Assembly (NCBI GenBank): GCA_963706575.1 | Contig: CAVPNL010000006.1 | Location: 672,001 to 736,000, forward strand | Reading direction: 5' to 3' | DNA: 64,000 nt | Source of the DNA: an uncultured delta proteobacterium | GTDB lineage: Bacteria; Desulfobacterota; Desulfobacteria; Desulfobacterales; JAHEIW01 | Shown: positions 1-64,000 of the stretch, in pieces | How the letters are laid out: every line of letters starts with the position of its first letter | Position numbering within the stretch: the stretch's first letter is position 1 | The notes under the pieces: generated by a model | What the model saw: the letters and a program-made list of their open reading frames with translations, nothing else | What the model was told of the DNA's origin: nothing | Database searches by the model: none | Translations under genes and position numbers: made by a program

Positions 1-664
1 CTACGGCAAAAACGGCCTTGAAGCTGCCAGGAAAGAACTGATTGCCCACGGCATGAAGCTGGTGGCCGAAGTGCCGGTGGAACTCAAAGATCAGGATATG
101 AAACCCCATGTCATGAAGCTGCGCCAGTCCGAGGCGGACATGGTCCTGTTGTGGGTGGGTCCGGTTCATGCGGTTAGAATCATCGGCACCGGCAAAGCCA
201 TGAAATTTACACCGCAGTTTATGAGCACCAGCACCTGCTCGGATTTCCCGCTGTTGATGCACATCAGCAAAGGCCTGTTCCAGGGTGTGATTGCGACCGC
301 CTTCGGTGAAACGCCGGATTCCACTTTGCCGCTGCTGCAGAAATACAAAAAAGATGTCCACGGTCAATTCGCTGCCAAGGGCGAGCGCTGGGGGATGTTT
401 TATTATGCCGGTATTCTTTTTGTGGAGCCGCTGATTGAAGGTCTCAAAAGAGCCGGACGCAATTTGACCCGCGAAGGCCTGGTAACCGCCATGGAGTCCA
501 TAAGAGGATTCAAAGGAATCGGCGGCGAAATCAGCTATGATATTTTTAACCCCAGAAACGGCTACGGGACCCGCGGAGGGATGAAAGAAATCTATATCGT
601 TCAATGCATGGAAGGCGGCAAGGCCAAGAAATTAAGCGACTGGATGAAAATCCAATATCCTTAA
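1..664 (+). CDS. Branched-chain amino acid-type ABC transporter substrate-binding protein, 5'-truncated by the window edge
   Basis: Reading frame is open from the window start. C-terminal EGLKRAGRNLTRE...AME pattern is typical of LivJ/K-like periplasmic proteins. Lies directly upstream of two Liv-type ATPases. Confidence 0.8.
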   Translation, partial: YGKNGLEAARKELIAHGMKLVAEVPVELKDQDMKPHVMKLRQSEADMVLLWVGPVHAVRIIGTGKAMKFTPQFMSTSTCSDFPLLMHISKGLFQGVIATAFGETPDSTLPLLQKYKKDVHGQFAAKGERWGMFYYAGILFVEPLIEGLKRAGRNLTREGLVTAMESIRGFKGIGGEISYDIFNPRNGYGTRGGMKEIYIVQCMEGGKAKKLSDWMKIQYP

Positions 665-682
665 TTCGTTTCCATCCGAAAA

Positions 683-773
683 CTCCCTCTCCCTTGATGG
701 AGAGGGTTGGGGTGAGGGTGTAACCTCTCGATTTTACACCCCCTCACCTGGCCTCTCCCCCTTCAAGGGGGAC
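683..773. repeat. Intergenic palindromic (REP-like) element
   Basis: CTCCCTCTCCC...GGGGTGAGGGTG and CACCCCCTCACC...CCTCTCCCCC form imperfect inverted repeats between genes. Confidence 0.55.
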
Positions 774-805
774 AGGTAATAAAAGGATACTTGCGAACAG
801 CTACC

Positions 806-1576
806 ATGGCTTTTTTTGAGATTCAAAATCTGGCGATCTCCTTCGGGGGGCTTACGGCCCTGCAGGATATTTCTTTTGAAGTCAACCGCGGCGAGATTTA
901 TGCCATCATCGGTCCCAACGGGGCCGGCAAGACCACCCTGTTTAACTGTGTTAACGGCATCTATAAGGCCGATGAGGGGGAGATTCGGTTCAAGGACCGC
1001 CCCATCAACGGGCTAAAGCCGGATCACGTCGCCAGACTGGGTATCGCCCGCACCTTTCAAAACATCGAGCTTTTCAACCACATGAACACCATGGAAAACA
1101 TCATGCTCGGCCGCCACCTGCATATGCAAACCGGGCTTTTTAGAGGCATCGCCATGTGGGGCAAGCGCTCTTTTGCGGGCAAAGAAGAAATTGAACACCG
1201 ACAGAAAGTTGAGGAAATCATAGATTTTCTGGATTTGCAGGCAGCGCGCAATCAACTGGTGGGGGGGCTGCCGTACGGTGTTCAGAAGCAAATCGAGCTG
1301 GGCAGGGCCCTGGCGCTGGAACCCGAGCTGTTATTGCTGGATGAGCCCTGCGCCGGCATGAACGCCGAAGAAAAGCAGGATATGATTTTCTGGGTCAAAG
1401 ATATCCAGGATGAACTGGGGATTACGATTTTGCTGATCGAGCATGATATGACCATGGTGATGGATATCTCCGACCGCATTCTGGCCATTAACTTCGGCCG
1501 CATGATTACCGAGGGAACGGCCGAGGAGGTGCAGACGCATCCGGAGGTGCTCAAAGCCTACTTGGGAGAGGAATGA
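806..1576 (+). CDS. livG: Liv-type ABC transporter ATP-binding protein
   Basis: Walker A GPNGAGKTT, ARTFQN, LPYG signature variant, LLLLDEP, IEHDM, C-terminal V.KAYLG. Start moved to ATG 806. Confidence 0.9.
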   Translation: MAFFEIQNLAISFGGLTALQDISFEVNRGEIYAIIGPNGAGKTTLFNCVNGIYKADEGEIRFKDRPINGLKPDHVARLGIARTFQNIELFNHMNTMENIMLGRHLHMQTGLFRGIAMWGKRSFAGKEEIEHRQKVEEIIDFLDLQAARNQLVGGLPYGVQKQIELGRALALEPELLLLDEPCAGMNAEEKQDMIFWVKDIQDELGITILLIEHDMTMVMDISDRILAINFGRMITEGTAEEVQTHPEVLKAYLGEE

Positions 1577-1577
1577 C

Positions 1578-1668
1578 GATTGCGGATTGCAGATTTCGGA
1601 TTGCGGATTTCTAATGCCAGATATTTTTGATATTTCAATCTGCAATCCGCAATCAAAAATCCGCAATT
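1578..1668. repeat. Heptamer-based inverted repeat (GATTGCG/GATTTCG)n...(CGCAATC)n
   Basis: Related copies at ~4759-4792, ~41898-41988 and ~42657-42746, all intergenic. Confidence 0.75.
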
Positions 1669-1763
1669 AATTTTGCTCCAATACTCCGGTAAGTTGTGTG
1701 CACTCTATATGTTTTTTAGCAGAATCCAAATTTATAAACCAAGATGAAAGTTAGAACGAGCTC

Positions 1764-2540
1764 ATGACGGCGCTGCTGGAAATAAAGAATATCGAGACCT
1801 ATTATGATCTGATTTATGCCATCCGGGGCACGTCGTTGAGCGTTGAGGAAGGGACGATCACGGCTATCCTGGGTACCAACGGGGCCGGGAAATCAACCAT
1901 TCTCAAAACGGTCATGGGGCTGATTTACGATCAGCCGGACAAAGGCACCATTGAATTTAAAGGGCAGCGTATTGACGGCCAGGATACCGAAAAGATCGTG
2001 CGCCTGGGCATCTCTTATGTTCCTGAAGGGCGGGAAGTTTTTGAAGAGCTCAGTGTCAGGGAAAATTTGCTGATGGGAGCCTATACCCGCAAAGACCGCC
2101 ACCACATCGCCAAAGACTTTGATCGCGTTTACGGCTACTTTCCGGTCCTCAAAGAACGGCACAACCAGTGGGCCGGCACCCTGTCCGGCGGCGAGCAGCA
2201 GATGCTGGCCATCGGCAGGGCCCTGATGAGCCGGCCCCAGCTGCTTTTTTTAGATGAGCCTTCGCTGGGGCTTTCGCCCATTCTGGTAAAAGAAATTTTT
2301 GAAATCATCAAAACGATTCATGCAGAGGGAGTGACCATTTTGCTTGTCGAGCAAAATGCCCGCATGGCGCTATCCATCGCCGATGTTGGACTGATCATCG
2401 AAAACGGACGGTTTGTGATGAAGGGCAAGGCCAAAGAATTGATGGAAGATAAAGATGTTAAGGAGTTTTATATGGGGGTGCGGTCGGAGGCGTCGGTGAA
2501 GGGGTATCAGAGATGGAAGCGAAAGAAAGCCTGGCGATAA
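1764..2540 (+). CDS. livF: Liv-type ABC transporter ATP-binding protein
   Basis: GTNGAGKST, VPEGREVF, LSGGEQQMLAIGRALM, LDEPSLGL, VEQNA. Confidence 0.9.
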   Translation: MTALLEIKNIETYYDLIYAIRGTSLSVEEGTITAILGTNGAGKSTILKTVMGLIYDQPDKGTIEFKGQRIDGQDTEKIVRLGISYVPEGREVFEELSVRENLLMGAYTRKDRHHIAKDFDRVYGYFPVLKERHNQWAGTLSGGEQQMLAIGRALMSRPQLLFLDEPSLGLSPILVKEIFEIIKTIHAEGVTILLVEQNARMALSIADVGLIIENGRFVMKGKAKELMEDKDVKEFYMGVRSEASVKGYQRWKRKKAWR

Positions 2541-2618
2541 AATTGGTTTTCAACCAATTTTATATTTTGTTTTTTACGTTTGATAAAATCATAAAAAGTC
2601 AATTTTTTCTGTTTTCCT

Positions 2619-2688
2619 GTCATTCCGGTGAAAGCCGGAATCCAGTAAATTCGAAATGTTCTGGATGCCGGATCAAGTCCGGCATGAC
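2619..2688. repeat. REP-like double-hairpin repeat GTCATTCC...GGAATCCAG-N-CTGGAT...GGCATGAC
   Basis: Related copies at 6973-7051, 31724-31788 and 37524-37595, all intergenic. Confidence 0.8.
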
Positions 2689-2819
2689 GATTTCGAGGAA
2701 TTTTTCTGGAACCATCAATCGCGGCAAGATGCCGCTCCCACAGCACATTTATTAATTTATCTTTCAGACGATGTAATTTCGCCTGTTAAACAAAATGAAT
2801 ATCGAATATCGAATCACAG

Positions 2820-2877
2820 AAGTAGGGTCGGCCTCCGTGCCGACCTCTGACCGGCGGGCGCAGAGGCCCGCCCTACT
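2820..2877. repeat. GTAGGG...CCCTAC-bounded REP-like repeat
   Basis: Second copy at ~11948-12035 shares AGTAGGGTCG and GGCGGGC.CAGAGGCCCGCCCTAC. Confidence 0.7.
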
Positions 2878-2931
2878 TCGATATTCTGCGGTTCTGCGGT
2901 TCAAGAAGTAAACGTTTCGAAAGTTAAAGCG

Positions 2932-4737
2932 ATGACCAAAAATACCAACGAGACCGTTCCCACCAGATTTCTAAAAGCGGTGGAAAAGTGGGGCGACCGC
3001 GTGGCCTTGCGCAAAAAAGAGTATGGCCTCTGGCACGACATATCCTGGCACGATTACTACGATCAGGTCAGATCCGTTGCCTGTGCCCTGATGTCAATGG
3101 GCCTCGAAAAGGGTGACACCGCGGCGATTATTGGCGACAACTGCCCCGAGTGGGTTTTTGCCAACCTGGGGATTCAATGCTGCGGGGCAGCCACCACCGG
3201 AGTATATGCTACCAATGCCTGGCAGCAGGTGGAATATGTCGTTAAAAATTCAGATGCCAAATTCTTTTTTGTTGAAAATGAAGAACAGCTGGACAAGTGG
3301 CTACGTTTTAAAGGCAATGTGCCGAATTTAAAGAAGGTGATCGTATGGGACACCGAAGGGCTGCGGCAATTCAAAGATCCTGTGGTCATGACGTTTGAGG
3401 AGCTGGTTGAAAGCGGCAGCAAGGTGGCTGCTGACAATCCAGAGATGTTTACAAAGCGTGTTGCCGAAGTCGAACCGGATGACGTCTCGGTCCTGGTCTA
3501 TACCTCGGGAACTACCGGTCCGCCCAAGGGCGCCATGCTGTCGCATGGCAACTGCCTGTGGATGGGGCATGCCATCACCACGGACAATCCCATGACCACC
3601 AAAGACGAGATCATGTCTTTTTTGCCGCTGTGCCATATATTTGAACAACTGTTTACCGTGCTGGGCCATATTACCTGCGGGCATGTCGTCAATTTTGTCG
3701 AAAGCATGGATACGGTGGCTGAAAACATGATGGAAATATCCCCCACGGTGGGGTACGCTGTTCCGCGAATCTGGGAAAAATATTTTTCGGTCATCCAGAT
3801 CCGCATGTCTGATGCCACCTGGTTTAAACGAATTATCTTCTATTTGGCTTTTAAAATCGGAAAGAAACGCGCTATTTTGAAGATGAATTTTAAAGCCGTA
3901 CCGTTTTATTTGGAAATGCTCTACCAGCTGGCCTATTTCGCAGTTTTTCGTAAACTAAAGCAGCGTATGGGCTTTGATCGTATACGTGTGGCTGTATCAA
4001 GCGCGGCTCCCATTGCCCCGGAAATTTTACAATTTTATCAATCCATCGGTGTGAATCTGGTCGAGGCCTACGGTCAGACCGAAGCTACTGGTGCGGTCAC
4101 GATTTCCAGGCTTGAACGCGTTAAGTTTGGCGCCGTTGGTCAGCCGCTGACCGGAATAGAAATAAAAATTGCGGATGACGGCGAGATCCTGGTGAAGTCA
4201 CCGGGGATTTTCAAAGGCTATTTCAAGAATCCGGAAGCGACCGCCGCTACGATCGTAGATGGCTGGCTGCATTCAGGCGATGTGGGTGAATTCGATGAAG
4301 ATGGGTTTTTGAAGATCACCGATCGCAAAAAAGATATCATCGTTACCGCCGGCGGCAAAAATATCACCCCCCAGTATATTGAAAACAAACTCAAGGCCAG
4401 CGTCTATATCAATGACGCCGTTGTCATCGGCGACCGGCGAAAATATTTAACCTGTTTGATCATGATCGATGAAGACAGTGTCGTAAAATATGCACAGGAT
4501 CACAAAATTCAGTTTTCAACATACAAGGATCTGACTCTGCATGAGGATATTCGAAAGCTGATCCAGAATGAAGTTCGAACGGTGAACGAAACTCTGGCAA
4601 GGGTTGAACAGATCAAAAAGTTTTGTATCCTGCCCAAAAAGCTCTACGAGGAAGACGGAGAAGTCACCCCCACCATGAAGGTCAAGCGCAAGTTCGTCAA
4701 TGAGGCCTTTTGTGAACTTATCGACAGCATGTATTGA
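2932..4737 (+). CDS. Long-chain fatty acid--CoA ligase (AMP-binding family)
   Basis: YTSGTTGPPKG AMP-binding motif, YGQTE, GWLHSGD, DRKKD, C-terminal TPTMKVKR. Confidence 0.9.
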   Translation: MTKNTNETVPTRFLKAVEKWGDRVALRKKEYGLWHDISWHDYYDQVRSVACALMSMGLEKGDTAAIIGDNCPEWVFANLGIQCCGAATTGVYATNAWQQVEYVVKNSDAKFFFVENEEQLDKWLRFKGNVPNLKKVIVWDTEGLRQFKDPVVMTFEELVESGSKVAADNPEMFTKRVAEVEPDDVSVLVYTSGTTGPPKGAMLSHGNCLWMGHAITTDNPMTTKDEIMSFLPLCHIFEQLFTVLGHITCGHVVNFVESMDTVAENMMEISPTVGYAVPRIWEKYFSVIQIRMSDATWFKRIIFYLAFKIGKKRAILKMNFKAVPFYLEMLYQLAYFAVFRKLKQRMGFDRIRVAVSSAAPIAPEILQFYQSIGVNLVEAYGQTEATGAVTISRLERVKFGAVGQPLTGIEIKIADDGEILVKSPGIFKGYFKNPEATAATIVDGWLHSGDVGEFDEDGFLKITDRKKDIIVTAGGKNITPQYIENKLKASVYINDAVVIGDRRKYLTCLIMIDEDSVVKYAQDHKIQFSTYKDLTLHEDIRKLIQNEVRTVNETLARVEQIKKFCILPKKLYEEDGEVTPTMKVKRKFVNEAFCELIDSMY

Positions 4738-5001
4738 TGTCAGAGGACAGATCCAGGTGATTGCGGATTTCAGATTGCGGATTGCGGAATTTTAATAGCC
4801 ACGGACCCGTCTTCGCTCTGGCAAGTTACGCCTCGGCACGCCCACACAGACACACACAGGTGATCTATAAAAAATATCCGCAGATTACGCAGATTACACA
4901 GATTATAAAAATAAGTTATGTAAAATTCGCCACCCCAATGGAATCCTCCTAAAGGCAACCCCTCCTGTAGCTGCCAGAAGCCAGTGACCGGAAGCCCGTG
5001 G

Positions 5002-5655
5002 TTATCTTGATGAAAGTTTAAATGTATTCATAACACCGTGGCAGCTGCAGGCGGTACTGAGTATTATCGGCTTTTGAGCGGCCTCAATTTCATTTAAGGC
5101 TGCAAACAAGGTTTGGGGGGTATACCCACCCACCCCGGGTGCCAGTTGATGGCTTCGAATCACAATGGTTTTTAGGTCTTTTCGCTGAATTGATTTCAGA
5201 AATTCATGCAGGACCATTAACCGCGGTTTAGCGGTATGGGTGCAGATTTCATCCGGCTCAGGGCAATTTTCGGGGCATTTAAAATCGGCGATACTGATAT
5301 AAATTTGGCCGGTTTCTGCGTTTATCGGATTGGGAAGTTCAGTGACGAGATCCTGCGGTACGGCGATTTTTTGTACGATGCGGGTCTTTGATAGTTTTGT
5401 TCTGATCCACTCATATGCCGTATGCAAAGGGATGGCGGGTACAATCCAGTCGGGATAAGGCGGGCTCGCCAGGTTGCGTTCAAGGTATTGAATACCGTCC
5501 ATGCAAACCGCCTCAAACCCCAGCCGATCCAACTGTCTGCATACCGTTTTTTCCTTCTCCACAATGGTCAGGTTCGTTAAGGGATGTTTTTTGCTGAGTA
5601 CTCTGGCGGCCCTGAGGCCAAATTTACCGCCACCGATGATCCAAAAGTTGTCCAC
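5002..5655 (-). CDS. Rossmann-fold (TrkA-N-like NAD-binding) protein with Cys-rich C-terminus
   Basis: N-terminal IIGGGKFG...IVE. Cys motifs CPENCPEPDEICT and TACSCHG. Confidence 0.6.
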   Translation of the reverse strand: MDNFWIIGGGKFGLRAARVLSKKHPLTNLTIVEKEKTVCRQLDRLGFEAVCMDGIQYLERNLASPPYPDWIVPAIPLHTAYEWIRTKLSKTRIVQKIAVPQDLVTELPNPINAETGQIYISIADFKCPENCPEPDEICTHTAKPRLMVLHEFLKSIQRKDLKTIVIRSHQLAPGVGGYTPQTLFAALNEIEAAQKPIILSTACSCHGVMNTFKLSSR

Positions 5656-5903
5656 GGCTGATTGTCCATAGCGGTTGTCAATATGTTCTATATGCCGGAT
5701 TTGCTAACAAGCGAAATGGTAGTTTGTAACGGCTTAAAATTATTAACGCATGACAACCGCTATATTATTATTTTTAACAAACAAGGTTATGAAGAAAAAT
5801 TACTAGAGCGTTTGGACCAAGTTACATTATACGTTCTGAATAACCCAATAAAGACTCAGAAAACTGCCTATATCGGAATAGTATTATGCCAAACGCTCTA
5901 TTT

Positions 5904-6626
5904 TCAAGAACCGGTGCTTTGCTTTTTAAGCATGGCGATCGGTTTTGCCATATCCAGAATATGGTTGTGAATCATTTCCAACTGATCCCCGGGTGCACCC
6001 AGCATCAGATCACATGGATCCACCGATGATTTTAGTCTGCAACCCAAACCCAAAAACGTAATGTTAGAAATCCCTTCAAGAAGGGGCAGGGCCGTAATAT
6101 CGGCACAGCCACCCAATGCGCCGCCGGATTGAGGAAGATCCATGCGCCCGCCCTTTTCATAATTCAAGGCGTAAAGCAGCCACATGACCTGCTCACTGTT
6201 GGCGGTAAATATCAAAACCTGCGGTGTTTGTTTGAAATATGACAGCGGCGCGATCAGAGCGGCCCGGGTTTTGCCTTTTTCCAGGTACGATGATTTGAGA
6301 ATCGTTTCAGCAGAAGCCTCTTCTGTTTCAAAGAGGCCCACACCGTACTTTTCTAAAACGCCATCATCCAGGAAGGCTTCCATGTCTTTTTCAAAACCCA
6401 AAACGGATGTTCCCAGTTTGCAGCCCATTTGCTCTTTTTTCAGAAGCAAGACCTCACCCTCACCGGCGGCGACCAGCGCATGGCAATAGCTTTTGTATTC
6501 TTTTTGCGTGAAGGGCACCTCGGTCGGCAACGGGTCTGTTTCCTGGTAAAGCAATACGCCAACCGGCTCATATTGAAGGGACAGGCTTTTAACCAGGTCT
6601 TGAGAAATGGTTCGAAAATCGTTCAT
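5904..6626 (-). CDS. DUF169-like protein
   Basis: PVGV, YCHAL, MGCKLG, PQVLIF, GGCAD and GLGCR match the conserved Cys pattern I recognise for DUF169. Confidence 0.7.
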   Translation of the reverse strand: MNDFRTISQDLVKSLSLQYEPVGVLLYQETDPLPTEVPFTQKEYKSYCHALVAAGEGEVLLLKKEQMGCKLGTSVLGFEKDMEAFLDDGVLEKYGVGLFETEEASAETILKSSYLEKGKTRAALIAPLSYFKQTPQVLIFTANSEQVMWLLYALNYEKGGRMDLPQSGGALGGCADITALPLLEGISNITFLGLGCRLKSSVDPCDLMLGAPGDQLEMIHNHILDMAKPIAMLKKQSTGS

Positions 6627-6681
6627 GTCATCTGCCTCATCATTTAGATTTTAATGAATTCGTAAAATGCTGAATTCGTCA

Positions 6682-6778
6682 AGTGTTTGGTGTTTCGTAT
6701 TTTGTGTTTCGTATAGCGTATATGACTATTTATCAATTTGATACAATTCTAAACACTAAACACCAAATACTAAACACT
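6682..6778. repeat. Heptamer-based inverted repeat (GTGTTTG/GTGTTTA)n...(AAACACT/AAACACC)n
   Basis: Related copies at ~48762-48865 and ~51602-51687. Confidence 0.75.
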
Positions 6779-7133
6779 CTCGTAGCAAAAAAGCCGGTAA
6801 CAGACAACCGCCTTCTGCTGTCAAACTTGACACAAAATCATGAAACGAATATTAATTATAGCAATTGTCATAAATATGACAAACACTCTATCTGAGCGGT
6901 CCGGAAGTTTTACCGTCATGCCCGCCTTCCAGACTGTCTCGTAATAATCAAGCGAGAAAAATGAGCCTTTTTGTCATTCCGGGCTTGACCCGGAATCCAG
7001 TGTTTTTTGAAAGTGTTACAGTGCTGGATGCCGGATCAAGTCCGGCATGACAGGCAGAATTTTAGCGCTATTTTGAATTACGACACAGTCTACTTTGCGG
7101 GATCTCATGTTTATACTGGAGTTTACTACGAAT

Positions 7134-7661
7134 ATGAATCGCAAAGGCTTACTGCTAATTTATACAGGCGAAGGCAAGGGAAAGACCACCGCGGCTTTAG
7201 GATTGGCGCTCAGAGCGGCCGGGCAGGGGCTGAACGTGCTTATTCTGCAGTTTATGAAACGCAATAAAAAAATTGGTGAATTCAAAGCGTTGGTCAAGGC
7301 CGGACTCCCCATCACCATGCGACAGTATGGACGGCGGGTTTTTTTCCGTACGAGGACCTGCGAGCCTATGGATATTTATCGGGCGCATCAGGGCCTTGAG
7401 GCTTTCAAAATAGCGATGAAAGACAATGCCTACGATCTCATCGTTCTGGATGAGATCAATATGGCGGTTCATTACGGTTTATTGAGTATTGCAGAAGTCG
7501 TCGCCGCAATTGAGCAAAAGCCCCCGGAACTGCATCTGGTGCTGACCGGCCGGAATGCGAATCAAAAGCTAATTGATATGGCCAACCTCGTAACTGAAAT
7601 GCGCGAAATAAAGCATCCTTACCACCAGGGGGTCTATGCCCAACGCGGAATCGAATTTTAG
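7134..7661 (+). CDS. cobO: Cob(I)alamin adenosyltransferase, CobO/BtuR family (copy 1)
   Basis: YTGEGKGKTTAALGLALRA, QFMK, LDEI, LTGR, LVTEM..IKHPY..G...GIEF. GGAG upstream of ATG 7134. Confidence 0.9.
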   Translation: MNRKGLLLIYTGEGKGKTTAALGLALRAAGQGLNVLILQFMKRNKKIGEFKALVKAGLPITMRQYGRRVFFRTRTCEPMDIYRAHQGLEAFKIAMKDNAYDLIVLDEINMAVHYGLLSIAEVVAAIEQKPPELHLVLTGRNANQKLIDMANLVTEMREIKHPYHQGVYAQRGIEF

Positions 7662-7739
7662 AAGCGTTCTGTTGGGCTTATCCGTCATTTTATGGATGTA
7701 ATAAAATGCCTCTTGAAAATTTAAGGAGTACAGAAACCA

Positions 7740-8501
7740 ATGGGTACTTTAGGAATTTTAACCTGTGAGATTCTGGAACTGGAATTTGCCAGGCTTTTGG
7801 CTGCGGACAAAGAAGTGAACCGCATTACGGTTCTTGAAGATGAACGCTCTGCTAACTTTATTGCAGCGCTTGAATCCATAAAAAAAGACAACTTAAAACG
7901 AATCACCAGCTTCAAGGCATTTACCCCTGCCGCCGAAAGCCCGCTGGAAGTCCTGGTTGGTGTTTTGGAGTTGGCTTTGCACAATCGCAAACACACCCTT
8001 CAACAGGGTTTAATTGAGGCCGCAGCTACAATTGGGCCCCATGTAGATGCCCTGATGCTCGGATATGGTTTGTGCGGTAACGCATTGGAAAACCCTCAAG
8101 AACTGCTCTCCGATGCCGGTGTGCCCATTTTTATCCCCATGGATGAGGATCATCCGGTTGATGATTGTATCGGTCTGCTCATCGGCGGGCGCGAACGGTA
8201 TTACGAAGAACAATGTGAGGTAGCGGGCACGTTTTTTATGATACCGGGCTGGACATACCACTGGAAGCGCATGTTTGAGCAGGAGTTTGGCAACCTGAGC
8301 CATGAAATGGCCAAACGGCTATTCAAAAATTACGAACGGTCACTTTTGATTTCGACGCCCATTATGTCCCTTGCAGACATGCAAAAAAATTCAAAAGCCT
8401 TTAATGAGTTGTTCGGTCTGCGTACCGATGTTTGCAACGGCACCCTCAGCATTCTCCAGAAGACCTGGGATACGGCTAAAGCACACTTGAATTCAACTTG
8501 A
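7740..8501 (+). CDS. DUF1638-like protein (accessory of corrinoid methyltransferase loci)
   Basis: LTCEIL, LELALH, LGYGLCGN, DDCIGLLIGG, GTFF..PGW. AAGGAG RBS. Confidence 0.75.
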   Translation: MGTLGILTCEILELEFARLLAADKEVNRITVLEDERSANFIAALESIKKDNLKRITSFKAFTPAAESPLEVLVGVLELALHNRKHTLQQGLIEAAATIGPHVDALMLGYGLCGNALENPQELLSDAGVPIFIPMDEDHPVDDCIGLLIGGRERYYEEQCEVAGTFFMIPGWTYHWKRMFEQEFGNLSHEMAKRLFKNYERSLLISTPIMSLADMQKNSKAFNELFGLRTDVCNGTLSILQKTWDTAKAHLNST

Positions 8502-8803
8502 AGTGGTTTCAAAATCTCAGATCAGGTTCCCCGCTTTAACGCGGGATTGCACGTCTTTATTTTAACAAATTAATGTGTGCATCAAGGGCTAAAAGTGCCT
8601 GAAGTAAACTAAAGCTTGGGCCTCACGCAAAGCCGCAAAAAAACACGCGCGCAAAGACCCGAAGGTTTTTTTATTGTTTAAACTAAAATTCTTTGCGGCT
8701 TAGCGGCTTTGCGTGAACAAGAAATTAAAATGGACAGAATTCCACTTTGCATCGATCGAAAAGACCCCTCTGTAAGCTCCCCCAACGCCTGGCCTCTTGA
8801 TAA

Positions 8804-8844
8804 AACCATCTTTTTTATGTAAAAAAATCAACTATTAGACGATT
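8804..8844. promoter_or_regulatory. Operator-like site: half-site plus palindrome AATCAACT-ATT-AGACGATT
   Basis: Palindrome 8826-8844 with half-site AACCATCT 22 bp upstream. Same architecture at 15222-15262 and 22830-22870. Confidence 0.65.
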
Positions 8845-8904
8845 TTCATATTTCAGACGGTCGTGTAAAAATTTAAAACGATAATTTAATGTCTCGGAAT
8901 TTCT

Positions 8905-9861
8905 ATGCCTGACGAAACCCAAACTAAGCGTTTTATATATCCGACCCAGGGCGTTTGCCCCCCTGAGATTCATTTTAAACTCGATAACGGCATTCTTGAG
9001 GAAATCCGTTTTGTGGGGGGTGGCTGTCCGGGTAACGCTCAGCTGGTGGCGCGTCTTTTAGAAGGAAAGCCGCTGGCAGAGGCCCTGGAATACCTCGTCG
9101 GAATTGATTGCCGCAATGGAACCTCCTGCCCCGCTCAGCTGGCTGCTGCCGTTACCGCCGCTAAAAATGGCAACCTGACGCCCGCCGAATCTTTTCGGGT
9201 TCATGCTGACACTTCCAACAGATGCCGGATCGGCCTTATCAGTTCCATCGAAGGCAATTCCGTTATTTTGCAAAAACTCATGCAACACATGCAAGCCAGT
9301 GGAATAGACGCCTGCTATTGCCTCGGCAGCCTGACGGGGGATTGTGCTCATAACAAAGATTTGATTCAGAATATACGGAAACACAACATTTTTGCGATTC
9401 AGGGGGAAGGCGACTGGTGCTATGCCCAGGGTCAAGAAAAAAAGAACATGCCGCCACTCGAACAAAAGGACAGGGATTGGCTGTTGCGCTTGCCTCAGGT
9501 ACTGAGTTTTCAAATGGAACATAAAAAAGGATTTGTCTTTTTCGGCGATTATATTCAGTCACTTCCTGATTATTCTGACTTTGAACCCTTTGCCCTGGAA
9601 ATGAATATGGTGTGCGGGTTGACCCATTTCATGCAGGATGAAACCGTTTTTCCGGCCCTGGAGGCCATGATACCCCAATTTCGAGCCGATATTATTATTT
9701 TTGGCCAGCTCAAACGCTGGGGTCATTGGCATATTGCCGGCAAGGATTTCATCAGTCTCGGGCCTGCATCGGACGCAAAGGGGCTATCCTGGGGTCAGCT
9801 GGAAGTGGCTGATGAAAAGATCGAATTTAAGATCATGCAGGCTGAATACGAAGGAGGATGA
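8905..9861 (+). CDS. TSCPD-domain (TIGR03905-like) protein fused to a degenerate metallophosphoesterase domain
   Basis: N-terminal GVC...FVGGGCPGN...GIDC...TSCPAQLA. C-terminal part has ISSIEGN, CLGSL and IQGEGD in place of the usual ISDIHGN, CLGDL and GNHD. Confidence 0.7.
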   Translation: MPDETQTKRFIYPTQGVCPPEIHFKLDNGILEEIRFVGGGCPGNAQLVARLLEGKPLAEALEYLVGIDCRNGTSCPAQLAAAVTAAKNGNLTPAESFRVHADTSNRCRIGLISSIEGNSVILQKLMQHMQASGIDACYCLGSLTGDCAHNKDLIQNIRKHNIFAIQGEGDWCYAQGQEKKNMPPLEQKDRDWLLRLPQVLSFQMEHKKGFVFFGDYIQSLPDYSDFEPFALEMNMVCGLTHFMQDETVFPALEAMIPQFRADIIIFGQLKRWGHWHIAGKDFISLGPASDAKGLSWGQLEVADEKIEFKIMQAEYEGG

Positions 9862-9862
9862 T

Positions 9863-10159
9863 TTGACCCAACCCGTTTTGGTGGATGTGCTTTTGACTGA
9901 TTTTCGGCAATGAGTTGCCTGCGTCTATATGGCGGAGTCGGTAAAGGTTTTACCGCAAGACATCCAGGAAATTATCGAAGTGCATGAATGGGATATGCGC
10001 ACCCGAGAAGGGGTGGTGCGCTTTCGGGAACTGAAGGCCAAGTCCCTGCCCAGCGTTGCTTTAGACGGCGACCTGGTTTATGAATCCCTTATCCCCATGC
10101 AGGAAGAACTCATCGACGAAATCCGCAGACGTTATAAGGAAAAGAATCAGAATGAATAA
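9863..10159 (+). CDS. Thioredoxin-like selenoprotein, UxxC (UVAC); TGA 9911-9913 read as Sec17; 98 aa
   Basis: GGAGG 9853-9857 precedes TTG 9863. In-frame TQPVLVDVLLTDFRQ-TGA-VACVYMAESV aligns with DVLTLDSVQ-CAACGYMMESI of 29258-29659. Hairpin follows. Confidence 0.85.
9939..9955 (+). other. Candidate bacterial SECIS hairpin
   Basis: Perfect 7-bp stem CGGTAAA-GGT-TTTACCG. Loop starts 32 nt after the UGA. Confidence 0.7.
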
Positions 10160-11141
10160 TATCTATCTGGAAGATGTTAACATTGAAGGCTTTAAATCCT
10201 TTTCAGAAGAAACCAACATGAGCTTTCAGCCCGGCATCGGCGTTATTATTGGAAATAACGGCGTCGGAAAATCGAATATCCTGGATGCGATTGTCTGGGC
10301 GCTGGGCGAAAATGATCTGGACCGCATCCGTTGTTATGAAAAAGAAGAGTTGTTTTTTGCCGGCAGCAAAGACTATCCGCCGGCACCCAAAATTCGGGTG
10401 GAGTTGATGCTAAAGCAGGGAGAAGAAAAAGACGCACCCGGCATCCAATTGGCCCGTGAGAGAAACAAAAATGGGGACGATCAATACTGGATTGATAAAA
10501 CCAGCTATGCACGCCAAGCCTATCGTGAAAAATTAGATGCCTATAATCTCAGGCATTGTCTGGCAACCATCATCCGGCAGGAACAAATTAATGACATGAT
10601 TCAGCTCGATCCCTGGCAGCGGTTTGACGGCATCCGGCAAGTGCTGGGCCTTGATTCCGAAGAAGAAACCGTTGGATGCCTCAAAGATATCATTGGTCCC
10701 TTATTTCAGCGCTATATGTCTTATCTGATACCGCTTGGTGACGTCGAGCTGGATGTGATTTCAAAAGATGGGCACAGGGGATTGGAGATCGAAGTCAACC
10801 TTCCGGGCAATCGCCTGCGCAGGGCCCATCAATTGTCCGGCGGCGAAAAATCCATTACCAGTCTGGCGCTGAAGCTGGCGATTTTCCACCAACTTGAAAG
10901 CCCTTTTTTTCTGCTGGATGAAGTGGAGCCCTCCCTGGACTATACCAACCACAAGTCGATGCAGACCTTTCTCAAAGACGTGGCCGACAGCAAACAGCTG
11001 ATCATGATTACTCACCTTAGAAGCACCATCGCTCTGGCCAATACGGTGCACGGCGTGAGAACCCGCTGGGATGGATCTTCGTTCATGAAATTTTATTTTG
11101 TGATGGACGAGCGTTTGTTGAGGCTTTATAAGTGCTGCTAA
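10152..11141 (+). CDS. Short SMC/RecN-like ABC ATPase (head domains only), C-terminal Cys-Cys; 329 aa
   Basis: GFKSF, GNNGVGKSNILDAI, LSGGEKS, FFLLDEVE, LIMITH; ends RLYKCC. ATG 10152 overlaps the end of the upstream gene. Confidence 0.8.
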   Translation: MNNIYLEDVNIEGFKSFSEETNMSFQPGIGVIIGNNGVGKSNILDAIVWALGENDLDRIRCYEKEELFFAGSKDYPPAPKIRVELMLKQGEEKDAPGIQLARERNKNGDDQYWIDKTSYARQAYREKLDAYNLRHCLATIIRQEQINDMIQLDPWQRFDGIRQVLGLDSEEETVGCLKDIIGPLFQRYMSYLIPLGDVELDVISKDGHRGLEIEVNLPGNRLRRAHQLSGGEKSITSLALKLAIFHQLESPFFLLDEVEPSLDYTNHKSMQTFLKDVADSKQLIMITHLRSTIALANTVHGVRTRWDGSSFMKFYFVMDERLLRLYKCC

Positions 11142-11142
11142 A

Positions 11143-11886
11143 ATGATTGCGATCAGCGACCTCGATACGGCTATCCATAAGGCCAGGCCTATGCTGGAAA
11201 GCCTGCAGCGCTTATATCAGCGCTTGCCGCAGACCGGCTGCCAATGTGAGCAACCGGGTGTATGCTGTGCATTTTTGCCGGAAATGACATGGATGGAAGC
11301 CGTCCAATGGGCCGGGCTCATCCAGGCAATGCCTGCCGGTGACCGCACGAAGATTCTGCAAAAGTTTTTGGAATTTTATCTGACAAATCCCATTCGTCCT
11401 GCCGGATGTCCTTTCCTGGAAGATGGCGCCTGCACTATTTATGAATTGCGCCCTTTTGCCTGCCGCGCCTATGGTCTGTGGAGCCCCGAATTCGGTAAAG
11501 TCAGAACCCAAAAAAGCCGGCAGGATCGAAAAGCGTTGCTGCAAATGTGGCAAAAATTCGGGCTGGAGCTTCCCCCGCAGACGGTGGAATCTGAAATCGA
11601 TTATTGTGATCGGGTTCGTTGCGCAGCTGAAAAATCGATGTCTGACAGTCAACTCATGGATATCTTGCAGCAGATATATGAACTCGATCAAGCCTTAGCG
11701 GAGCTGCAAACCAGATTTGAAGCTGAATATCATTCCGACTTTAGTTTTTTGATTGCGTCCCTGGCTCTGGGCTATCGCAAAGCAGTCCTCGGGAAATTTG
11801 CCGTTATCAAGGAAATGGTTCAGCAGGGAACCACAGAGCGGCTTGAGCAAATGCTGGGCAAGGCAACTGCAGAGGTGCTTGGTTAA
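11143..11886 (+). CDS. YkgJ-like cysteine cluster (CxxCxxCC family) protein
   Basis: CQCEQPGVCC and CPFL...CTIYELRPFACR. Confidence 0.8.
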   Translation: MIAISDLDTAIHKARPMLESLQRLYQRLPQTGCQCEQPGVCCAFLPEMTWMEAVQWAGLIQAMPAGDRTKILQKFLEFYLTNPIRPAGCPFLEDGACTIYELRPFACRAYGLWSPEFGKVRTQKSRQDRKALLQMWQKFGLELPPQTVESEIDYCDRVRCAAEKSMSDSQLMDILQQIYELDQALAELQTRFEAEYHSDFSFLIASLALGYRKAVLGKFAVIKEMVQQGTTERLEQMLGKATAEVLG

Positions 11887-12101
11887 TTTTGGGTTTCGGG
11901 TGCCAGGTGTCAGGTGTCAGTAAACAGAGGACAGGCAATAAATGGGAAGTAGGGTCGACCCCCGACTGCCGCGGCGAAGCCCCGAGCGAAGACGGGTGCC
12001 GACCGCAGAACGGCGGGCACAGAGGCCCGCCCTACATCTGAATGCTGACACCTGAAACCACAGTTATTACGACTTTTGTAACTTTTTTGTGCGACACAGT
12101 A

Positions 12102-13112
12102 TTAAGAAGTTTCAACTATGCAGCGGTTTAATTCTTTGAGCGTTTCATCCGCATTTATTTTCCATCCGATAAAGGCCAGCCGGGTTTCAGCTTCACCTTC
12201 CCATGGGGACCATTCGCTTTTGCCGCCGACAAAATTGAGCATTTCCAAGCGATCCACAAAACGAACCGGGCCTTTAATTCGAAATAATTCCCAGGGTAAA
12301 TTGGTGATAAATTTTTTAAAGCAAGCCTCGTCGAAAATTCTTGAATCATGGAAAGAAAATGTCACAAAGTTAATAGACTTAGCCGGATGGCTGTCGTGTT
12401 CTTCGGGAGAATGATGATGGTCGCTTGAATCAGGTTTGGCGTTTAAAGCCGCAGGCTGGAAAAATTGAATCGGCTTTAATCCAAATATTTTTGGTTGAGC
12501 CTGTGCCCAAAGGGTTTCCGGATCGATTCCGCAGTGAATTGTTGGCACCACCTGGCAGTCGGGTATGACGTCATGGATTTCGGCAAGAAACTGCGGAATT
12601 TTTTCTGCGGCCATTAAATCAATTTTATTTAAAAGGATTAAATTGGCCATTTCAAGCTGGTTGTAAAAAAGCTGTCCGAATACTTCGCGCGCCCCCCAGA
12701 TATCTGCCTCCAACACCGTAATAATTTTTTTAAGTTGCATGTGTTGACCGATCTGCGGATCCTGCAAAACCGTTGTAATCGATTTGGGGTCGGCTACGCC
12801 TGAGGCTTCTATTAAAATACGGCGGGGTTTGAATCGCTTCCAGATGCGCGTCAGCGATTGATGCAAGTCGGCGCTGAGCGTGCAGCAGATGCATCCACTG
12901 GTCAGCTCGATCACGTCAGAACCGCTATCTTTAAGCAAGGCACCATCGATGCCGATGTCGCCAAACTCATTGACCAGGACAACTGTTTCGGAGAGGTCGG
13001 CTTGCCAGGAAAGAATTCTTTTGAGCAGGGTGGTTTTACCCGCCCCCAAAAAGCCCGACAAAAGTAAAATGTCGGCTTTATATTCCGGCTGATTGCCAAG
13101 TGGTGCGCTCAT
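12102..13112 (-). CDS. COG0523/CobW-family P-loop GTPase (metallochaperone)
   Basis: SGFLGAGKTT, VNEFG, GCICC, EASG, NKID, short His-rich linker, RIKG. Confidence 0.9.
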   Translation of the reverse strand: MSAPLGNQPEYKADILLLSGFLGAGKTTLLKRILSWQADLSETVVLVNEFGDIGIDGALLKDSGSDVIELTSGCICCTLSADLHQSLTRIWKRFKPRRILIEASGVADPKSITTVLQDPQIGQHMQLKKIITVLEADIWGAREVFGQLFYNQLEMANLILLNKIDLMAAEKIPQFLAEIHDVIPDCQVVPTIHCGIDPETLWAQAQPKIFGLKPIQFFQPAALNAKPDSSDHHHSPEEHDSHPAKSINFVTFSFHDSRIFDEACFKKFITNLPWELFRIKGPVRFVDRLEMLNFVGGKSEWSPWEGEAETRLAFIGWKINADETLKELNRCIVETS

Positions 13113-13163
13113 TGAACTTTTCCTCCGAATTGACCCGGATCAAAATAACCGGGGTGGATGAAT

Positions 13164-15122
13164 CTACACGGCGATGGTTGCCACCTGGTAACAGCGCAAG
13201 CAGCGCTCGGCTTCGGCCACGGCTTGCTGGGCGGATAGGCCCTGCTCGACTTCATCAAAGGTTGATTTTCGCGTGTCCGGTGGGAGTATGTCCGGCTGGA
13301 AGCGCGGTTTGCTCTCGACCTTGAGGATTTCCTCGTCCGGGTCATAGACTTTTACGGTTTCGAAAAGCTTATCAAAATAGTGGTCGTCATCATAATCAAG
13401 GGACTGCGTATTAATTAAGCGATCGATGCTGTGAGCCGCCCGGCGGCCGCCGGCGCAGGCGGTAATCAAGGCATCCGGTCCGGTTTCGCAGTCACCGGCA
13501 ACAAAGATTTTTGGGCGGCGGCTCTGCTTGGTGTATTCGTCAACGACAATGGTATTCCATTGGGTTGTTTGAACATCATCCATTCCGGCAAGCAGTGAAA
13601 GATCGACCTGCTGCCCAATAGCTGAAACGATGGTATCGCAGTCAAAAACAAATTCCGAACCCTCAACCGGCACCGGTCGCGGTCTACCGCTGGCATCCGG
13701 TTCACCCAGTTCCATTTTGATGCATTCAAGGCCGACCACCTTACCCGCTTCAGCCAGGATCCGTACCGGCGCCGTCAGGAAGTGGAACTGCACCTGTTCT
13801 TCTTCGGCATCGTGAATTTCGGCCTCATCGGCCGGCATTTCGTTGCGGGTCCTGCGGTAAACCAGGTGAATATCTTCTTTCTCGGTGCGCAAGGAACAGC
13901 GAACACAGTCAATGGCAACATTTCCGCCGCCGATAACCACGACTTTTTTGCCCTGCGGATACGGATCACGGCCGGCGTTCACCTCTCGCAGGTACGCAAG
14001 CCCCGGGATAAATCCCTGATATTCTTGGCCTTCTCCTTCGATACCGATTTTGGTGCTGTCCTGCGCACCCATACCGATAAAAACCGCATCGAATTCATTT
14101 TCTAGTTGAGAGAGCGTCAGATCATTTCCGATGGTTTGACCGTAGTTGATGGAAACGCCCATTTTCTGAATTTGCTGCACCTCACCCTGCAGGATATTAC
14201 GGGGCAGCCGGTAGTCGGGAATCCCCACGGCGGACATACCGCCCGGTCGATCCAGGGCCTCATAGATCGTTACCTCATGGCCTTTGCGGGCCAGGTGATA
14301 GGCACAGGTAATGCCGGCGGGTCCGGCACCGACAATGGCCACTTTCCCGGTATTTTCGGAAGGCGTGATTTCGTATTCGGGCTCCTTTTGCTCGGCGAGC
14401 TCATGATCCGCCACAAAGCGCTTGAGCGCTTTTATCGAAATGGGTTCATCTAAATTGCCGCGCCGGCAATGTTTTTCACAGGGCCTGAAACAGACACGAC
14501 CCACGATACCCGCTATGGGCAGACGTTCGCGAATGACCGTGAGAGACTCTGCAAATTTGGCGTCTTTGATCAACTCAACGTATTTGGGAATATCGAGGTG
14601 AATCGGGCAGGCGTCCAAACAGGGAGCGGTCAGTTTTGAATAATAGGTTCCCTTTGTCATCTGTTTCTCGCCGCTGACGGCCTGTGAAAAATCATCGCCA
14701 AAATATTTGAGGGCATGAAATAGTGGTGCCGGTCCGGATTTGCCGATGCTGCATTTTGCATTGCTAACGATTGCTTCAGCAGCCGACTGCATAAATTCCA
14801 GGTCTTCTTCGGTCGCTTCGCCGTTGGCGATATCCTCAAAGACCTCGAGCATCTCCTCCCAGCCCGTTTTGCAGTAATTACATTTATCACAGGTTTTTGA
14901 ATGCGCCAAAACGGCCTCAAAATAGGCCCGGCAAAGATCGATGATATCCACATCAGGTGATCGCAGTACAATTCCTTTCCAGCCCATCAATGCTTTGATC
15001 TTTTCGTCCTGCTTGAAATATTCAGGCAAATCCAGATCTTTGATTGATGCCTGGTTTTGCGCTTCATCGCCGCGGTTTTCAATAATTTCTCCGCCCCATG
15101 AACTGAAAATTATGTCCGTCAT
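13164..15122 (-). CDS. Fe-S/FAD oxidoreductase: NuoF-like Fe-S region plus GltD/NfnB-like pyridine nucleotide-dependent domain
   Basis: CDKCNYC...KCSIG, PCLDACP, GRVCFRPCE..C, GAGPAG, GGGNVAIDC, YRR, GD, EAERCLRC. GGAG before ATG 15122. Confidence 0.85.
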   Translation of the reverse strand: MTDIIFSSWGGEIIENRGDEAQNQASIKDLDLPEYFKQDEKIKALMGWKGIVLRSPDVDIIDLCRAYFEAVLAHSKTCDKCNYCKTGWEEMLEVFEDIANGEATEEDLEFMQSAAEAIVSNAKCSIGKSGPAPLFHALKYFGDDFSQAVSGEKQMTKGTYYSKLTAPCLDACPIHLDIPKYVELIKDAKFAESLTVIRERLPIAGIVGRVCFRPCEKHCRRGNLDEPISIKALKRFVADHELAEQKEPEYEITPSENTGKVAIVGAGPAGITCAYHLARKGHEVTIYEALDRPGGMSAVGIPDYRLPRNILQGEVQQIQKMGVSINYGQTIGNDLTLSQLENEFDAVFIGMGAQDSTKIGIEGEGQEYQGFIPGLAYLREVNAGRDPYPQGKKVVVIGGGNVAIDCVRCSLRTEKEDIHLVYRRTRNEMPADEAEIHDAEEEQVQFHFLTAPVRILAEAGKVVGLECIKMELGEPDASGRPRPVPVEGSEFVFDCDTIVSAIGQQVDLSLLAGMDDVQTTQWNTIVVDEYTKQSRRPKIFVAGDCETGPDALITACAGGRRAAHSIDRLINTQSLDYDDDHYFDKLFETVKVYDPDEEILKVESKPRFQPDILPPDTRKSTFDEVEQGLSAQQAVAEAERCLRCYQVATIAV

Positions 15123-15221
15123 GCTATCGCCTCCATACCTTAATAATGCACTCAATTTTCCGATCAAATTTTTCTCATACCGTATAACCGATGTCAATGC
15201 ATTCGATTTTATTGTTTATAA

Positions 15222-15262
15222 AATCATCTATATTCATTCTAAAAATCATCTTTTAGACGATA
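15222..15262. promoter_or_regulatory. Operator-like site: half-site plus palindrome AATCATCT-TTT-AGACGATA
   Basis: In the divergent intergenic region. Half-site 15222-15229, palindrome 15244-15262. Confidence 0.7.
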
Positions 15263-15450
15263 TAAAAAAGAGGAAGTTTTGATAATAGATAATTGAGACT
15301 TTTTCACCCTGCAAGGTTTTTGAGTTAAGTCGGGAGGATGACCCCCATGGCATATTCCTGCGCGTAATGCGCTTTAATATGTTAAACCGCGACAGGGCCC
15401 TCTGGGTGGTTTGGGGAAATTATTTTTTTAAAGACCAAAGGAGGTAGGCT

Positions 15451-16434
15451 ATGCAACGTTTTAGTAATGAGCCAAAGGTTTATGACGTCGGTGGCGTGAA
15501 ACTCGGCGGTCAGCCGGGCGATTATCCCACAGTCTGCTGCTTCTCCATCTTTCAGGAAAGCGACAAGTTGTTTGACAAGGGCAGCCGCAGAAAAGGGTTC
15601 AATGAAGCGCGAGCAGAAGAATTGCTGAAAGGGGCAGAAAAACTGTGGAAGGAAACGGGCGTGCCCGTTATGGCCGACATTGTCGCCAGCCCGGGCGAAA
15701 AATTCAAAAAATATGTGGATTTTGTCACCTCGGTCAGCGACATGCCCTTTTGCGTTGACGCCATTATGATGCCGGCCAAATTGGAGGGCGCGGCCTATTG
15801 TGCCGAACAGGGTTTGCTGGACCGAATGTTCTATAACAGTATTACCGTCTGGGAGGAAGACTTAGAAACGGAAGTTAAGGAATTGGCACAAATTGGCGTC
15901 AAGCATGTGCTGCTGGTTGCCTTTGATCAGGATGATCAGACACCCAATGGCAGGATTACCGGCGCCCAAAAACTGCTGGATGCCATCGAAAAGGCCGGCG
16001 CCGAATTTGAAAGTATTATTGTCGATACTACCACCCTCAACGCGCCCGCCAATGCGTTGTGCGGGCTGTCGAATCAGTTAATAAAGGAAAAATGGGGCTT
16101 TGCAACCGCCAGTGCGCCCAGCAACGGTTCTTACATGGAATTGCAGCGCTTTAAGGATATGTTTGGATTTAAAGGTTGGGCCGGGTTTGATGCCGCGGTG
16201 GAAGCCCTTTCGGCGTTTTATTACAATGATTTAATTTTCACCGGGCCCATGGCAGGTGCGCCGCGGGTCGTAACCGCAGTTGCGGCGGCCGATGCGTTTT
16301 TAGCCACGTCGGTTTTTAATGAAACCAAAGAGCTGCCCAAAGATCCCAACCACCCATTGCTCAAGCTATTTCCGGAGTTTGCCGAACAGCTCAAGGTGGC
16401 CTGGGATAAGCCCAGTGACCTTGAAAAAATGTAG
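15451..16434 (+). CDS. MtrH-family methyltransferase (probable methylcorrinoid:tetrahydrofolate methyltransferase)
   Basis: VGGVKLGGQPGDYPTV..SIF, FYNSI, IVDT, IKEKWG..TASAPSN are characteristic of MtrH/MtgA-type pterin methyltransferases. GGAGGT RBS. Confidence 0.85.
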   Translation: MQRFSNEPKVYDVGGVKLGGQPGDYPTVCCFSIFQESDKLFDKGSRRKGFNEARAEELLKGAEKLWKETGVPVMADIVASPGEKFKKYVDFVTSVSDMPFCVDAIMMPAKLEGAAYCAEQGLLDRMFYNSITVWEEDLETEVKELAQIGVKHVLLVAFDQDDQTPNGRITGAQKLLDAIEKAGAEFESIIVDTTTLNAPANALCGLSNQLIKEKWGFATASAPSNGSYMELQRFKDMFGFKGWAGFDAAVEALSAFYYNDLIFTGPMAGAPRVVTAVAAADAFLATSVFNETKELPKDPNHPLLKLFPEFAEQLKVAWDKPSDLEKM

Positions 16435-16491
16435 CCGTATGGAATATGGAATGATGCGTTTGTAATCTTCAGTTGCATGCCTTTTTGAGTC

Positions 16492-16524
16492 GGGCGAGGA
16501 TTGCTTGAGATCCTCGCCCTTTTC
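16492..16524 (+). terminator. Intrinsic terminator after the MtrH-family gene
   Basis: GGGCGAGGAT-8nt-ATCCTCGCCC followed by TTTT. Confidence 0.7.
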
Positions 16525-16826
16525 AACCCCATCGTTATGTCGCCTCCGTGCGCTCCCCGGAGATCCTTCCACTCAAAAAACAATTTGTTCCCGCCGGCAG
16601 ATCTCTATCTGTAAGCTGCCGCGCATATTCATTTATCGGATGCGGGGGCAGCGGATCTTATATTTGAATCAAAATCGGCTTGCTGATTGACATTATCAGT
16701 GTTAATAAGGATTTGGCGTGAGCCAGCGCCTTTTGCAATGATGCGTGAACCTGAAGGAAGGCCCTGCCTAAAATCGGGCCGGCATAAAATTATGCGACAT
16801 TTCGTTATCCGTCATCCAGGTGGGAA

Positions 16827-17351
16827 ATGACTATTTTTGACTGGCAAAGTGAACTCAACCGGGACGGGCACCGGGTTGTGATCTCGGGACAGCCCATTGC
16901 CATGCACTGCCATCATTATAATATCAATTTGCAGAAAACGCTGGAGGAGACCCTGGGCGCGGAAGGCATCGAGCTTTTGTACCGTTCGGCTGAGGAAACC
17001 AATTATAATAGTTTGCAGCACCTCTTCAACCAATATAAAAAAATCAGAACCCTAAAATCGAAGCTGGAAATGGCCTCCCTGCTCTTTCAGAATTGCGGTT
17101 TGGGGATAATCCATTTCAGGAAGGTCAGACCCCATGCGGCTTATATTGCGAGCACCTCCAGCCATCATGTCACCGGGTGGCTCGCAAAACACGGGCGACG
17201 CGAAACACCCGGCTGTCACTTTACCCGGGGCTGGATTGCCGGTGCGCTGGAGGTGATTTACCAGCGTCCCCTTGGTTTTTATATCGTGGAGGAACGGCGG
17301 TGCAAAATGCAGCGGGATGAGGAGTGTGTCTTTCATGTCAAGGAGCGTTAA
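16827..17351 (+). CDS. V4R (4-vinyl reductase-like) domain protein
   Basis: GLG, PGCHFTRGWIAG, EERRC..RDEECVF; N-terminal HCHHYN. Confidence 0.75.
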   Translation: MTIFDWQSELNRDGHRVVISGQPIAMHCHHYNINLQKTLEETLGAEGIELLYRSAEETNYNSLQHLFNQYKKIRTLKSKLEMASLLFQNCGLGIIHFRKVRPHAAYIASTSSHHVTGWLAKHGRRETPGCHFTRGWIAGALEVIYQRPLGFYIVEERRCKMQRDEECVFHVKER

Positions 17352-17954
17352 GTGGCAATTGATGTAAGCAAGATTATCCATGCGGTCATGGAAGGCAGCA
17401 AGATAAGGGAATCAAAGGGGATCATCCCCCTTTTCGGGGTCTATCTCTCGTTATTTTCGGTGAACTATTACAACCGGTTGAGCTTTGACTTTGAAATCAA
17501 AATGGGCAAACAGCGTGAGGCTGAAGCCAAGGCCCTTTTGATTGAAGCGGCCCAGGAGTGCGGTTATGCCACTTTTCAAGGCATTCGCGATTCCTGGGAG
17601 TGGCAGCAGGTTGTCGCCCCCATGGTTGAAAACAAAAAAGATCAGATTTTCGGTTTTGTGGCCGTGGCCGTGGCTTTTGGCTGGGGAGACCTGACCGTCG
17701 CGGAACTTGTTCCGGATGAAAAACTTGTGATCCTCGCCAGCGATTCCTATGAGGCCAACGGCTACCTGGAGCAATACGGTGCTGCAAAATCGGAAAAATG
17801 CTATATGCTGCGCGGGGTAACGGCTGCCTTCATGGACCTGGTTTACGGCGGCGATTATCCGGATGGCTGTTTTACCTTCGCAGCTCAAGAGCCGCGTTGC
17901 CGGGTAAAAGGAGACCCGTATTGTGAGTTTATTGCTCGAAGATCATCTGATTGA
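17352..17954 (+). CDS. V4R domain protein
   Basis: FGWG, SYEA, CYMLRG, EPRCRVKGDPYCEF. Confidence 0.75.
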   Translation: MAIDVSKIIHAVMEGSKIRESKGIIPLFGVYLSLFSVNYYNRLSFDFEIKMGKQREAEAKALLIEAAQECGYATFQGIRDSWEWQQVVAPMVENKKDQIFGFVAVAVAFGWGDLTVAELVPDEKLVILASDSYEANGYLEQYGAAKSEKCYMLRGVTAAFMDLVYGGDYPDGCFTFAAQEPRCRVKGDPYCEFIARRSSD

Positions 17955-20181
17955 GATTACGCTTAAGGATAAAAGGCTCATAAAAGAGCAGGCCTGTTGG
18001 AAATGCTTATCCTGTTCCAAAGTGCTGTGCCCGGCGCATGGGAAACCATCGGTAGAATGCTGGCTGATTCCCAAAACCCATTGTGCCGATGATGTTAAAG
18101 ACGATTTTTTTCAAAAAATATCCTCATGCATTACCTGCAGTTATTTTAAGAAACAGGGCGAACTGCACCCCCAGGGCTGGAATATTTTCATTTCGGAACA
18201 AATCCGGCAATACAATGTCAAAGCCTTGGAACATATCTATCAGAAAGAAGAAAGCTTTGTCGAGATTCTTGACCGCATTCCGGACGGTCTTTTCACGACC
18301 GATGAAGAATGGCGCATCACTTACTTCAACCCGGCAGCCGAAAAAATTACCGGTTTTTCGGCCGATGATGCGGTGGGGATGTATTGCAAGGATGTGTTTA
18401 AGAACTCCATCTGCGAGTCTGACTGTGCCCTTAAGCACGCGATCGCAGAAGGCAGAGATATCCACAACCGGGAGTATGAGATTACCAGCATTGAAGGCAA
18501 ACGGATACCCGTTATTTGTTCAACATCGCCGTTTCGCGACGCGGCCGGGCGCGTTACCGGTGGTCTTGAAATATTTAAAGATATCTCCGAGTTGAAACGG
18601 CTCCAGGAAGAGGTCGCCAAACGCGAGAAAAAATATCGTCGCATCTTTGAAGGCAGCCACGATATGATCTATACCACCAACCAGAAGGGCCAGATACTGG
18701 ATATTAATCAAGCCGGTGTCGAAATGCTTAACTTTCCATCCAAGGAAGAAATGCTCAAAACGGTGTCGGCCCAGACGCTTTATCGCCACTCCTTGGATCG
18801 AGATCGATTTCTGGCGGCCATTAACCGGCGGGGCCAGGTAAAAGATTATGAAGTTGAATTTAAAAAACACGATGGCGCTGCGATGCATGCCCTGATTTCC
18901 AGCCGGCGATACCAGAACCCTGAAACCGGCGATGTCGAGTACGAGGGCATCATCAAAGACATTACCCATCGCAAGCGGACCGAAGAAGCGCTTAAGCAGC
19001 GCAACCGGGAACTTTCGATATTAAACAGCATTGCGGTGGCCTTAAATCACAATATGCCCTTGAACCTGATTTTACAGGAGGCGCTCAAAAACGTACTGAA
19101 GGTATTAGAGCTCAATCGGGGGGCCATTTTTCTGATCAATCGCGACCGCGAAAAAACCGAGGTCATTGCCAAATCTGGTTTTAATGCGGAAGGCACTGAA
19201 GACAACCAAGCGGTATTTTTCAAAGATCCGCTGTTGAGCAAAGCCCTCCTGGAAGTTGACATGATTTTAAAGCCCGAACCCATCTTTCCGACCTTTAAAG
19301 CCCGTTTTGAGTCGAAAGCCCAAAAATCTTCACCCTGGATGACCTGTTTTCTGATTACCTTCAAAGGCAAAGGAGTGGGCTTTTTGGGGCTCGACATCCC
19401 CTCATCTCGCAGATTGAGTCAATATGAGTTCCATTTGATGGGTTCTCTGGGCAACTTTTTGGGGGGAGCCATCGTGAATGCCCAGATGAGGGAGACGATT
19501 CGTCGCGATCGGCATGAGTTAAGACGGCTTACCGCAAAATTATTTCAGAGTCAGGAGGAAGAACGACGCCGTATCGCTCGAGAGCTTCATGATGAATCCG
19601 GTCAATCTCTAACGGCCGTGAAACTGGCCCTGGAAAGGTTGGAACAAAATCTGCCATCGCAAGAAAAAGGTCTCAGGGAAGCCATCGGCGAAATCATTAT
19701 GATGGTGCGACGAACGTCCTCGGAAATCAGGCACCTTTCATACCACCTGCACCCGACCCTGTTAAGTGATCTGGGTCTTGAACCGGCGCTGGATCTTTAT
19801 TTCAAAGAAATCAAAAATCATACGGGTCATAACATCGAGTTCAGCATGGTGGGATTTGATCACCGCCTGGATGCTGACATGGAAACGGTTTTCTATCGTT
19901 TCAGCCAGGAAACCCTGACCAATGCCCTGAAGCATTCCGGTTCGGATAACTTCCGCCTTTCCATTATCAAAAGCTATCCCAAGATCATCTTCCGGGCAGA
20001 AGATGACGGGATCGGTTTCGACACCCAGATCATTGGAACCGATAAGCGCAATCTGGGCCTGCTGGGTATGCGGGAACGAACCTCTCTGCTGGGGGGAACC
20101 TTCCAGCTGCGCAGCAAACCGGGAGAAGGAACCCGAATCCGGATTGAGATACCTTTTGCTGAGTCATTGAGCCATGGCTAA
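17923..20181 (+). CDS. Cytoplasmic sensor histidine kinase (Cys-rich N-terminus, two PAS, GAF-like, HisKA_3); exact start uncertain
   Basis: PAS motifs FNPAAEKITG and INQAG, QEEERRRIARELHDESGQ, QE.LTNALKHS, DDGIGF, GLLGMRER. No evident transmembrane segment. Confidence 0.9.
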   Translation: MSLLLEDHLIEITLKDKRLIKEQACWKCLSCSKVLCPAHGKPSVECWLIPKTHCADDVKDDFFQKISSCITCSYFKKQGELHPQGWNIFISEQIRQYNVKALEHIYQKEESFVEILDRIPDGLFTTDEEWRITYFNPAAEKITGFSADDAVGMYCKDVFKNSICESDCALKHAIAEGRDIHNREYEITSIEGKRIPVICSTSPFRDAAGRVTGGLEIFKDISELKRLQEEVAKREKKYRRIFEGSHDMIYTTNQKGQILDINQAGVEMLNFPSKEEMLKTVSAQTLYRHSLDRDRFLAAINRRGQVKDYEVEFKKHDGAAMHALISSRRYQNPETGDVEYEGIIKDITHRKRTEEALKQRNRELSILNSIAVALNHNMPLNLILQEALKNVLKVLELNRGAIFLINRDREKTEVIAKSGFNAEGTEDNQAVFFKDPLLSKALLEVDMILKPEPIFPTFKARFESKAQKSSPWMTCFLITFKGKGVGFLGLDIPSSRRLSQYEFHLMGSLGNFLGGAIVNAQMRETIRRDRHELRRLTAKLFQSQEEERRRIARELHDESGQSLTAVKLALERLEQNLPSQEKGLREAIGEIIMMVRRTSSEIRHLSYHLHPTLLSDLGLEPALDLYFKEIKNHTGHNIEFSMVGFDHRLDADMETVFYRFSQETLTNALKHSGSDNFRLSIIKSYPKIIFRAEDDGIGFDTQIIGTDKRNLGLLGMRERTSLLGGTFQLRSKPGEGTRIRIEIPFAESLSHG

Positions 20182-20836
20182 TCCAGTTCGCATACTCATC
20201 GCTGATGACCATACCATTGTTCGCCAGGGTTTAGCGAGTTTGCTGAACGACCAGCCTGATTTGAAGGTCGTCGGCCAGGCCGACAATGGCAGAGCAGCGG
20301 TGGACAAAACGCTTGAGCTAAAGCCGGATATCATCATTATGGATATTGCCATGCCTCAGATGAACGGTATTGAAGCCGTAAAGCGCATAAAGAAGCAAGT
20401 TCCGAAAACCAAAGTTTTGATTCTGTCCATGTATTCCCATGAACATTATATCCATGAGCTTTTAGAAAGTGGTGTGTCCGGCTATCTTCTTAAAGATTCC
20501 AGCGGCCGGGATATTATCAATGCGATTCACGCTGCCATGAACAATGAGACCTTTTTGAGCCCTTCAATTTCCAAGGTGGTTGTGGACACCTATCGATCCC
20601 CCCGCAAAGGAGCCGCCAGTGCGGAGCGTTATAAACGATTGTCCAATAGAGAAAGGGAGGTTTTTCAGCTAGTTGCTGAAGGACATTCCACCCGACAAAT
20701 CGCTGATATGCTTTGTGTCAGCATCAGTACGATCAAATCCCATCGGGCCAAAATCATGGAAAAACTAGAAATCTATTCGCCGGTCAAACTGGTCCATTTT
20801 GCCATCCAGCTCGGATTGGTTGATCCCGAATTATGA
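20174..20836 (+). CDS. NarL/FixJ-family response regulator (REC + LuxR HTH)
   Basis: IADDH, MDIAMP, GYLLK, LSNREREV...G.S...IA..L..S..TIKSH. Confidence 0.92.
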   Translation: MANPVRILIADDHTIVRQGLASLLNDQPDLKVVGQADNGRAAVDKTLELKPDIIIMDIAMPQMNGIEAVKRIKKQVPKTKVLILSMYSHEHYIHELLESGVSGYLLKDSSGRDIINAIHAAMNNETFLSPSISKVVVDTYRSPRKGAASAERYKRLSNREREVFQLVAEGHSTRQIADMLCVSISTIKSHRAKIMEKLEIYSPVKLVHFAIQLGLVDPEL

Positions 20837-22713
20837 ATCCAAATAAAAAAATAGGCATCATCACTCTTACCCGTCAGACGAGTTTAGCCTATTCAGCGCT
20901 GAAAAGGATTGTTGAGGACCTGGGATACGAACCCATTTGTGGTGAAGCCATCGGGTCCGATTGTATCTTTTTCCCATTAGAAGAAATCAATCTGGTGGGG
21001 CATGATTTTTTAGCCGAATTTTTTAAAAAGGCAAAGCTGCCAGATGCCGATGTCATTCTAATTTCAGCGCCTTATACGGTTAACTGGTTTATGTTGCCAA
21101 AGGTCGTTCATTGCTTGAGAAGCGTCTGTTCGGCCCCCATCATCCTGGGCGGCAATGAAGCTTCCAACAACTATAAAAATCTGATGGATTTTCGATTCTC
21201 CACTTTTGTGAATGAAGTGGTCGATGTCGCTCCTGATTTCATCGTCAGGGGAGCCGCTGAAAAAGTGTTACCCGACCTTTTACCCCTGCTGGATAAGCGC
21301 ACCCTGGCCAATAACTGGGATCGAGATTTCCTGAAACAATTGCTCGAGATCCCCAATATTGTCTTTTGGCTGCCGGCCAGAAAGGCGCTGATTGCCACTG
21401 ATTTTAACGCTGAAGATTTATCGGAAAAAGATATTTTTTCATATGTGAAATATGGCGAGAAGTCTATTGCGCTAACGTTGCAAAGAGCCTGTATCTGGGC
21501 CAGAAAATCCCGCGGAGGATGTTTATTCTGTGCGATTGCCAGTCAGTTCGGGGACCATTTTCATTGTGCGGTTCAAAGTGATTTTTTTGTAGAAGATCTG
21601 AGCGTATTTTTAAATAAAAACCCCCAGGTTAAATATATCGATATCTGGGATGATACCTTTAATATCAATCCGGAATGGGCGCTTAAAATCTGCCGCTATT
21701 TACAAACCTTAAGTAAAAAAGCCGGACGAAAAATCAGATATTCCTGTTTCCTGAGGCCCAAAGGCTTAACCGAGAAACTCGTCGCACAAATGGCAGACGC
21801 CAATATTCGGACGGCCTTTATCGGCGCAGACGCCATGACCGATGAGCTTTCACGGCGCATGCGAAGGGGCTGCACCATTTCGGAAATGAACACCTCGATC
21901 GCACTGCTGGCCAAAGGAAAAATCCAGCCCCGATTAAGCGTTCAGCTATTTTCGCCTGAGTCCACGATCGATGATGTCGGCATTACATCGACCCTGGCGT
22001 TTGGCTGTATTAAAAATGGGGAATCAACGGTTCACGTCCACCTGTACACCTATCCCTTATATGGATCGGATATCCATAAACTTCTGGCTGCCAGAGGTAA
22101 TTTAAAAAAAATTCCTTCCCCCCTCTTAAAATTTGATAAAAATTGCGGCTTTGAACCCTATTCTATTGCCTATGACTATATGAATTATGACCCTGATGTT
22201 GAAGATATTAAGCTGAAAACATTTAATCTTTTGAACATTGAAACTTCATTCTATGTTCGAACCTACCCCGGCGATACCGTTAATGCCCGGGCGCTCAAGG
22301 AAATTCTAAGCCAGGTCAGAAACTGGTGTTTAGATGTTAAAAAGTCTCAGGCCACCAAATCGCTCTGGTATATGATGATCCTTTTTTGGGAAAATCAAAA
22401 CGAAGGTTTGAGCAAAACGGAGTTGATCGATTGCCTGTCAAAAAATGAGCCGGATGAGCAAGTGCCGCAACATTTAAGAAAGGTCTATGGCAATTTCGGT
22501 TATCGTTACACCTTATCCAGATCATTTAATGAGGTCATGGAAATCCTCATAAAACAGAAATGGGTGAACAAAATAAAAAAAACGAAATACCGTTTGACTC
22601 CGGCCGGGATAAAGGAATTGAAATCGAGGATTAAAGCTGACAAGGTCGGTTCTTATCATATTGCGGCATATGGTGTCATAACCGCCAACGATTTGTTGGT
22701 GCGTCTCGCATAG
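20833..22713 (+). CDS. B12-binding-domain radical SAM-like protein with CX9CX2C motif
   Basis: ILGGNEAS and FIVRGAAE (B12-binding-like), QRACIWARKSRGGCLFC, WDDTF, FIGAD, PLYGS. Confidence 0.7.
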   Translation: MNPNKKIGIITLTRQTSLAYSALKRIVEDLGYEPICGEAIGSDCIFFPLEEINLVGHDFLAEFFKKAKLPDADVILISAPYTVNWFMLPKVVHCLRSVCSAPIILGGNEASNNYKNLMDFRFSTFVNEVVDVAPDFIVRGAAEKVLPDLLPLLDKRTLANNWDRDFLKQLLEIPNIVFWLPARKALIATDFNAEDLSEKDIFSYVKYGEKSIALTLQRACIWARKSRGGCLFCAIASQFGDHFHCAVQSDFFVEDLSVFLNKNPQVKYIDIWDDTFNINPEWALKICRYLQTLSKKAGRKIRYSCFLRPKGLTEKLVAQMADANIRTAFIGADAMTDELSRRMRRGCTISEMNTSIALLAKGKIQPRLSVQLFSPESTIDDVGITSTLAFGCIKNGESTVHVHLYTYPLYGSDIHKLLAARGNLKKIPSPLLKFDKNCGFEPYSIAYDYMNYDPDVEDIKLKTFNLLNIETSFYVRTYPGDTVNARALKEILSQVRNWCLDVKKSQATKSLWYMMILFWENQNEGLSKTELIDCLSKNEPDEQVPQHLRKVYGNFGYRYTLSRSFNEVMEILIKQKWVNKIKKTKYRLTPAGIKELKSRIKADKVGSYHIAAYGVITANDLLVRLA

Positions 22714-22829
22714 CGATCCCCTAAAACCCTTCTTGCGCTTTTCCATTTCCAGCCAGGTTCCGGAAACCCGTTGTTATGTTGCTTTATTTCGGTCTCAATT
22801 TCTGATCTAAGTTTTAGATTTCAAATGAA

Positions 22830-22870
22830 AATCATCTCGTATCACCACAAAAATCATCTTTTAGACGATT
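22830..22870. promoter_or_regulatory. Operator-like site: half-site plus palindrome AATCATCT-TTT-AGACGATT
   Basis: Half-site 22830-22837, palindrome 22852-22870, upstream of the methyltransferase/corrinoid protein operon. Confidence 0.7.
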
Positions 22871-22980
22871 TTCAAGAAGTGCTGAAATCGGTTAAGAAGA
22901 TGAGATAATTTTCGGATCATGTGATAAAAAAACAAAATAAAAGCGAAAATTAACATTTAACAAAGAAAGGAGCTTTAATT

Positions 22981-24057
22981 ATGGCTGAGCTGACTCCCAT
23001 AGAACGAGTACAGCGATTTTTTAATCGCGAACCCGTAGACAAGATGCCATTTTTTTCGGGGATGGGTATGGTCCTCCTGCCCGCGATCAAAAAACTGGGC
23101 TATAACTTTCCATCGGTCCACCGGAATGCCGAGCGCATGGCTCGTTCTGCGATCGAATCTGCCCGAATGTTCAATTTGGATTCTGTTGTGGTTCCCTTTG
23201 ATATGTGCTGGGAATCCGAAGCCCTGGGTAATGAAATCAGTCTGTATGAAGATTCTGAGGATATCCTTTATCCGACCATTCCCTATAAAAATTGGACGGA
23301 AGTGGATCAAGTCGAAATTTCCCAGGACGATATCGACAATATCATGGATAAATATCCGATGAACTTGCTGCCCGAGGCCATCGCGATTGTCAAAAAGGAA
23401 GCGCCGGATCTGGCCCTGGGTGCCTGGCAATTGGGTCCCTTCACCCAGTGCGGCCAGACCATTGAGCTGGATAAGGTCCTGAAGGCGGTTTTCAAAGATA
23501 CCGCACGCGTAGAGGACATCCTGGACAAGTTTTCCGATATGATCATTAATATCGGAAAAGCACTCAAAGCCGCCGGAGCAGATTTTCTTACCCTGAGGGA
23601 ACCCGGGGTGGCTGCAGACCTTCTGAGCCCCAAGACGTTTAAGGAGATGATCGCACCGCGACTCACACGGATTTTGTCGGGCTGGGAGTCACCGAAAGTG
23701 TTGCATATTTGCGGTTCTACCGATCCACTGGTAGAAATGATGTGGCAGATTGTGACCGATTCGGGCGCCCAGGCAGTCAGTTTCGACATAAAAAACAATC
23801 TTTTAGAAACACGGAAAAAATTAGGTGATGACGCCCTGATTGTTGGCAATTTCGATGTCTTCGGGCTGCCCTGTGCGGAAGAAACGACCGTCGAGCAGGC
23901 CATTGCGGGTATCCGGACCAATATTGACGGGAAAATCGATGCGGTCTGGCCGGGTTGTGATCTTTGGCCGGATATCAAAGAAGAAAACTTTAGGGCCATG
24001 GAAAAAACGGCCCGTGAGTATTATGCCGGTCCGACTCCAGCCGTTGGGCGGCTTTAA
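22981..24057 (+). CDS. MtaA/CmuA-family (UROD-fold) Zn-dependent methylcobamide methyltransferase
   Basis: PFDMCWESEALG, GPFT, LLSP..F, canonical Zn ligands LHICG and WPGCD. Confidence 0.88.
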   Translation: MAELTPIERVQRFFNREPVDKMPFFSGMGMVLLPAIKKLGYNFPSVHRNAERMARSAIESARMFNLDSVVVPFDMCWESEALGNEISLYEDSEDILYPTIPYKNWTEVDQVEISQDDIDNIMDKYPMNLLPEAIAIVKKEAPDLALGAWQLGPFTQCGQTIELDKVLKAVFKDTARVEDILDKFSDMIINIGKALKAAGADFLTLREPGVAADLLSPKTFKEMIAPRLTRILSGWESPKVLHICGSTDPLVEMMWQIVTDSGAQAVSFDIKNNLLETRKKLGDDALIVGNFDVFGLPCAEETTVEQAIAGIRTNIDGKIDAVWPGCDLWPDIKEENFRAMEKTAREYYAGPTPAVGRL

Positions 24058-24095
24058 ATTTAAAATAGACCGATAAGGAGATAAGGAGAATAAAA

Positions 24096-24767
24096 ATGGC
24101 GAGCAAAGAAGAATTATTTGAATTGCTGAAAGACGGTGTGATCAATTATAAAGAGGAACAGGTCAAGGAAGCCGCGCAGCAAGCGGTCGATGAAGGATAT
24201 GTGGCGCTAGAGATGATCATGGATGGTTTGGCTGCCGGAATGGAGGTCGTCGGTGAGCTCTACGAGAAGCACGAATATTTTGTCCCCGAGGTACTCATGT
24301 GCGCCGATGCCTTATATTTGGGCCTGGATATACTGCGACCGCATGTCCCCAAGTCGGACGCGGGCGCGGTGGCGCAGGTGGTAATCGGCAGCATCCAGGG
24401 CGATGTGCACGACATCGGTAAAAACCTGGTCAAGATGATGTTTGATGTCGCCGGTTGGGAGGTTTATGACCTTGGCCGGGACGTGCCGCTTGAGAATTTT
24501 GTGGAGGAACAGTTGCGGACGGATGCCGAGGTCGTGGCCATGTCAGCCATGATGACCACAACCATGCTGGGTATGAAAAAAGTTATCAAGATGATCAAAG
24601 ATAAGAACCCGGACGTGGCCATCATGTTAGGCGGCGCGCCCGTGACCCAGGATGTCGCCAACCTTTTTGGTGCCGATGGTTATGCCGAGTCTGCCGGGAA
24701 TGCGGTGGCAGAAGGGATCAAGATGATCGGGCGTCTGCGGGAATTCGAAAAAAAGAAGGAAGGGTAA
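24096..24767 (+). CDS. Methyltransferase cognate corrinoid protein (MtaC/MttC-like)
   Basis: GL..GM..VG..YE..EYFVPEVL cap, GDVHDIGKNLV (DxHxxG), SAMMTTT, GGAP, GADGY. Confidence 0.95.
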   Translation: MASKEELFELLKDGVINYKEEQVKEAAQQAVDEGYVALEMIMDGLAAGMEVVGELYEKHEYFVPEVLMCADALYLGLDILRPHVPKSDAGAVAQVVIGSIQGDVHDIGKNLVKMMFDVAGWEVYDLGRDVPLENFVEEQLRTDAEVVAMSAMMTTTMLGMKKVIKMIKDKNPDVAIMLGGAPVTQDVANLFGADGYAESAGNAVAEGIKMIGRLREFEKKKEG

Positions 24768-24936
24768 TTTACTGCTTCCATCTGGAAATCCCGGCCGGCA
24801 GCTTCTATTATCGGGGCTGTCTGCCGGGTTTTCCGTATTCGAAATATTGTCGCTAGGGGATTACCCTATATTCAGATCAGATCGCCGTCAGTTGCTGGCT
24901 GCCCGCTGATTTCAAAATGAAGGAGGATTTGAGCGC

Positions 24937-27003
24937 ATGGGAGACAAGGATAACAACGCGATGGTTATTTTTCAACCGTCGGGACGAAGAGGCGAGGTGC
25001 CTAAAGGCATCAATGTGTTAGAAGCGTCCAGATTGCTGGGGGCTGATATCGAGGCCCTGTGTGGAGAAAAGAAGGTTTGTGGCAAGTGTAAAGTCCGTAT
25101 CGAAGAAGGCCGTTTTGAGAAATACGGCATCGAGTCCAAAATGACCAACGTTAGCGCCTGGCAGGAAGAAGAAGAAAAGTTTATCTTTCCTAAAGAAAAA
25201 GAGACCGGTCATCGATTGGCCTGCGTCTGCGAAATTCAGGGCGATCTTTTGGTTTTCGTACCGGAGGAATCTCGCGCCGGCAAGCAGGTGGTGAGTAAAG
25301 CGGCCCGGGACATATATATCGAGCATAACCCGGCGGTAAAAATTTACACTGTTAAAGTCGACCCCCCCACCTTTGAAGAACCCACCGCAGATTTTGAACG
25401 CGTCTGCCGGGTACTGGAAAAAGAGCACGGACTTAAAGATCTGGCGGTTGACATATTTGCCTTAAGGCAGCTGCCCACGGCACTGCGCGACGGCGATTGG
25501 TGCGTGACGGTCAGTGTCTGGAACGACAGGGAAGTTGTGCGCTTTCGACCCGGCAAGGCCGAGCGCGCTTACGGATTGGCGATCGATGTGGGCACGACCA
25601 CCGTGGCGGCCTATTTTTGCGATCTGACCACGATGGAGGTTGTCGATACGGTCTCTATGATGAATCCCCAGTGCAAATATGGCGAGGACGTCATGGCGCG
25701 GATCACCTATCACATGACCTCTACCGATGGGTTGCAGCGAATGAACGACGACATCATCGAGGGGCTCAATTCTCTGGTCGATCAGGCCATCCAGAACACC
25801 TATCCGCCCAAGAAGAAAAAGAAGAAGAAAAAAGGTGAAGAAGGACCGGCTGAGTTTGTGGAAGTGCCCGAGGAAGGCAAGACCTATCTGCGCCTGACAA
25901 AAGAAGATATTGAGGATGTAACCATTGGGGGCAACACTGCCATGCATCATATTTTTCTAAAACTCAATCCCGAGCATGTGGGGTTGGCTCCTTTTCCCCC
26001 GGTGATCCATCACAGTCTGGACATCAAGGCCCGCGATATGGGCATCAACATCAATCCCGCTTCTTATGTATTTGTGCTTCCCAATGAAGCCGGATTTGTG
26101 GGTGCGGATAACGTCGGTGTGATGCTGGCCGAAGAGCCGTACAAAAAAGACGAAATCTCACTGATTATTGATATCGGCACCAATGGCGAGCTGGTGTTGG
26201 GCAACAAAGAGAAGTTGATCTCCTCTTCCTGTGCGACCGGTCCGGCCCTGGAGGGGGCCCAGATTGCTTTCGGTATGCGGGCAGCCCCCGGGGCCATGGA
26301 ACGCATCGAAATCGATCCTGAAACGCGGGAGGTGAATTACAAGGTGATCGGCCGCGACGCCTGGCGTAAATATTCGGAACCCAAGGACATGAAAGCCAAA
26401 GGCATCTGCGGTTCCGGTATTTTGGACCTGCTGTCTGAGCTCTACTGTGCGGGGATTATTATCAAAAGTGGCGCATTTAACAAAGAAGCGTTAGCGGGGC
26501 ATCCCCGTTACCGATTGAACCCGGATACCAACCAGCCGGAATTTGTTCTGGCCTGGGCGGAGGAATCCAGCATTGATAAGGACATCGTGGTCACCCAAAA
26601 AGATGTCCGCCAGATCCAATTGGCAAAAGGCGCACTTTATGCCGGCTGTAAGCTCATGATGCAACGCATGGGAATGGAGAAAGTGGATACGATCAAAATC
26701 GCAGGTGCTTTCGGCACCCATGTGGATCGCGAAAAAGCGCTGATTATGGGGCTGTTTCCGGACTGCGAGATCGAAAAGATCGAAAGTGTCGGTAATGCTG
26801 CCGGTGACGGTTGCCGAGCGGCGTTGTTGAATAAGGACAAACGGGAGGAAGCCAACTGGGTATCGCGCAATGTGGAATACATTGAGCTGACCGTAGAGGG
26901 AGACTTCCAGACCGAATTCATGGAGGCCATGCAGATACCGCATATGACGGACGAATTTCCGCATCTGGTCGGTGTCGTCCCCGAGGAAATTCTAAATCAA
27001 TAA
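24937..27003 (+). CDS. ASKHA-family ATP-dependent corrinoid reductive activator (RamA/RACo-like) with N-terminal 2Fe-2S domain
   Basis: CGEKKVCGKC...RLAC, DVGTTT, NPQ..YGEDV, GFVGAD, DIGTNGE, CATGPALEG, GICGSG, QLAKGA, AGAFG, GNAAG. Confidence 0.92.
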   Translation: MGDKDNNAMVIFQPSGRRGEVPKGINVLEASRLLGADIEALCGEKKVCGKCKVRIEEGRFEKYGIESKMTNVSAWQEEEEKFIFPKEKETGHRLACVCEIQGDLLVFVPEESRAGKQVVSKAARDIYIEHNPAVKIYTVKVDPPTFEEPTADFERVCRVLEKEHGLKDLAVDIFALRQLPTALRDGDWCVTVSVWNDREVVRFRPGKAERAYGLAIDVGTTTVAAYFCDLTTMEVVDTVSMMNPQCKYGEDVMARITYHMTSTDGLQRMNDDIIEGLNSLVDQAIQNTYPPKKKKKKKKGEEGPAEFVEVPEEGKTYLRLTKEDIEDVTIGGNTAMHHIFLKLNPEHVGLAPFPPVIHHSLDIKARDMGININPASYVFVLPNEAGFVGADNVGVMLAEEPYKKDEISLIIDIGTNGELVLGNKEKLISSSCATGPALEGAQIAFGMRAAPGAMERIEIDPETREVNYKVIGRDAWRKYSEPKDMKAKGICGSGILDLLSELYCAGIIIKSGAFNKEALAGHPRYRLNPDTNQPEFVLAWAEESSIDKDIVVTQKDVRQIQLAKGALYAGCKLMMQRMGMEKVDTIKIAGAFGTHVDREKALIMGLFPDCEIEKIESVGNAAGDGCRAALLNKDKREEANWVSRNVEYIELTVEGDFQTEFMEAMQIPHMTDEFPHLVGVVPEEILNQ

Positions 27004-27004
27004 A

Positions 27005-27355
27005 TTGCGGTGCATCTTGGCTTCTCAAAAACCAAAATGGGTGTGTGTGACGGTTGATCCGGGAATCTGCGGCTTTCCGTGTGTTATAAAGGCCCGCAAA
27101 ACAGGCGCTCGCGCGGTTTCGCTAAAAATTTCCGGTTCGGATTGCGAGCAGATTCAAAGACTGGCCGAGCGCCTTACGACTTTATCGATAAAAGAGCTGT
27201 TTACACCGCTGAGCCGCAATCCGGTATACATCTCAACTGAAAAGTCGGGTTGCCACCTCTCCTGTGCGATTCCGGTGGCGGTCATCAAGGCGGCTGAAGT
27301 GGCATTGGAGCTGGCGCTGCCGCAGGAAGTCCATATCAAATTCGAAGCGTGCTAG
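27005..27355 (+). CDS. Small Cys-containing conserved protein (DUF6951-like); start uncertain
   Basis: PGICGF, SDC, CHLSCAIP...KAAEV...LALP..V.I.F pattern. Confidence 0.6.
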   Translation: MRCILASQKPKWVCVTVDPGICGFPCVIKARKTGARAVSLKISGSDCEQIQRLAERLTTLSIKELFTPLSRNPVYISTEKSGCHLSCAIPVAVIKAAEVALELALPQEVHIKFEAC

Positions 27356-27368
27356 GAGCGCAACATCA

Positions 27369-27965
27369 ATGCAAGAATCAAAAGTGGTTCCGTTTAAAGC
27401 CGGTGACGGCATATCGCATACCCTGACCCAGCGTCTGCTGGAAAAGGGCCGGTCATATGGCCTAAATGCGATTTTTCCGTTTGACATCGATAAAATTTCT
27501 GTGGCCGAATGGGTTCATCTTAAATGCCGTTACGGCTGTAACCAGTATAATACGAACTGGTGTTGCCCGCCGGCCACCCCTGATCCGGACAAGGTTCGTG
27601 CCGTTCTGTCGGAGTATTCCACCGCGCTCCTTCTGGTGGGAACCACAAATTGCTCGGACTTTTATCTGAACAACGAACGCAAGCGAATCTCTCAGGTCCG
27701 CTGCTGGAAGGGTACCATCAGCCTGGAACGCATCCTGTTTCTGGAGGGGTATTACAAAGCGTTCAGTCTTGTGGGGGAGTGTTGCGCCCTCTGCAAGGAA
27801 TGCGCCTACCCGGATGATTGCCGCTTCCCGCAAGAAAAAAGACCATCGGTGGAATCATTTTCCATTGATGTCATTGGAACCTTGAAAAATCTGGGTACCA
27901 CTTCAGCGGTTGCCGCTAAAACCTGTGAAACCTACAACTATTATGGCATTATTCTTTTGGAATAA
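27369..27965 (+). CDS. DUF2284-like metal-binding protein
   Basis: KCRYGC..Y..NWCCPP, GECCALCKEC, CRFP...RPSVESFSIDV. GGAG upstream of ATG 27369. Confidence 0.8.
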   Translation: MQESKVVPFKAGDGISHTLTQRLLEKGRSYGLNAIFPFDIDKISVAEWVHLKCRYGCNQYNTNWCCPPATPDPDKVRAVLSEYSTALLLVGTTNCSDFYLNNERKRISQVRCWKGTISLERILFLEGYYKAFSLVGECCALCKECAYPDDCRFPQEKRPSVESFSIDVIGTLKNLGTTSAVAAKTCETYNYYGIILLE

Positions 27966-28195
27966 ACCCCGGAGGGCCATAATCAAAAATGGTTCTTGAC
28001 AATTTTAGTCGACAATGATGATAAGTATTTGTGATTCATCGTTCAGGATTGCTGCAGAGAATTTGCAACTGCGGACGGCTTATCTTTCCACCAGATAGCG
28101 GCAATTAGACCATGAAAGGAGGTGATGAAAAAAAAACGTTTATACAATTTTATGTAAAAACGTGACCCCTAATCAAAAACGAAAGGAGATTCCCA

Positions 28196-29230
28196 ATGGC
28201 CAAACAAATGTTGATCGATGCCTATCGGGGAAAAAGAACGGAAAAACCACCCTGGGTACCATACGCAGGGGTTCACTGCGCCTTTTTGATCAATGAGCCA
28301 GCTGACAAAATGCTCAAGGATCCCAAGCTTTTGGCGAAAGGAGTCGTTAATGCCGCCAAGAGATACAAAGCGGATGGAATTCCACTGGTATTCGATCTTT
28401 CGGTCGAAGCCAATTCCATCGGGTGCGACCTGAAATGGTGGCCCGACAATGTCCCTTCCGTAACCAATCATCCCTGTTCCGACAAGACTCCCAAAGATGC
28501 CGGGCTCAAAATGCCCACCAAAGAATCGGGTCGCTGGCCGGTGCTTTATGAAGCCGCAAGAATTGCCAAACCTCAGCTGGATGAACTCGATTGCGTCCTG
28601 ATGGGTCTATTTTGCGGTCCTTTGACCCTGGCTTCCCATCTGGCCGGTGTGCGTATCTTTACCGATGTTTACAAAAATCCCGATTTTGCCGCCGAAGTTA
28701 TCAAATTTGCCGGTGAAGTCGGCGCGGCAGCTGCAAAGTTCTATGCCGAGATGGGTTGTGAGATTATCGCCATCGTTGATCCGGTGGCCTCACAGATTAA
28801 ATCCGAGACCTTCCAGAAATTTGTCACCCCCAATTCGCAACCGGCGATTAAAGCGATTCATGATGCCGGAGTGACCTCATCATTTTTCATTTGTGGCGAC
28901 TGCACCAAAGTCATGGAAGATGTCTGTAAGATCGGCACCCACGGCTTTGCCATTGATGAACAGCTCAATATGCTTTTTGTGCGGGATCTGGCACGTAAAC
29001 ACGGGGTGGGCTTTGGCGGCAATTTGAAGCTGACGCTGGCCCTGAGCCTCGGGTTATTGTCTCCCAGAGAGGATGCGATTGTGAGCTTGGCAGCAGGCGG
29101 GCAAGAAGGTTATACCTTCGCCCCTGGCTGAGATATGCCTTACGATGTTCCGGTGGAACATATGGATCAGGCCATCGAAGTCAGAGATTGGTTTGAACAG
29201 TATTATGCCAAGTATCCGGAATCTTGGTAA
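28196..29230 (+). CDS. MtaA/UROD-fold methyltransferase-like selenoprotein; TGA 29129-29131 read as Sec312; 344 aa
   Basis: The ORF track stops at FAPG, but the frame continues TGA-DMPYDVPVEHMDQAIEVRDWFEQYYAKYPESW-TAA. This restores the family PG[C]D motif and final helix. Hairpin follows. Confidence 0.88.
29145..29161 (+). other. Candidate bacterial SECIS hairpin
   Basis: Perfect 7-bp stem ATGTTCC-GGT-GGAACAT. Loop starts 20 nt after the UGA. Confidence 0.75.
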
Positions 29231-29257
29231 ACAATTATAGAAAGGAGGATTCGGATC

Positions 29258-29659
29258 ATGGCAGACAAAATTACCATTGATGTGCTGACACTGGACAGCG
29301 TGCAGTGCGCCGCCTGCGGCTACATGATGGAGTCCATCGCCGCTTTGCCATCTGATGTTCAGGATATGATCGTATACAAGGAATGGTCGATCAAAAACAA
29401 AGATGGCATTGGCAAGTTTCTGGAGCTGAAGGGTAAGGTACTACCGACCATCTGTATCGAGCGGGATCTGGTTTTTGAGAGTATCATTCCGCAATATGAG
29501 GAACTGATCGATGAGATGGCCAAACGGGCGCCGAATGACGATATGCGTGATCGTATCCAGGCCCTGCGCGAAACAGGATTTGAGTTCGATAAAATCCAGG
29601 AGAACCTGGCGAAAGCAGGAGCCGGCATGTCGACGCGCACAGATTCCAAAGTGCAATGA
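29258..29659 (+). CDS. Thioredoxin-like protein, CxxC (CAAC)
   Basis: DVLTLDSVQCAACGYM...LPTICIERDLVFESIIP. AGGAGG RBS. Confidence 0.85.
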   Translation: MADKITIDVLTLDSVQCAACGYMMESIAALPSDVQDMIVYKEWSIKNKDGIGKFLELKGKVLPTICIERDLVFESIIPQYEELIDEMAKRAPNDDMRDRIQALRETGFEFDKIQENLAKAGAGMSTRTDSKVQ

Positions 29660-29676
29660 TAACTGTATAAACATGC

Positions 29677-29710
29677 ACAAGCCGGGCCCTGCAAAAGGCC
29701 CGGCTTGTTT
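29677..29710 (+). terminator. Probable intrinsic terminator
   Basis: ACAAGCCGGGCC-8nt-GGCCCGGCTTGT then TT. Confidence 0.6.
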
Positions 29711-29730
29711 AATTCTACAGGCCGGGAGAC

Positions 29731-30036
29731 GTGTTCCTATTGGAAACCAATGAAGCGGCTGAAAAACTGAAAACGTTTGTCTTAACGCACGACCTGCCCA
29801 AAACAGACATGGCATTGTTCGGCATTAAATGCCCCTATTGCGGAAAATCCGATCGCATCCGGGAGCTGGAAGAACCGGATGCATTGAGCGCGAAGATAGA
29901 TTCGGAAAATGTGGCCATCTATTTTAACCTATGGGATCAACTTGCCCGCTCAAACGGATCGCTGGCAGTCTGCAAATTTTGTCAAAACCTTCTATTGCTG
30001 CAGGATCAGGCAAGTGCTGCACCCCTGTATGAGTGA
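29731..30036 (+). CDS. Hypothetical protein with two CxxC motifs (zinc-ribbon-like)
   Basis: CPYC and CKFC. GGAG upstream of GTG start. Confidence 0.6.
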   Translation: MFLLETNEAAEKLKTFVLTHDLPKTDMALFGIKCPYCGKSDRIRELEEPDALSAKIDSENVAIYFNLWDQLARSNGSLAVCKFCQNLLLLQDQASAAPLYE

Positions 30037-30386
30037 TCTATAAAAGGCGGTAATATTTTTGCGCAGTCGAGTTACTTAAAAAACGCCTGGTTCAAAGGTT
30101 CAACGTTCAAAGGTTCAGGAGTTAGAAAACAGCAAAAATAAGTAAACAGATGTTAGAGGACAGCGGGTATTGTTAAATGTTTAATTGGTTGAATAGTCAA
30201 TTCGTCAGGTGATTTAATCCATTTTAAACTATTTAACCATTCGACCAATTAACGAATCGACTAAACTCACTGACCGGTAGCAAGAACCCAGAACCCTGAA
30301 CCCTGAACCCGAGAACTGACACCTAAGATAAAAACGTATATTGTAAATTATCTTTAAGACGCAACACCAGCGAAAAGGGGTACAAC

Positions 30387-30632
30387 ATGAAAATCGAAGT
30401 TTTAGGGCCCGGATGCAAGCGCTGTGATCAACTCTATGAAAACACCCAAAATGCGGTGGCCGAATTGGATACCCCGGGGCCGATCGAAATTGTAAAAATC
30501 GGGGATATCAATTACTTTGCCAAAATGGGGGTGTTCATGACACCGGGGCTTGTGATTGATGGAGAGGTGGTTTCAACCGGCAAGGTGCTCAGCCCCGATC
30601 AAATCAAGCAAAAGATTGCGGAGAAGATGTAA
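30387..30632 (+). CDS. Small thioredoxin-family protein (MTH895-like)
   Basis: IEVLGPGCKRC...GVFMTPGLVIDG.VVSTGKV. Confidence 0.88.
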   Translation: MKIEVLGPGCKRCDQLYENTQNAVAELDTPGPIEIVKIGDINYFAKMGVFMTPGLVIDGEVVSTGKVLSPDQIKQKIAEKM

Positions 30633-30635
30633 AGC

Positions 30636-31670
30636 ATGTCGGATGTCACCCGCGTATATTTGATTACCGGTTTTTTAGGCAGCGGTAAAACCACCTTGCT
30701 GAATCGCATTATTCAGCGCTTCCCCAAAGATAAAAAGCTGACACTGCTGGTTAACGAATTCGGTGAAGTCGGTGTGGATGGTACTCTGGTCGAAGGCGAA
30801 GACATCGATATGATGGAAATCAGCAAAGGTTCCATTTTCTGCGTCTGCGTTAAAACCGATTTTATAAAAGGTCTATACGAGCTCAACAGCAAAGTCCAGC
30901 CCGATGTGATGCTGATTGAATCAACGGGTGTGGCCAACCCCTCAGACTTAAAAAAAGATTTAAAACTGCCCATCTTCAATGACCGATTTCATTTCGTGGA
31001 GCAGTTTTGCGTGATCGATGCGGCCCACTTTTTGGATGCATACGGCGTCTATGCCTCTTTAGAAAAACAGATTGCTTCTTCCACCGTATTTATCATTAAT
31101 AAGATTGATACCGCCTCACCTGAAACAATTGAAGAGACTAAAAATGTCATTCGGCAGTTTCATCCCGATCCATTTTTTTACGACACCACCTATGCCGACA
31201 TCCCGCTGGCGGATTTTTTTGATTTAGCAGAACTGGATTTGCCCGATTCCGAAGTGCCGGAACCTAAAAAGGCAAAAGTGTCGGTTCTTTCGGAGGAAGC
31301 GCTTGACCAATTTATTGATGACCTCCTGGATAGCCCGGATCTTGAAATTACGCCACCGGACACGCTCATGTCCGTTACCTATAGCTGGAACGGAGACGAT
31401 CTGGAGCAGGTTAGAGCTATGGCCGAGGCTTTACCCCCTGCTGTAGTCAGGGCCAAGGGGTTTGTCGAAGAAAAAGGTGACATGTATTTGTTCAATTATG
31501 TCATGGGCGATTGGACCGTTGAAAAAACCAATGTGCCCAAGGATCGCATCCAAAACAAAAATATTGTTGTTTTTATTGGGCCGCCTGAATCTATGGAAGG
31601 AATCGAAGGGGCATCCAAAACAGGTGATTGGACCGGCAGAGGGGTATTTCAACCTTACTCGCAAACTTGA
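30636..31670 (+). CDS. COG0523/CobW-family GTPase
   Basis: TGFLGSGKTT, VNEFG, GSIFCVC, ESTG, NKID, RAKG. Confidence 0.88.
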   Translation: MSDVTRVYLITGFLGSGKTTLLNRIIQRFPKDKKLTLLVNEFGEVGVDGTLVEGEDIDMMEISKGSIFCVCVKTDFIKGLYELNSKVQPDVMLIESTGVANPSDLKKDLKLPIFNDRFHFVEQFCVIDAAHFLDAYGVYASLEKQIASSTVFIINKIDTASPETIEETKNVIRQFHPDPFFYDTTYADIPLADFFDLAELDLPDSEVPEPKKAKVSVLSEEALDQFIDDLLDSPDLEITPPDTLMSVTYSWNGDDLEQVRAMAEALPPAVVRAKGFVEEKGDMYLFNYVMGDWTVEKTNVPKDRIQNKNIVVFIGPPESMEGIEGASKTGDWTGRGVFQPYSQT

Positions 31671-31901
31671 AAAAACAGCAACTTAAATTTATTTGAAACC
31701 ACTTCTTTAGTTACAAAATGATCGTCACTCCCGCGCAGGCGGGAGTCCAGTTCAAAGCCGCTTGGATTCCCGCCTGCGCGGGAATGACCAGTGGGGAACA
31801 CACATCAGTATTTAATATTATTTTTGACAATATTTCTGGGACACAACATTAGGAATCAGCGGCCAGCGGCTATTGAATTCCATGATGATAAAGGTCTAAA
31901 A

Positions 31902-32834
31902 ATGTCTGAAAACGGAAACCACTATGATTTAATGATTTTGGGTGCAGGGCCCGCCGGCATCACCGCCGCTTTATACGGGCAACGGCTGGGATTGAAAACG
32001 ATTGTTTTTGGCGACATACCGGGCGGCAGCTCATATATGATCGAACATCTGGCCAATTTCCCCGGACTTATGGAGGGGACTTCCGGCACCCAGTTCGGCA
32101 CGATGGCATTCCAGCAGGCCCAGAAAGAAGGTACTAACTTCACATTGACCCGTTTGGAAAGCCTCAGCCATAATGAAAACCGCTTTGTCGGTGTCGATGT
32201 CGATGGAAAAGAATATACGGCTCTCAGCGCCCTTGTTGCTACCGGGCGGGTGCCCAAAAGATTGGCGGTTGCCAATGCCAATATGAAAGGTGTTCATTTT
32301 TGTTCAATTTGTGATGGCCCTTTATACAGAGGGAAAAATGCCACACTGGCGGTGGTCGGCAGCGATAATACCGCCGCCCAGCATGCGCTCACCCTGGCAC
32401 GGACTGCCGATAAAGTTCTGCTCATCTGTCGCAGTGATACCCTTAAAATGGATGCCGTTCATAAAGACCAGATCCAGCAGCAAAACAATATTGCGTTGAT
32501 GACAAACACGGAAGTATCCGGGTACAACGGCCAGGAGTTCGTCGAAAGTATTGCGGTTGCAGGTAAGGAAAAGGGGCGACAGGATCTGGCGGTTGATGGG
32601 ATTTTCCTGGCAATCGGATGGCGACCCAACATATCGGCACTAAAATTGGAGGTTCAAAAAACGGCAGAGGGCTATTTGGAAACGAATGAAAAACTCATGA
32701 CGTCGTTTCCCGGACTTTTCGCAGCGGGTGACATACGGGATACCGATATGTGGCAGGTGCTGACCGCCTGTGCCGACGGGGCCAGGGCGGCCAAATATGC
32801 AGCCGAATATTTGGAAAAATTAACCCAAGTTTAG
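31902..32834 (+). CDS. trxB: Thioredoxin-disulfide reductase
   Basis: GAGPAG.TAALY, ATG, HFCSICDG, GLFAAGD. Start ATG 31902. Confidence 0.85.
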   Translation: MSENGNHYDLMILGAGPAGITAALYGQRLGLKTIVFGDIPGGSSYMIEHLANFPGLMEGTSGTQFGTMAFQQAQKEGTNFTLTRLESLSHNENRFVGVDVDGKEYTALSALVATGRVPKRLAVANANMKGVHFCSICDGPLYRGKNATLAVVGSDNTAAQHALTLARTADKVLLICRSDTLKMDAVHKDQIQQQNNIALMTNTEVSGYNGQEFVESIAVAGKEKGRQDLAVDGIFLAIGWRPNISALKLEVQKTAEGYLETNEKLMTSFPGLFAAGDIRDTDMWQVLTACADGARAAKYAAEYLEKLTQV

Positions 32835-33340
32835 AATTTTTGTTCCCGGATGCCGGAGTAAACCGCCTTACAAATGCCCGATACGCCGCCTTGCAATCCT
32901 TCCGGATTTTTAAATCCTTCTGTACCCTTTAGGCTCTCGATGTACGCGTGTGCATCAGCCAATACCTGCCAGGCCGCCTGCTTAGCGGCATCCATGTTTA
33001 TTCGGAACAACCACCCTTTTTCGTATGGATCTTCTGAAGCGAGTGAAGGGTTTTGTTTTACTTCTGGATTAAAAAAGGCAATCCCGCTAACCGGGGTTGC
33101 GATATATAAAATTTTGCCTGTAATCACAAACACCACATCCTGCCCCGCTTGAACGGACGCTTCATCCTGGACCAGCCAGTCCAGGTCATTGACGCCGCCG
33201 GCTAAAACCAGAGCGGGTTGCGTCAGGCCGAAAACAAGATCCTGATCTTGCGCTTTGGCCCATAAACCCTGTTTTGAATGATATCTTCGGTCTTCAGGGA
33301 TCTCAACGCGTTGACCTAAAAATTTTTCAATTACCGCCAT
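32831..33340 (-). CDS. Glycine cleavage H-like (lipoyl-carrier fold) protein, divergent
   Basis: IPEDRRY, W, GLT, TPVSG, N...NP....DPYEKGWLF. GGAGGT RBS before ATG 33340. Confidence 0.75.
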   Translation of the reverse strand: MAVIEKFLGQRVEIPEDRRYHSKQGLWAKAQDQDLVFGLTQPALVLAGGVNDLDWLVQDEASVQAGQDVVFVITGKILYIATPVSGIAFFNPEVKQNPSLASEDPYEKGWLFRINMDAAKQAAWQVLADAHAYIESLKGTEGFKNPEGLQGGVSGICKAVYSGIREQKF

Positions 33341-33520
33341 TACTACCTCCATTCTAAGATTTCAGAAAATCGACACCGATAAATCCTACCTTCAGCTTTA
33401 ATACAAAAAATGTCAAGAAGTTGGGATCACAATTTTTTTAAAAATCATCTTTAGGTCTATTGACCGCATCCCAAAATTAGTATTATACAATGTAAAATAG
33501 TTTATCAATGAAAGGGATGG

Positions 33521-33946
33521 ATGATGCCGCGGATTGATCAGGATTGCCCCTGTACCGGAAAAAATATGAAGCATTTTGCCGCACCCTGGATTCTACTGAC
33601 ATTGGTCAATCATGAAGGTGCGCATGGCTACAAAATCAAAAAGATCATGAACCAGTTCACGCAAGATTTGGGAATTCCGTTGAACATCACCGGCCTTTAT
33701 CGGCACCTAAACGGCCTGGAGAAACGCGGCGTCCTTTACTCCAAATGGGATTCTCAGGGCAAAGGTCCGGCCAAGCGTAAATATTATTTGACCGAATCGG
33801 GTAAAGAATGTCTGCGCTACTGGATGCGCACCTTAAGCATGCAGTCGCTTCTTATCGGCAGATTTTTCGACCAGGCGAAAAAGGTTTTTCCTTCCATGCG
33901 GATGCCGACGATCCGGTTTGAAAGCCGGTCCAATTGCCTGGATTAA
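33521..33946 (+). CDS. PadR-family transcriptional regulator
   Basis: HGY.I, LYRHL..LEKRG...S.W, GPAKRKYYLTESG. Confidence 0.85.
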   Translation: MMPRIDQDCPCTGKNMKHFAAPWILLTLVNHEGAHGYKIKKIMNQFTQDLGIPLNITGLYRHLNGLEKRGVLYSKWDSQGKGPAKRKYYLTESGKECLRYWMRTLSMQSLLIGRFFDQAKKVFPSMRMPTIRFESRSNCLD

Positions 33947-34006
33947 CAACACCAACGAATGTTTCAATCTAGCTTCACTCACGAATCAAAGGCAGGAGGT
34001 AACACC

Positions 34007-35152
34007 ATGTGTCCCGCTAAAGCGATTTCAGTCAACAAACCCGTAAAGCTCATCTTTGCCGGCGGTTTCTTGGGCTCCGGCAAAACAACGGCGCTGGCAT
34101 CCCTGGCAAAACGCTTGATTCAGCGCGACATGCGGGTCGGTTTCATCACCAACGATCAGAGTGAAAATCTGGTCGATACGGTTATCGTTCGACAGATGCT
34201 CACCGAGCTGGGGGTACCGGTAGAAGAAGTGGTCAAAGGCTGCTTTTGCTGCAAATTTGATGAATTGATCGAGCACGTTGAAAAAATTCTGGTCCATGAT
34301 CCCGATGTTCTCATGGGAGAACCGGTGGGCAGCTGTACCGATTTTGTGGCCGCGGTGGCCAATCCGATCAAAATTCAATACAAGGATGCCTTCCGTTTTG
34401 CGCCGTTTTCGATAATGGTGGACCCGGGCCGGGTGCGGGAACTCATGCTGCAAGAAAGCGAATCAGAATTCCCCGAGGATGTGGCCTATCTCTTCCGCAA
34501 GCAAATGGAAGAGGCAGACACCATTGTGCTCAACAAAATCGATCTTATTGCCCCGGGCGAATCGGATCGCCTGCTTTCTGCGATTGGGGAAACATTTAAA
34601 GATAAAAAATTGATGGCCGTCTCTGCCAAAGCAGGTACCGGGATGGAGGAGTGGCTTGACGACCTTCTTTCTGGACGGCCGGGCGCAAATACGGTGTTGC
34701 GGCAGATTGATTATGACCGTTATGCGCACGCGGAGGCCGTTTTGGGCTGGTTGAATGCCGCCGTATTCATGTCTGCGCCAGAATCGTTTGACGCTTCTAA
34801 TTTTGCGCGAAAATTGCTGATGGAATTGCGAGAGGCCTTTAAGCAAAGAAAGGGTGAAATTGGGCACCTGAAGATTGTTATTACCAGTGCCGGGAAATCT
34901 CTTTGGGCCAATCTGACCCATCTGGCAGCCGAGCCCAGCATCAGTGGTGAGACCCTGGATGCCTTGTCAAAGGCGGCACTCATTATCAATGCGCGGGTCA
35001 GGCTTGAACCCGAAGATTTAGAAGCGACGGTGCGTGATGTTCTTAACGCGGTTTCCGGGGGCATGGGTGTTAAATCTGAAATCGACGATCTTCAATGTTT
35101 CAGTCCGGCCTATCCTGACCCGCCGCATGTGATACGCGAATCACTTGAATAA
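34007..35152 (+). CDS. COG0523/CobW-like GTPase
   Basis: GGFLGSGKTT, TNDQ, GCFCC, EPVGSCTD, NKID, GHLK. GGAGGT RBS before ATG 34007. Confidence 0.85.
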   Translation: MCPAKAISVNKPVKLIFAGGFLGSGKTTALASLAKRLIQRDMRVGFITNDQSENLVDTVIVRQMLTELGVPVEEVVKGCFCCKFDELIEHVEKILVHDPDVLMGEPVGSCTDFVAAVANPIKIQYKDAFRFAPFSIMVDPGRVRELMLQESESEFPEDVAYLFRKQMEEADTIVLNKIDLIAPGESDRLLSAIGETFKDKKLMAVSAKAGTGMEEWLDDLLSGRPGANTVLRQIDYDRYAHAEAVLGWLNAAVFMSAPESFDASNFARKLLMELREAFKQRKGEIGHLKIVITSAGKSLWANLTHLAAEPSISGETLDALSKAALIINARVRLEPEDLEATVRDVLNAVSGGMGVKSEIDDLQCFSPAYPDPPHVIRESLE

Positions 35153-35159
35153 CGAAGAT

Positions 35160-35362
35160 TAGAAGTGGTATCAAAACCCCATCTAAGGCCCAATGGCTGC
35201 GTTGCCCCGCTAAGCGGGATTCGCATCTGATTCTTAAAATTAAGGTGCAGCACAGGCCTCCGGTAAATGCTCACATACTCATGTATGCTGAGAACAACGA
35301 CTTTCCCGATCGGCCTGACGCCTTGCCCTTGAACCTGATCTGAGGTTTTGAAACCACTTCTA
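35160..35362. mobile_element. MITE-like element with terminal inverted repeats TAGAAGTGGT(A/T)TCAAAACC
   Basis: Both ends are inverted copies. A shorter inverted copy lies at 60192-60337. No transposase in the window. Confidence 0.65.
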
Positions 35363-35384
35363 GTCATATGAATAGAGGTGGATC

Positions 35385-35636
35385 ATGTTGCGCATAGAAG
35401 TCATCGGACTCGAGCCTCCCTGCCAAAAATGCAATGAGCTTCTCGAAAATGCCAAAAAAGCGGCTAAGGATGCCGGGGTGGATGCCGAGGTGGTTAAGCT
35501 TTGGACCCTTTCAGAAGATGTTCGCCAAAAATATGGCTTGCTACTCAGTCCGGCGCTGGTCATTGAAGGTGTCGTCGTTGCCCAGGGAAAAGTATATAAA
35601 CCGGAGCGAATCGCCGGATTACTCCAAGGTGCGTGA
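35385..35636 (+). CDS. Small thioredoxin-family protein
   Basis: IEVIG..PPCQKC...YGLLLSPALVIEG.VV..GKV. Confidence 0.85.
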   Translation: MLRIEVIGLEPPCQKCNELLENAKKAAKDAGVDAEVVKLWTLSEDVRQKYGLLLSPALVIEGVVVAQGKVYKPERIAGLLQGA

Positions 35637-36556
35637 AAGTAATTCAAATTGGTGCTCACCTATCGATATTTCTTAAAGATTCTGTTATGAAACAACGATT
35701 GGGAATATACTTTGGAGAATTTTTCGGGACATTCCTGCTGGTTTTTTTCGGAATTTCGGCGGTGGCTGTAGCCGTCTTGTTCGATGCCATATCCAGTATC
35801 GTTCAAATTTCCATTGTCTGGGGTATCGGGGTGACCCTCGCCATTTATGCGACACGCCATTTATCATGTGCCCATTTGAATCCGGCGGTGTCTCTGGGAA
35901 TGGTATTGGCTGGACGAATGCATCCACGTCTGTTAATCCCATATTGGATTTTCCAACTATGTGGGGCGATAGCAGCCGGAGCGTGTTTACTACTTGTCTT
36001 TCATACGTCTATTTCCAGTTATGAAACAGCAAACGCTATCAGCCGAGGCACGCTTTCATCCCTAAAAACGGCGATGCTGTTCGGTGAATATTTTCCTAAT
36101 CCCGGATTCTCCTTTCCCTGGTTTGGCGTGAGCAGGGGAACCGCGATGATTGTCGAAGGATTGGGAACTTTCATTCTGGTTACAATGATATTTTTGTTGA
36201 CCGAAGGCTGCAACGTTGGACGCCCAGGTGAAGTTTTAGCACCCATTTTTATAGGGGCCACCGTATCTGCGCTTATTGCCGTTACGGCACCGCTGACTCA
36301 AACCGGAATCAATCCGGCTAGAGATTTCGGGCCTCGGTTAGTCGCCTATTTTGCCGGCTGGGACAGAATTGCAATTCCAGGCCCTCAAAACGGTTTTTTT
36401 TGGGTTTATATTTTTGCACCGCTGATCGGCGGAAGCAGTGCCGCCGGTTTTTTTCGCTTTATTCTGGCTCCTTTGATGACTGCCAAAAACCGGGAACTGG
36501 AATGCAGTTGTGACAATTGTGGTGATGCGTCGGATAATCAGTCGGGAGCAAATTGA
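35633..36556 (+). CDS. MIP-family channel (aquaglyceroporin-like); start GTG 35633 or ATG 35687
   Basis: GEFFGT, HLNPAVS and INPARDFGPR. C-terminal CSCDNC. Confidence 0.9.
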   Translation: MKVIQIGAHLSIFLKDSVMKQRLGIYFGEFFGTFLLVFFGISAVAVAVLFDAISSIVQISIVWGIGVTLAIYATRHLSCAHLNPAVSLGMVLAGRMHPRLLIPYWIFQLCGAIAAGACLLLVFHTSISSYETANAISRGTLSSLKTAMLFGEYFPNPGFSFPWFGVSRGTAMIVEGLGTFILVTMIFLLTEGCNVGRPGEVLAPIFIGATVSALIAVTAPLTQTGINPARDFGPRLVAYFAGWDRIAIPGPQNGFFWVYIFAPLIGGSSAAGFFRFILAPLMTAKNRELECSCDNCGDASDNQSGAN

Positions 36557-36606
36557 ATGTATTCATTACAAGAACATAGGGAGCGGCAGTAAAACACTCA
36601 GAAATT

Positions 36607-36888
36607 ATGGCATTGACGGATAAAGACTGGTACCAGAAGGGTATAAAGCTGAAGCAAAAAGGCCATTATCAAAAAGCCATCCAAGCATTTGATCGGGTCA
36701 TTGATCATAAAATCAAATTGGCCGAAGCCTATTTCGAAAGGGGAGTATGTTTTTATAAACTGGGTAATAACCGACAGGCCACAGACGATCTGGCGGCCGC
36801 CGCCATGCTGGGTTGTGAGGCCGCCAAATTTTGGAGCAAGTACGATAGAAACAAGATTAAGAAATCAAATGAAGATAACGAATCCTAA
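36607..36888 (+). CDS. Small TPR protein
   Basis: WYQKG...G.YQKAI.AFD, AEAYFERG...YKLG...A..D. Confidence 0.7.
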   Translation: MALTDKDWYQKGIKLKQKGHYQKAIQAFDRVIDHKIKLAEAYFERGVCFYKLGNNRQATDDLAAAAMLGCEAAKFWSKYDRNKIKKSNEDNES

Positions 36889-36890
36889 AT

Positions 36891-37355
36891 TTAAGACTCG
36901 AGGTTTTTTGCAGTTTTATCAAACAGATCGAGCATCCGATCAATCAGATTGATGTTCGATTTGTCAAAATTAACGATTAAATCCACTCCGGCACGATATA
37001 ATTCCCCATGATTTGGCTGTAAGCCGGCACCCCCGGCGACCAGTCGAATATCTGCACCGCCTTCGGTCTGAAGTGCCTCAGCCAGTTGAACAACCAACGA
37101 TTGATTGGTGATATCGACGATGGAGACACACATCATATGGACATCATTGTCAATTGCCAAGCGGGCGGTTTGCAAGGGCGCCTGATTGTTAGGGCCGATA
37201 TCAACGTCAAATCCGAATTCTGCCAGGGAAGCGGCTAACGATTTTGTCCAACGGTCGGACTGATCGCTTTCCAAATGAGCCAGAAGGATGCGCGGCCTTC
37301 TGCCTTCCCGCTGAGCAATTGTACTTATTCTTTTCTCTATTTGCTTGGTGTTCAT
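36891..37355 (-). CDS. Stand-alone methylmalonyl-CoA mutase C-terminal (B12-binding)-like domain lacking the DxHxxG histidine
   Basis: EGRRPRILLA...SDQSDRW...GFDVDIGP...A..AIDNDVH, AGG, AGV. Confidence 0.75.
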   Translation of the reverse strand: MNTKQIEKRISTIAQREGRRPRILLAHLESDQSDRWTKSLAASLAEFGFDVDIGPNNQAPLQTARLAIDNDVHMMCVSIVDITNQSLVVQLAEALQTEGGADIRLVAGGAGLQPNHGELYRAGVDLIVNFDKSNINLIDRMLDLFDKTAKNLES

Positions 37356-37706
37356 GTTCTCACCTGAATTTTCATGCAAGATTTAGGTTGCAATTTATTT
37401 AAAATACCTTCAGATGTCAAACGAATGCCAAGATCCGCAATCCATTCGATAGGGCCGCATTGAAAATCCATGGTGCCTATGATATCTTTCTAGAAATAAA
37501 CGAGGAGTTGAAGATTTTTTACCGTCATGCCCGCGAAGGCGGGCATCCATCATTTTCTGTAGGTATTTCTGGATTCCCGCCTTCGCGGGAATGACAAGTA
37601 TGAAAAGAAAAAAATCCCCGACCTCTGAAATAAATAGAAGCGGCGAATTGATTGTTCGTTTTGAAACCACTTCCAGTAGGTATTGAATTGATATACAGGG
37701 ATCATT

Positions 37707-38063
37707 ATGCCATCGAAACGCAAAGCCAAAATTATCATTGAGGTGATGTACAAAGCAGATTACTGTCTGCCCTGTTTTTATATGGACGAAATGGTTCGAT
37801 CCGTGTTGCCAAACTATGCCGACCGGGTGGAATACCGTCGGGTTGACTTTTTGAAAGGGGATGGTAAAGCGCGCTTTTTGGAGCTCTCTCAGTTTCTTTT
37901 TGGTGAAGAAGGCGTTTACAAGCATTGTCGGCTTGCGCCGGTGCCCTCTCTTTGGATTAATGGAGAATTGTTCTTTGACGCGATTCCGCCCCAATTTGAA
38001 CTGGAAGAGGCCCTAGATGAGGTTCTCGCCGAACACAGAGATATTGAGAAAAAGGAAGAATAA
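37707..38063 (+). CDS. Thioredoxin-like protein, CxxC (CLPC)
   Basis: IEVMYKADYCLPCFYM...APVPSLWINGELFFDAIP. Confidence 0.82.
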   Translation: MPSKRKAKIIIEVMYKADYCLPCFYMDEMVRSVLPNYADRVEYRRVDFLKGDGKARFLELSQFLFGEEGVYKHCRLAPVPSLWINGELFFDAIPPQFELEEALDEVLAEHRDIEKKEE

Positions 38064-38365
38064 TGAATTTGGAAACATCAAAAATTCATCTGGAAGTGTT
38101 TCACGAAGGTGAACACTGAATCCCCTGCGTTTACATGACCCGTGTGGTCGAAACGGTTGCGGCGGAATATGGCGACAGATTGAACTGGGAAAAAATTGTC
38201 ACCAAAGATTTAGCGGGTGCCAAGAGATACCAAAGTTTTTCAAAGTCCCTCGGCAGACCGGCGCCCGTCCCCTGCATTGTCATAGAGGGCGAGCTGGTTT
38301 TTGAAGCCACTCCCAGCACCGAGGAGCTAAAAGCCTGTATCGATCGATATTTAAAAACTTCTTAA
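38063..38365 (+). CDS. Thioredoxin-like selenoprotein, UxxC (UIPC); TGA 38117-38119 read as Sec19; 100 aa
   Basis: ATG 38063 is coupled to the upstream stop (TAATG). MNLETSKIHLEVFHEGEH-TGA-IPCVYM aligns with IEVMYKADY-CLPCFYM of the adjacent paralogue. Confidence 0.85.
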
Positions 38366-38380
38366 TCCACCTTTGCGGCT

Positions 38381-39679
38381 TTATTTTTTAGTGGTGCCGG
38401 CCGGGTATTCTTCCAAAAGTTCAGATATGGCCTTATTCACGTTTTGGTGATCTATTGAACCCAGCGGAAAAGACGGGCCACGATCCAAAATATTTCCTTT
38501 ATAAACCATTTGAATCTTTGCCACCGGAATAAAGCCGGAATCCCATTGTTCCAGGCCGATTGATATTTGATAGCCTGTTTCTGGTGGATGTGGCGGGCTG
38601 GCCGGGACCGTTTTTGATATCTGTGGAAAAAATGATTCAACCGGTTCTGGCGTTAGTGGCACACAGGATACCCCCTTGCCCTGCTTGATTTGTTCAAAGC
38701 AGTTATTGCATGAAATGCATTCGGCCTCGATCAGATCGCCGGCCTGCCACCGATTAATCAGATCGGGATCCCGGATAAAAGGGCGTGACATGGAGATATA
38801 ATCGGCCACACCTTCGTCCACAAGCCGCTTGGCAACCTCTAAAGATCTTATGCCACCGACCAGGATCAATGGAACCGCGATTTTTTCCTTAAAGGCCCGG
38901 GCCTCATTCTGAAAATGGGCTTCGACCGCTGCCGTATCTATTTTACTCTGCATGATATTCGGATTGTTTAAAAGCCCGCCGCTTAATTCAATGGCATCAA
39001 TTCCTTCTTCGTCGAGCATCATCCCGACCTGCAGGGAATCTTCCAAGCTAAGGCCGTTTTCCACGAAATCCTGGCAATTGAGTTTGACCAAAACCGGATA
39101 GCCGTCACCGGTGTGATGGCGGACGGACTGAAGCACTTCCAAAAGCGCCCTGGCGCGATTTCGGATATTTCCACCGTATGCATCGGTGCGGTCGTTATAC
39201 CGGGGGCAGAGGAGCTGGCTGAGAAAAAATCCGTGGGCGGCAAAAATTTGCACACCGTCGAACCCCGCTGTTTTAGCTCTCATCGCGGCTATGCCATAGG
39301 CTGTAACCAGCTTCTGAATATCCTGCACGGTCATTTTCCCGACTCGCGATTTCGACAGGTAGGCGCCGCCATACCCCAGCTGTAAAACGATCTTAGCGCC
39401 GTTTTTATGGACCACTTGCGTTATGGCCTTTAAGCCGGGAATCATCTCATCATTGTGAATACCAAGCTGCCAAGGAGAGTGCTGCCCATCGGGGCGAACA
39501 TAGGTATGGCCGGTGATGATCAGCCCGACACCGCCGGCCGCCAGCCTTGCCATTAAATCAACTAATTTGGAAGTGCTGGCGCCATCATCCGTTGCCAGCC
39601 CTTCCCAGGTTGCCGAACGCACAAATCGGTTGGATAGCACCATCCCATTAATTTCGCTTTGCTCAAACAATCGCGACAT
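38381..39679 (-). CDS. NADH:flavin oxidoreductase (old yellow enzyme family) with C-terminal extension
   Basis: NRFVRSAT, AGFDGVQIFAAHGFFLSQ, N.RTDAYGG...NR, VGGIRS, SRPFI, CISCNNC. Confidence 0.88.
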   Translation of the reverse strand: MSRLFEQSEINGMVLSNRFVRSATWEGLATDDGASTSKLVDLMARLAAGGVGLIITGHTYVRPDGQHSPWQLGIHNDEMIPGLKAITQVVHKNGAKIVLQLGYGGAYLSKSRVGKMTVQDIQKLVTAYGIAAMRAKTAGFDGVQIFAAHGFFLSQLLCPRYNDRTDAYGGNIRNRARALLEVLQSVRHHTGDGYPVLVKLNCQDFVENGLSLEDSLQVGMMLDEEGIDAIELSGGLLNNPNIMQSKIDTAAVEAHFQNEARAFKEKIAVPLILVGGIRSLEVAKRLVDEGVADYISMSRPFIRDPDLINRWQAGDLIEAECISCNNCFEQIKQGKGVSCVPLTPEPVESFFPQISKTVPASPPHPPETGYQISIGLEQWDSGFIPVAKIQMVYKGNILDRGPSFPLGSIDHQNVNKAISELLEEYPAGTTKK

Positions 39680-40209
39680 TACTTTTCAATCCCCACTCTG
39701 GCCGGCACGCCTTTTTCGAAATAGTGCTTTATGGGCACCATCTCGGTAACCAGATCGGCGTTTTCAATCACTCGCGAAGAAGCATGCCTTCCCGTGATCA
39801 CCAACTCTGTATCGTAAGGTTTATTGATAATAAGGCCGAGAAGGTCCTGTTCCCGGATGAGTCCAAACTTGGCGGCCACATTGGCCTCTTCCAAAATGAT
39901 GACTTTATACTCTTCCGAAGCCATGATGGATTTGACTTGCTTAAGACCTTTTTGAGCCGCGGCAATATCCGCGGGCAAGGGCTTGCCGTCCGTAAAACGG
40001 CCGAGTCCGAATTGTTCGACGGTAATCAGATCGGAATACCGCTTGAGGCCCTTGATCTCACTGTAGTCACCCATTTTGATAAACTGCGCGATATAAACCT
40101 TTAATCCGGCACCTGCAGCCCGAATGGCCAGGCCGATGGCAGCCGTTGTTTTACCTTTGCCATTGCCGGTGTAAACCTGAATATATCCTCTCGTTTCGTT
40201 TTTATCCAT
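39679..40209 (-). CDS. cobO: Cob(I)alamin adenosyltransferase, CobO/BtuR family (copy 2)
   Basis: YTGNGKGKTTAAIGLAIRA, QFIK, ITGR, ADLVTEM..IKHYF..GV.AR.GIE. Confidence 0.9.
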   Translation of the reverse strand: MDKNETRGYIQVYTGNGKGKTTAAIGLAIRAAGAGLKVYIAQFIKMGDYSEIKGLKRYSDLITVEQFGLGRFTDGKPLPADIAAAQKGLKQVKSIMASEEYKVIILEEANVAAKFGLIREQDLLGLIINKPYDTELVITGRHASSRVIENADLVTEMVPIKHYFEKGVPARVGIEK

Positions 40210-40290
40210 TTGGGTTTCCTATGCTCCAAGGATTAAAGATAAATAAACATTTCATCAGAAACATGCAACCTCAGCGGCAGAAATTGTTGC

Positions 40291-41103
40291 TCAACTTTCC
40301 TTTTGCCGATGATTCCAACATTTTTCCATAAATTTTAATGATGCGTCTAAATGCGCATAAGAGAATACTTCCAGTGAAACAATTCCATTAAATTTTTCCA
40401 ATAATCTCGTTGTGGGAATAATTAATTTTTCGGGGAGCTGATCCAGCGCGCCGTGAAAGTGGTTTTCTGCAACACCGTAAAGATGGATGATAGCGGTTTT
40501 CCCTGAATAGGTGTCGAAAAATTTTTCAATATCATCTCCGTGAAGGATAAGATGCCCGCAATCAAAGCAGATGCTAAGATCCAGCTCAGAGATGATCGGA
40601 ACCAGGATCTCGAAGGGATAATCCAGGTTTTCAATGGAAATAAGGTGACCCGGTGTCCCGTTGTCCAGTATTTTGGCTATATTTTTGATCACCCGATCCT
40701 GCCAGCTTTTAACGTCATCTTCATCATGTGAAGTTTCATTATATGGAACGTGCAGCGTTAGCGTCGTGGGACTCAGGGGTGCCACCCGTTCACCCACCCT
40801 GCTAATCGTTTCGACTGCAATACTTTGCTGCTCTGGATCCCGGCTGCTGATGGATATATCGGTGGGCAGGTGAACATTGTAGGTCAGATTGAAAATTTTT
40901 GCCAGGCCGGCCAGCTCCCCGATGACTTGTTTTGACGGTAGCGCATCGGTCTTATTGCTTTCAAACAACAACAGCTCAATGTTTTCCAGATAGGGCCCCA
41001 GCATTTTTACGTTGGGCACATAATCATCCGGATAGATAAACGAGGTCGTTCCGATATTAAACGGAAATACGCCTTTGTAAGATTTGCTTAATAAAGGATA
41101 CAT
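40291..41103 (-). CDS. cbiR: Probable cobamide-remodelling phosphodiesterase (AP endonuclease 2 / TIM barrel)
   Basis: GTTSFIYP, ELLLFE, VHLP, LH, IENL, D.GH, HL, LEVF. Directly downstream of cobU-cobS. Confidence 0.7.
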   Translation of the reverse strand: MYPLLSKSYKGVFPFNIGTTSFIYPDDYVPNVKMLGPYLENIELLLFESNKTDALPSKQVIGELAGLAKIFNLTYNVHLPTDISISSRDPEQQSIAVETISRVGERVAPLSPTTLTLHVPYNETSHDEDDVKSWQDRVIKNIAKILDNGTPGHLISIENLDYPFEILVPIISELDLSICFDCGHLILHGDDIEKFFDTYSGKTAIIHLYGVAENHFHGALDQLPEKLIIPTTRLLEKFNGIVSLEVFSYAHLDASLKFMEKCWNHRQKES

Positions 41104-41107
41104 ACAA

Positions 41108-41833
41108 TCACAAAGCGTCTGCTAACGAAATCATTAAAAATAGCCCTGCTTCCGTAATTTCAACCAATGCTCCCAGCATGTCCCCGGTAATACATCCCAT
41201 CCGCTTTTTATAAAATAGAAGAATCATGGCTATGATGATTACAAAGGCCAGGTTCAGCCATATGGCTTTGAGGCCTAAAATCAAAGAAAGGCCGATCGGG
41301 AAAATGAGCCCCCAGAAATGCCTCAATGATATTTTATCGCTGAAAAATGGCTTGCCGGTGCCGTCGGGGCGGCCGTATGGCAAATACCGCATGCCAAACA
41401 GGATTGCGGTCCGGGCATAGGTGGGGATGATGATCAATAGGATACTGCGATGCGCGTCCAGATTTGCAATACCACCCCATTTTAAAGCCAGGCCAAACAA
41501 AATCGCAACCAGGCCCATGGTTCCGAGCCGGCTGTCTTTCATGATTTCGAGCGCTTTATCCCGGGACCGTGGTCCCAACAGGCCGTCGGCCGTATCGCCC
41601 AATCCGTCCAGGTGAAATGCTGCGGTTAAAACCGCAAGCAAAATAACATCCAGCAGGGCGGCCACCGGCGGTGTCCACAACCGTATGACAACCGAATCGA
41701 AAAGCGCCACCATCAATCCCAACAGAATGCCCACCAGCGGGAAATAGGGGACCATCTTCGGCGGATCAAACGATTTCGCCTTTCCCAGCGGGAGGATGGT
41801 GATGAATTGCAGGGCTGATATCAGGTTCTTCAT
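41108..41833 (-). CDS. cobS: Adenosylcobinamide-GDP ribazoletransferase (cobalamin synthase)
   Basis: FITILP, FPLVG, HLDGLGDTADG, IMKDSRLG, GCITGDMLGA. Confidence 0.93.
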   Translation of the reverse strand: MKNLISALQFITILPLGKAKSFDPPKMVPYFPLVGILLGLMVALFDSVVIRLWTPPVAALLDVILLAVLTAAFHLDGLGDTADGLLGPRSRDKALEIMKDSRLGTMGLVAILFGLALKWGGIANLDAHRSILLIIIPTYARTAILFGMRYLPYGRPDGTGKPFFSDKISLRHFWGLIFPIGLSLILGLKAIWLNLAFVIIIAMILLFYKKRMGCITGDMLGALVEITEAGLFLMISLADAL

Positions 41834-42053
41834 TATTTCTTATTTAAATCTTTCAATTGCAGTCATATTTGGGTCATAGGAGTAATGGAAAACTTAAAAT
41901 TTCGGAATGCAGATTTCGGATTTCGGATTTTGAATATGCGACATGTTTGATACTTCAATCTGCAATCCGCAATCTAAAATCTGCAATTATTTTTGCTTCA
42001 TTAATCCACACTCCAATTTTCTTTACTCGTATTAAATTAATCTGTAGCCTAAA

Positions 42054-42578
42054 TTACGACTTGACCGTTACCGGAATTCCGGCGACCATCCAAACTACCT
42101 TATTCGCGCATTTGGCAACCGCTTGATTCACCCAACCCGTGATGTCTCTAAACTGTCTGGCCAGCTGGTTTTCCGGAACGATGCCGGTTCCGACCTCATT
42201 GGAGACGAGAACAATGGGGCCCGCGGCTTTTTCAAGGGCTTTTATTAATTGGGAAGTCGTATCCGCTATTTTTTTTTCATCGCCGGCTTCCATCAAAAGA
42301 TTACTTACCCACAGGGTGAGGCAGTCTACCAGTATAACATTTCCCCTGCGGCTGTTTTGAAGAATGGCCTCCGGCAAGTCCAGCGGCGCTTCAAGCGTTA
42401 CCCAGTTTTGACTGCGCTCTTTTTGATGTCTTGCAACCCGCCGCTTCATTTCATCATCCTGTGGCACACAGGTTGCGATGAAAATCTTTTGTTCTGCAGG
42501 CACTTTTTCAGCGGTTTGCATCGCGTATGTGCTTTTACCGCTCCTGCAGCCGCCGATAATAAAACTGATTTTGTTCAC
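42054..42578 (-). CDS. cobU: Adenosylcobinamide kinase/guanylyltransferase
   Basis: GGCRSGKS, EM..RV..H...R...W.T.E, DCLTLWVSN, VSNEVG.GIVP, FRD..G..NQ. Confidence 0.93.
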   Translation of the reverse strand: MNKISFIIGGCRSGKSTYAMQTAEKVPAEQKIFIATCVPQDDEMKRRVARHQKERSQNWVTLEAPLDLPEAILQNSRRGNVILVDCLTLWVSNLLMEAGDEKKIADTTSQLIKALEKAAGPIVLVSNEVGTGIVPENQLARQFRDITGWVNQAVAKCANKVVWMVAGIPVTVKS

Positions 42579-42795
42579 CGTTCAATTCCTATTCAGATTT
42601 TCATTTTTTTTAAGCGCTTAGTAACTAAAAAGCAGATGGAGTCGTGGAACAAAATCAATTGCGGATTTTAGATTGCGGATTGCAGATTGAAATATCAAGC
42701 GCGTCGCGAATTAAAAATCCGAAATCCGCAATCTGCATTCCGAAATCTTATTTGCTCCAACACACCGGCTATTTGCTTGAATAGAATAAAAACGA

Positions 42796-44316
42796 CTACC
42801 GCTGTCTGCTAAGAGCTGCCAATTTGACGATCCTTTCCACATCCACATGTTTTTCGAAATGCTCGGCCAGCAGGTCATATTGGCCGTTGCGGGCTTCGAT
42901 TCCGCCGACAGCGGACACATCGACATCGGGTAAACCGATATGGTTTAACCAGCATTTCAAGATCTCCGGGTTATCAAACAGACCATGAATATAGGTGCCC
43001 ATGATTTTCGCAGCAGTGGATATGCAACCCTCTTCGTCCCGGCACGGTTTATGGTTGCGCTCCGTAATCTTAAACAGGGGGGCTCCGCCCATTCTGGTGG
43101 TTTGCCCCATGTGAATTTCGTAACCTGCACCCATGTGGCCGTTCCAAAAAAACGTTGTCAGGGTGGTGGTTTTGGGCGCTTTCAATACGGTTTCAATTGG
43201 CAGCAAACCCAGCCCTTCGCTGGAGCCGGGCGGGCCTTCCAGGCCGGTCGAATCATGCACGGCCTTGCCCATCATTTGATATCCGCCGCAAATACCCAAC
43301 ACATGACCGCTGGAATTCAAATATTCGGACAGCGCTTTGGACCAGCCTGACGTTTGAATCCAGTTTAGATCAAAGCGGGTGTTTTTCGAACCGGGCAGGA
43401 TAACGGCTTTAAAAGCCGCGAGGGATTGAGCTTTTTCCAAAAAATACACATCCAGATTATGAATCGTCAGCAGCGGACCAAAATCCGTAAAGTTTGAAAT
43501 ATGCGGCAGGCGGATGACGGCAACCGCCGGGTATCGGCTGTTTTTAACGGCGACTTTTTGGGGGCTTTCAATGACGACTGAATCTTCGGGTTCAATCTGG
43601 ATATGATTATACCAGGGAAGGACGCCCAAAACCGGTTTTTCGGTTTTTTCCTCGATCCAGCGGACACCCTCTTTAAAAAGATGGAGATCACCCCTGAAAC
43701 GATTGATGATAAATCCCTCAATTTGAGCACGCTGTTCAGGCTCAAGACATTCAAGGGTGCCGATGATCTGGGCAAACACACCGCCACGATCAATATCGGC
43801 CACCAGCAGAATCGGCGCATTCGCATAGGCAGCCATCCGGAAATTAACGATATCGCGGGTCATCAGATTAACTTCGGCACAGGAGCCGGCACCCTCCAGT
43901 ATAATCAACTCATATTCCTGACGTAACCGATCCAGTGCGCCGCAGGCTTCTTTAAAAAGCCGCTGATTGTCACCGTGAACAGCCCCCGTCTTGCCGGTTT
44001 CAATTGCCGATCCCAGCAACACGACCTGGGATCCGATTTCAGCTGTGGGTTTTAGCAGGACCGGATTCATGTCCACATGGGGAGGAATACCGGCTGCTTC
44101 AGCCTGAACGATTTGGGCCCGGCCCATTTCAAGCCCTTCGGGTGTGACCCCCGAGTTGTTGGACATATTTTGCGCTTTAAAAGGTGCAACCCGGATACCT
44201 CGGTTTGAAAATATACGACACAGCGCTGTTGTAATGACACTTTTGCCGACCTCAGAACCGGTTCCGAGGACAGCGATGCAGGGTGTTTTTGTCCGATGTT
44301 TATTTTTTGATGCCAA
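42796..44316 (-). CDS. cobQ: Cobyric acid synthase
   Basis: GTGSEVGKS, PFKAQNMS, GRAQ..QA, MNPVLLKP, EGAGS, DIDRGG, ISNFTD, PGSK, GICGGYQM, GYEIH, GTYIHG. Confidence 0.95.
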   Translation of the reverse strand: MASKNKHRTKTPCIAVLGTGSEVGKSVITTALCRIFSNRGIRVAPFKAQNMSNNSGVTPEGLEMGRAQIVQAEAAGIPPHVDMNPVLLKPTAEIGSQVVLLGSAIETGKTGAVHGDNQRLFKEACGALDRLRQEYELIILEGAGSCAEVNLMTRDIVNFRMAAYANAPILLVADIDRGGVFAQIIGTLECLEPEQRAQIEGFIINRFRGDLHLFKEGVRWIEEKTEKPVLGVLPWYNHIQIEPEDSVVIESPQKVAVKNSRYPAVAVIRLPHISNFTDFGPLLTIHNLDVYFLEKAQSLAAFKAVILPGSKNTRFDLNWIQTSGWSKALSEYLNSSGHVLGICGGYQMMGKAVHDSTGLEGPPGSSEGLGLLPIETVLKAPKTTTLTTFFWNGHMGAGYEIHMGQTTRMGGAPLFKITERNHKPCRDEEGCISTAAKIMGTYIHGLFDNPEILKCWLNHIGLPDVDVSAVGGIEARNGQYDLLAEHFEKHVDVERIVKLAALSRQR

Positions 44317-44415
44317 AAGCTGCTTGAACTCCGTTAAAATACGGTTTCGGTAATAAGGACCTTTATTCGCCTTCGCCTGAATACCCTGTCCGCTTCAACC
44401 GGACTGCGGGGAATT

Positions 44416-45303
44416 TCATTTTAAGTCAAACCGGACGGGTATTTTGACCCACATTTTTTTCTTTATGCCGCCTTCGGTTCCCGGCTCGAACAGCCATTTT
44501 CTTACGGCTGACGACGCCGCACGGTCTAAAATTGTGTGCCCGCTGGATTGGAGCACTGTTAAATCATCCACCCGGCCGTTCTCATCGATCAACACCTTCA
44601 ACATAACAATGCCTTCATATCCCAACCGGCGGGCCTTTCGCGGATATGGGGGCGACGTATTTTGCTTGTAGAGGGGCCGGGCAAGTTTGAGGATTGATCC
44701 GGACAGGGTATCGTCGCTTTGGGTGCCGGGCAGCATCGCCGCGGTGGTTGTCGGTTCTGAGGATCTGTCCGGCACGCGCTGGGTTTTTCTTATGGAGGTT
44801 GTATCCGCAGGAAGCGTTTTGCGGACCGGTTTTTTGTCGGAACTTGCTGCCGTGAAAATTTTTGTTTCAGCTTTGAGGGCAACATGAGGTTCGGTACGCG
44901 CCGTCGCCGGTCTAGCGTCGATTGTTTTTATGCGCTGTTTTTTAAATGTCAGCGCTTTCATATTTTTCTTGAGCCGAGCCTTTTTGACAATATTTTTTGG
45001 CGGTGTGGCCGGCAGCGGTTTTTGGAGTTGCGCGGTGTGCTCGACCCGCGCGGGTGTCGGTATGGCGTCGGGATTTTCGCTGGGTTTCTGAGTAAAACTG
45101 GGGTCGCGCTGCCTTTGAGGGACCTTGTTGGAGACCGTGGCTTGCGCCTTGCGCTTTTGGGACGTGTCGGCTGACAGGGTAATCGACAGGGATTTTGCCG
45201 CCGGGGTCAGACCGGGAGTAAGCTGCAACCAGCTAAAGTCGGTGCTCAAGATAATGGCATGAAATGCAAGTGCCAATATGACATAGGGCAACAGACGTTT
45301 CAC
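44416..45303 (-). CDS. tonB: Energy transducer TonB
   Basis: N-terminal TM with H, Pro/Lys-rich spacer, PYP..ARR.G.EG.V...SSG...LD.AA..AV..W.F.P. Confidence 0.9.
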   Translation of the reverse strand: MKRLLPYVILALAFHAIILSTDFSWLQLTPGLTPAAKSLSITLSADTSQKRKAQATVSNKVPQRQRDPSFTQKPSENPDAIPTPARVEHTAQLQKPLPATPPKNIVKKARLKKNMKALTFKKQRIKTIDARPATARTEPHVALKAETKIFTAASSDKKPVRKTLPADTTSIRKTQRVPDRSSEPTTTAAMLPGTQSDDTLSGSILKLARPLYKQNTSPPYPRKARRLGYEGIVMLKVLIDENGRVDDLTVLQSSGHTILDRAASSAVRKWLFEPGTEGGIKKKMWVKIPVRFDLK

Positions 45304-45305
45304 AT

Positions 45306-45710
45306 CTATTCCTCAAAGTCAGCCTGCAGGGATATGCGACTCAATCCTGCCTGGCGAATTTTATCGAGAATATTATATATCATCTGGTACGGCAACGCGC
45401 GGTCGGCAAAAACCAGCACCCCGGGTTCCCGGATGCCGCCGGCTTTGCTTTGCAGGACCTGAGTTAGATCCGCAAGGGCAACGGGCTCTTTGTCCACATA
45501 AATCGCTTGGTCCGCTTTTACGGTGACCGACAGGATCAATTTTTTATCGATTTCTGCTGTGGTGGAGAGCGGCAGCTCGACCGGCAGTCCGCGGTGAACC
45601 GCCATGGACAGCATAGCGTAAATAAAAAATACCAGCAGCAGAAAGACAATGTCAATCAAAGGAAGCATTTCGATTCGTGCTTTTTTAGATGCGGGCAGAT
45701 GGATTTTCAT
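45306..45710 (-). CDS. exbD: Biopolymer transporter ExbD
   Basis: PLIDIVFLLLVFF, V.LP, AD....Y. Confidence 0.9.
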   Translation of the reverse strand: MKIHLPASKKARIEMLPLIDIVFLLLVFFIYAMLSMAVHRGLPVELPLSTTAEIDKKLILSVTVKADQAIYVDKEPVALADLTQVLQSKAGGIREPGVLVFADRALPYQMIYNILDKIRQAGLSRISLQADFEE

Positions 45711-46342
45711 GTTCCGGCTCCGCTTAATTTTTTGCCGCCGGGCTGGGTGAGCTTTTCGAATACGATTTCCAGGCTGGTGGCGTATTTTTCGATGAGCACG
45801 GCCGCATTTTCGACGCGCGAATTAAAATAGTTATAGGGGAAAACCGATAAAATGGCGATTCCAAGACCGGCCGCGGTTGTTATCAGCGCCTGTGCGATTC
45901 CGCTGGTCACCTCCTGAGGATGCTCGATGCCCGCTGCACCTAAAACTTCAAAGGATGAAATGATGCCGAGAACGGTTCCAAAAATTCCCAGCAGCGGGGC
46001 GACCGTGATCATGGTGTCTAAAACGCCCATAAACCGCCGCATATGTTTGATCTCATCTGCTGCCGCCGCTTCCATGGCCTTTATCATGGAAAATTCCTTG
46101 TGCAGAATGCCGCTGACCAGAATTTTGATAATATAATCTTTTGTATTCGCTGTTTTGTTCTTGATTGATTCCCAGTCTCCCTGACGCGCGAGTTCCAGGA
46201 TCTCATCAACAAGTGACGGTTGGCTTTTGATTGCAAGCCTCAACCAGAAAATAGCCCGTTCGATGACCACACTCAACGCAATAATCGAACAGGCCAGCAA
46301 GGGGTACATGACGGGACCCCCTTTGTCAAAAATATGCCACAT
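45707..46342 (-). CDS. exbB: MotA/TolQ/ExbB proton channel
   Basis: GG.VM.PL, APLLGIFGTV.GII, GIAQALITTAAGL. Confidence 0.9.
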   Translation of the reverse strand: MWHIFDKGGPVMYPLLACSIIALSVVIERAIFWLRLAIKSQPSLVDEILELARQGDWESIKNKTANTKDYIIKILVSGILHKEFSMIKAMEAAAADEIKHMRRFMGVLDTMITVAPLLGIFGTVLGIISSFEVLGAAGIEHPQEVTSGIAQALITTAAGLGIAILSVFPYNYFNSRVENAAVLIEKYATSLEIVFEKLTQPGGKKLSGAGT

Positions 46343-46400
46343 CGTTCCTACTCCTTGTTTCGTTTGGTTTCAAACAGGGTAGCCTCCCCCATAGTTGAAT

Positions 46401-48401
46401 TTACATTTTAAATGCCAGCCCGATTTGAAAACTTGGATCCGGCGGGCTGAAACCGAATGTTTCCTCATAGTGCTCGTCAAAAAGGTTTTCAACCTTTCCG
46501 AAAATTTTAAAATCCTGAATATACCGGTGATCCAGATTAAACGTATATGAGGTCGCCAGATTGACAATAAAATATTCATCCAGGGTTACCCGGTTCGCCG
46601 GAAAGGTCCGAAAATCGAGATCATCACGCTCATCCACATAAAGGCCGTCGAACCGAATCTGAAATCCCTTCCGGGCCCAATTGATAAAACCGGAAGCCGT
46701 ATGATTCGGCCGGCGCAAAAGATCTTTGCCTTCCTCAAAAGGCGAACTCGGCCCCCCGATGCCACCGTCATCGGTGACCTCGGTATTCAGATAGGTGTAA
46801 TTGCCGCCAACGGTAAAGCCATAGCCGGGCTTGCATAACGCCATCAGCTCGATACCCTTGCTTTCTGCTCCTTGAATGTTTTCAAAATCCGGCTGCGGAT
46901 CCGGCCGGTTAATATATGAAATTAAATCATCAAATTCTTGATAAAAGTAAGTGGCACCCAAAACGAGCTTATTTTTCCATAGCGCCTGATCGACCCCCAC
47001 TTCCCACGAATACGATTTTTCCGGGTCCAGGTCCGGGTTGCCGGTGGCAAATCCCTGGGAGAACTGTTCGGTAAAGGTCGGCGCCTTAAAACCTTTTCCA
47101 GCCGCGCCACGAAGTGTTGTGCCCGTTTTGGTTAAATCGTATGCAACCGAACCGCGCGGAACAAATTCATTGCCGAACTCGCTATTGTCTTCATAACGTG
47201 CCCCGGCAGTCAAATGCAAACGGTTAAAAAAAGACAATTGTTCCTGGGCATACCATCCCCGGTTGTCCCGACCCTTGCTCAAACTGTCTTTTGTTTCAAC
47301 TCCCAGGAAGATCGATCGGGTTTGTTGATCATAATCTTCATCCAGATATTCGAATCCGGCCGTAAATGTCGAACGAATCGTTTCCGTTGACGGATATCGA
47401 ATATTAAAATGATAATCAATCGAGTAACGAGACTCATTGGTTTCCGAGAAAAAAGCGCCAAAGTCCGCCACCGGATCTTCCGGGTCATTATAATCTTGTT
47501 CATTCTTATGATAGCCAAACAGCACCGCATGCTCCAGCCATGACAGCATCCGGTATTGAGCGTTTATGCCGCCCACCCAATCATCGTTTTTCAGATCCTG
47601 ATTGGGGTCCAGAGGGGAATATTTGTCACCGGCATCGCCGGTCGGGAACTTAAGTTTTGAATCTTCGTAACGCCCGGTGAAAGTCAGATCCAGATTACCC
47701 AGGGGATACATATCCATGCGGCCACTGAGGGTATTGTTCCAGTAATCCTGGTTGATATCCAGGTAGCCGTTATCATCGACCCGGGCATATGCCAGACTGG
47801 CGCCGATCGATTCATTTCCCCCCGTAAAGCCGATACTCTGCTCACCGACGTAATTCTTATCCCCCTTTAAATAGGTTCCATTTGAAGTCGAGGCTCGCAG
47901 CGACGGCTTGCCCTCCCCCGGTTTGGTAATAAAATTGATCACCCCGCCGATGGCATCCGATCCGTACAAAGCACTCTGGGGTCCGCGCACAATTTCAACC
48001 CGTTCAAAATTTTCGGTCAGCAAAGAGCCGAAGTCAAAGCCGCCGCCCCCGAGGTTGACACTGACACCGTCGATCAAAACTTTTGTAAAGTTATCTTCGC
48101 CACCACGCGGATAAAGTGCCGTTACGCCGCCCCGGCCGCCGCTGCGCGAAATATTAAACCCGGGAACCGTTCGTAAAACATCCAGCACATCGGCCGCTTG
48201 ACGTTCTTTAATTTCTTCTTCGGTAACCACCGTTGTTGAAACCCCCAATTCTCTCACCGGGGTTTCGGTTCGTGTGGCCGTCACCAGGGTTTCATCCATT
48301 ATGGGGACCGAATCTTCCTTTTCAGAATCTGCTAAAGCCGGGTTAGCTGCGATCACCCAAAGTAAAAAGCCGATCAGAATGCTCCAGACGTGTTGTTTCA
48401 T
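46401..48401 (-). CDS. btuB: TonB-dependent receptor, probable cobamide transporter
   Basis: Signal peptide, TonB box ETLVTA, plug RGG...LIDG and ERVEIVRGPQSALYGSDAIGGVINFIT, NPDLDPEKS. Preceded by a cobalamin riboswitch. Confidence 0.85.
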   Translation of the reverse strand: MKQHVWSILIGFLLWVIAANPALADSEKEDSVPIMDETLVTATRTETPVRELGVSTTVVTEEEIKERQAADVLDVLRTVPGFNISRSGGRGGVTALYPRGGEDNFTKVLIDGVSVNLGGGGFDFGSLLTENFERVEIVRGPQSALYGSDAIGGVINFITKPGEGKPSLRASTSNGTYLKGDKNYVGEQSIGFTGGNESIGASLAYARVDDNGYLDINQDYWNNTLSGRMDMYPLGNLDLTFTGRYEDSKLKFPTGDAGDKYSPLDPNQDLKNDDWVGGINAQYRMLSWLEHAVLFGYHKNEQDYNDPEDPVADFGAFFSETNESRYSIDYHFNIRYPSTETIRSTFTAGFEYLDEDYDQQTRSIFLGVETKDSLSKGRDNRGWYAQEQLSFFNRLHLTAGARYEDNSEFGNEFVPRGSVAYDLTKTGTTLRGAAGKGFKAPTFTEQFSQGFATGNPDLDPEKSYSWEVGVDQALWKNKLVLGATYFYQEFDDLISYINRPDPQPDFENIQGAESKGIELMALCKPGYGFTVGGNYTYLNTEVTDDGGIGGPSSPFEEGKDLLRRPNHTASGFINWARKGFQIRFDGLYVDERDDLDFRTFPANRVTLDEYFIVNLATSYTFNLDHRYIQDFKIFGKVENLFDEHYEETFGFSPPDPSFQIGLAFKM

Positions 48402-48451
48402 TGTTTTTCCTCCTCATAGCCTAAAGATTAATTTGTCGGTGACCGCTGTAA

Positions 48452-48488
48452 ATAAAAAAGCCCTTCAAGCGATAATGCTTGAAGGGCT
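48452..48488 (-). terminator. Intrinsic terminator (riboswitch expression platform)
   Basis: AGCCCTTCAAGC-6nt-GCTTGAAGGGCT followed by a T run on the minus strand. Confidence 0.75.
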
Positions 48489-48559
48489 GCACCCAGTTTT
48501 CTTAACCCTTTTTATATGATGCTCTGTCTCTGTCGTCCGCAGAGCTCCGGCAATTTGCA

Positions 48560-48714
48560 AGGCAGGTCTTCTGGCTTTCGGATCCGTCTACTAACTGCGC
48601 CTTCCCACCTGGCTTTAACCAGACAGTGGCATGGTGCAGCATTCGTCCCCGATTACAGCGGCGGGACCACTCCCGATTTTAACGGGATTCCCTTTTAAGC
48701 CCAACAGGCACCTT
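48560..48714 (-). ncRNA. Cobalamin riboswitch upstream of btuB
   Basis: Minus strand: AGGTGC...AAAAGGGAA-TCCCG..CGGGA..CCCGCCGCTGTAA...GCCACTG...GGGAAGGC...AGCCAGAAGACCTGCC (B12 box). Confidence 0.95.
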
Positions 48715-48863
48715 GATTGCCTAATATGTAAACTTAAAATGTTTGTCAAGGACAAACATTCAGTGTTTAGTATTTGGTGTTTAGTGTTTAGTAGAACGGC
48801 TATGACGTTATTTCAATTTGTCAGCATCCTAAACACCAAACACCAAACACTAAACACCAAACA

Positions 48864-49664
48864 CTATTTACTATTTAAAAATTTCTGCGGCACCACCGTA
48901 ACGCGCGGTAAATCCCCCAGCGGACTTGCGTCGACCAGCAACTTGCAGCCATAGGTTTCTTCCAGGGTTTTGAAATTCAAAACCTCATTGGGCGAGCCCA
49001 TACATACGATTTCACCGGCTTTGAGCAATAGCAACTGATCACCATACATGGCCGCCAGGTTTACATCATGTGAGACCATGACGACGGTCACCCCTCTTTC
49101 AGCCTTAAGTTTCTCCATCAGATCCATTATTCGTATCTGATGGGATAAATCCAGAGAGGCGGTGGGCTCATCCAGCAGTATCACCTGCGGCTGCTGGCAG
49201 AGCGCCCGGGCAATTAATACACGCTGCTGCTCTCCGCCGCTGAGCTGATCCAGTTTGCGCCGGGCTAGATGGGCGACTTCGGTAAACGCCATGGCCTGCT
49301 GCGCAATATCCAAATCGTCTTGCGAGGCAAGACCCAGCACTTTTTGATGGGGGGCGCGCCCCAGCAAAACCGTCTCTTCTACCGTAAACGGAAAGCCGAC
49401 CGGTAATCCCTGGGGCACATAGGCCAACGCTTTTGCCAATTTTTTCTGCGAGTATTTGCCAATCGGTGCCTGCAATATTTCAATTTGACCCGTCTGGATC
49501 TTTAATATACCGACCATTAACTTGATCAAGGTAGTTTTTCCGGCTCCATTCGGCCCGATAATGATAAACACATCACTTTGCGGAACTGAAAAGGACAGAT
49601 CCTTTAAGACAGATTGAGTGCCGAAGGCGTAGCTTAAATTTTCAACAGCAAAAGCAGGTTTCAT
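48864..49664 (-). CDS. btuD: Cobalamin/iron-chelate ABC transporter ATPase
   Basis: GPNGAGKTT, LSGGEQQRV, LLDEPT, SHD.N.A. Confidence 0.8.
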   Translation of the reverse strand: MKPAFAVENLSYAFGTQSVLKDLSFSVPQSDVFIIIGPNGAGKTTLIKLMVGILKIQTGQIEILQAPIGKYSQKKLAKALAYVPQGLPVGFPFTVEETVLLGRAPHQKVLGLASQDDLDIAQQAMAFTEVAHLARRKLDQLSGGEQQRVLIARALCQQPQVILLDEPTASLDLSHQIRIMDLMEKLKAERGVTVVMVSHDVNLAAMYGDQLLLLKAGEIVCMGSPNEVLNFKTLEETYGCKLLVDASPLGDLPRVTVVPQKFLNSK

Positions 49665-50671
49665 TTTCGCGACTTTTTTAAAAGAATGATAAAAAGCGGC
49701 GCACCGATCAGGGCCGTGACCACGCCGGCAGGCATCTCTCCCTGCTGCGGCAGCGTTCTTGCTAAAAGATCACAAAGCACCAGGTAGGCAGCCCCGCCAA
49801 AAAGACACGCCGGTACCAAAGACCGATGATCCGGGCCCAAAACGAGCCGTAATAGATGGGGGATGACCAGACCGACAAATCCTACCAGACCACTGAAACT
49901 GACCGTTGCGCTGACCATAAATGAGGTGACAATCAGCAGGGTAAGGGTCACCGCCTTAATGTTGATTCCCATGGTTCGTGCCATATCTTTGCCCATCATG
50001 AGTAAGTTCATTGCATGGGAAAACACAAAAACCATAATAAAACAGGGCATAAGGATTGAACCGAGTATGACAACCTGCGGCAGGTCGGCCGCTGATAAAT
50101 CCCCCATTAGCCAAAAAATGATGTTATGGAGTCGGGCGTCCTGGGTGATTGAAACCAGGAACATGATAATGGCCGAACAAAAGGCATTGACCATTACCCC
50201 GGACAGCAGCAGGGCATCCTTTCTTAATATTGATTTGCCGGTCGACATGACCAGTATCAGCGCCAGGGTACCCAGGCTCCCCAGAAAAGATGTGAAGCAA
50301 ATTCCCGGAAATCGGGATAATCCCAATAATATTCCGATAATGGCGCCGATGGCCGAGCCCCCGGAAATCCCCAGTATGAAAGGCTCGGCCAGGGGATTTC
50401 GCAGCAGCGCCTGAAATACGAGCCCCCCCAGAGATAGGGTGGCGCCGACAATCGCTGCCAAAAGCACCCGGGGAAAGCGGATGCGCCAGACGATGCTATA
50501 TAATATGGAATCAGATTCAGCGGTTGTAAAAAGGGCCGAAAAGGCGGATCGAATTCCGCTTTGGGTGGGACCAATGGAAAGTCCCAGTGCAAATGCGATG
50601 AACAGGACCACCAGCAAAATAATTGAAATCCAGATGAGTCGGGTGATATGATGCTGCGAATTTAGCGTCAC
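49661..50671 (-). CDS. btuC: Cobalamin/iron-chelate ABC transporter permease (FecCD family)
   Basis: IRFPR, RNPLAEP..LG.S.G, FWLMG, GFVGLVIPH, P.GVVTAL.GAP.F. Confidence 0.82.
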   Translation of the reverse strand: MTLNSQHHITRLIWISIILLVVLFIAFALGLSIGPTQSGIRSAFSALFTTAESDSILYSIVWRIRFPRVLLAAIVGATLSLGGLVFQALLRNPLAEPFILGISGGSAIGAIIGILLGLSRFPGICFTSFLGSLGTLALILVMSTGKSILRKDALLLSGVMVNAFCSAIIMFLVSITQDARLHNIIFWLMGDLSAADLPQVVILGSILMPCFIMVFVFSHAMNLLMMGKDMARTMGINIKAVTLTLLIVTSFMVSATVSFSGLVGFVGLVIPHLLRLVLGPDHRSLVPACLFGGAAYLVLCDLLARTLPQQGEMPAGVVTALIGAPLFIILLKKSRK

Positions 50672-51582
50672 GATCCATCCTCAAATAGTTTCGGATGAAG
50701 TAACCGGGTTAATATTTCAAGCGCATCGAATAATCGCGGAGAAGGACGATCAAACACATCCGAGTCGACCATATAAATTCGCTTTTTGCGCACAGCCGGC
50801 ATATGCGCTAGACGATTCCAATCTGCTTTGGCCTTTTCAAAAGCCCCCGATCTTGCCATCGTTGTAACAATCAGAACATCCGGCGCAAGGGCCAATACCT
50901 GCTCCCGGCTGAAATGCGGATAGGCGCTGTTGCCGGCCGCAACATTGATGCCGCCGGCCCGAACAATGAGCTCGTGGATAAAGGTGTTCGAACCCGCCGA
51001 TATAATAGGGGAGATCCCAATCTGGATAAATACGCGCGGCCGGCGATCTATCCTCGAAACGAGGTCATCCACCTGCTGCATCCGGCTGCGCATATCCTCA
51101 ACCAGTGTTTTTGCTATTGCCGAAGCATTGAGGACCCCGCCGATTCTTTGGATGGTCTGCAGCAATGATTCGAGATCGCGCGGATTTACTGCAAAAACAG
51201 GGATATTGAGAGATTGCAGCCGATCGATAATTGCTTTTGGATTGCCATCTTTAATCGCAATGCAAAGATCCGGATTCAAGGCAACGATGCGCTCAAGATC
51301 CAGGCGCACATAGGAGCCGACTTTAGGCAATTGTGCTGCTGCAGCTGGATAATTACTGAATTGGGTGGTGCCTTTTAGGCGGCCCTGCTGCCCGAGCGCA
51401 AATATTATTTCTGTAATACTCGGTGCCAACGCGACAACTCGCTTCGGATCATCGGGCACACGAATTTCTCGTCCTAATTGATCTTCAGCGGTTTTTGCTG
51501 TAAGCGGCAGGCCACTTGCCAGCAAAATGGTGATCGCTGATATTGATGTTGCTAATATTTTAGGGATCATCTTCTTCTTCAT
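50668..51582 (-). CDS. btuF: Cobalamin-binding periplasmic protein
   Basis: PKRVVALAPSITE..FALG, ERIVALNPDL, RPSPR. Downstream of a cobalamin riboswitch. Start uncertain. Confidence 0.82.
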   Translation of the reverse strand: MKKKMIPKILATSISAITILLASGLPLTAKTAEDQLGREIRVPDDPKRVVALAPSITEIIFALGQQGRLKGTTQFSNYPAAAAQLPKVGSYVRLDLERIVALNPDLCIAIKDGNPKAIIDRLQSLNIPVFAVNPRDLESLLQTIQRIGGVLNASAIAKTLVEDMRSRMQQVDDLVSRIDRRPRVFIQIGISPIISAGSNTFIHELIVRAGGINVAAGNSAYPHFSREQVLALAPDVLIVTTMARSGAFEKAKADWNRLAHMPAVRKKRIYMVDSDVFDRPSPRLFDALEILTRLLHPKLFEDGS

Positions 51583-51696
51583 AAAAGCAAACTGTTGGCT
51601 AGAGTGTTTAGTGTTTAGTATTCTAACAAATTGATATAATGTCACTCACGTTATACTAAACACCAAACACGAAACACTAAAACACTAGGGTAAAAC

Positions 51697-51731
51697 AAAA
51701 AAACCCTTCAAGCGATTATGGCTTGAAGGGC
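51697..51731 (-). terminator. Intrinsic terminator (riboswitch expression platform)
   Basis: CCCTTCAAGC-7nt-GCTTGAAGGG followed by a T run on the minus strand. Near-identical to 48452-48488. Confidence 0.72.
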
Positions 51732-51882
51732 TGCACCCAGTTTGCTTGACCCTTTTTTATGTAATGCCAGTCCTCTGTCTTTCGCAGAGTGAGACCGCTG
51801 CCAAACACCCTTTTTTGCCCCATTTCATCTTGCGGCAAAAATGCGCATTTTTCAAAGGTCTCAAAACGATGGCAATCTGGCA

Positions 51883-52063
51883 AGGCAGGTCTTCTGACTC
51901 CCCCGCCCTTTTAGCAACCTTCCCATCCCGATTGGTCGAAACAGTGGCATTCGCGGCTAAAAGGGTTCTCTCTTTGTCCATAGCACACAACAAAAAGAGC
52001 AGGGTTACAGCGGCGGGACCGCTCCCGGCTTTAACGGGATTCCCTATTAAGCATACGCACCTT
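51883..52063 (-). ncRNA. Cobalamin riboswitch upstream of btuFCD
   Basis: Minus strand: AGGTGC...AATAGGGAA..CCCGCCGCTGTAA...GCCACTG...GGGAAGG...AGTCAGAAGACCTGCC. Confidence 0.95.
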
Positions 52064-52336
52064 ATTCCCTGAAAATATCTTTTAAGGGAAAATCGGTTTC
52101 AAGTCAACAAAATTAAGTTGACAAAGGTTTGAGGTTTATTTAATTGGGTTTTAAAAATACAAATCAAAAATCTGGTGGTTCCTTTTTTTTAAATAAAACT
52201 GCTTTGAAATTGCCAGATTTTGTTCGTGAGCTCGACGCAATTCGCTTCATAAGCGGAGCATACACCTCGTGGCTGGAAGCCACTCCCACTGTTTTTACAC
52301 TCATAACAGTGTATTTATCGAACCTCCTAAGCAATA

Positions 52337-52361
52337 AGTGGGAGCGGCATCTTGCCGCGAT
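52337..52361. repeat. REP-like repeat GTGGGAGCGGC...GCCGCGAT
   Basis: Inverted copy at ~2717-2742 and a paired inverted set at ~57995-58060. Confidence 0.7.
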
Positions 52362-52407
52362 ATTCGAGCATTTTGAAGCGGTTCGCAACGCAGCTGTCGG
52401 GCAAAAG

Positions 52408-52574
52408 ATGGTAATTTATAAACAGTTTTAGGGATAATAGGGAAACCGGTGTAAAACCGGTACGGACCCGCCGCTGTGTTCGGGGACAAAACCCGCAGGT
52501 TGCCACTGGCTCGTTGCCAAGCGAACCGGGAAGGTGCGGGGAGTAGGTCGATCCGAAAGTCAGAAGACCTGCCA
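52408..52574 (+). ncRNA. Cobalamin riboswitch upstream of cobT
   Basis: AATAGGGAA-ACCGGTGTAAAACCGGT..CCCGCCGCTGT...GCCACTG...GGGAAGG...AGTCAGAAGACCTGCCA. Confidence 0.95.
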
Positions 52575-52603
52575 ACAGATTTGGGTTTGGGGAGATGGTA
52601 AAT

Positions 52604-52649
52604 CCTCAAGCGTGGTTATGATTGTTGAACCACACTTGGGGTTTTTTTT
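52604..52649 (+). terminator. Intrinsic terminator after the cobT riboswitch
   Basis: CCTCAAGCGTGGTT...AACCACACTTGGGG followed by T8. Confidence 0.8.
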
Positions 52650-52776
52650 GGAATTAAGCCACGAAAGCACGAAAACTAAAAAAGGCACGAAATTTTAAAA
52701 ATTTTGTTTTCTGCAAGCGTTTTTTTTCGTGTTTTTATCCTTTCGTGATTTCGTGGTAAAAATGGAAAGGAGAAAT

Positions 52777-53848
52777 ATGGGAATGAATTTAGCTGAAATT
52801 ATTGAAGGAATTAAGCCTGTAGATCAGCAATGGATTCAAAAAGCGCAGGAACGAACCGCCCAGCTGGTGATGCCCACCCGGGCTCTGGGCCGGCTGCATG
52901 AGATATCTGAACGGCTATGCGGCATCCAGCAGACGCTTGCGCCCGTTATCGATCAAAAAGCCATCCTGGTTATGGCCGGGGACCACGGGGTTGTTGCAGA
53001 AGGGGTCAGCGCTTACCCCCAGGAGGTTACCCCGGCGATGGTGCAGACCTTTCTTGTCGGCGGGGCCGGCATTAATGCCATCTCGCGCCAGGTGGGCGCC
53101 GATGTATGGGTGGTGGATATGGGGATCATTCCGGAGCTGGATGCCACCGGTCTCAAAGGCGCAGAGCGCCTGGTGGTTGAAAAAATCGGAAATGGAACCG
53201 CCAGTTTCACGAAAGGACCCGCCATGTCGCGCCAGGACGCGGAAAAAGCATTGCAGGTCGGGTTCGAACAGGCCTCAAGACGCGTGGAAAATGGGGCGGA
53301 GATTCTGGGTACCGGCGACATGGGGATCGGCAACACCACGCCTTCGGCTGCCATCGGTGCTGTGATTACCGGGGCCAGCCTGGATGAGATGGTGGGGCGC
53401 GGGACCGGAGTTGATGATGCCGGGCTGGCGCACAAACGCGACATCGTGCGCCGCGGTATCGAAGTCAATACACCACAGCCCGAAGATGGGCTGGAAGTTC
53501 TGGCGAAAGTCGGGGGATTTGAAATCGGCGGGATCGCCGGCACCATACTTGCCGGCTGCTTTTCATCGGCGGGCGGTGGTTATGGACGGATTTATCTCAA
53601 CCGCCGGTGCCCTGATTGCCCACACGCTGTGCCCGACCGTTAAAGACTATTTATTTGCGGGACACTGCTCCGAAGAGGCCGGCCACCGCATCATGCTAAA
53701 CCATTTAGGGCTGGAGCCCATTCTCGATCTGGGCATGCGTCTGGGGGAGGGGACCGGAGCTGCTCTGGCGATGGGTGTTATGGATGGCGCTGTTCGTATG
53801 TTTAAGGAGGTCTTGACCTTTGAGGAAGCCGGCGTTGCGAATAAGTAG
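52777..53848 (+). CDS. cobT: Nicotinate-nucleotide--dimethylbenzimidazole phosphoribosyltransferase; one +1 frameshift at ~53557-53563
   Basis: LGRL, AGDHGV, GDMGIGNTT, GRGTG and GGFEI in frame 1; DGFIS and MRLGEGTGA in the shifted frame. Removing one base joins them. Confidence 0.9.
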
Positions 53849-53962
53849 TAAACACAGATGACAGAGGCTATATTTCGGTAATCAAATATCATACGCGATG
53901 AGCGCGCGATATCAAAATTAAACGACAGAGTCATTGCTGACCCTGTCGTTAATTTGTTTCTA

Positions 53963-54394
53963 TTATTTACGGGTATATTTCCGATACCAGACATTCGCTG
54001 CGTCAATGTTTCTTGGGGGTTCATCATAGCCCAATACAAACTCCAAAGTTTTTCCAGAATTACTAATTTTTGTAATCTGATAGGCTTCTTCTCCCCAATC
54101 TCCTACCCAATTGCATTTGTAAAAAATATTGCCCTCTAAATCAGACCATTTGCCGGTTATAAGGTATCTGCCACCATCACAGGGAACTTTAGAATTGGCG
54201 TCTTTGAAGCAGTTAAACGTCCCGGCAGGTTTATAAATTATCTTTTGTGGAATGCCACTGCCATATTTAATGTTGATCCACGTGCCGTATAGTTCTTCCT
54301 GGTTTTTCGCAAAATATCCCCATTCTCCAGCTATGACCTGAGTAGCGAAAGCAAAAATAACTATACTCAAAACCAAAGCTAAGATTGATTTCAT
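53963..54394 (-). CDS. Hypothetical exported protein
   Basis: Signal-peptide-like N-terminus, AGGAG RBS, 143 aa. Confidence 0.6.
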   Translation of the reverse strand: MKSILALVLSIVIFAFATQVIAGEWGYFAKNQEELYGTWINIKYGSGIPQKIIYKPAGTFNCFKDANSKVPCDGGRYLITGKWSDLEGNIFYKCNWVGDWGEEAYQITKISNSGKTLEFVLGYDEPPRNIDAANVWYRKYTRK

Positions 54395-54505
54395 GACGAT
54401 TCTCCTATTTAAAATTAGATGGATAATTATTCAAAGGAATGAATTAAGCTCCCAACGCAGTTGCGTTAGGAGAAAGGTAGGCACAATTTAAGCGGCTTTT
54501 CCATC

Positions 54506-55552
54506 TTACTTCTCTATTGGAAGGGAATCCCCTCCGGGATACTGATGGAACATATACAGCAAACGATCCATACCGATCGCCGGGTCTTTCAATTTAGCAG
54601 CAAAAGCCTCCGGATCAAAAAATTCTTTTGGTTGTTTTTTTGAATAGGTAAATATCATATCCCAAATTGGAGATCGGATCAGCCGGTAGTCGCGGTCGTC
54701 GTAGTCCCTCAACCAAATGGCAACTCGAATCGGGAGCCTGCTCTCCCGCAACGCCCAGACCCGTGCCTTTAAAATTTTCTCTCCAGCATAACCGAACTCA
54801 TGATCGAAAACTACAAGCTCCTTAGAAACCACCGGATCAGAGATCACAAGCGGCGTGGTATCATTCTTGGAGCTCCATACTCTGGAAAAAAATCCTTTGG
54901 GAAACCATTCTGGAATTTCATCGGGTGATAGGGGGTTTTCCACTCTCAGCATTACATCAAGGGAAATTGTATCCGATTTCCCAAATTTATTTACCATAAA
55001 ATAAGTGACGCTATCTGTATTAGCTTCGCTACGGGTAACTAGATCAAATGTATTTAAAATCTGACCCTTATCTGCGAAGGTCACTGTTTTACCGCTCCGT
55101 ATCCGCATGCGATTCCCATATCCGGCCCAAATTTCAACTAATTTAGGTTCAACCAGGGGATTTAGGGGATAACCGTCTATTTTTATATCTCTTATATAGA
55201 TTTTAACAGCAATAAAAGGCATGGTGCCAAAACGCTCCTGCACCTGCGCCCATGTTGGCGGCTTGTTTGCCAAAATTACGAAGCTTACGACGAGGACAAA
55301 TGCCAATCCCATGCCAACCAATAGCAAATGCCGGGCCCAGGGCCGAGAGAAAAAGACCAGATTCCGTCTCAGCGGAAATCCATGTCTTTCCAACCTCCGA
55401 ACATAAGGATGTTCCCGCAAGTCCTGGCGGAAGGCATTAAGCGAGTTCTGCAATTGGTTTTCGAGGTGCTCCGGAACCTCTGTATTGAAGGCCTCATGCA
55501 CCGCTTTCCATGCACCATCTGTTTTCATACGATCTTTTTTTTCAGCATTCAT
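54506..55552 (-). CDS. Probable anti-sigma factor (single TM, extracytoplasmic domain)
   Basis: Overlaps the end of the ECF sigma gene. One hydrophobic segment followed by TWAQV. Confidence 0.6.
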   Translation of the reverse strand: MNAEKKDRMKTDGAWKAVHEAFNTEVPEHLENQLQNSLNAFRQDLREHPYVRRLERHGFPLRRNLVFFSRPWARHLLLVGMGLAFVLVVSFVILANKPPTWAQVQERFGTMPFIAVKIYIRDIKIDGYPLNPLVEPKLVEIWAGYGNRMRIRSGKTVTFADKGQILNTFDLVTRSEANTDSVTYFMVNKFGKSDTISLDVMLRVENPLSPDEIPEWFPKGFFSRVWSSKNDTTPLVISDPVVSKELVVFDHEFGYAGEKILKARVWALRESRLPIRVAIWLRDYDDRDYRLIRSPIWDMIFTYSKKQPKEFFDPEAFAAKLKDPAIGMDRLLYMFHQYPGGDSLPIEK

Positions 55553-56099
55553 TGTACGTCTCTTCTTTGTAGGATGAGATACCAATTTCATTCAGGAGTT
55601 TTACCAGTCGAGCCTTGCCTTTGGAAAAATGTGAACGTGCCGTAGCTTCGGAACATCCCAAAACGCCGGCGATCATAGGATAGGGGGAGTCCTCCATGAT
55701 CCGCAACAGCACCGCTTGGCCCTGGTTTGGCGGAAGCATTGCAATGGCTTCGCGAATCACCGCTACCCTGTCTCCCTCTTCTTTTAAATAACCGAGCGAG
55801 CGGGCCGGCCACATCTTCGCCTGGATGCTCTCAAGACGGATTTCACGACGCCGTCGCCGGGCCCGTTTTCGTAAGGCGTCATAGGAACGAGTGATACAGA
55901 TGCGGATAATATAGGCATGCGGATTCGGATGCCGATCAATTCGCTCAAGCTTAGCCCAGATCAACGCCAGCACCTCTTGAAACACATCTGCCGCCTCCTC
56001 CGGATCGCGCACAATCCTCGCTACAATGCCTATCATGCGCTTTTCTATCGGGCCGATCAGTTTTTCATACAAATCATCGCTTTTTCCCATCTTAACCAC
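55542..56099 (-). CDS. ECF-family RNA polymerase sigma factor
   Basis: A.DVFQE, AYI.RI, AI..LP, IA..LG.SE.T.RS....GK..L. Confidence 0.85.
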   Translation of the reverse strand: MVKMGKSDDLYEKLIGPIEKRMIGIVARIVRDPEEAADVFQEVLALIWAKLERIDRHPNPHAYIIRICITRSYDALRKRARRRRREIRLESIQAKMWPARSLGYLKEEGDRVAVIREAIAMLPPNQGQAVLLRIMEDSPYPMIAGVLGCSEATARSHFSKGKARLVKLLNEIGISSYKEETYNEC

Positions 56100-56347
56100 C
56101 CGATTGTCGCAAAACGATTGATAAATCTCGCCCCTACTTATTATAACGTCTGAGAGTACGAAAATGTGTAAAGAGAAACAAAGGAAGTAAAAAAATAGAA
56201 GCTTGGATTTCTACTTTTGGCCTTTTAAGTAGATTTGTCTGGGTCAAATCTGAGCAGAAAGAGATGAATAGAGATTTAATGATGCCAGGGGAATCTTAGC
56301 TAAGCTAATATTTTCGCTTTATTGTAGATTAGGCCGTTATTTATCAT

Positions 56348-57205
56348 TTATCTGACTTCTGATTTCTGACCTCGGTTATCTGTCCTCCGACCCCTGTCTT
56401 CTGTCTTCTGACCGCTGCCTTCGTCCTCGGTTCTCTTTCTTCTGTCCTCTGGCCCCTGTTTTCTGTCGTCTGTCATCTCATGGCGATGAGGATAGACACC
56501 ATGTTCGTGGGCATGGACATGCTCGTGGAGGTGTAATTCTTTGTCCAGAAGAATTTTGCCGTCCGCCATCGTGTAAATGGCGCCAACAGTTTCGGCCAGA
56601 AAGTCAAAATCATGGGAAATGAGTAAATACGAGAGATCTAGGCCGGACATAATTTCATTTGAGTTTGGTCTTGGTCTTTGTGTCCAGGCCGTTGACGGGT
56701 TCGTCTAGAAGCAGAATTTCGGGTTCCATGGCCAGAGACCGTTGCCAGAGATACCAATCGTTTTTCGCCACCGGACAACTTAAAGGTTATGCGGTCTTCA
56801 AATCCGTTCTAGACCAAGAAAATCCAGGGTTTCTTGAGCGATTCGCATGGCTTCATTTTTGGGTTTGCCCAGATTCAAGGGACCAAAGGCCACGTCTTCC
56901 AGCACGGTCGGGCTGAAAAGCTGATCGTCGGCGTCCTGAAAGAGAAGGCCGATCTTGCGGCGAACATTTGCAAAGTCTCTTTCGTCTCTGGTGCGCTTTC
57001 CGAAGATTTCGATGCGGCCGGCTGTCGGCTTTAGCAATCCCATAATCAGGTGCAAAAGGGTGGTTTTGCCGCTGCCGTTAGGTGCGATTAAACCGATCCG
57101 GTCCCCCCGCTTAAATTGAAAATCAAGTTGATTAAGTACCGGGGGACCTCCAGGGTAGTTAAAAGACACACCTTCAAGATTTATTATCGGATTATTTTCG
57201 TTCAT
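56348..57205 (-). CDS. cbiO: Cobalt/nickel ECF transporter ATPase; three +1 frameshifts (~56807, ~56736, ~56660); His-rich tail
   Basis: PNGSGKTT and FQDADDQLFSPTVLEDVAFGP. LSGGEKR, LLLDEP and ISHD can be read in successive frames. Confidence 0.82.
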
Positions 57206-57211
57206 GATATT

Positions 57212-57971
57212 TTATAATGATTTCGACAACTCTATGACGACGAGGCCGACAATGATGGTCGTCATCATAATCGCAAATACCCAGCTTGTCGCATTGGTTT
57301 GAAATTCCTGCAGACTGTAGAATTTTCCTTTAAACCCCCGGCACCGCATGGCCTGATGAACCCGTTCAGCCCGGGCGGCTGCACGCACGAAGAGCATGCC
57401 GATAACAAAGGAATAGGTTCGATACGTATTTGCATTGGTACCCGGTCGGAACCCCCTGATTTTGGCCGCGCGCATCAGTCTCAGGTATTCCTCTTCGATA
57501 ACAAATATATACCGATAGGTCATCAACAACAGATAAACTATTTTTTCAGGGACCCGCAGCCGGTACATCGCATGACCCAATGTAGAAAATGGCATGGTTG
57601 CAATCAGGGCGATAAACGCGAGTAAAATAGCATTTGATTTTAACGTTATCTGGGCCGCCAGAATGACGCCCGGGCGATAAATGGCAAAAGAACCGATGCG
57701 GGTCAGCGCTTCCCCTTTGAAGGTAAACGGCAATACCAGCCATAAAAACAAAATCAGCGCATTGACAATGACCAGTCTTTTAAGAACCTCCTGAATCCTT
57801 ATGCGTGAGATAAGGATTAAAATTGAAGAGAAGCCCAACGCCAGTATTAAAACGGAAAATTGGTATGATAATGCAACCACAAATGCATACAGGACGGTCA
57901 GGCATTAGCCGGATCCGGGGATCAAGCCTGTGAATCATCGACTCTCCGATGGCAAAGGGTTCACTGATCAT
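57212..57971 (-). CDS. cbiQ: Cobalt/nickel ECF transporter T component; one +1 frameshift at ~57901
   Basis: S.IHRLDPR N-terminus in one frame; YRYI, RGF, RAERV..AM.CRGF in the other. Confidence 0.85.
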
Positions 57972-58098
57972 GTTTATGTATTTATTTCGTTTTGGATCGC
58001 GGCTGGAAGCCGCTCCCACCGGATAGCTTTAACGAGTGGGAGCGGCTTCCAGCCGCGATATAGTTAGTACAGAGCCCGGATCCAGTTCTTCTTAGTTA

Positions 58099-58581
58099 TT
58101 ATGCCTTCTTGCGACGCTTTCGGATGTAGGCCGCAATCCCTGCCAGGCTCAGGATGCAGCCAATACCGATAATGATCTCTTTGATGCCGGGGCTTTTTTC
58201 CGGAGTCGGCGTTTTTTTACCGGCGGGCATTTCAAACTCAGCGGCAGAAACAGTCCATTCCGCCCGGTGTGCCGCACCGGCGAGTAATACAATTTTCAGG
58301 TCGGTCTTTTTCGGCACCTTGAAGGAAAATTCGCCTTCTGCGTTGGTTGTCCCTTTTACGAGCTCAGTGCCCTGGGGATCTGTGACGATGATTTTGCCCG
58401 CCTTTACCCTTTTGCCGCCGCTGAATTTGCTTTCGACATGGACGGTGTCCCCCTCAACCCACGCAAACAGACTGACTCCATGGGCATCCACTGTTTCGAT
58501 TGGCAAACTCAAAAGGCAGCCAGCTAAAAATAAGTAGAAAATGGGCTTTGCCAAGTTCGATGTGAGAATATGGTGTTTCAT
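58099..58581 (-). CDS. Cobalt/nickel transporter accessory membrane protein (CbiL/NikL-like)
   Basis: Signal/TM, AH.V.LFA, G.T...GEFSF, H, C-terminal TM. Between cbiM and cbiQ. Confidence 0.65.
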   Translation of the reverse strand: MKHHILTSNLAKPIFYLFLAGCLLSLPIETVDAHGVSLFAWVEGDTVHVESKFSGGKRVKAGKIIVTDPQGTELVKGTTNAEGEFSFKVPKKTDLKIVLLAGAAHRAEWTVSAAEFEMPAGKKTPTPEKSPGIKEIIIGIGCILSLAGIAAYIRKRRKKA

Positions 58582-58584
58582 TGC

Positions 58585-59193
58585 TTATTCCTTTGACGGA
58601 CCGGACAGCATCGCCGGGTGTACTTTTTTCAAAAAGGACACACAAACAGCGGTAATCACCCCTTCTATAATCATTACCGGTACGTGGCCCGCCATGACGA
58701 TGACAGAAACTTCAAAAAAGTTCTCTTCAGTAAATATAAGTGCCAGACCTAAAATAACAACGCCCAGCAATACCGATAAAAAGCCGCAGGCAAAAGCCGC
58801 TGAAAGCGCCACCAGAGGTCTTTTGTGTAAAAAGGGACTGAAAACCAAATAGCAAATCACTGCCGGCAGGGCCATAATGACCGTGTTGACCCCCAGAGCC
58901 GTTATGCCGCCGAACTGAAACAGCATCGCCTGAAGCACCAGCGCCACCAGAATAGCGGGAAAGGCGGCCCATCCAAGCAGCAGTCCCACCAGTCCGTTAA
59001 GGATCAGGTGGGCATTGGCGGGTCCGATGGGGACATGGATCAGGGAGGCCACAAAAAAGACCGCCGAAAGAATTGCGGCCTGGGCGATGCGGTCATAATC
59101 GAGTTTTTTCAGACCTATGGCCGTTCCGGCAGCCGCCAATGCGCCCCCGGATATCAATACCGGACCGGATAGAATTCCTTCTGAAATATGCAT
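58585..59193 (-). CDS. cbiM: Cobalt/nickel ECF transporter S component
   Basis: N-terminal MHISEG, H.P, H...GL.G, QA.LF.FGG...LG.N. Confidence 0.9.
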   Translation of the reverse strand: MHISEGILSGPVLISGGALAAAGTAIGLKKLDYDRIAQAAILSAVFFVASLIHVPIGPANAHLILNGLVGLLLGWAAFPAILVALVLQAMLFQFGGITALGVNTVIMALPAVICYLVFSPFLHKRPLVALSAAFACGFLSVLLGVVILGLALIFTEENFFEVSVIVMAGHVPVMIIEGVITAVCVSFLKKVHPAMLSGPSKE

Positions 59194-59337
59194 GTCCTAC
59201 CTTTCGTGGGACCTAACATGCGGTAAAAAATATTTACGGTTTCGCGTGAATTCTTCTCACCACGAAGGACACGAAGATCACAAAGTTTTAAAAAAGTATT
59301 AAAGATTCTTTCTTCGTGCTTAAATATTTATTTTTTC

Positions 59338-60108
59338 TTATTGCCATTCGTGAAACTCGACCCAGATGACGGCCCCGATTTCTACATCTTTTTTTTCACC
59401 CGCATGTTCCAGTGTAAAATCAGCCTGGCTTAAAGCCGCAAATCCCCACCAGCCGGCTGCAGGTGCAGCATAGGTAAAAACACCGTTCCGGTCGGCTTTA
59501 ATCGTCTGGGTGATCATGTACGTTGTCGGCGCCTTAATTCTGCTGTCCTTATTGTAGTACTCCACTTCAACTTCGGCGAAGGGCACCGGTTTGCCGTCGA
59601 GTTTGACAATGCCCTGGAATACATTACCGGCATACAGGCCGAACGGTTTGGACAATGGAATGATCTCGGTTTTTAAGCCGATTTCTTTATCCCAGCCCTC
59701 ATCGTCACCAAATGCGGTGACAACAGTCTTGGTGTAGTGAATGATAAAGGAATCTTCAGCCGGCTCCCAGTAGGGTTCGGGTTCCATGTAAAACATATAA
59801 ACCCCCGGGCGCCTGACCGGATATGCCGCCTTCCAGGCGTTGCGATCCATTACTTGCGTTTTTTTAAGTGAGCCGAGCAGGTCCTGGTTTTTACCAGCGG
59901 CAAATACATGAAATGTTTTCGGTTTAGCCATCTCCATGCCCACCATTTCAAAGGGGTGAGAAAAGGAGAGAGTGACGGTTATCGTGCGACTGTCTTCCTG
60001 CATCACCATGGTATCAGAGGGGATAACCATCCCGAAGTGAGCCAGACCCGGGCTTGCCATTATGTGAAAAATTAACACCATGACTGCTAAAATGATCGCT
60101 TTGGTCAT
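59338..60108 (-). CDS. DUF4198-like periplasmic Co/Ni-binding protein
   Basis: Signal peptide then AHFGM, HPF, EI.PL..P, F.G.V...GKP, D..G.F, GWWGF. AAGGAGG RBS. First gene of the cbi operon. Confidence 0.75.
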
Positions 60109-60191
60109 TGAACCTCCTTTATTTTCAGCGTTCAATTCCGGCATACCGAATAGCCACCCTATTTAATTTGATCTTCTTTTGGGGCAGTTTC

Positions 60192-60337
60192 TAGAAGTGG
60201 TTTCAAAACCTCAGATCAGGTTCAAGGGCAAGGCGCAGGCCGATCGATAACGCGCAGCATACATGGGTATGTGAGCATTTATCGGAGGTCTGCAACGCAG
60301 CCATTGGGCCTTAGATGGGGTTTTGAAATCACTTCTA
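60192..60337. mobile_element. MITE-like element, shorter inverted copy of 35160-35362
   Basis: Same terminal inverted repeats and shared internal sequence. Confidence 0.65.
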
Positions 60338-62533
60338 ATGACCTTTGACCAGCTCCTTGTAAGCATCAGCATCTCTGATGTTTTCCAGATCGCTGTCGCT
60401 TTTAATACTTTCCCAGTTCGAGTATCCTTTGTCTATCGCCGTTTGTAGCCATTCAATGGATTCCTCCTTCCGTTTCAACCTTGAATACATGCAGGCAACA
60501 TTGTAATAGGTTTCGGCCTTATCCGGCCAATGACCCAATACTTCCTTAAAACGAGACAACGCCTTGGTATAATTCTTTTGCAAGGCATACATTAAGGCCA
60601 GATTATTAATCGCGCGGGGGAAATCGGGTTGAATTGCGAGTGATTTTTCATAATGCCGGACGGCCTCATCGATTTTTTGCTGCCGGGCAAAAATGCTTGC
60701 GGCATTAAAGTGAGCCAGGGCATGGCCTGGATTTCTTTCCAGGGCCGCCAAATAATGATTGAGGGCCTCATCGTACCTTTGCTGTATTTCCAAGGCAATA
60801 GCCAGATTATAATGGGCCTCAGCATCGTTAGGATCGATATCCAGGGCTTGATGAAAATGGGAGATCGCCTGATCTGTTTCACCTAGCTCGGTTAAAGCAA
60901 CACCGATGTTTGAGTGCGCCTTAGCCTGGGCGGGATTAATTTTCAAGATTTCCAGATAGTGCTTGATGGCTTCTTTCCGCTGGCCCTGTTTTGCCAGTGC
61001 CAGACCTAAATTGTTGTGTGCTTCCATATAACCGGGTTCTATCTGAATCGCCGTATTATAATGCTTGATAGCCTCAGCATCCCTTCCTTGTTGCTGCAGA
61101 ACATTTGCCAGATTAAAATGAGCCTTTGCATAACGCGGATTGATGCGGAGGGCCTGTCGGTATTGTTGAGTGGCTTCAGCTACCCTTCCTTTGTTAGAAA
61201 GGTTTTCACCCAGATTAAGGTGGGGTCGGGCTTTATTGGGTGATTTTTTAACGATATCGCTCCACAAGCTGAGCTCGTTTTGCCACACAGCGTTGCGCTG
61301 ATAGGTCCACACCGAAAACACGATTACCAGCGCACACAGCAGCACTGTCACCAGCCAATTCGGCTTGATGTAGCGAAAACATATTATTACCGGAATTAAA
61401 CAAAAGAGCATTGAAGGCAGGTACAGGCGGTGTTCGAAAATAATGGCCAGAGGAATGACGGATGATTCGATGGCCAGATTTCCGAAAAACCACAACAGAC
61501 AAAACGAAATTAATCGCTGCCTTTTGGCCAGATATAAAGCCAGCCCGACCAGGCCGACGATGACAGCCACCGACGGCAGAGTTGTCAACGGGTTGATCAA
61601 AGAATTCGATAGCGGAAAATCATAATCCAGGTTGAGCCGAGAGGGATGGGGGAAAAATATCAGGCTGAAATAATGGACGACGACCCGAAACTGGGTCATG
61701 ATTCTTTCAGAAAGGGTAAATTCCTTGTTAGCAAAATCTTTAATCGACGATAGTTTTTCCAATGGATCCGGGCCTAAATATAAAAGAGAAATCAGACCGA
61801 AAACAAAAAAAATCAAAATGACGAATTTTAGTTTGCGCTTTAACCAGTCGGCGCTAAGATCCTGGAAAAAATACCACTCGTAAAGAAAAACAAAAAACGG
61901 CAAGGTGGCAGCGTTTTGTTTGCTCCCCAGTGCAAATAGCCATGCCAGTAAAGCGCCGCTGAACCAGCCCCATTTTTTGACCGGTTGCGCCGCAAGACGC
62001 CCTTTCACATAGAGCCAAAAAGCAAGAATATAAAACAGGGCTGCCAGACTGTTCATCCGCTGCACGATATAGGTAACCGATTGGGTTTGGATCGGATGAA
62101 CCAGCCAAAGCAAAGCCGCAAAAAAGGCAACCATGAAACTGTGATCAACTTCAGTTTTAAGTGAAGGAAGCTTTAAGGTGGTTTGGACAAAAATGAAGAG
62201 GAATATACCGGCTAAAATGTGTATAACGATATTGACAAGATGGTAGCCTTCCACGTTGTATTGATGGAAGTAATAATTTAAAGCAAACGTAACATTGCCA
62301 ATGGGTCGTGTCTTGGGAGTTTGTTTGCCAAATGCGGTATCAATCAGGTTTGCCGCGCTAAGCTCAGTTATTCGAATGCTCTCATTTTCTATAATTTTGC
62401 GGTTATCATCAAAAACAAATGGACCATCAAAGGTGTTGGAATAAAGGGCAAAGCCGACTACTGAAAATACCAAAACGATTCCCAGAGCCAACAGGCCAGA
62501 TGAGTTTATTTGATAACGGTTGGATGTTCTCAT
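60335..62533 (-). CDS. TMTC-like membrane protein (GT-C-type multi-TM N-terminus plus TPR repeats)
   Basis: FVFDD, RP, YH.VN..IH, HP.QT.SV.YI.QR, SK, EHRLYLP, RN.VW, then many TPRs. Confidence 0.8.
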   Translation of the reverse strand: MRTSNRYQINSSGLLALGIVLVFSVVGFALYSNTFDGPFVFDDNRKIIENESIRITELSAANLIDTAFGKQTPKTRPIGNVTFALNYYFHQYNVEGYHLVNIVIHILAGIFLFIFVQTTLKLPSLKTEVDHSFMVAFFAALLWLVHPIQTQSVTYIVQRMNSLAALFYILAFWLYVKGRLAAQPVKKWGWFSGALLAWLFALGSKQNAATLPFFVFLYEWYFFQDLSADWLKRKLKFVILIFFVFGLISLLYLGPDPLEKLSSIKDFANKEFTLSERIMTQFRVVVHYFSLIFFPHPSRLNLDYDFPLSNSLINPLTTLPSVAVIVGLVGLALYLAKRQRLISFCLLWFFGNLAIESSVIPLAIIFEHRLYLPSMLFCLIPVIICFRYIKPNWLVTVLLCALVIVFSVWTYQRNAVWQNELSLWSDIVKKSPNKARPHLNLGENLSNKGRVAEATQQYRQALRINPRYAKAHFNLANVLQQQGRDAEAIKHYNTAIQIEPGYMEAHNNLGLALAKQGQRKEAIKHYLEILKINPAQAKAHSNIGVALTELGETDQAISHFHQALDIDPNDAEAHYNLAIALEIQQRYDEALNHYLAALERNPGHALAHFNAASIFARQQKIDEAVRHYEKSLAIQPDFPRAINNLALMYALQKNYTKALSRFKEVLGHWPDKAETYYNVACMYSRLKRKEESIEWLQTAIDKGYSNWESIKSDSDLENIRDADAYKELVKGH

Positions 62534-62543
62534 TATCCCTAAA

Positions 62544-64000
62544 TCAGTGATCCCTGATCAATTCCCGGTAAGCGGAAGAATTTCGAATATTTTCCAGGTC
62601 ACTGTCAGTTTTAATCTTCTCCCAATTCGTGTATCCTTTGTTTAGCGCTTTTTTTAGCCACTCGATCGAATCATCCACACGATTTAGCCGTGAATACATA
62701 CAGGCAACGTTGTAATAGGTTTCGGCATTATCCGGCCAATAATCTAAAATTTTATGAAATTCTGATAAGGCCTTGGCGTATTCTTTATTCTTTGCATACA
62801 CTAAAGCCAGATTGTTTAAAGCCTGAGGAAACCTCGGCTGAAGTGTAAGTGCTTCTTGATACTCACTTATAGCTTTGTTTAGGTCTCGCTTGGCGAGATA
62901 TAAATTCCCCATTTCATAATGTAGGAGCGGATCATTCGGTCTGTTTTTTAATGCCGCTTGAATACTCGCAGATTTTTCCTGGAATAATTTCTGAATGCTT
63001 AGCGCTTTTTTAAGGTTGTTGCGTGCCGAAATATAATCCGGTTTTATTCTTAACGCTTCTCGAAAGTGCGAGATCGCTGCTTCAATTTTCCCGTTCTTTA
63101 TCAGCAACGCCCCTAAACCATTATGAGCTTCAGCTCGATTGGGATCTGAGCGCAGGACCATTGTAAAGTGGTGAATGGCTTGATCTATTTCGCCTTGCTT
63201 TGCCAGTGCAGCGCCCAGGTTCAATTGGGCTTCTGCAAGATCAGGGCTTACCTCCAAGGCCAGACGGAAATGATCAATCGCTTCGTTAATGTTGCCTTGT
63301 TTTTCTAAAACAATACCTAAATTATTGTGAGCGTTAGCATGATGGGGATTATATCGGAGGGCTTGCTGAATTTGCTGAATGGCATCATTCGTCTTTCCCT
63401 GATTTAGGAAAACCATACCCAGGTTGTTGTGAGCTTCGACGTAGGCAGGCCTGATCTGGATGGCGGTTGTAAAATGTTTGACAGCCTCGGCATTTTTTCC
63501 TTGCTTCTGAAGAACACTTGCCAGATTAAAATGCGCTAAATCATAATTTGGATCTAGCCGCACGGCTTGCCTATATTGCTTCTCTGCTTCCAATATATCG
63601 CCTTTTTTAGAAATAGCTAAGCCTAGATTAAGATGGGGCCGGGCTTTATGCGGCGATTTTTTTACACAATCGGACCATATCGTCAAATCATTTTGCCACA
63701 CTTGGTTGCGTTGATAGGTCCAAGCCGAAAAGACGATGGCCACAGCACATAAAGCGCCGATCTTTAGCCAATTAATTTTGACATATCGAAATATTAAAAT
63801 TACCGGTATCAGGCAAAATAGCATTGACGGTAGATACAGGCGGTGTTCGAAAATAATGGCCAGCGGAATTATGGATGATTCGATTACCAGATTGCCGAAA
63901 AACCACAGGAGACAAAATGAAATTAGTCGCTGCTTTTTTAGCCAGATATATCGCCAGCCCGACTAAGCCCACGATGACAAGCAAAGAAGGCAGACGTTGT
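62544..64000 (-). CDS. Second TMTC-like TPR membrane protein, 5'-truncated by the window; +1 frameshift at ~63934-63939
   Basis: Clear paralogue of 60335-62533 (EHRLYLP, RNQVW, SPHKARPH, identical-style C-terminus). Confidence 0.8.

Follow-up and report, generated by a model that had tools for sequence, protein, structure and literature searches.

A selenoprotein of the MtaA fold in a conserved corrinoid-dependent methyl-transfer gene cluster of Desulfobacterota

The nearest precedents for the locus described here, as far as the accessible parts of the sources go, are the Mlp/Sdm clusters, and MtaA-like clusters tied to methyl-selenide have already been published. In the accessible portion of Kountz & Balskus, a His-Cys-Cys motif is tied to sulfur and selenium (the criterion applied below to MtaA1) and ClMlp2 is shown to methylate selenide. 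The Methanococcus Sdm locus is described, in the excerpts available, as induced by selenium starvation, and the available text of Haas 2009 notes COG0523 proteins beside zinc-dependent corrinoid methyltransferases. A HUIPC thioredoxin-like selenoprotein is already modelled in NCBIfam. Neither the literature searches nor the family libraries yielded a characterised system that matches this one. The original prediction had called the system undescribed; this holds for the ensemble and for its MtaA-fold selenoprotein, but not for the HUIPC selenoprotein, the COG0523 association, or methyl-selenide MtaA-like clusters as such.

The window is the whole 64,000-nucleotide stretch of DNA analysed. Between 7.1 and 38.4 kb lies a corrinoid methyl-transfer core (MtrH, an MtaA-like enzyme, a corrinoid protein and RACo) interleaved with three TGA-containing selenoprotein genes, six thioredoxin-fold genes, a TrxB-like reductase, three COG0523 GTPases, and a GlpF-like channel (Table 1). 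Every predicted element lies at its expected position, including the complete core (22981, 24096, 24937 and 15451), TrxB, the GTPases, the MIP channel, and the Cys-rich accessories; as also predicted, Pfam recognises no MttB/MtaB/MtmB-type first enzyme in the region. MtrH is the sole copy in the genome (single tblastn match). MtaA1 aligns to MtaA 4AY7 with E 2e-31, and its identity among loci ranges from 45 to 87%.

Table 1. Features of the methyl-transfer region, in window coordinates; long loci are related Desulfobacterota loci of at least 15 kb (n=39)
Feature	Position	Strand	Evidence
ATP:corrinoid adenosyltransferase (CobA/BtuR)	7095..7661	+	PF02572 E 4e-63; TIGR00708 183.8, above cut-off 167.75
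DUF1638 protein	7740..8501	+	PF07796 E 1e-35
Operator-like palindrome, copy 1	8823..8843	+	2 mismatches; upstream of TSCPD operon
TSCPD (4-Cys) domain fused to metallophosphoesterase-fold domain	8905..9861	+	PF12637 E 2e-15
TrxU_a, thioredoxin-like selenoprotein (U-VAC-VYM)	9863..10159	+	TGA 9911-9913; NF047660 below cut-off
SMC/RecF-type ATPase head without coiled coil	10080..11141	+	PF02463 (SMC_N) E 2e-44
CxxCxxCC (YkgJ-type) Cys-rich protein	11143..11886	+	PF03692 23.7 bits, cut-off 23
COG0523 GTPase 1 (GCICC motif)	12102..13112	-	PF02492 E 3e-44; CobW_C
NuoF-type 4Fe-4S + GltD-like NAD(P)H flavoprotein	13164..15197	-	Pfam; NF009410 484 bits, below cut-off 516
Operator-like palindrome, copy 2	15241..15261	+	exact; between GltD-like gene and mtrH
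MtrH-family methyl-corrinoid:pterin methyltransferase	15451..16434	+	PF02007 E 2e-42; NF002142 256, below cut-off 287
Two small V4R-domain proteins	16827-17351, 17352-17954	+	PF02830 30.1 and 20 bits, both below cut-off 31
PAS/HisKA_3 sensor kinase, Cys-rich N-terminus	17923-20181	+	Pfam; 24/39 long loci
LuxR/NarL-type response regulator	20174-20836	+	Pfam; 30/39 long loci
B12-binding/radical-SAM-like protein (weak assignment)	20833..22713	+	Radical_SAM 25.9, below cut-off 29.5
Operator-like palindrome, copy 3	22849..22869	+	exact; upstream of MtaA1
MtaA1, MtaA-fold methyltransferase (H-x-C ... PGCD zinc motif)	22981..24057	+	PF01208 (URO-D/MtaA) E 6e-49
Corrinoid protein	24096..24767	+	B12-binding, B12-binding_2; TIGR02370 197, below cut-off 215
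RACo-type ATP-dependent reductive activator, 2Fe-2S domain	24937..27003	+	PF14574 E 3e-94
DUF6951 Cys-rich protein	27005..27355	+	PF22263 99 bits
DUF2284 Cys-rich protein (start at orthologue-matching Met)	27369..27965	+	PF10050 E 2e-44; 30/39 long loci
MtaA2U, MtaA-fold selenoprotein (F-I-C-G ... APG-U-D)	28196..29230	+	TGA 29129-29131; SECIS-like hairpin 29145-29161
TrxC_b, thioredoxin-like MtaA2U partner (CAACGYM)	29258..29659	+	NF047660 below cut-off; beside MtaA2U
Small 4-Cys zinc-ribbon-like protein (CPYCGKSDRI ... CKFCQN)	29731..30036	+	28/39 long loci
MTH895/ArsE-type mini-thioredoxin (CKRC)	30387..30632	+	TIGR00412 83.8, above cut-off 62
COG0523 GTPase 2	30636..31670	+	cobW/COG0523 (Pfam); 36/39 long loci
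TrxB-like low-Mr thioredoxin reductase (CSICDG)	31791..32834	+	Pyr_redox_2; TIGR01292 254.9, below cut-off 343.45
GcvH-related protein	32831..33352	-	NF045810 263, above cut-off 150
PadR	33521-33946	+	first gene of sub-operon 33521..36556
COG0523 GTPase 3	33959..35152	+	cobW/COG0523 (Pfam)
Mini-thioredoxin of PadR sub-operon	35385..35639	+	TIGR00412 below cut-off
GlpF-like MIP channel, CSCDNCG tail	35633-36556	+	MIP (Pfam); last gene of PadR sub-operon
TPR protein	36607-36888	+	domain/family profiles
Stand-alone B12-binding-domain protein	36891-37379	-	domain/family profiles
TrxC_c, thioredoxin-like (CLPCFYM)	37707..38063	+	NF047660 74, below cut-off; paired with TrxU_d
TrxU_d, thioredoxin-like selenoprotein (U-IPC-VYM)	38063..38365	+	TGA 38117-38119; NF047660 152, cut-off 105

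The region is best read as one jointly regulated and horizontally mobile system of Desulfobacterota that uses corrinoid to transfer methyl groups between tetrahydrofolate and soft (thiol or selenol) centres. The gene set is syntenic across related loci, commonly in the order V4R-V4R-HK-RR-MtrH-MtaA1-CorP-RACo-DUF2284-MtaA2U-TrxC_b-unk101-Trx3-CobW2-TrxB, and MtaA2U and TrxC_b are neighbours in all 39 of the 39 related Desulfobacterota loci that are at least 15 kb long; in three loci (L071, L072, L092), the corrinoid protein, RACo and MtrH are all absent within 10 kb of the MtaA2U module. Of 401 genomes sampled across the phylum, 10 contain MtaA2U, 10 the SMC-head ATPase (8 of them MtaA2U-positive) and 5 the full-length TSCPD fusion, each of these 5 together with MtaA2U. 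Desulfatitalea alkaliphila is an example of a carrier in culture. The expected co-occurrence in other genomes is borne out by the synteny and these shared genomes. The palindrome AAAAATCATCTTTTAGACGAT, allowing up to three mismatches, occurs at 8823, 15241 and 22849, where chance predicts zero matches; these sites, each upstream of an operon, are its only matches across the 5.67-Mb genome. The shared upstream palindrome of the original prediction is an operator-like motif private to the cluster. The motif was found in 36 of 80 related loci; in L044, L055 and L072, for instance, it precedes MtaA2U by about 300 nt. A weaker operator-like site occupies 33440-33461, 5′ of the PadR sub-operon. Synteny, private motif and genome-level co-occurrence together bear out the view of one conserved system. 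The operon is covered by contigs of four RNA libraries from three studies, in which DNA carry-over is possible and depth cannot rank the genes. Cobamide supply genes and three riboswitches adjoin the cluster.

The genome carries the machinery that selenocysteine requires, as anticipated: selA, selB and selD, all above their family cut-offs, and tRNA-Sec. The three predicted selenoproteins are upheld by in-frame TGAs in the second MtaA-fold gene (29129) and in two thioredoxin-like genes (9911 and 38117), with U kept in most orthologues. In MtaA2U, coding conservation continues past the TGA, which is present in 76 of 81 related matches (Cys in 1, motif not found in 4). The hairpin 3′ of it (AUGUUCC-GGU-GGAACAU) lies over frozen synonymous sites: at its six codons one codon is kept in 90-100% of 71 distinct sequences, while flanking degenerate codons keep one in only 41-76%. 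One 548-nt RNA-library contig, for which DNA carry-over is possible, spans this TGA. Alignment to MtaA 4AY7 shows that the His of the zinc-ligand HxC is replaced by Phe and the third zinc-ligand Cys (PGC) by Sec; C233 never varies, and of 77 sequences 76 have U at position 312 and one has C. Among the 120 best matches, 116 public models stop short at 311 aa, and the shortened protein is annotated as “uroporphyrinogen decarboxylase”. This MtaA-fold selenoprotein is the new piece, overlooked so far.

The six predicted thioredoxin-fold genes were all recovered, four as matches to NF047660 (9863-10159, 29258-29659, 37707-38063 and 38063-38365, only the last exceeding the cut-off) and two to TIGR00412. 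TrxU_a starts with TTG, preceded by GGAGGA, and has U in 17 of 18 orthologues; those of TrxU_d have U in 21 cases, Cys in 5, and neither in 7. The TrxC_b motif is preserved in 70 of 70. By sequence, MtaA2U belongs to a wider family which in other phyla is fused to a CxxC-x-YM thioredoxin fold in one chain (P0128, P0130, P0131, P0133). Of 77 sequences that are fused or related, 63 retain the F-x-C, PG-C-D and CxxC-x-YM motifs as a set, and all these cysteines are lost together in P0155. Complex models of MtaA2U with TrxC_b, built from author-made alignments with a Cys-form orthologue (P0005, 80% identical) standing in for the selenoprotein, score 0.75, 0.79 and 0.75, and the best control 0.05; this passes a mark reached by 116 of 157 solved pairs vs 2 of 215 mismatched pairs. 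Contacts agree to at least 88%, with partner pLDDT of at least 82. The modelled interface comprises enzyme residues 233-235 and 312-313 and TrxC_b residues 15-19, 22-23 and 61-63, and the exposed Cys of the TrxC_b CxxC is placed on the Cys233/Sec312 site.

The cluster contains two modules: a standard chain of MtrH, corrinoid protein, RACo and MtaA1 (His-Cys-Cys zinc site), and a second, highly conserved one of MtaA2U, TrxC_b, the zinc-ribbon protein, a mini-thioredoxin, a COG0523 GTPase and the TrxB-like reductase. Tentatively, and as somewhat less than evenly probable, we propose a methyl-corrinoid:thiol/selenol transferase that operates by way of a Cys/Sec-thioredoxin relay and links methylated sulfur or selenium compounds to tetrahydrofolate. 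In this scheme the entry enzyme, variable and specific for the substrate, would be MtaA1. MtaA2U would pass methyl groups between the methylated corrinoid protein and a centre of the thiol/selenol type, its Cys/Sec pair standing in for the classical zinc site; TrxC_b could dock, in ping-pong fashion, on the face that the corrinoid protein would also use, and resolve or accept the intermediate bound to the enzyme. NADPH, the TrxB-like reductase and the mini-thioredoxin would keep the relay reduced, and the COG0523 GTPases may load or guard metal or thiolate sites. For a sulfate reducer that has MtrH, the flow would most likely run from methylated S/Se compounds to methyl-tetrahydrofolate and then into oxidation; methanethiol and dimethyl sulfide, the disulfides of these, methylselenol, and dimethyl selenide or diselenide are candidate donors. 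In anoxic sediments, MtaA2U may act on methylated compounds of sulfur or selenium.

The substrate and the place of MtaA2U both admit other readings. The original prediction named a methylated S, Se or As compound. For sulfur and selenium, the soft His-Cys-Cys site of MtaA1 is suited to a thiol or selenol as ligand, and the putative assignment draws on this ligand chemistry, CoM-methylase homology and precedent. A methylated arsenic compound is less likely, DUF2284 being a general accessory of such clusters and an ArsM fusion lying near the cluster in a single related locus only. V4R sensors are best known from aromatic-catabolism regulators, and methoxy-aromatics would fit the V4R-type sensor proteins found here.

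The neighbourhood of the fused enzyme, counted in 39 metagenome loci that measure 9 kb or more, bears on the second point. COG0523 genes adjoin it in 30 of them, corrinoid-protein genes in 21 and RACo genes in 12; 13 of the 39 have a known first methyltransferase close by (MttB 6, MtbB 4, MtmB 3, MtaB 2), and the other 26 have none. MtrH or another pterin-binding methyltransferase was near the fused enzyme in none of 80 loci. Since these diverse enzymes stand beside members of the wider family, MtaA2U probably serves the methyl-corrinoid side irrespective of the methyl donor, and is probably no substrate-taking first enzyme in its own right. The prediction that the MtaA-fold proteins take the substrate is not supported for MtaA2U alone. 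By the same token, outside Desulfobacterota the MtaA2 family is found with enzymes for methylamine and methanol, and MtaA2U may therefore be unconnected with any external methyl-S/Se substrate.

Several accessory genes recur in related loci. DUF1638 paralogues adjoin other MtaA-like genes in L030, L069 and L083; the V4R pair is conserved 5′ of the sensor kinase; and PadR, COG0523 GTPase 3, mini-thioredoxin and MIP are adjacent in L030, L031, L050-L053, L071, L072 and L076. The B12-binding/radical-SAM-like gene occurs in 3 of 39 long loci and is not core. The small 4-Cys protein has a conserved motif, and no family reaches significance for it in a family profile search. The mini-thioredoxin type of 30387-30632 forms the third domain of 539-aa fusion proteins. 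The AF2 model of the TSCPD fusion (pLDDT 81.6, pTM 0.76) has 3QFN as its top Foldseek match (E 1e-10), and the Atlas score to Metallophos clusters is 0.94. The real start of the SMC-head ATPase is probably ATG 10152, its orthologues aligning from residue ~27 on, and that of the TrxB-like reductase probably lies near 31899. Three minus-strand ORFs (37410-37994, 35110-35367 and 35360-35659) are probably spurious, as they overlap conserved plus-strand genes and dispersed repeats. The DUF6951 gene, an addition to the gene list of the original prediction, is seen again in L039, L044, L075, L085 and L096.

The cluster was mapped by greedy ORF calling together with Pfam and NCBIfam scans of the window, and the inventory of parts named in the original prediction proved correct (see the table). 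Two MtaA-fold enzymes, called here MtaA1 and MtaA2U (the latter a predicted selenoprotein), are encoded in the main operon with a corrinoid protein and its activator RACo. The thioredoxin-like proteins include the predicted selenoproteins TrxU_a and TrxU_d and the Cys paralogues TrxC_b and TrxC_c. The cobW nucleotide-binding domain (PF02492) is present in all three COG0523 genes, whose translations show the motifs GCICC, CVC, and CFCC. The TrxB-like reductase carries the redox motif CSICDG and scores 254.9 against TIGR01292 (cut-off 343.45). Against NF047660, the HUIPC thioredoxin-like (seleno)protein family with a cut-off of 105 bits, TrxU_d fits with 152.4 bits and the motif H-U-I-P-C; its paralogues, with CAACGYM, UVACVYM, and CLPCFYM, stay below the cut-off (74.1 for TrxC_c, 31.9 for TrxC_b, and 25.7 for the C-terminal part of TrxU_a, scanned as 9929-10159). 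No function or partner is given for the HUIPC family in the literature searched.

Predicted features of the cluster and of the region that follows it, in window positions
Feature	Position	Remarks
Corrinoid adenosyltransferase	7095-7661	
DUF1638	7740-8501	
TSCPD fusion	8905-9861	first gene of TSCPD operon
Small thioredoxin-like gene (TrxU_a)	9863-10159	TSCPD operon
SMC-type ATPase head	about 10152-11141	TSCPD operon
CxxCxxCC protein	11143-11886	TSCPD operon
COG0523 GTPase	12102-13112	minus strand
NuoF/GltD-like flavoprotein	13164-15197	minus strand
MtrH	15451-16434	
Two V4R proteins, PAS kinase, LuxR-type regulator	16827-20836	weak B12/radical-SAM-like gene next
MtaA1	22981-24057	first gene of main operon
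Corrinoid protein	24096-24767	main operon
RACo	24937-27003	main operon
DUF6951	27005-27355	main operon
DUF2284	27369-27965	main operon
MtaA2U	28196-29230	main operon
TrxC_b	29258-29659	main operon
Zinc-ribbon-like protein	29731-30036	main operon
Mini-thioredoxin	30387-30632	main operon
COG0523 GTPase 2	30636-31670	main operon
TrxB-like reductase	31791-32834	main operon
GcvH-related gene		minus strand; between TrxB-like reductase and PadR
PadR, COG0523 GTPase 3, mini-thioredoxin, GlpF-like MIP	33521-36556	
TPR protein, B12-domain protein		between MIP and TrxC_c/TrxU_d
TrxC_c/TrxU_d pair	37707-38365	
Cobamide supply genes	39679-60144	second CobA, CobS, CobU, CobQ, TonB/ExbB/ExbD, TonB-dependent receptor, BtuCDF-like ABC importer, CobT, CbiM/CbiQ/CbiO, DUF4198
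Cobalamin riboswitch	48544-48730	minus strand; 103 bits
Cobalamin riboswitch	51867-52079	minus strand; 71 bits
Cobalamin riboswitch	52394-52590	plus strand; 102 bits

GlpF is the best PDB match (138 bits) of the MIP channel at 35633-36556, which would let small neutral solutes through. Near the second NPA motif of this channel, Ala and Thr replace the Gly and Phe of GlpF, which we take to be selectivity-filter residues, and the C-terminus is a Cys-rich tail (CSCDNCG). For the TSCPD fusion, a structural model and fold comparison gave a metallophosphoesterase fold, and the usual metal motifs of such enzymes appear degenerate in the alignment. The cluster is bordered immediately upstream by a DUF169 (COG2043) gene and a TrkA_N-domain protein (5002-6626, minus strand), and at its end by an Old-Yellow-Enzyme-family flavoprotein of 432 aa (38381-39679, minus strand), orthologues of which also lie at the cluster edge in the related loci L021, L058, and L071.

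The genes behave as one conserved system. One genome per species was scanned for relatives of MtaA2U, yielding 113, of which 80 were kept at 68-97% identity; all 80 are labeled as Desulfobacterota lineages or as unclassified 'delta proteobacterium' or 'bacterium' MAGs. The carriers include the Olavius Delta 1 symbiont (locus L020), Desulfosarcina MAGs, and the cultured Desulfatitalea alkaliphila (L085). MtaA2U and TrxC_b are adjacent in all 39 loci of at least 15 kb. The usual gene order is V4R-V4R-kinase-regulator-MtrH-MtaA1-corrinoid protein-RACo-DUF2284-MtaA2U-TrxC_b-zinc-ribbon-like protein-mini-thioredoxin-COG0523 GTPase 2-TrxB, followed by a variable tail (PadR-COG0523 GTPase 3-mini-thioredoxin-MIP, TPR, B12 domain, and TrxC_c-TrxU_d). 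MtrH stands directly 5' of MtaA1 in most related loci, and in L063, L071, L072, L083, L090, and L092 the TSCPD fusion, TrxU_a, and SMC head adjoin the cluster directly as a block of three; raw per-gene counts over the loci may take in paralogue cross-matches. Across loci, MtaA2U, TrxC_b, the corrinoid protein, and RACo are about 70-97% identical, and MtaA1 is the variable member (45-87%).

A common operator-like element also links the operons. The 21-nt imperfect palindrome ATCaTCT-ttt-AGAcGAT, inside AAAAATCATCTTTTAGACGAT, lies 5' of each of three units, the TSCPD operon, mtrH, and MtaA1. By chance, zero occurrences would be expected. Allowing up to three mismatches, these are its only three occurrences in the whole genome, in agreement with the shared upstream palindrome of the original prediction. 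It is also found in 36 of the 80 related loci, for instance just 5' of MtaA2U where this gene begins the operon. Two other candidate operators were discarded as dispersed families, namely GTCAYTCCCGC...GCGGGARTGAC (31724-31788 and 37524-37595; about 85 genome copies) and the palindrome GAAGTGGTTTCAAAA (about 242 genome copies). Further dispersed-repeat sites are located at 8496-8529, 35157-35197, 35325-35365, and 37659-37677, and such repeats produce ORFs that are probably spurious, for example 37410-37994 and 35110-35659, both on the minus strand.

The distribution of the system was assessed in 401 genomes drawn evenly from the phylum. MtaA2U was detected in 10 of them, in nine with the TGA; the SMC-head ATPase was also detected in 10, eight of which carry MtaA2U, and the full-length TSCPD fusion in five, all of them MtaA2U carriers. 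Together with the constant MtaA2U-TrxC_b pair, these figures bear out the co-occurrence implied by the original prediction. The patchy distribution points to a transferable accessory system. Two SMC-head orthologues contain in-frame stops, one with a TGA and a TAG (G065:C18:78889-79941) and one with a single TGA (G169:C53:39714-40719), which could reflect recoding, frameshift, or decay.

By comparative criteria, all three predicted selenoproteins are real. When the TGA of MtaA2U (29129-29131) is read as Sec, the protein gains 33 further conserved residues. A tblastn comparison of the related loci gave TGA at the PG-x-D position in 76 of 81 matches and Cys in one, the position not being found in four truncated matches. 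In a 77-sequence alignment, C77, H92, C133, H148, C233, and H322 are invariant and position 312 is U in 76 sequences and C in one; C236 is kept in only 44. A hairpin (AUGUUCC-GGU-GGAACAU, with a 7-bp stem and a GGU loop) begins 16 nt 3' of the UGA. Among 71 distinct orthologue sequences, its six codons use the top codon in 100, 100, 100, 90, 100, and 93% of cases, compared with 41-76% at the degenerate codons flanking it, and such near-frozen codons are the signature of an RNA structure overlaid on the coding sequence. TrxU_a has U in 17 of 18 orthologues, and TrxU_d has U in 21, Cys in five, and neither in seven; the stem-loops after their TGAs, which are single-sequence folds, are weaker than that of MtaA2U. 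The Cys paralogues keep their motif in 70 of 70 (TrxC_b) and 30 of 34 (TrxC_c) sequences. Cys replaces Sec in the homologous proteins P0005, P0067, P0097, and P0121 and in a fused family described below. The Sec machinery presupposed by the original prediction is present in the host genome (5.67 Mb, 25 contigs, 92% complete), which encodes selA (605 bits), selB (376 bits), selD (380 bits, with its own in-frame TGA), and tRNA-Sec.

Among the best 120 public protein matches of MtaA2U, 116 are models of 311 aa that stop at the TGA, under automatically assigned names such as 'uroporphyrinogen decarboxylase (family protein)' or 'MtaA/CmuA family methyltransferase'. This truncation makes the enzyme invisible in current catalogues. 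The selenoprotein table of a 2026 review lists HUIPC thioredoxin-like, CobW-related, and ArsM/DUF2284 selenoproteins and has no MtaA or uroporphyrinogen entry. Nor does an MtaA-fold selenoprotein appear in the available text of the Olavius selenoproteome paper, and the main texts of deep-Sep and BSepDB contain no occurrence of uroporphyrinogen, MtaA, corrinoid, or cobalamin, although their supplements could list the family. The literature searched contained no description of an MtaA-fold selenoprotein or of this cluster. The claim of an undescribed system stands for the cluster as a whole and for the MtaA-fold selenoprotein, but not for the HUIPC thioredoxin-like selenoprotein, which NCBIfam already models.

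Both MtaA-fold proteins belong to the URO-D/MtaA family PF01208 (E 6e-49 for MtaA1 and 6e-41 for MtaA2U) and align end to end with MtaA 4AY7 (E 2e-31 and 9e-24, respectively). Both remain below the cut-offs of the specific models, with 167.8 and 134.5 against TIGR01463 (cut-off 235.4) and 189.3 and 116.5 against NF004889 (cut-off 244). The alignment to 4AY7 separates their active sites. MtaA1 keeps the His-Cys-Cys zinc motif (LHICG ... PGCD), while in MtaA2U (FFICG ... PGUD) the zinc His has become Phe, the Cys is kept and the third-ligand Cys of PGC has become Sec. A search of PDB sequences returned only MtaA of Methanosarcina (4AY7) for MtaA2U, and MtaA with two UroD structures for MtaA1, with no CdmB-like entry. 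Among 1.84 billion representatives searched, orthologues at 60% identity or more are followed by a sharp step down to relatives at 29-39%. Several of these relatives, of 455-539 aa, are MtaA2 enzymes (the MtaA2U family) with a CxxC-x-YM thioredoxin fold fused at the C-terminus, such as P0128 (CAACTYM), P0130 and P0131 (CAPCQYM), and P0133 (CAACQYM); P0130 has an additional mini-thioredoxin-like domain. The named fused members come from Sphaerochaetaceae and Thermotogota, and an unfused relative from Chloroflexota. The F-x-C, PG-C-D, and CxxC-x-YM motifs are jointly kept in 63 of 77 fused or related sequences from metagenome loci. In one metagenome protein (P0155, 455 aa) the Cys of F-x-C, that of PGC and both of CxxC are lost together, a pattern that looks 'all-or-none'.

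The fusion has a counterpart in a structural model of the separate proteins. The complex was modeled with window TrxC_b and the Cys-form orthologue P0005 (80% identical to window MtaA2U), which served as stand-in because modeling takes code-11 proteins and the Cys form of L065 has no adjoining TrxC_b. The complex scored 0.75, 0.79, and 0.75, whereas the highest of three controls reached 0.05; contacts agreed in at least 88%, and the partner pLDDT was at least 82. In a calibration that holds only roughly with own alignments, this mark was reached by 116 of 157 solved pairs and two of 215 mismatched ones. On the enzyme, the confident interface extends over the barrel's entire catalytic face, residues 233-235 and 312-313 among them, and on TrxC_b it takes in residues 15-19 (with Cys17), 22-23 (the Y-M of the motif), and 61-63. 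Since no such complex is among the solved structures found by sequence, the result is unlikely to be recall. We infer from the fold that the thioredoxin-like protein caps the barrel face where a corrinoid domain must also dock.

Of the 39 metagenome loci that contain a fused enzyme and span at least 9 kb, 30 have a COG0523 neighbor, 21 a corrinoid protein, and 12 RACo. A recognized first methyltransferase lies nearby in 13 (MttB 6, MtbB 4, MtmB 3, and MtaB 2), with Pfam confirmation in 12 loci and Pyl genes in two; in the other 26, no known first enzyme is within reach. None of the 80 fused-enzyme loci contains MtrH or a pterin-binding methyltransferase. In loci L128 and L162 the fused enzyme occurs together with a corrinoid protein and a further URO-D gene, an arrangement resembling MtaA1-corrinoid protein-MtaA2U. 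The simplest reading is that, irrespective of the methyl donor, enzymes of the MtaA2 family work on the methyl-corrinoid protein, at the position of the CoM methylases in methanogens. The link to COG0523 agrees with the COG0523 subfamily described beside mtaA, mtaB, mtaC, and ramM (Haas et al., 2009).

The cluster differs from known corrinoid methyl-transfer systems by the unannotated selenoenzyme and thioredoxin-fold partner at its core. The closest published kind comprises the type 1 mlp clusters (Kountz and Balskus, 2023, preprint) and SdmABC of Methanococcus voltae and Methanococcus maripaludis, from which it is set apart on the basis of their available descriptions. Shared features are several MtaA-like (URO-D) genes with a corrinoid protein and an ATP-dependent activase (the Ram/RACE-type trait of type 1 mlp clusters, represented here by the corrinoid protein and RACo), strictly anaerobic hosts, a strong link to Sec-using genomes, and proposed soft S/Se substrates. 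COG0523 neighbors are also described at Methanococcus and C. botulinum loci (Haas et al., 2009). A connection with the use of methyl-selenides has been made for both type 1 mlp and Sdm systems, and in-vitro methylation of selenide is described for ClMlp2 (Kountz and Balskus, 2023). Unlike type 1 mlp clusters, which are described as lacking a tetrahydrofolate methyltransferase, the present regulon includes MtrH, and MtaA2U has Phe-Cys-Sec instead of the 'invariably His-Cys-Cys' site of the mlp enzymes. The main text of that preprint mentions no dedicated thioredoxin-fold partners, TrxB, in-enzyme selenoproteins, or two-component operator ('thioredoxin' occurs once, in a reference title) and names no Desulfobacterota, MtrH, or thioredoxin genes.

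With the methanogen enzymes MtaA, MtbA, and MtsA (4AY7) the cluster shares the TIM-barrel fold, the corrinoid-protein partner, the Cys of HxC, and the PGC position; unlike them, it implies no CoM pathway, both its proteins fall under the NCBIfam cut-offs, and MtaA2U, with Phe for His and Sec for Cys, either requires a CxxC thioredoxin fold or has one fused to it. The dichloromethane cassette mec (MecA-J) is also similar, having a kinase and regulator, a corrinoid protein, MtaA/CmuA-type and MtrH-type enzymes, RACo, and extra methyltransferases without an assigned role. However, the mec kinase bears a PocR sensor, in contrast to the PAS domains and V4R partners of this cluster, which gave no PocR match, and the available description of mec includes no Sec, thioredoxin set, or COG0523. 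A MecJ-like cation transporter was not found in the window with Pfam. Mec proteins, compared here by description, are reported to lack homologues above 35% identity outside dichloromethane degraders and three Dehalobacter genomes. The three-component systems Odm/Vdm/Mtv, MtgABC, MtqABC, and CdmBCA present a similar order of first methyltransferase, corrinoid protein, tetrahydrofolate methyltransferase, and ATP-dependent activator. They differ from the present cluster, which has a second MtaA-fold enzyme with Sec and redox partners and in which, as originally predicted, no O-type or N-type first enzyme of the MttB/MtaB/MtmB kind is recognizable; CdmB and the O-demethylases are described as zinc-free or O-type. 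'Two MtaA' beside MtaB and MtaC are reported in D. kuznetsovii.

A mechanism can be proposed from what was obtained directly: the linked parts, the changed zinc-ligand site, the fusion, and the modeled docking. MtaA2U would swap a methyl group between the CH3-Co(III)/Co(I) states of the corrinoid protein and a thiol/selenol center, through Cys233 and Sec312. TrxC_b would resolve or accept the MtaA2U intermediate, the mini-thioredoxin and the TrxB-like reductase would deliver NADPH electrons, and the COG0523 proteins may look after metal or thiolate sites. The presence of MtrH and a His-Cys-Cys MtaA1 alongside, in a sulfate reducer rich in methylotrophic genes, suggests that the flow runs from methylated S/Se compounds to methyl-tetrahydrofolate. 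Oxidized substrates such as dimethyl disulfide or dimethyl diselenide would account for the dedicated reductase set, and dimethyl diselenide is reported to be well used by Methanococcus. This use of methylated S/Se compounds is favored over the four rivals weighed below, as a plausible account that falls somewhat short of probable. The observation behind the original prediction is confirmed and its interpretation partly supported: from the methylated S, Se, or As substrates that it named, S and Se are favored with the same reserve and As is down-weighted. A bolder and, in our opinion, improbable proposal is that MtaA2U and its thioredoxin-fold partner represent a new kind of corrinoid-dependent enzyme, in which a Cys/Sec pair replaces the zinc site and catalysis proceeds through an enzyme-bound disulfide, selenylsulfide, or persulfide resolved by the docked CxxC (or UxxC) partner. 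Capture of methanethiol or methylselenol, for instance, would then start with formation of a mixed (seleno)disulfide, which leaves readily on attack by Co(I); run backwards, this chemistry would allow fused enzymes in other phyla to produce methanethiol from sulfide. If true, the Cys/Sec module would be the missing enzyme in anaerobic turnover of methanethiol, dimethyl sulfide, and methyl-selenides by sulfate reducers, and the second methyltransferase of bacterial methylamine and methanol systems without a pterin enzyme.

Other explanations place the same parts in different pathways. MtaA2U-TrxC_b might be a bacterial counterpart of the CoM methylases MtaA/MtbA, passing methyl groups from the corrinoid proteins of the many MttB/MtbB systems of the genome to a thiol cofactor or to the thioredoxin-like protein itself, with no special external substrate. 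We regard this as unlikely. In its favor, 13 of the 39 fused-enzyme loci have MttB, MtmB, MtbB, or MtaB nearby, and a pterin methyltransferase never accompanies the fused family; the MttB-family and TAG-containing MtbB genes of the host genome also speak for it, as does the model, in which the exposed Cys of the partner may be read as occupying the CoM-thiol position. However, the cluster has its own corrinoid protein, MtaA1, MtrH, two-component system, and private operator, at least one MttB cluster of the genome (on contig C15) comes with a pterin-binding gene adjacent to that for its corrinoid protein, MtaA2U is patchy (10/401 sampled genomes), and we know of no pathway for a methylated protein thiol. 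The flow could also be reversed, with methyl-tetrahydrofolate serving to methylate As(III), selenide, tellurite products, or Hg for detoxification or volatilization. Thioredoxin and TrxB are the reductant for SAM-dependent arsenite methyltransferases, and a similar role would be supposed here. The GlpF-like channel with its Cys-rich tail, the membership of the mini-thioredoxins in the MTH895/ArsE family, the existence of a described family of double selenoproteins, NF041536, in which DUF2284 is fused to ArsM (in L083 a member is found 3 kb away from the cluster), a Cys/Sec site that could bind such elements directly, and the activity reported for ClMlp2 on selenide would all suit this scheme. 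Nonetheless, it seems very unlikely, given that the window has no ArsR, ArsC, Acr3, ArsM, or mer genes, that DUF2284 and DUF1638 accompany unrelated MtaA-like genes too, that the MtaA2 family occurs elsewhere in methylamine and methanol clusters, and that the sensors are of PAS/V4R rather than metal type. An arsenic-specific reading is further down-weighted because simple paralogues, encoded on their own, account for the extra DUF2284 copies of L030, L031, L054, L069, and L083 (in L083, the upstream one); those of L030, L069, and L083 adjoin DUF1638. The ArsM/DUF2284 fusion was found near the cluster in L083 only; this gene (L083:3016-4395, minus strand, in a Desulfatiglandales MAG) encodes an ArsM-type SAM methyltransferase joined to DUF2284, with two in-frame TGAs, and is of the NF041536 type.

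The remaining rivals start from MtaA1 or from selenium economy. As first methyltransferase, MtaA1 could take methyl groups from methoxylated aromatics or methyl halides, with MtrH as the second and the V4R proteins sensing an aromatic or hydrophobic substrate, since the O-demethylases OdmB/VdmB and the chloromethane enzyme CdmB are described as members of the URO-D superfamily, the mec cassette has MtrH as its second methyltransferase, and two V4R proteins adjoin the kinase. The chance of this is slim: MtaA1 keeps His-Cys-Cys, as opposed to the replacement of Cys by a carboxylate or non-ligand described for O-demethylases (Kountz and Balskus, 2023), CdmB is reported to be without zinc while MtaA1 has a zinc motif, the PDB searches gave MtaA and UroD but nothing CdmB-like, and no role is left for the Sec/thioredoxin module. 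We give as little weight to a trace-selenium salvage of the Sdm type, in which the cluster would only free selenide from methyl-selenides and the thioredoxin-like proteins would bring it to SelD. The Sdm/Mlp precedent, the Sec-using genome with Sec in selD itself, the 57 selenoproteins reported in a relative (the Olavius Delta 1 symbiont, L020), and the reductive step that dimethyl diselenide would need, judging from Methanococcus data, are in its favor. On the other side, MtrH and the large cobamide supply region suggest flux over trace need, the system itself requires three selenoproteins, the identity of MtaA2U, TrxC_b, and the corrinoid protein across orders (70-97%) is what abundant catabolic enzymes might be expected to show, and the lineages and contexts in which the Cys-form fused family is found show no link to selenium. 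A split methionine synthase was discarded, a housekeeping role being unlikely with MtaA2U in only 10/401 phylum genomes. MetE was not found in the 92% complete host genome, whose only Hcy-methyltransferase domain is a stand-alone 334-aa ORF.

The literature found names no enzymes for the anaerobic breakdown of dimethyl sulfide or methanethiol by sulfate reducers, nor for bacterial methyl-selenide use in sediments, and the cluster is a concrete candidate for both. Many Desulfobacterota from sediments and wetlands, and symbionts among them, carry it, and matching sequences occur among contigs of sediment RNA libraries. An MtaA-fold enzyme would be new on the selenoprotein list. In addition, the MtaA2-CxxC thioredoxin fusion, together with its regular association with COG0523, points to an unrecognized second-methyltransferase module, which bacteria of several phyla have in their methylamine and methanol clusters.

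The setting of the cluster is that of a methylotroph. Contigs C15, C1, C12, and C3 of its genome contain 12 MttB-family matches, one with an in-frame TAG, and two MtbB with TAG, which indicates a pyrrolysine-using methylotroph like the Olavius Delta 1 symbiont. Contigs of four RNA libraries from three studies (sediment and estuary) match 22700-32900 at 90-99% and cover 29-30 of its 30 bins; one of 548 nt corresponds to 28943-29490, running across the TGA into TrxC_b. Sequences of relatives are thus present in RNA libraries, in which DNA carry-over is possible. Summed contig depth peaks at MtaA2U/TrxC_b, but depth cannot rank genes and was rejected as an expression level, given that more organisms get through the 90% filter where genes are as strongly conserved as these two. 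The long cobamide supply region directly follows the cluster. No cobalamin riboswitch was detected within the cluster itself; the three of the supply region sit 5' of the TonB-dependent receptor, the BtuFCD-like transporter, and CobT.

Follow-up and report, generated by a model that had tools for sequence, protein, structure and literature searches.

The gene at positions 28196-29230 of the DNA analysed here, a stretch of 64,000 nucleotides (the window) from a relative of marine sulfate-reducing bacteria, very probably encodes a selenium-containing enzyme of the vitamin B12 methyl-transfer type. The in-frame TGA at 29129-29131 is very probably a selenocysteine (Sec) codon. This would place selenium at the catalytic centre of a vitamin B12 methyl-transfer system, which bears on the turnover of methylated sulfur, selenium and amines by sulfate-reducing bacteria. 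The explanation taken as a whole, namely a real selenoprotein of the UROD/MtaA fold with a Cys233/Sec312 site, corrinoid methyl transfer, a metal site and a docked redox partner, has about an even chance of being correct. The gene, here called Sec-UROD, and the features around it are as follows.

22981-24057, + strand: second UROD/MtaA-like methyltransferase, with the canonical H-x-C...C triad
24096-24767, + strand: cognate-type corrinoid protein (B12-binding_2 and B12-binding)
24937-27003, + strand: RACo-type reductive activase of corrinoid proteins
27005-27965, + strand: DUF6951 (27005-27355) and DUF2284 'predicted metal-binding' protein (about 27369-27965), upstream of the module
28196-29230, + strand: Sec-UROD, URO-D/MtaA fold, very probably with Sec at residue 312 (translation with TGA as U; PF01208; PDB 4AY7)
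28886-28903, + strand: codons of Phe231-Ile-Cys233-Gly-Asp-Cys236, at the position of the H-x-C motif, with Phe for His and a second Cys added
28955-28960, + strand: codons of Asp254-Glu255, where Glu is conserved together with Phe in place of His
29129-29131, + strand: UGA codon, very probably selenocysteine 312 (TGA in 22 of 22 Sec-type copies; TGT in genome G425; Cys in proteins P0008, P0070, P0100 and P0124)
29145-29161, + strand: SECIS-type hairpin ATGTTCC-GGT-GGAACAT, with a perfect 7-bp stem and the loop GGU at nt 24-26 from the U of UGA
29258-29659, + strand: TrxL133, a predicted thioredoxin/glutaredoxin-like partner of 133 aa with a CxxC motif (C17-A-A-C20), from adjacency, fusions and a complex model
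29677-29708, + strand: terminator-like G+C-rich hairpin closing the two-gene module (consensus match only)
30387-31670, + strand: Thioredoxin_3 of the MTH895/ArsE family (30387-30632) and CobW/COG0523 GTPase (30636-31670)

The in-frame UGA codon of Sec-UROD

The open reading frame begins with the ATG at 28196 and would be closed by the TGA (28196-29131) if this codon were taken as a stop. The surrounding sequence reads TFAPG-[TGA]-DMPYDVPVEH, and past the TGA the frame continues through Sec and 32 residues to the TAA at 29228-29230, giving a protein of 344 aa. On the 3' side of the TAA lies an AGGAGG ribosome-binding site, followed by the ATG (29258) of the next gene. A preliminary description of this DNA had placed the TGA within FAPG-[TGA]-DMP, with read-through to the TAA and a perfect hairpin after the TGA, and these statements about the sequence are all correct. 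Its two contrasts with the paralogue at 22981 hold as well: WPGCDLW there corresponds to APG-TGA-DMP here, and VLHICGS there to SSFFICGDC here. The Pfam URO-D model (PF01208) spans the TGA, matching residues 3-329 (E 2e-47), and MtaA (PDB 4AY7) aligns to residues 3-333 (E 9e-24).

It is very improbable that the gene does not encode a selenoprotein, with the TGA as a true stop (leaving a 311-residue product or a decaying gene), as a sequencing error or as a codon read through with a standard amino acid. The annotated entries among those examined all end at residue 311, as this alternative would have it; homologues at E <= 1e-20 number 1062, and 116 of the best 120 are database entries of 311 aa, i.e. 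ended at the TGA. A product cut at this point, however, would be without the last helix of the URO-D model, the match to which reaches residue 329. Moreover, the TGA is kept in all 22 Sec-type orthologous copies, which come from 21 genomes, range from 60 to 100% in identity and match over residues 1-344, and it is hard to see a stop or an error in a codon that 22 independent gene copies share, down to 66% identity, when the 32 codons that follow are also conserved at the protein level. Of 61 related genomes, 13 contain an orthologue (E <= 1e-40), and each of the 13 full-length matches has a single in-frame TGA. Within a sample of the phylum, 10 of 401 genomes (G000 counted) possess an orthologue, nine with TGA and one with TGT (G425, 60% identity). 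Cys orthologues with the same flanks exist in this genome and as four database proteins, which also speaks against a stop; three of the proteins (P0008, P0070 and P0100) read APGCDMP. Across the TGA, then, homologues have either Cys or TGA and a conserved downstream sequence, which is the comparison by which the preliminary description had proposed that its claim be judged. Synonymous codon variation behind the TGA, at Q+13, E+16, Y+25, Y+28 and P+29, indicates that the read-through frame is under selection at the protein level.

The genome encodes tRNA-Sec, SelA, SelB and SelD. This complete Sec machinery argues further against the alternative, and the nonsense pseudogene that the preliminary description had envisaged for a genome devoid of such machinery does not apply. 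A sequencing error is also disfavoured by contigs from three metatranscriptome studies and one DNA run that cover the site, with no change at 29129-29131 among the differences listed, a listing beyond which lie 193 more; the metatranscriptome contigs speak to cover of the gene and are silent on transcript ends, expression level and Sec insertion. Decoding of TGA as Trp under another genetic code was considered but not retained, since TGA ends the orthologous UROD gene in genome G159 and the Sec machinery is present. A check of the remaining genes from 26900 to 31800, DUF2284 included, revealed no convincing case of another in-frame TGA with conserved read-through.

The hairpin behind the TGA has the same form and distance as those of four known selenoprotein genes of the same genome, two for FlpD and two for SelD, which have stems of 5-7 bp and loops of 3-4 nt that begin with G and lie at nt 24-27 from the U of UGA. 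This fit to the SECIS pattern of the genome is not what a true stop would lead one to expect. The codons of the hairpin are nearly free of synonymous change (Pro+7 is CCG in 22 of 22 sequences and Val+6 is GTT in 21 of 21), while the flanking Gly, Ala and Pro codons are drawn from two to four codons each. The Cys form has CCC in the hairpin loop and two pairs broken. Over 23 sequences, 96% of cells are paired, with one compensatory pair in one sequence, and covariation is minimal, 22 of 500 shuffles equalling the observed score in a set with little variation. Taken alone, the 81-nt stretch has an ordinary fold energy (z = -1.5), so it is conservation and the comparison made with known SECIS elements, and not energy, that carry the case for the hairpin. 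An Rfam scan of 29050-29300 at E <= 10 returned chance-level matches and no SECIS family. The unexceptional energy and the absent Rfam match are the two features of the region that would suit a gene without selenocysteine.

Members of the family are common in metagenomes from sediments and wetlands. With the annotated entries examined ended at residue 311, a whole enzyme family would be mis-annotated. A literature search found no published description of it.

The active site and the known methyltransferases

In the alignment with MtaA (4AY7), Sec312 falls on the distal Zn-ligand Cys and Cys233 on the proximal one, while Phe231 occupies the position of His. This alignment supports the proposal of the preliminary description that the TGA is a Sec codon at the distal Zn-ligand position of MtaA-type enzymes, and the His of the H-x-C motif is indeed absent. 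The earlier picture of a Cys/Sec site without the His was nevertheless incomplete, as the Sec family has a third thiol. This residue, Cys236, lies three residues past Cys233 (C233-G-D-C236) and had been missed. The loss of His is also real, but it is a trait of a whole sister clade of the canonical enzymes and not of the Sec gene alone, as judged from a tree built by a quick method, with SH-aLRT support and rooted at its midpoint. Glu255 is present in 20 of 21 F-x-C rows, compared with 4 of 35 H-x-C rows, and this comparison also shows conservation of the Asp-Glu pair and of the two Zn-ligand Cys positions. Because Glu255 is co-conserved across the clade that has lost His, a differently composed metal site is at least as likely as a site free of metal.

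From the sequence, a metal at this site is nonetheless doubtful, with the His ligand gone and Cys236 lost outside the close family (it is kept in 5 of 21 F-x-C rows and is Ala in the Cys orthologue of G425). Zinc sites free of His do occur in corrinoid and thiol methyl transfer, with Glu-Cys-Cys ligands in MtaB and Cys-Cys-Cys ligands in MetH and BHMT. In one account of an MtaB model, zinc, C219 and E312 are mentioned in passing. In contrast to Sec-UROD, these enzymes belong to other folds and families and have neither Sec nor a thioredoxin-like partner.

The closest known systems are MtaA and MtbA, the methylcobamide:coenzyme M methyltransferases of Methanosarcina (PDB 4AY7/4AY8). They share the UROD TIM-barrel with Sec-UROD, in which Cys233 and Sec312 coincide with both Cys of the H-x-C...C zinc motif, and the neighbours of Sec-UROD likewise include a corrinoid protein of cognate type and a reductive activase. 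The differences are the bacterial host, Phe for His, Sec for the distal Cys, the extra Cys236 and the conserved Asp254-Glu255; of the His-x-Cys...Cys zinc triad, Cys233 alone is kept. Sec-UROD scores below the NCBIfam cut-offs of TIGR01463, NF040654 and NF041608 (134.5 against 235.4, 103.8 against 400 and 93.5 against 600, respectively), and the first of these, the MtaA/CmuA score, indicates that the enzyme is not an MtaA equivalog. To our knowledge, MtaA has no obligatory thioredoxin-like partner, whereas Sec-UROD appears to have one.

A second comparison is offered by the Mlp proteins encoded in mlp gene clusters of type 1 and by SdmC from Methanococcus voltae, for which a role as S- or Se-methyltransferases has been proposed (preprint by Kountz and Balskus, PMC10418091). 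ClMlp2 moves a methyl group from methylcobalamin to selenide, and His-Cys-Cys is described as the Zn sphere of the S-methyltransferases in this superfamily (PMC10418091). As described in the relevant parts of that preprint, the Mlp and SdmC proteins differ from Sec-UROD in having His-Cys-Cys almost without exception, in not being called selenoproteins, the mentions of selenocysteine referring to neighbouring genes, and in being presented there without a thioredoxin-like partner (PMC10418091). Among the features compared with mlp gene clusters of type 1, the window contains two UROD genes, a corrinoid protein and RACo.

The thioredoxin-like partner and the gene neighbourhood

The gene for TrxL133 adjoins Sec-UROD in 21 of 23 copies. 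In a representative search, five distant relatives from other phyla (P0131, P0133, P0134, P0136 and P0158) are fusions of UROD with a TrxL133 homologue, the fused C-terminal domain being 18-41% identical to TrxL133; P0134 is a form of 458 aa from Sphaerochaetaceae. One of them, P0158, is without both UROD cysteines and without the CxxC motif, so that all four cysteines have been lost together. A word-based search for longer, fused relatives of TrxL133 gave one match, probably with a mis-called start. TrxL133 has no Pfam family, and its match to NCBIfam HUIPC_Trx_selen is weak (E 1e-7, below the cut-off). The order of its elements (beta-alpha-beta-alpha-beta-beta-alpha) and the positions of its motifs fit a thioredoxin fold, P63 of the cis-Pro loop is invariant, and the AlphaFold model of the protein alone is weak (pLDDT 60.4); Atlas neighbours beyond its own family score 0.86-0.89.

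A model of the complex between UROD and TrxL133, for which the natural Cys orthologue P0008 (80% identical) was used in place of the window's own protein, gave a median score of 0.66, a value reached in 116 of 157 solved complexes and 2 of 215 mismatched pairs, while the best control scored 0.00. The runs share at least 84% of contacts, and the pLDDT of the partner is at least 82; the alignments were custom-built, with the fused relatives as rows in both. The modelled interface joins UROD residues 233-235 and 312-313 with partner residues 15-19 and 61-63. TrxL133 thus appears to be a constant partner, which the model docks on Cys233/Sec312. The functional tie between the enzyme and the neighbouring thioredoxin-like protein, suggested in the preliminary description, is borne out by synteny, fusions and the complex model with its controls. 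Against the proposed docking, a partner bound at the active face and the corrinoid protein would be competitors. Overall, a constant partner that is fused in other phyla points to a step absent from the known MtaA-type enzymes, and the natural Sec/Cys pairs, together with the partner-fused and partner-free forms, are ready material on what selenium and the partner each contribute.

Within nine 20-kb loci, the UROD gene is found near a corrinoid protein in eight, RACo in five, an orthologue of CobW1 in five and Trx_3 in four. DUF6951 and DUF2284 are syntenic in four loci (L035, L036, L041 and L042). The genes of one COG0523 subfamily are known as neighbours of Zn-dependent corrinoid methyltransferases (PMC2770081). 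In three genomes (G320, G058 and G027), a corrinoid protein is followed by a non-Pyl MtmB homologue and then by Sec-UROD, an order that mirrors the MtmC-MtmB-MtbA arrangement; MtbA works with MtmB and MtmC, and here too the UROD gene adjoins a methyltransferase of the MtmB family. The window also contains an MtrH-like gene (15451-16434), which would fit the role of demethylase equally well.

Possible chemistry of the Cys233/Sec312 site

In the proposed mechanism, SelB would decode UGA-312 as selenocysteine, directed by the hairpin at 29145-29161. Sec312 would serve in place of the distal zinc-ligand Cys of MtaA and Cys233 in place of the proximal one, with Phe231 for His. The enzyme probably works with the neighbouring corrinoid protein and RACo activase, and a methyl group would be moved between cobalt and a soft atom held at Cys233/Cys236/Sec312, most likely sulfur or selenium and less likely a metalloid. 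The site may hold a metal, for which zinc is the likeliest candidate, bound by Cys/Cys/Sec and by the carboxylate of Asp254 or Glu255; this is the least certain step, and the chances for and against it are about balanced. TrxL133, presumed to be co-transcribed, would dock on the site through its exposed Cys17 and cis-Pro loop and exchange a disulfide or selenenylsulfide with it, by which the Cys/Sec pair would be kept reduced or re-reduced. A thioredoxin-like partner together with Sec is more typical of redox chemistry than of Lewis-acid catalysis, which counts against the metal step.

A metal-free redox enzyme would dispense with this step. Cys233/Sec312 would then form a catalytic selenenylsulfide couple, re-reduced at each turnover by TrxL133, which would be fed by the Trx_3 and a TrxR-like protein of the window; either the substrate would undergo a two-electron reduction coupled to methyl transfer, or the methyl group would be carried on the selenolate. 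This explanation is unlikely but carries some weight. According to a 2026 review (PMC13188914), known bacterial selenoproteins are mostly redox proteins. The lost His ligand, the dedicated CxxC partner, adjacent or fused, and the joint loss of four cysteines in P0158 are all consistent with it, as is the model, in which the partner meets residues 233-235 and 312-313 with its exposed Cys17 and its cis-Pro loop. The genes for Trx_3 and the TrxR-like protein lie in the window, but with the window's TrxR-like gene as the query none was found in the nine other loci. The CobW metallochaperone genes beside the module also argue against a metal-free site, as does the conservation of both Zn-ligand Cys positions and the Asp-Glu pair. 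Furthermore, apart from metalloid methylation, no corrinoid-based methyl transfer is known to us that consumes two electrons in each turnover.

Direct handling of a metalloid is improbable. Here Cys233/Cys236/Sec312 would bind As(III), or Hg, Sb or Se, in the manner of the three cysteines of ArsM, the corrinoid protein would methylate or demethylate the metalloid, and the thioredoxin-like protein would reduce the oxidised Cys pair that results. The Sec family does have an all-soft site of three ligands, but Cys236 is missing in the Cys orthologue of G425 and in most of the wider clade. Selenocysteine forms of arsenite methyltransferase are listed in the 2026 review (PMC13188914). Like Sec-UROD, the Sec arsenite methyltransferases and the DUF2284 fusion selenoproteins (NF041536, NF045648) have Sec in place of a substrate- or metal-binding Cys of a methyltransferase, and a DUF2284 gene lies in the neighbourhood of Sec-UROD. 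They are SAM-dependent enzymes of the Rossmann fold, however, while Sec-UROD would be a corrinoid-dependent protein of the UROD fold. Its neighbouring DUF2284 is a separate gene without Sec, and it matches two NCBIfam selenoprotein models, 'ArsM/DUF2284' and 'MbdU', in their C-terminal part only and below the cut-off. The window contains Trx_3 of the MTH895/ArsE family and a MIP channel, which would suit metalloid handling, but Pfam searches of the window and four related loci found no ArsR, Acr3/ArsB, ArsC or other recognisable arsenic-resistance family. In addition, the non-Pyl MtmB homologue lies beside amino-acid-type ABC transporter genes in three genomes, and these neighbours indicate organic methyl donors.

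A more specific form of the proposed corrinoid methyl transfer is put forward tentatively and is rather unlikely in full. Either a catalytic centre for methyl transfer, built on zinc or another soft metal, would have the selenolate among its ligands, as the first one known to do so, or methyl-cobalamin would pass its methyl group to the Sec selenolate, with Se-methyl as a covalent intermediate. In both cases the thioredoxin-like protein would complete or reset the site through an inter-protein centre of Cys17/Cys20 and Cys233/Sec312. If true, this would define a new and widespread class of corrinoid methyltransferases of two proteins, or of one fused protein, that is abundant in marine sediments. 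The stretch analysed here, or parts of it, was found in the sequencing runs of 16 studies.

Probable selenocysteine decoding of the in-frame TGA

The preliminary description placed the start of Sec-UROD, a protein of the URO-D/MtaA fold, at ATG 28196 and its first stop at TGA 29129-29131, within TFAPG-[TGA]-DMPYDVPVEH, and the same reading frame was recovered here. Readthrough of the TGA yields, as had been proposed, 344 residues ending at TAA 29228-29230, which is followed by a Shine-Dalgarno-like AGGAGG and the ATG of the next gene at 29258. The Pfam URO-D match spans the TGA (residues 3-329, E 2e-47). The correspondences drawn earlier to a UROD/MtaA-like paralogue (22981-24057) are also correct: the TGA position matches the Cys of WPGCDLW, and SSFFICGDC matches VLHICGS. 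Positions 29145-29161 form the perfect hairpin ATGTTCC-GGT-GGAACAT.

Five concordant lines of evidence make it very probable that the TGA is decoded as selenocysteine (Sec312). At a threshold of E <= 1e-40, orthologues are present in 13 of 61 related genomes. All 13 matches are full-length, extending over residues 1-344 at 66-100% identity, and contain exactly one in-frame TGA. A phylum-wide sample of 401 genomes includes 10 with an orthologue (G000 included), nine of which have the TGA. The orthologue of the remaining genome, G425 (60% identity), has no in-frame TGA and carries TGT at that position. Cys also occupies the site, as APGCDMP, in three full-length proteins (P0008, P0070 and P0100) among the best 120 database homologues. 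Another 116 of these 120 are 311 aa long, that is, ended at the TGA by gene callers, and one further protein has 295 aa. The 311-aa entries with a name come from Desulfobacterales-type MAGs and are annotated either as 'uroporphyrinogen decarboxylase family protein' or as 'MtaA/CmuA family methyltransferase'.

Codon use in 22 Sec-type copies indicates protein-level selection on the reading frame after the TGA and RNA-level selection on the hairpin. At Q+13, E+16, Y+25, Y+28 and P+29 the residue is kept and the codon varies. Within the hairpin the codons are frozen (Pro+7 CCG, 22/22; Val+6 GTT, 21/21; Glu+9 GAA, 21/22), while two to four different codons encode each of the flanking residues Gly, Ala and Pro. 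Pairing holds in 96% of the alignment cells of the stem, which includes one U-A to C-G double change, in G320; this is little covariation, and 22 of 500 shuffles do as well. The corresponding region of the Cys form in G425 has the loop CCC and two stem mismatches. Two FlpD/MvhD-type and two SelD genes of the same genome have 5-7-bp stems behind the UGA, topped by G-initial loops of 3-4 nt located at nt 24-27, counting from the U; the Sec-UROD loop, GGU, occupies nt 24-26.

A check for the Sec machinery found tRNA-Sec, SelA, SelB and SelD all in the genome. Sequencing error, raised earlier as a possible source of the TGA, is excluded because 22 independent copies carry it. The site is also spanned by contigs of one DNA run and of three metatranscriptome studies on sediment; among the differences listed for them, a list that leaves out 193, none falls at 29129-29131. 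That the protein lacks Sec altogether is very improbable, even though the folding energy around the TGA and hairpin is unremarkable (z = -1.5) and the hairpin region has no Rfam match.

Another SelD-like gene, the second, also contains an in-frame TGA (G000:C3:438965-439886; L050/L051). Its match to the SelD model is split in two, covering positions 3-198 and 204-310 separately. It could represent a frameshift, a split gene or an additional recoding event.

Active site and relation to known families

Among solved structures, sequence comparison identifies a single relative, Methanosarcina mazei MtaA (4AY7; E 9e-24). Phe231 and Cys233 align with the His and the Cys of its LHICG, and Sec312 aligns with the Cys of APGC, so the earlier placement of Sec at the distal zinc-ligand Cys position is right. 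The zinc sphere of S-methyltransferases in this superfamily is given as His-Cys-Cys (PMC10418091). Because Cys233 and Sec312 both align with zinc-motif Cys residues of 4AY7, they must neighbour each other in space.

The view of the site as Cys and Sec without His holds for the loss of His (Phe231) but overlooked Cys236 (C-G-D-C), with which there are three soft ligands. Nor is the loss a peculiarity of Sec-UROD: among 71 aligned relatives, Phe precedes the Cys (F-x-C) in 21 and His (H-x-C) in 35. In a quick tree of these relatives (SH-aLRT support, midpoint root), all F-x-C rows lie inside a 38-row clade separate from 33 canonical H-x-C rows (SH-aLRT 99). Glu255 is present in 20 of 21 F-x-C rows versus 4 of 35 H-x-C rows. 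Cys236 is not general: 5 of the 21 F-x-C rows have it, and G425 has Ala in its place. With one representative at 61% identity and the next full-length ones at <=39%, the Sec family is isolated.

Sec-UROD would work like MtaA/MtbA, yet it is outside their family because it lacks the zinc triad and scores far under the cut-offs of the NCBIfam MtaA/CmuA-type models. No model of NCBIfam release 20 claims the protein. A selenoprotein of the UROD/MtaA type is absent from the main text of the 2026 prokaryotic selenoproteome review (PMC13188914), is not among the 30 families of the Olavius symbiont selenoproteome paper, and was not found by full-text literature search. Of the systems described so far, type 1 mlp clusters and SdmABC come closest, with methyl-selenium compounds as proposed substrates. 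Their proteins are described as His-Cys-Cys non-selenoproteins. We regard Sec-UROD as a new selenoprotein family within an already known superfamily of enzymes; its active site is unusually composed, and it has a partner protein of its own.

Corrinoid island and probable methyl transfer

The module of Sec-UROD and its thioredoxin-like partner TrxL133 sits within a corrinoid island of the window.

Selected features of the window
12102-13112, third CobW paralogue
28196-29230 (+), Sec-UROD
29258-29659 (+), TrxL133, 133 aa, with C17-A-A-C20 and invariant Pro63
29677-29708, terminator-like hairpin that closes the Sec-UROD/TrxL133 pair
29731-30036, small Cys-rich protein, 101 aa, CPYC...CKFC, zinc-ribbon-like, between TrxL133 and Trx_3

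The island contains a two-component system, a B12/radical-SAM protein, a canonical H-x-C...C MtaA-like protein, a corrinoid protein and RACo (reductive activase of corrinoid proteins). Next come DUF6951, DUF2284, Sec-UROD and TrxL133, and beyond them small Cys-rich protein, Trx_3 (MTH895/ArsE family), CobW, TrxR-like protein, GcvH-related protein, PadR, second CobW and MIP channel. Farther out are an MtrH-like methyltransferase (15451-16434), DUF1638, and genes for cobalamin salvage, transport and cobalt uptake. In nine 10-20-kb loci from other genomes, the Sec-UROD orthologue is near a corrinoid protein (8/9), RACo (5/9) and a CobW1 orthologue (5/9).

If Sec-UROD is a selenoprotein, it likely depends on a corrinoid to move methyl groups onto or off a soft atom bound at the Cys233/(Cys236)/Sec312 site. 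Three genomes with distant Sec orthologues (G320, G058 and G027; 66-72% identity) encode, in this order, a corrinoid protein, a non-Pyl MtmB homologue and Sec-UROD. The MtmB homologues of these loci (L034, L038 and L040, respectively) are full-length, with 460 aa and PF05369 E-values of 1e-82 to 1e-86. This arrangement parallels MtmC-MtmB-MtbA, an analogy which suggests that the methyl group passes from the corrinoid to the Sec enzyme. The window layout, with its nearby MtrH-like gene, would equally fit a corrinoid-loading demethylase. Non-Pyl MtmB proteins had their first demonstrated function in the demethylation of tetramethylammonium and choline (PMC13044021).

Chances are about even that the site binds a metal, zinc or a different one, and that a carboxylate substitutes for the His. 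The main argument is that a COG0523 (CobW) subfamily adjoins Zn-dependent corrinoid methyltransferases (PMC2770081). A metal-free catalytic Cys-Sec redox couple is less likely. It is improbable that the site binds As(III) or another metalloid directly, in the manner of ArsM. DUF2284, the ArsE-family Trx_3 and MIP hint at this; scans of the window and four related loci found no recognisable arsenic-resistance gene family.

The island also covers 5900-17400 and 36890-59200, with DUF169, two BtuR/CobO adenosyltransferases, CobS, CobU, CobQ, CobT, a TonB-dependent receptor with TonB/ExbBD, BtuCDF-type ABC genes and CbiM/CbiQ. In RACo (24937-27003) an A-rich tract of the middle region encodes at least eight consecutive lysines (…PPKKKKKKKKGEEG…), and the Pfam Raco_middle match is broken into two stretches. 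The 101-aa protein has no Pfam or NCBIfam family and is conserved in L035, L036 and L042 (38-51% identity). Of the three loci with an MtmB homologue, those of G320 and G027 have amino-acid-type ABC transporter genes close by, and those of G058 and G027 have genes for GntR-family regulators.

The thioredoxin-like partner

TrxL133 has no Pfam family, and its database homologues, where named, are 'hypothetical protein'; one, 95% identical, belongs to the Olavius Delta 1 symbiont. An AlphaFold model of TrxL133 alone is weak (pLDDT 60.4), and its secondary-structure order is that of the thioredoxin fold. Of 23 UROD gene copies, 21 have the TrxL133 gene directly 3' of them; of the exceptions, one contig ends there and the G027 copy has another UROD gene instead. 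The two proteins also recur as natural fusions of 455-539 aa in Sphaerochaetaceae and Thermotogota MAGs (P0131, P0133, P0134, P0136 and P0158). These distant relatives are 27-36% identical to Sec-UROD, and their C-terminal domain aligns with TrxL133 (18-41% identity), with CxxC retained in four of five.

Complex prediction supports binding of TrxL133 to the enzyme, for which the natural Cys orthologue P0008 (80% identical) served as stand-in. The median score was 0.66, versus 0.00 for the best control. Of 157 solved complexes, 116 attained the level of 0.66, as did 2 of 215 mismatched pairs. The alignments were custom-built, and fused relatives were among the rows of both. Contact agreement between runs was at least 84%, and partner pLDDT at least 82. 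The modelled interface joins enzyme residues 233-235 and 312-313 to partner residues 15-19 and 61-63, so the exposed first CxxC Cys and the Pro63 loop would face the Cys/Sec site. The first CxxC Cys and Pro loop likewise face the target site in thioredoxin-target complexes. We lean towards a model in which TrxL133 docks on the Cys/Sec site and undergoes disulfide or selenenylsulfide exchange there, a step held with less certainty than methyl transfer and more than the metal.

In the fused P0158 (455 aa), both UROD active-site Cys and both CxxC Cys are replaced together, a single case of correlated loss. G159 and G124 contain a second, diverged TrxL133 copy slightly downstream of the first (37-41% identity, motif CLPC).

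Second TrxL133-like copies
L036, 8339-8680
L042, 12164-12448
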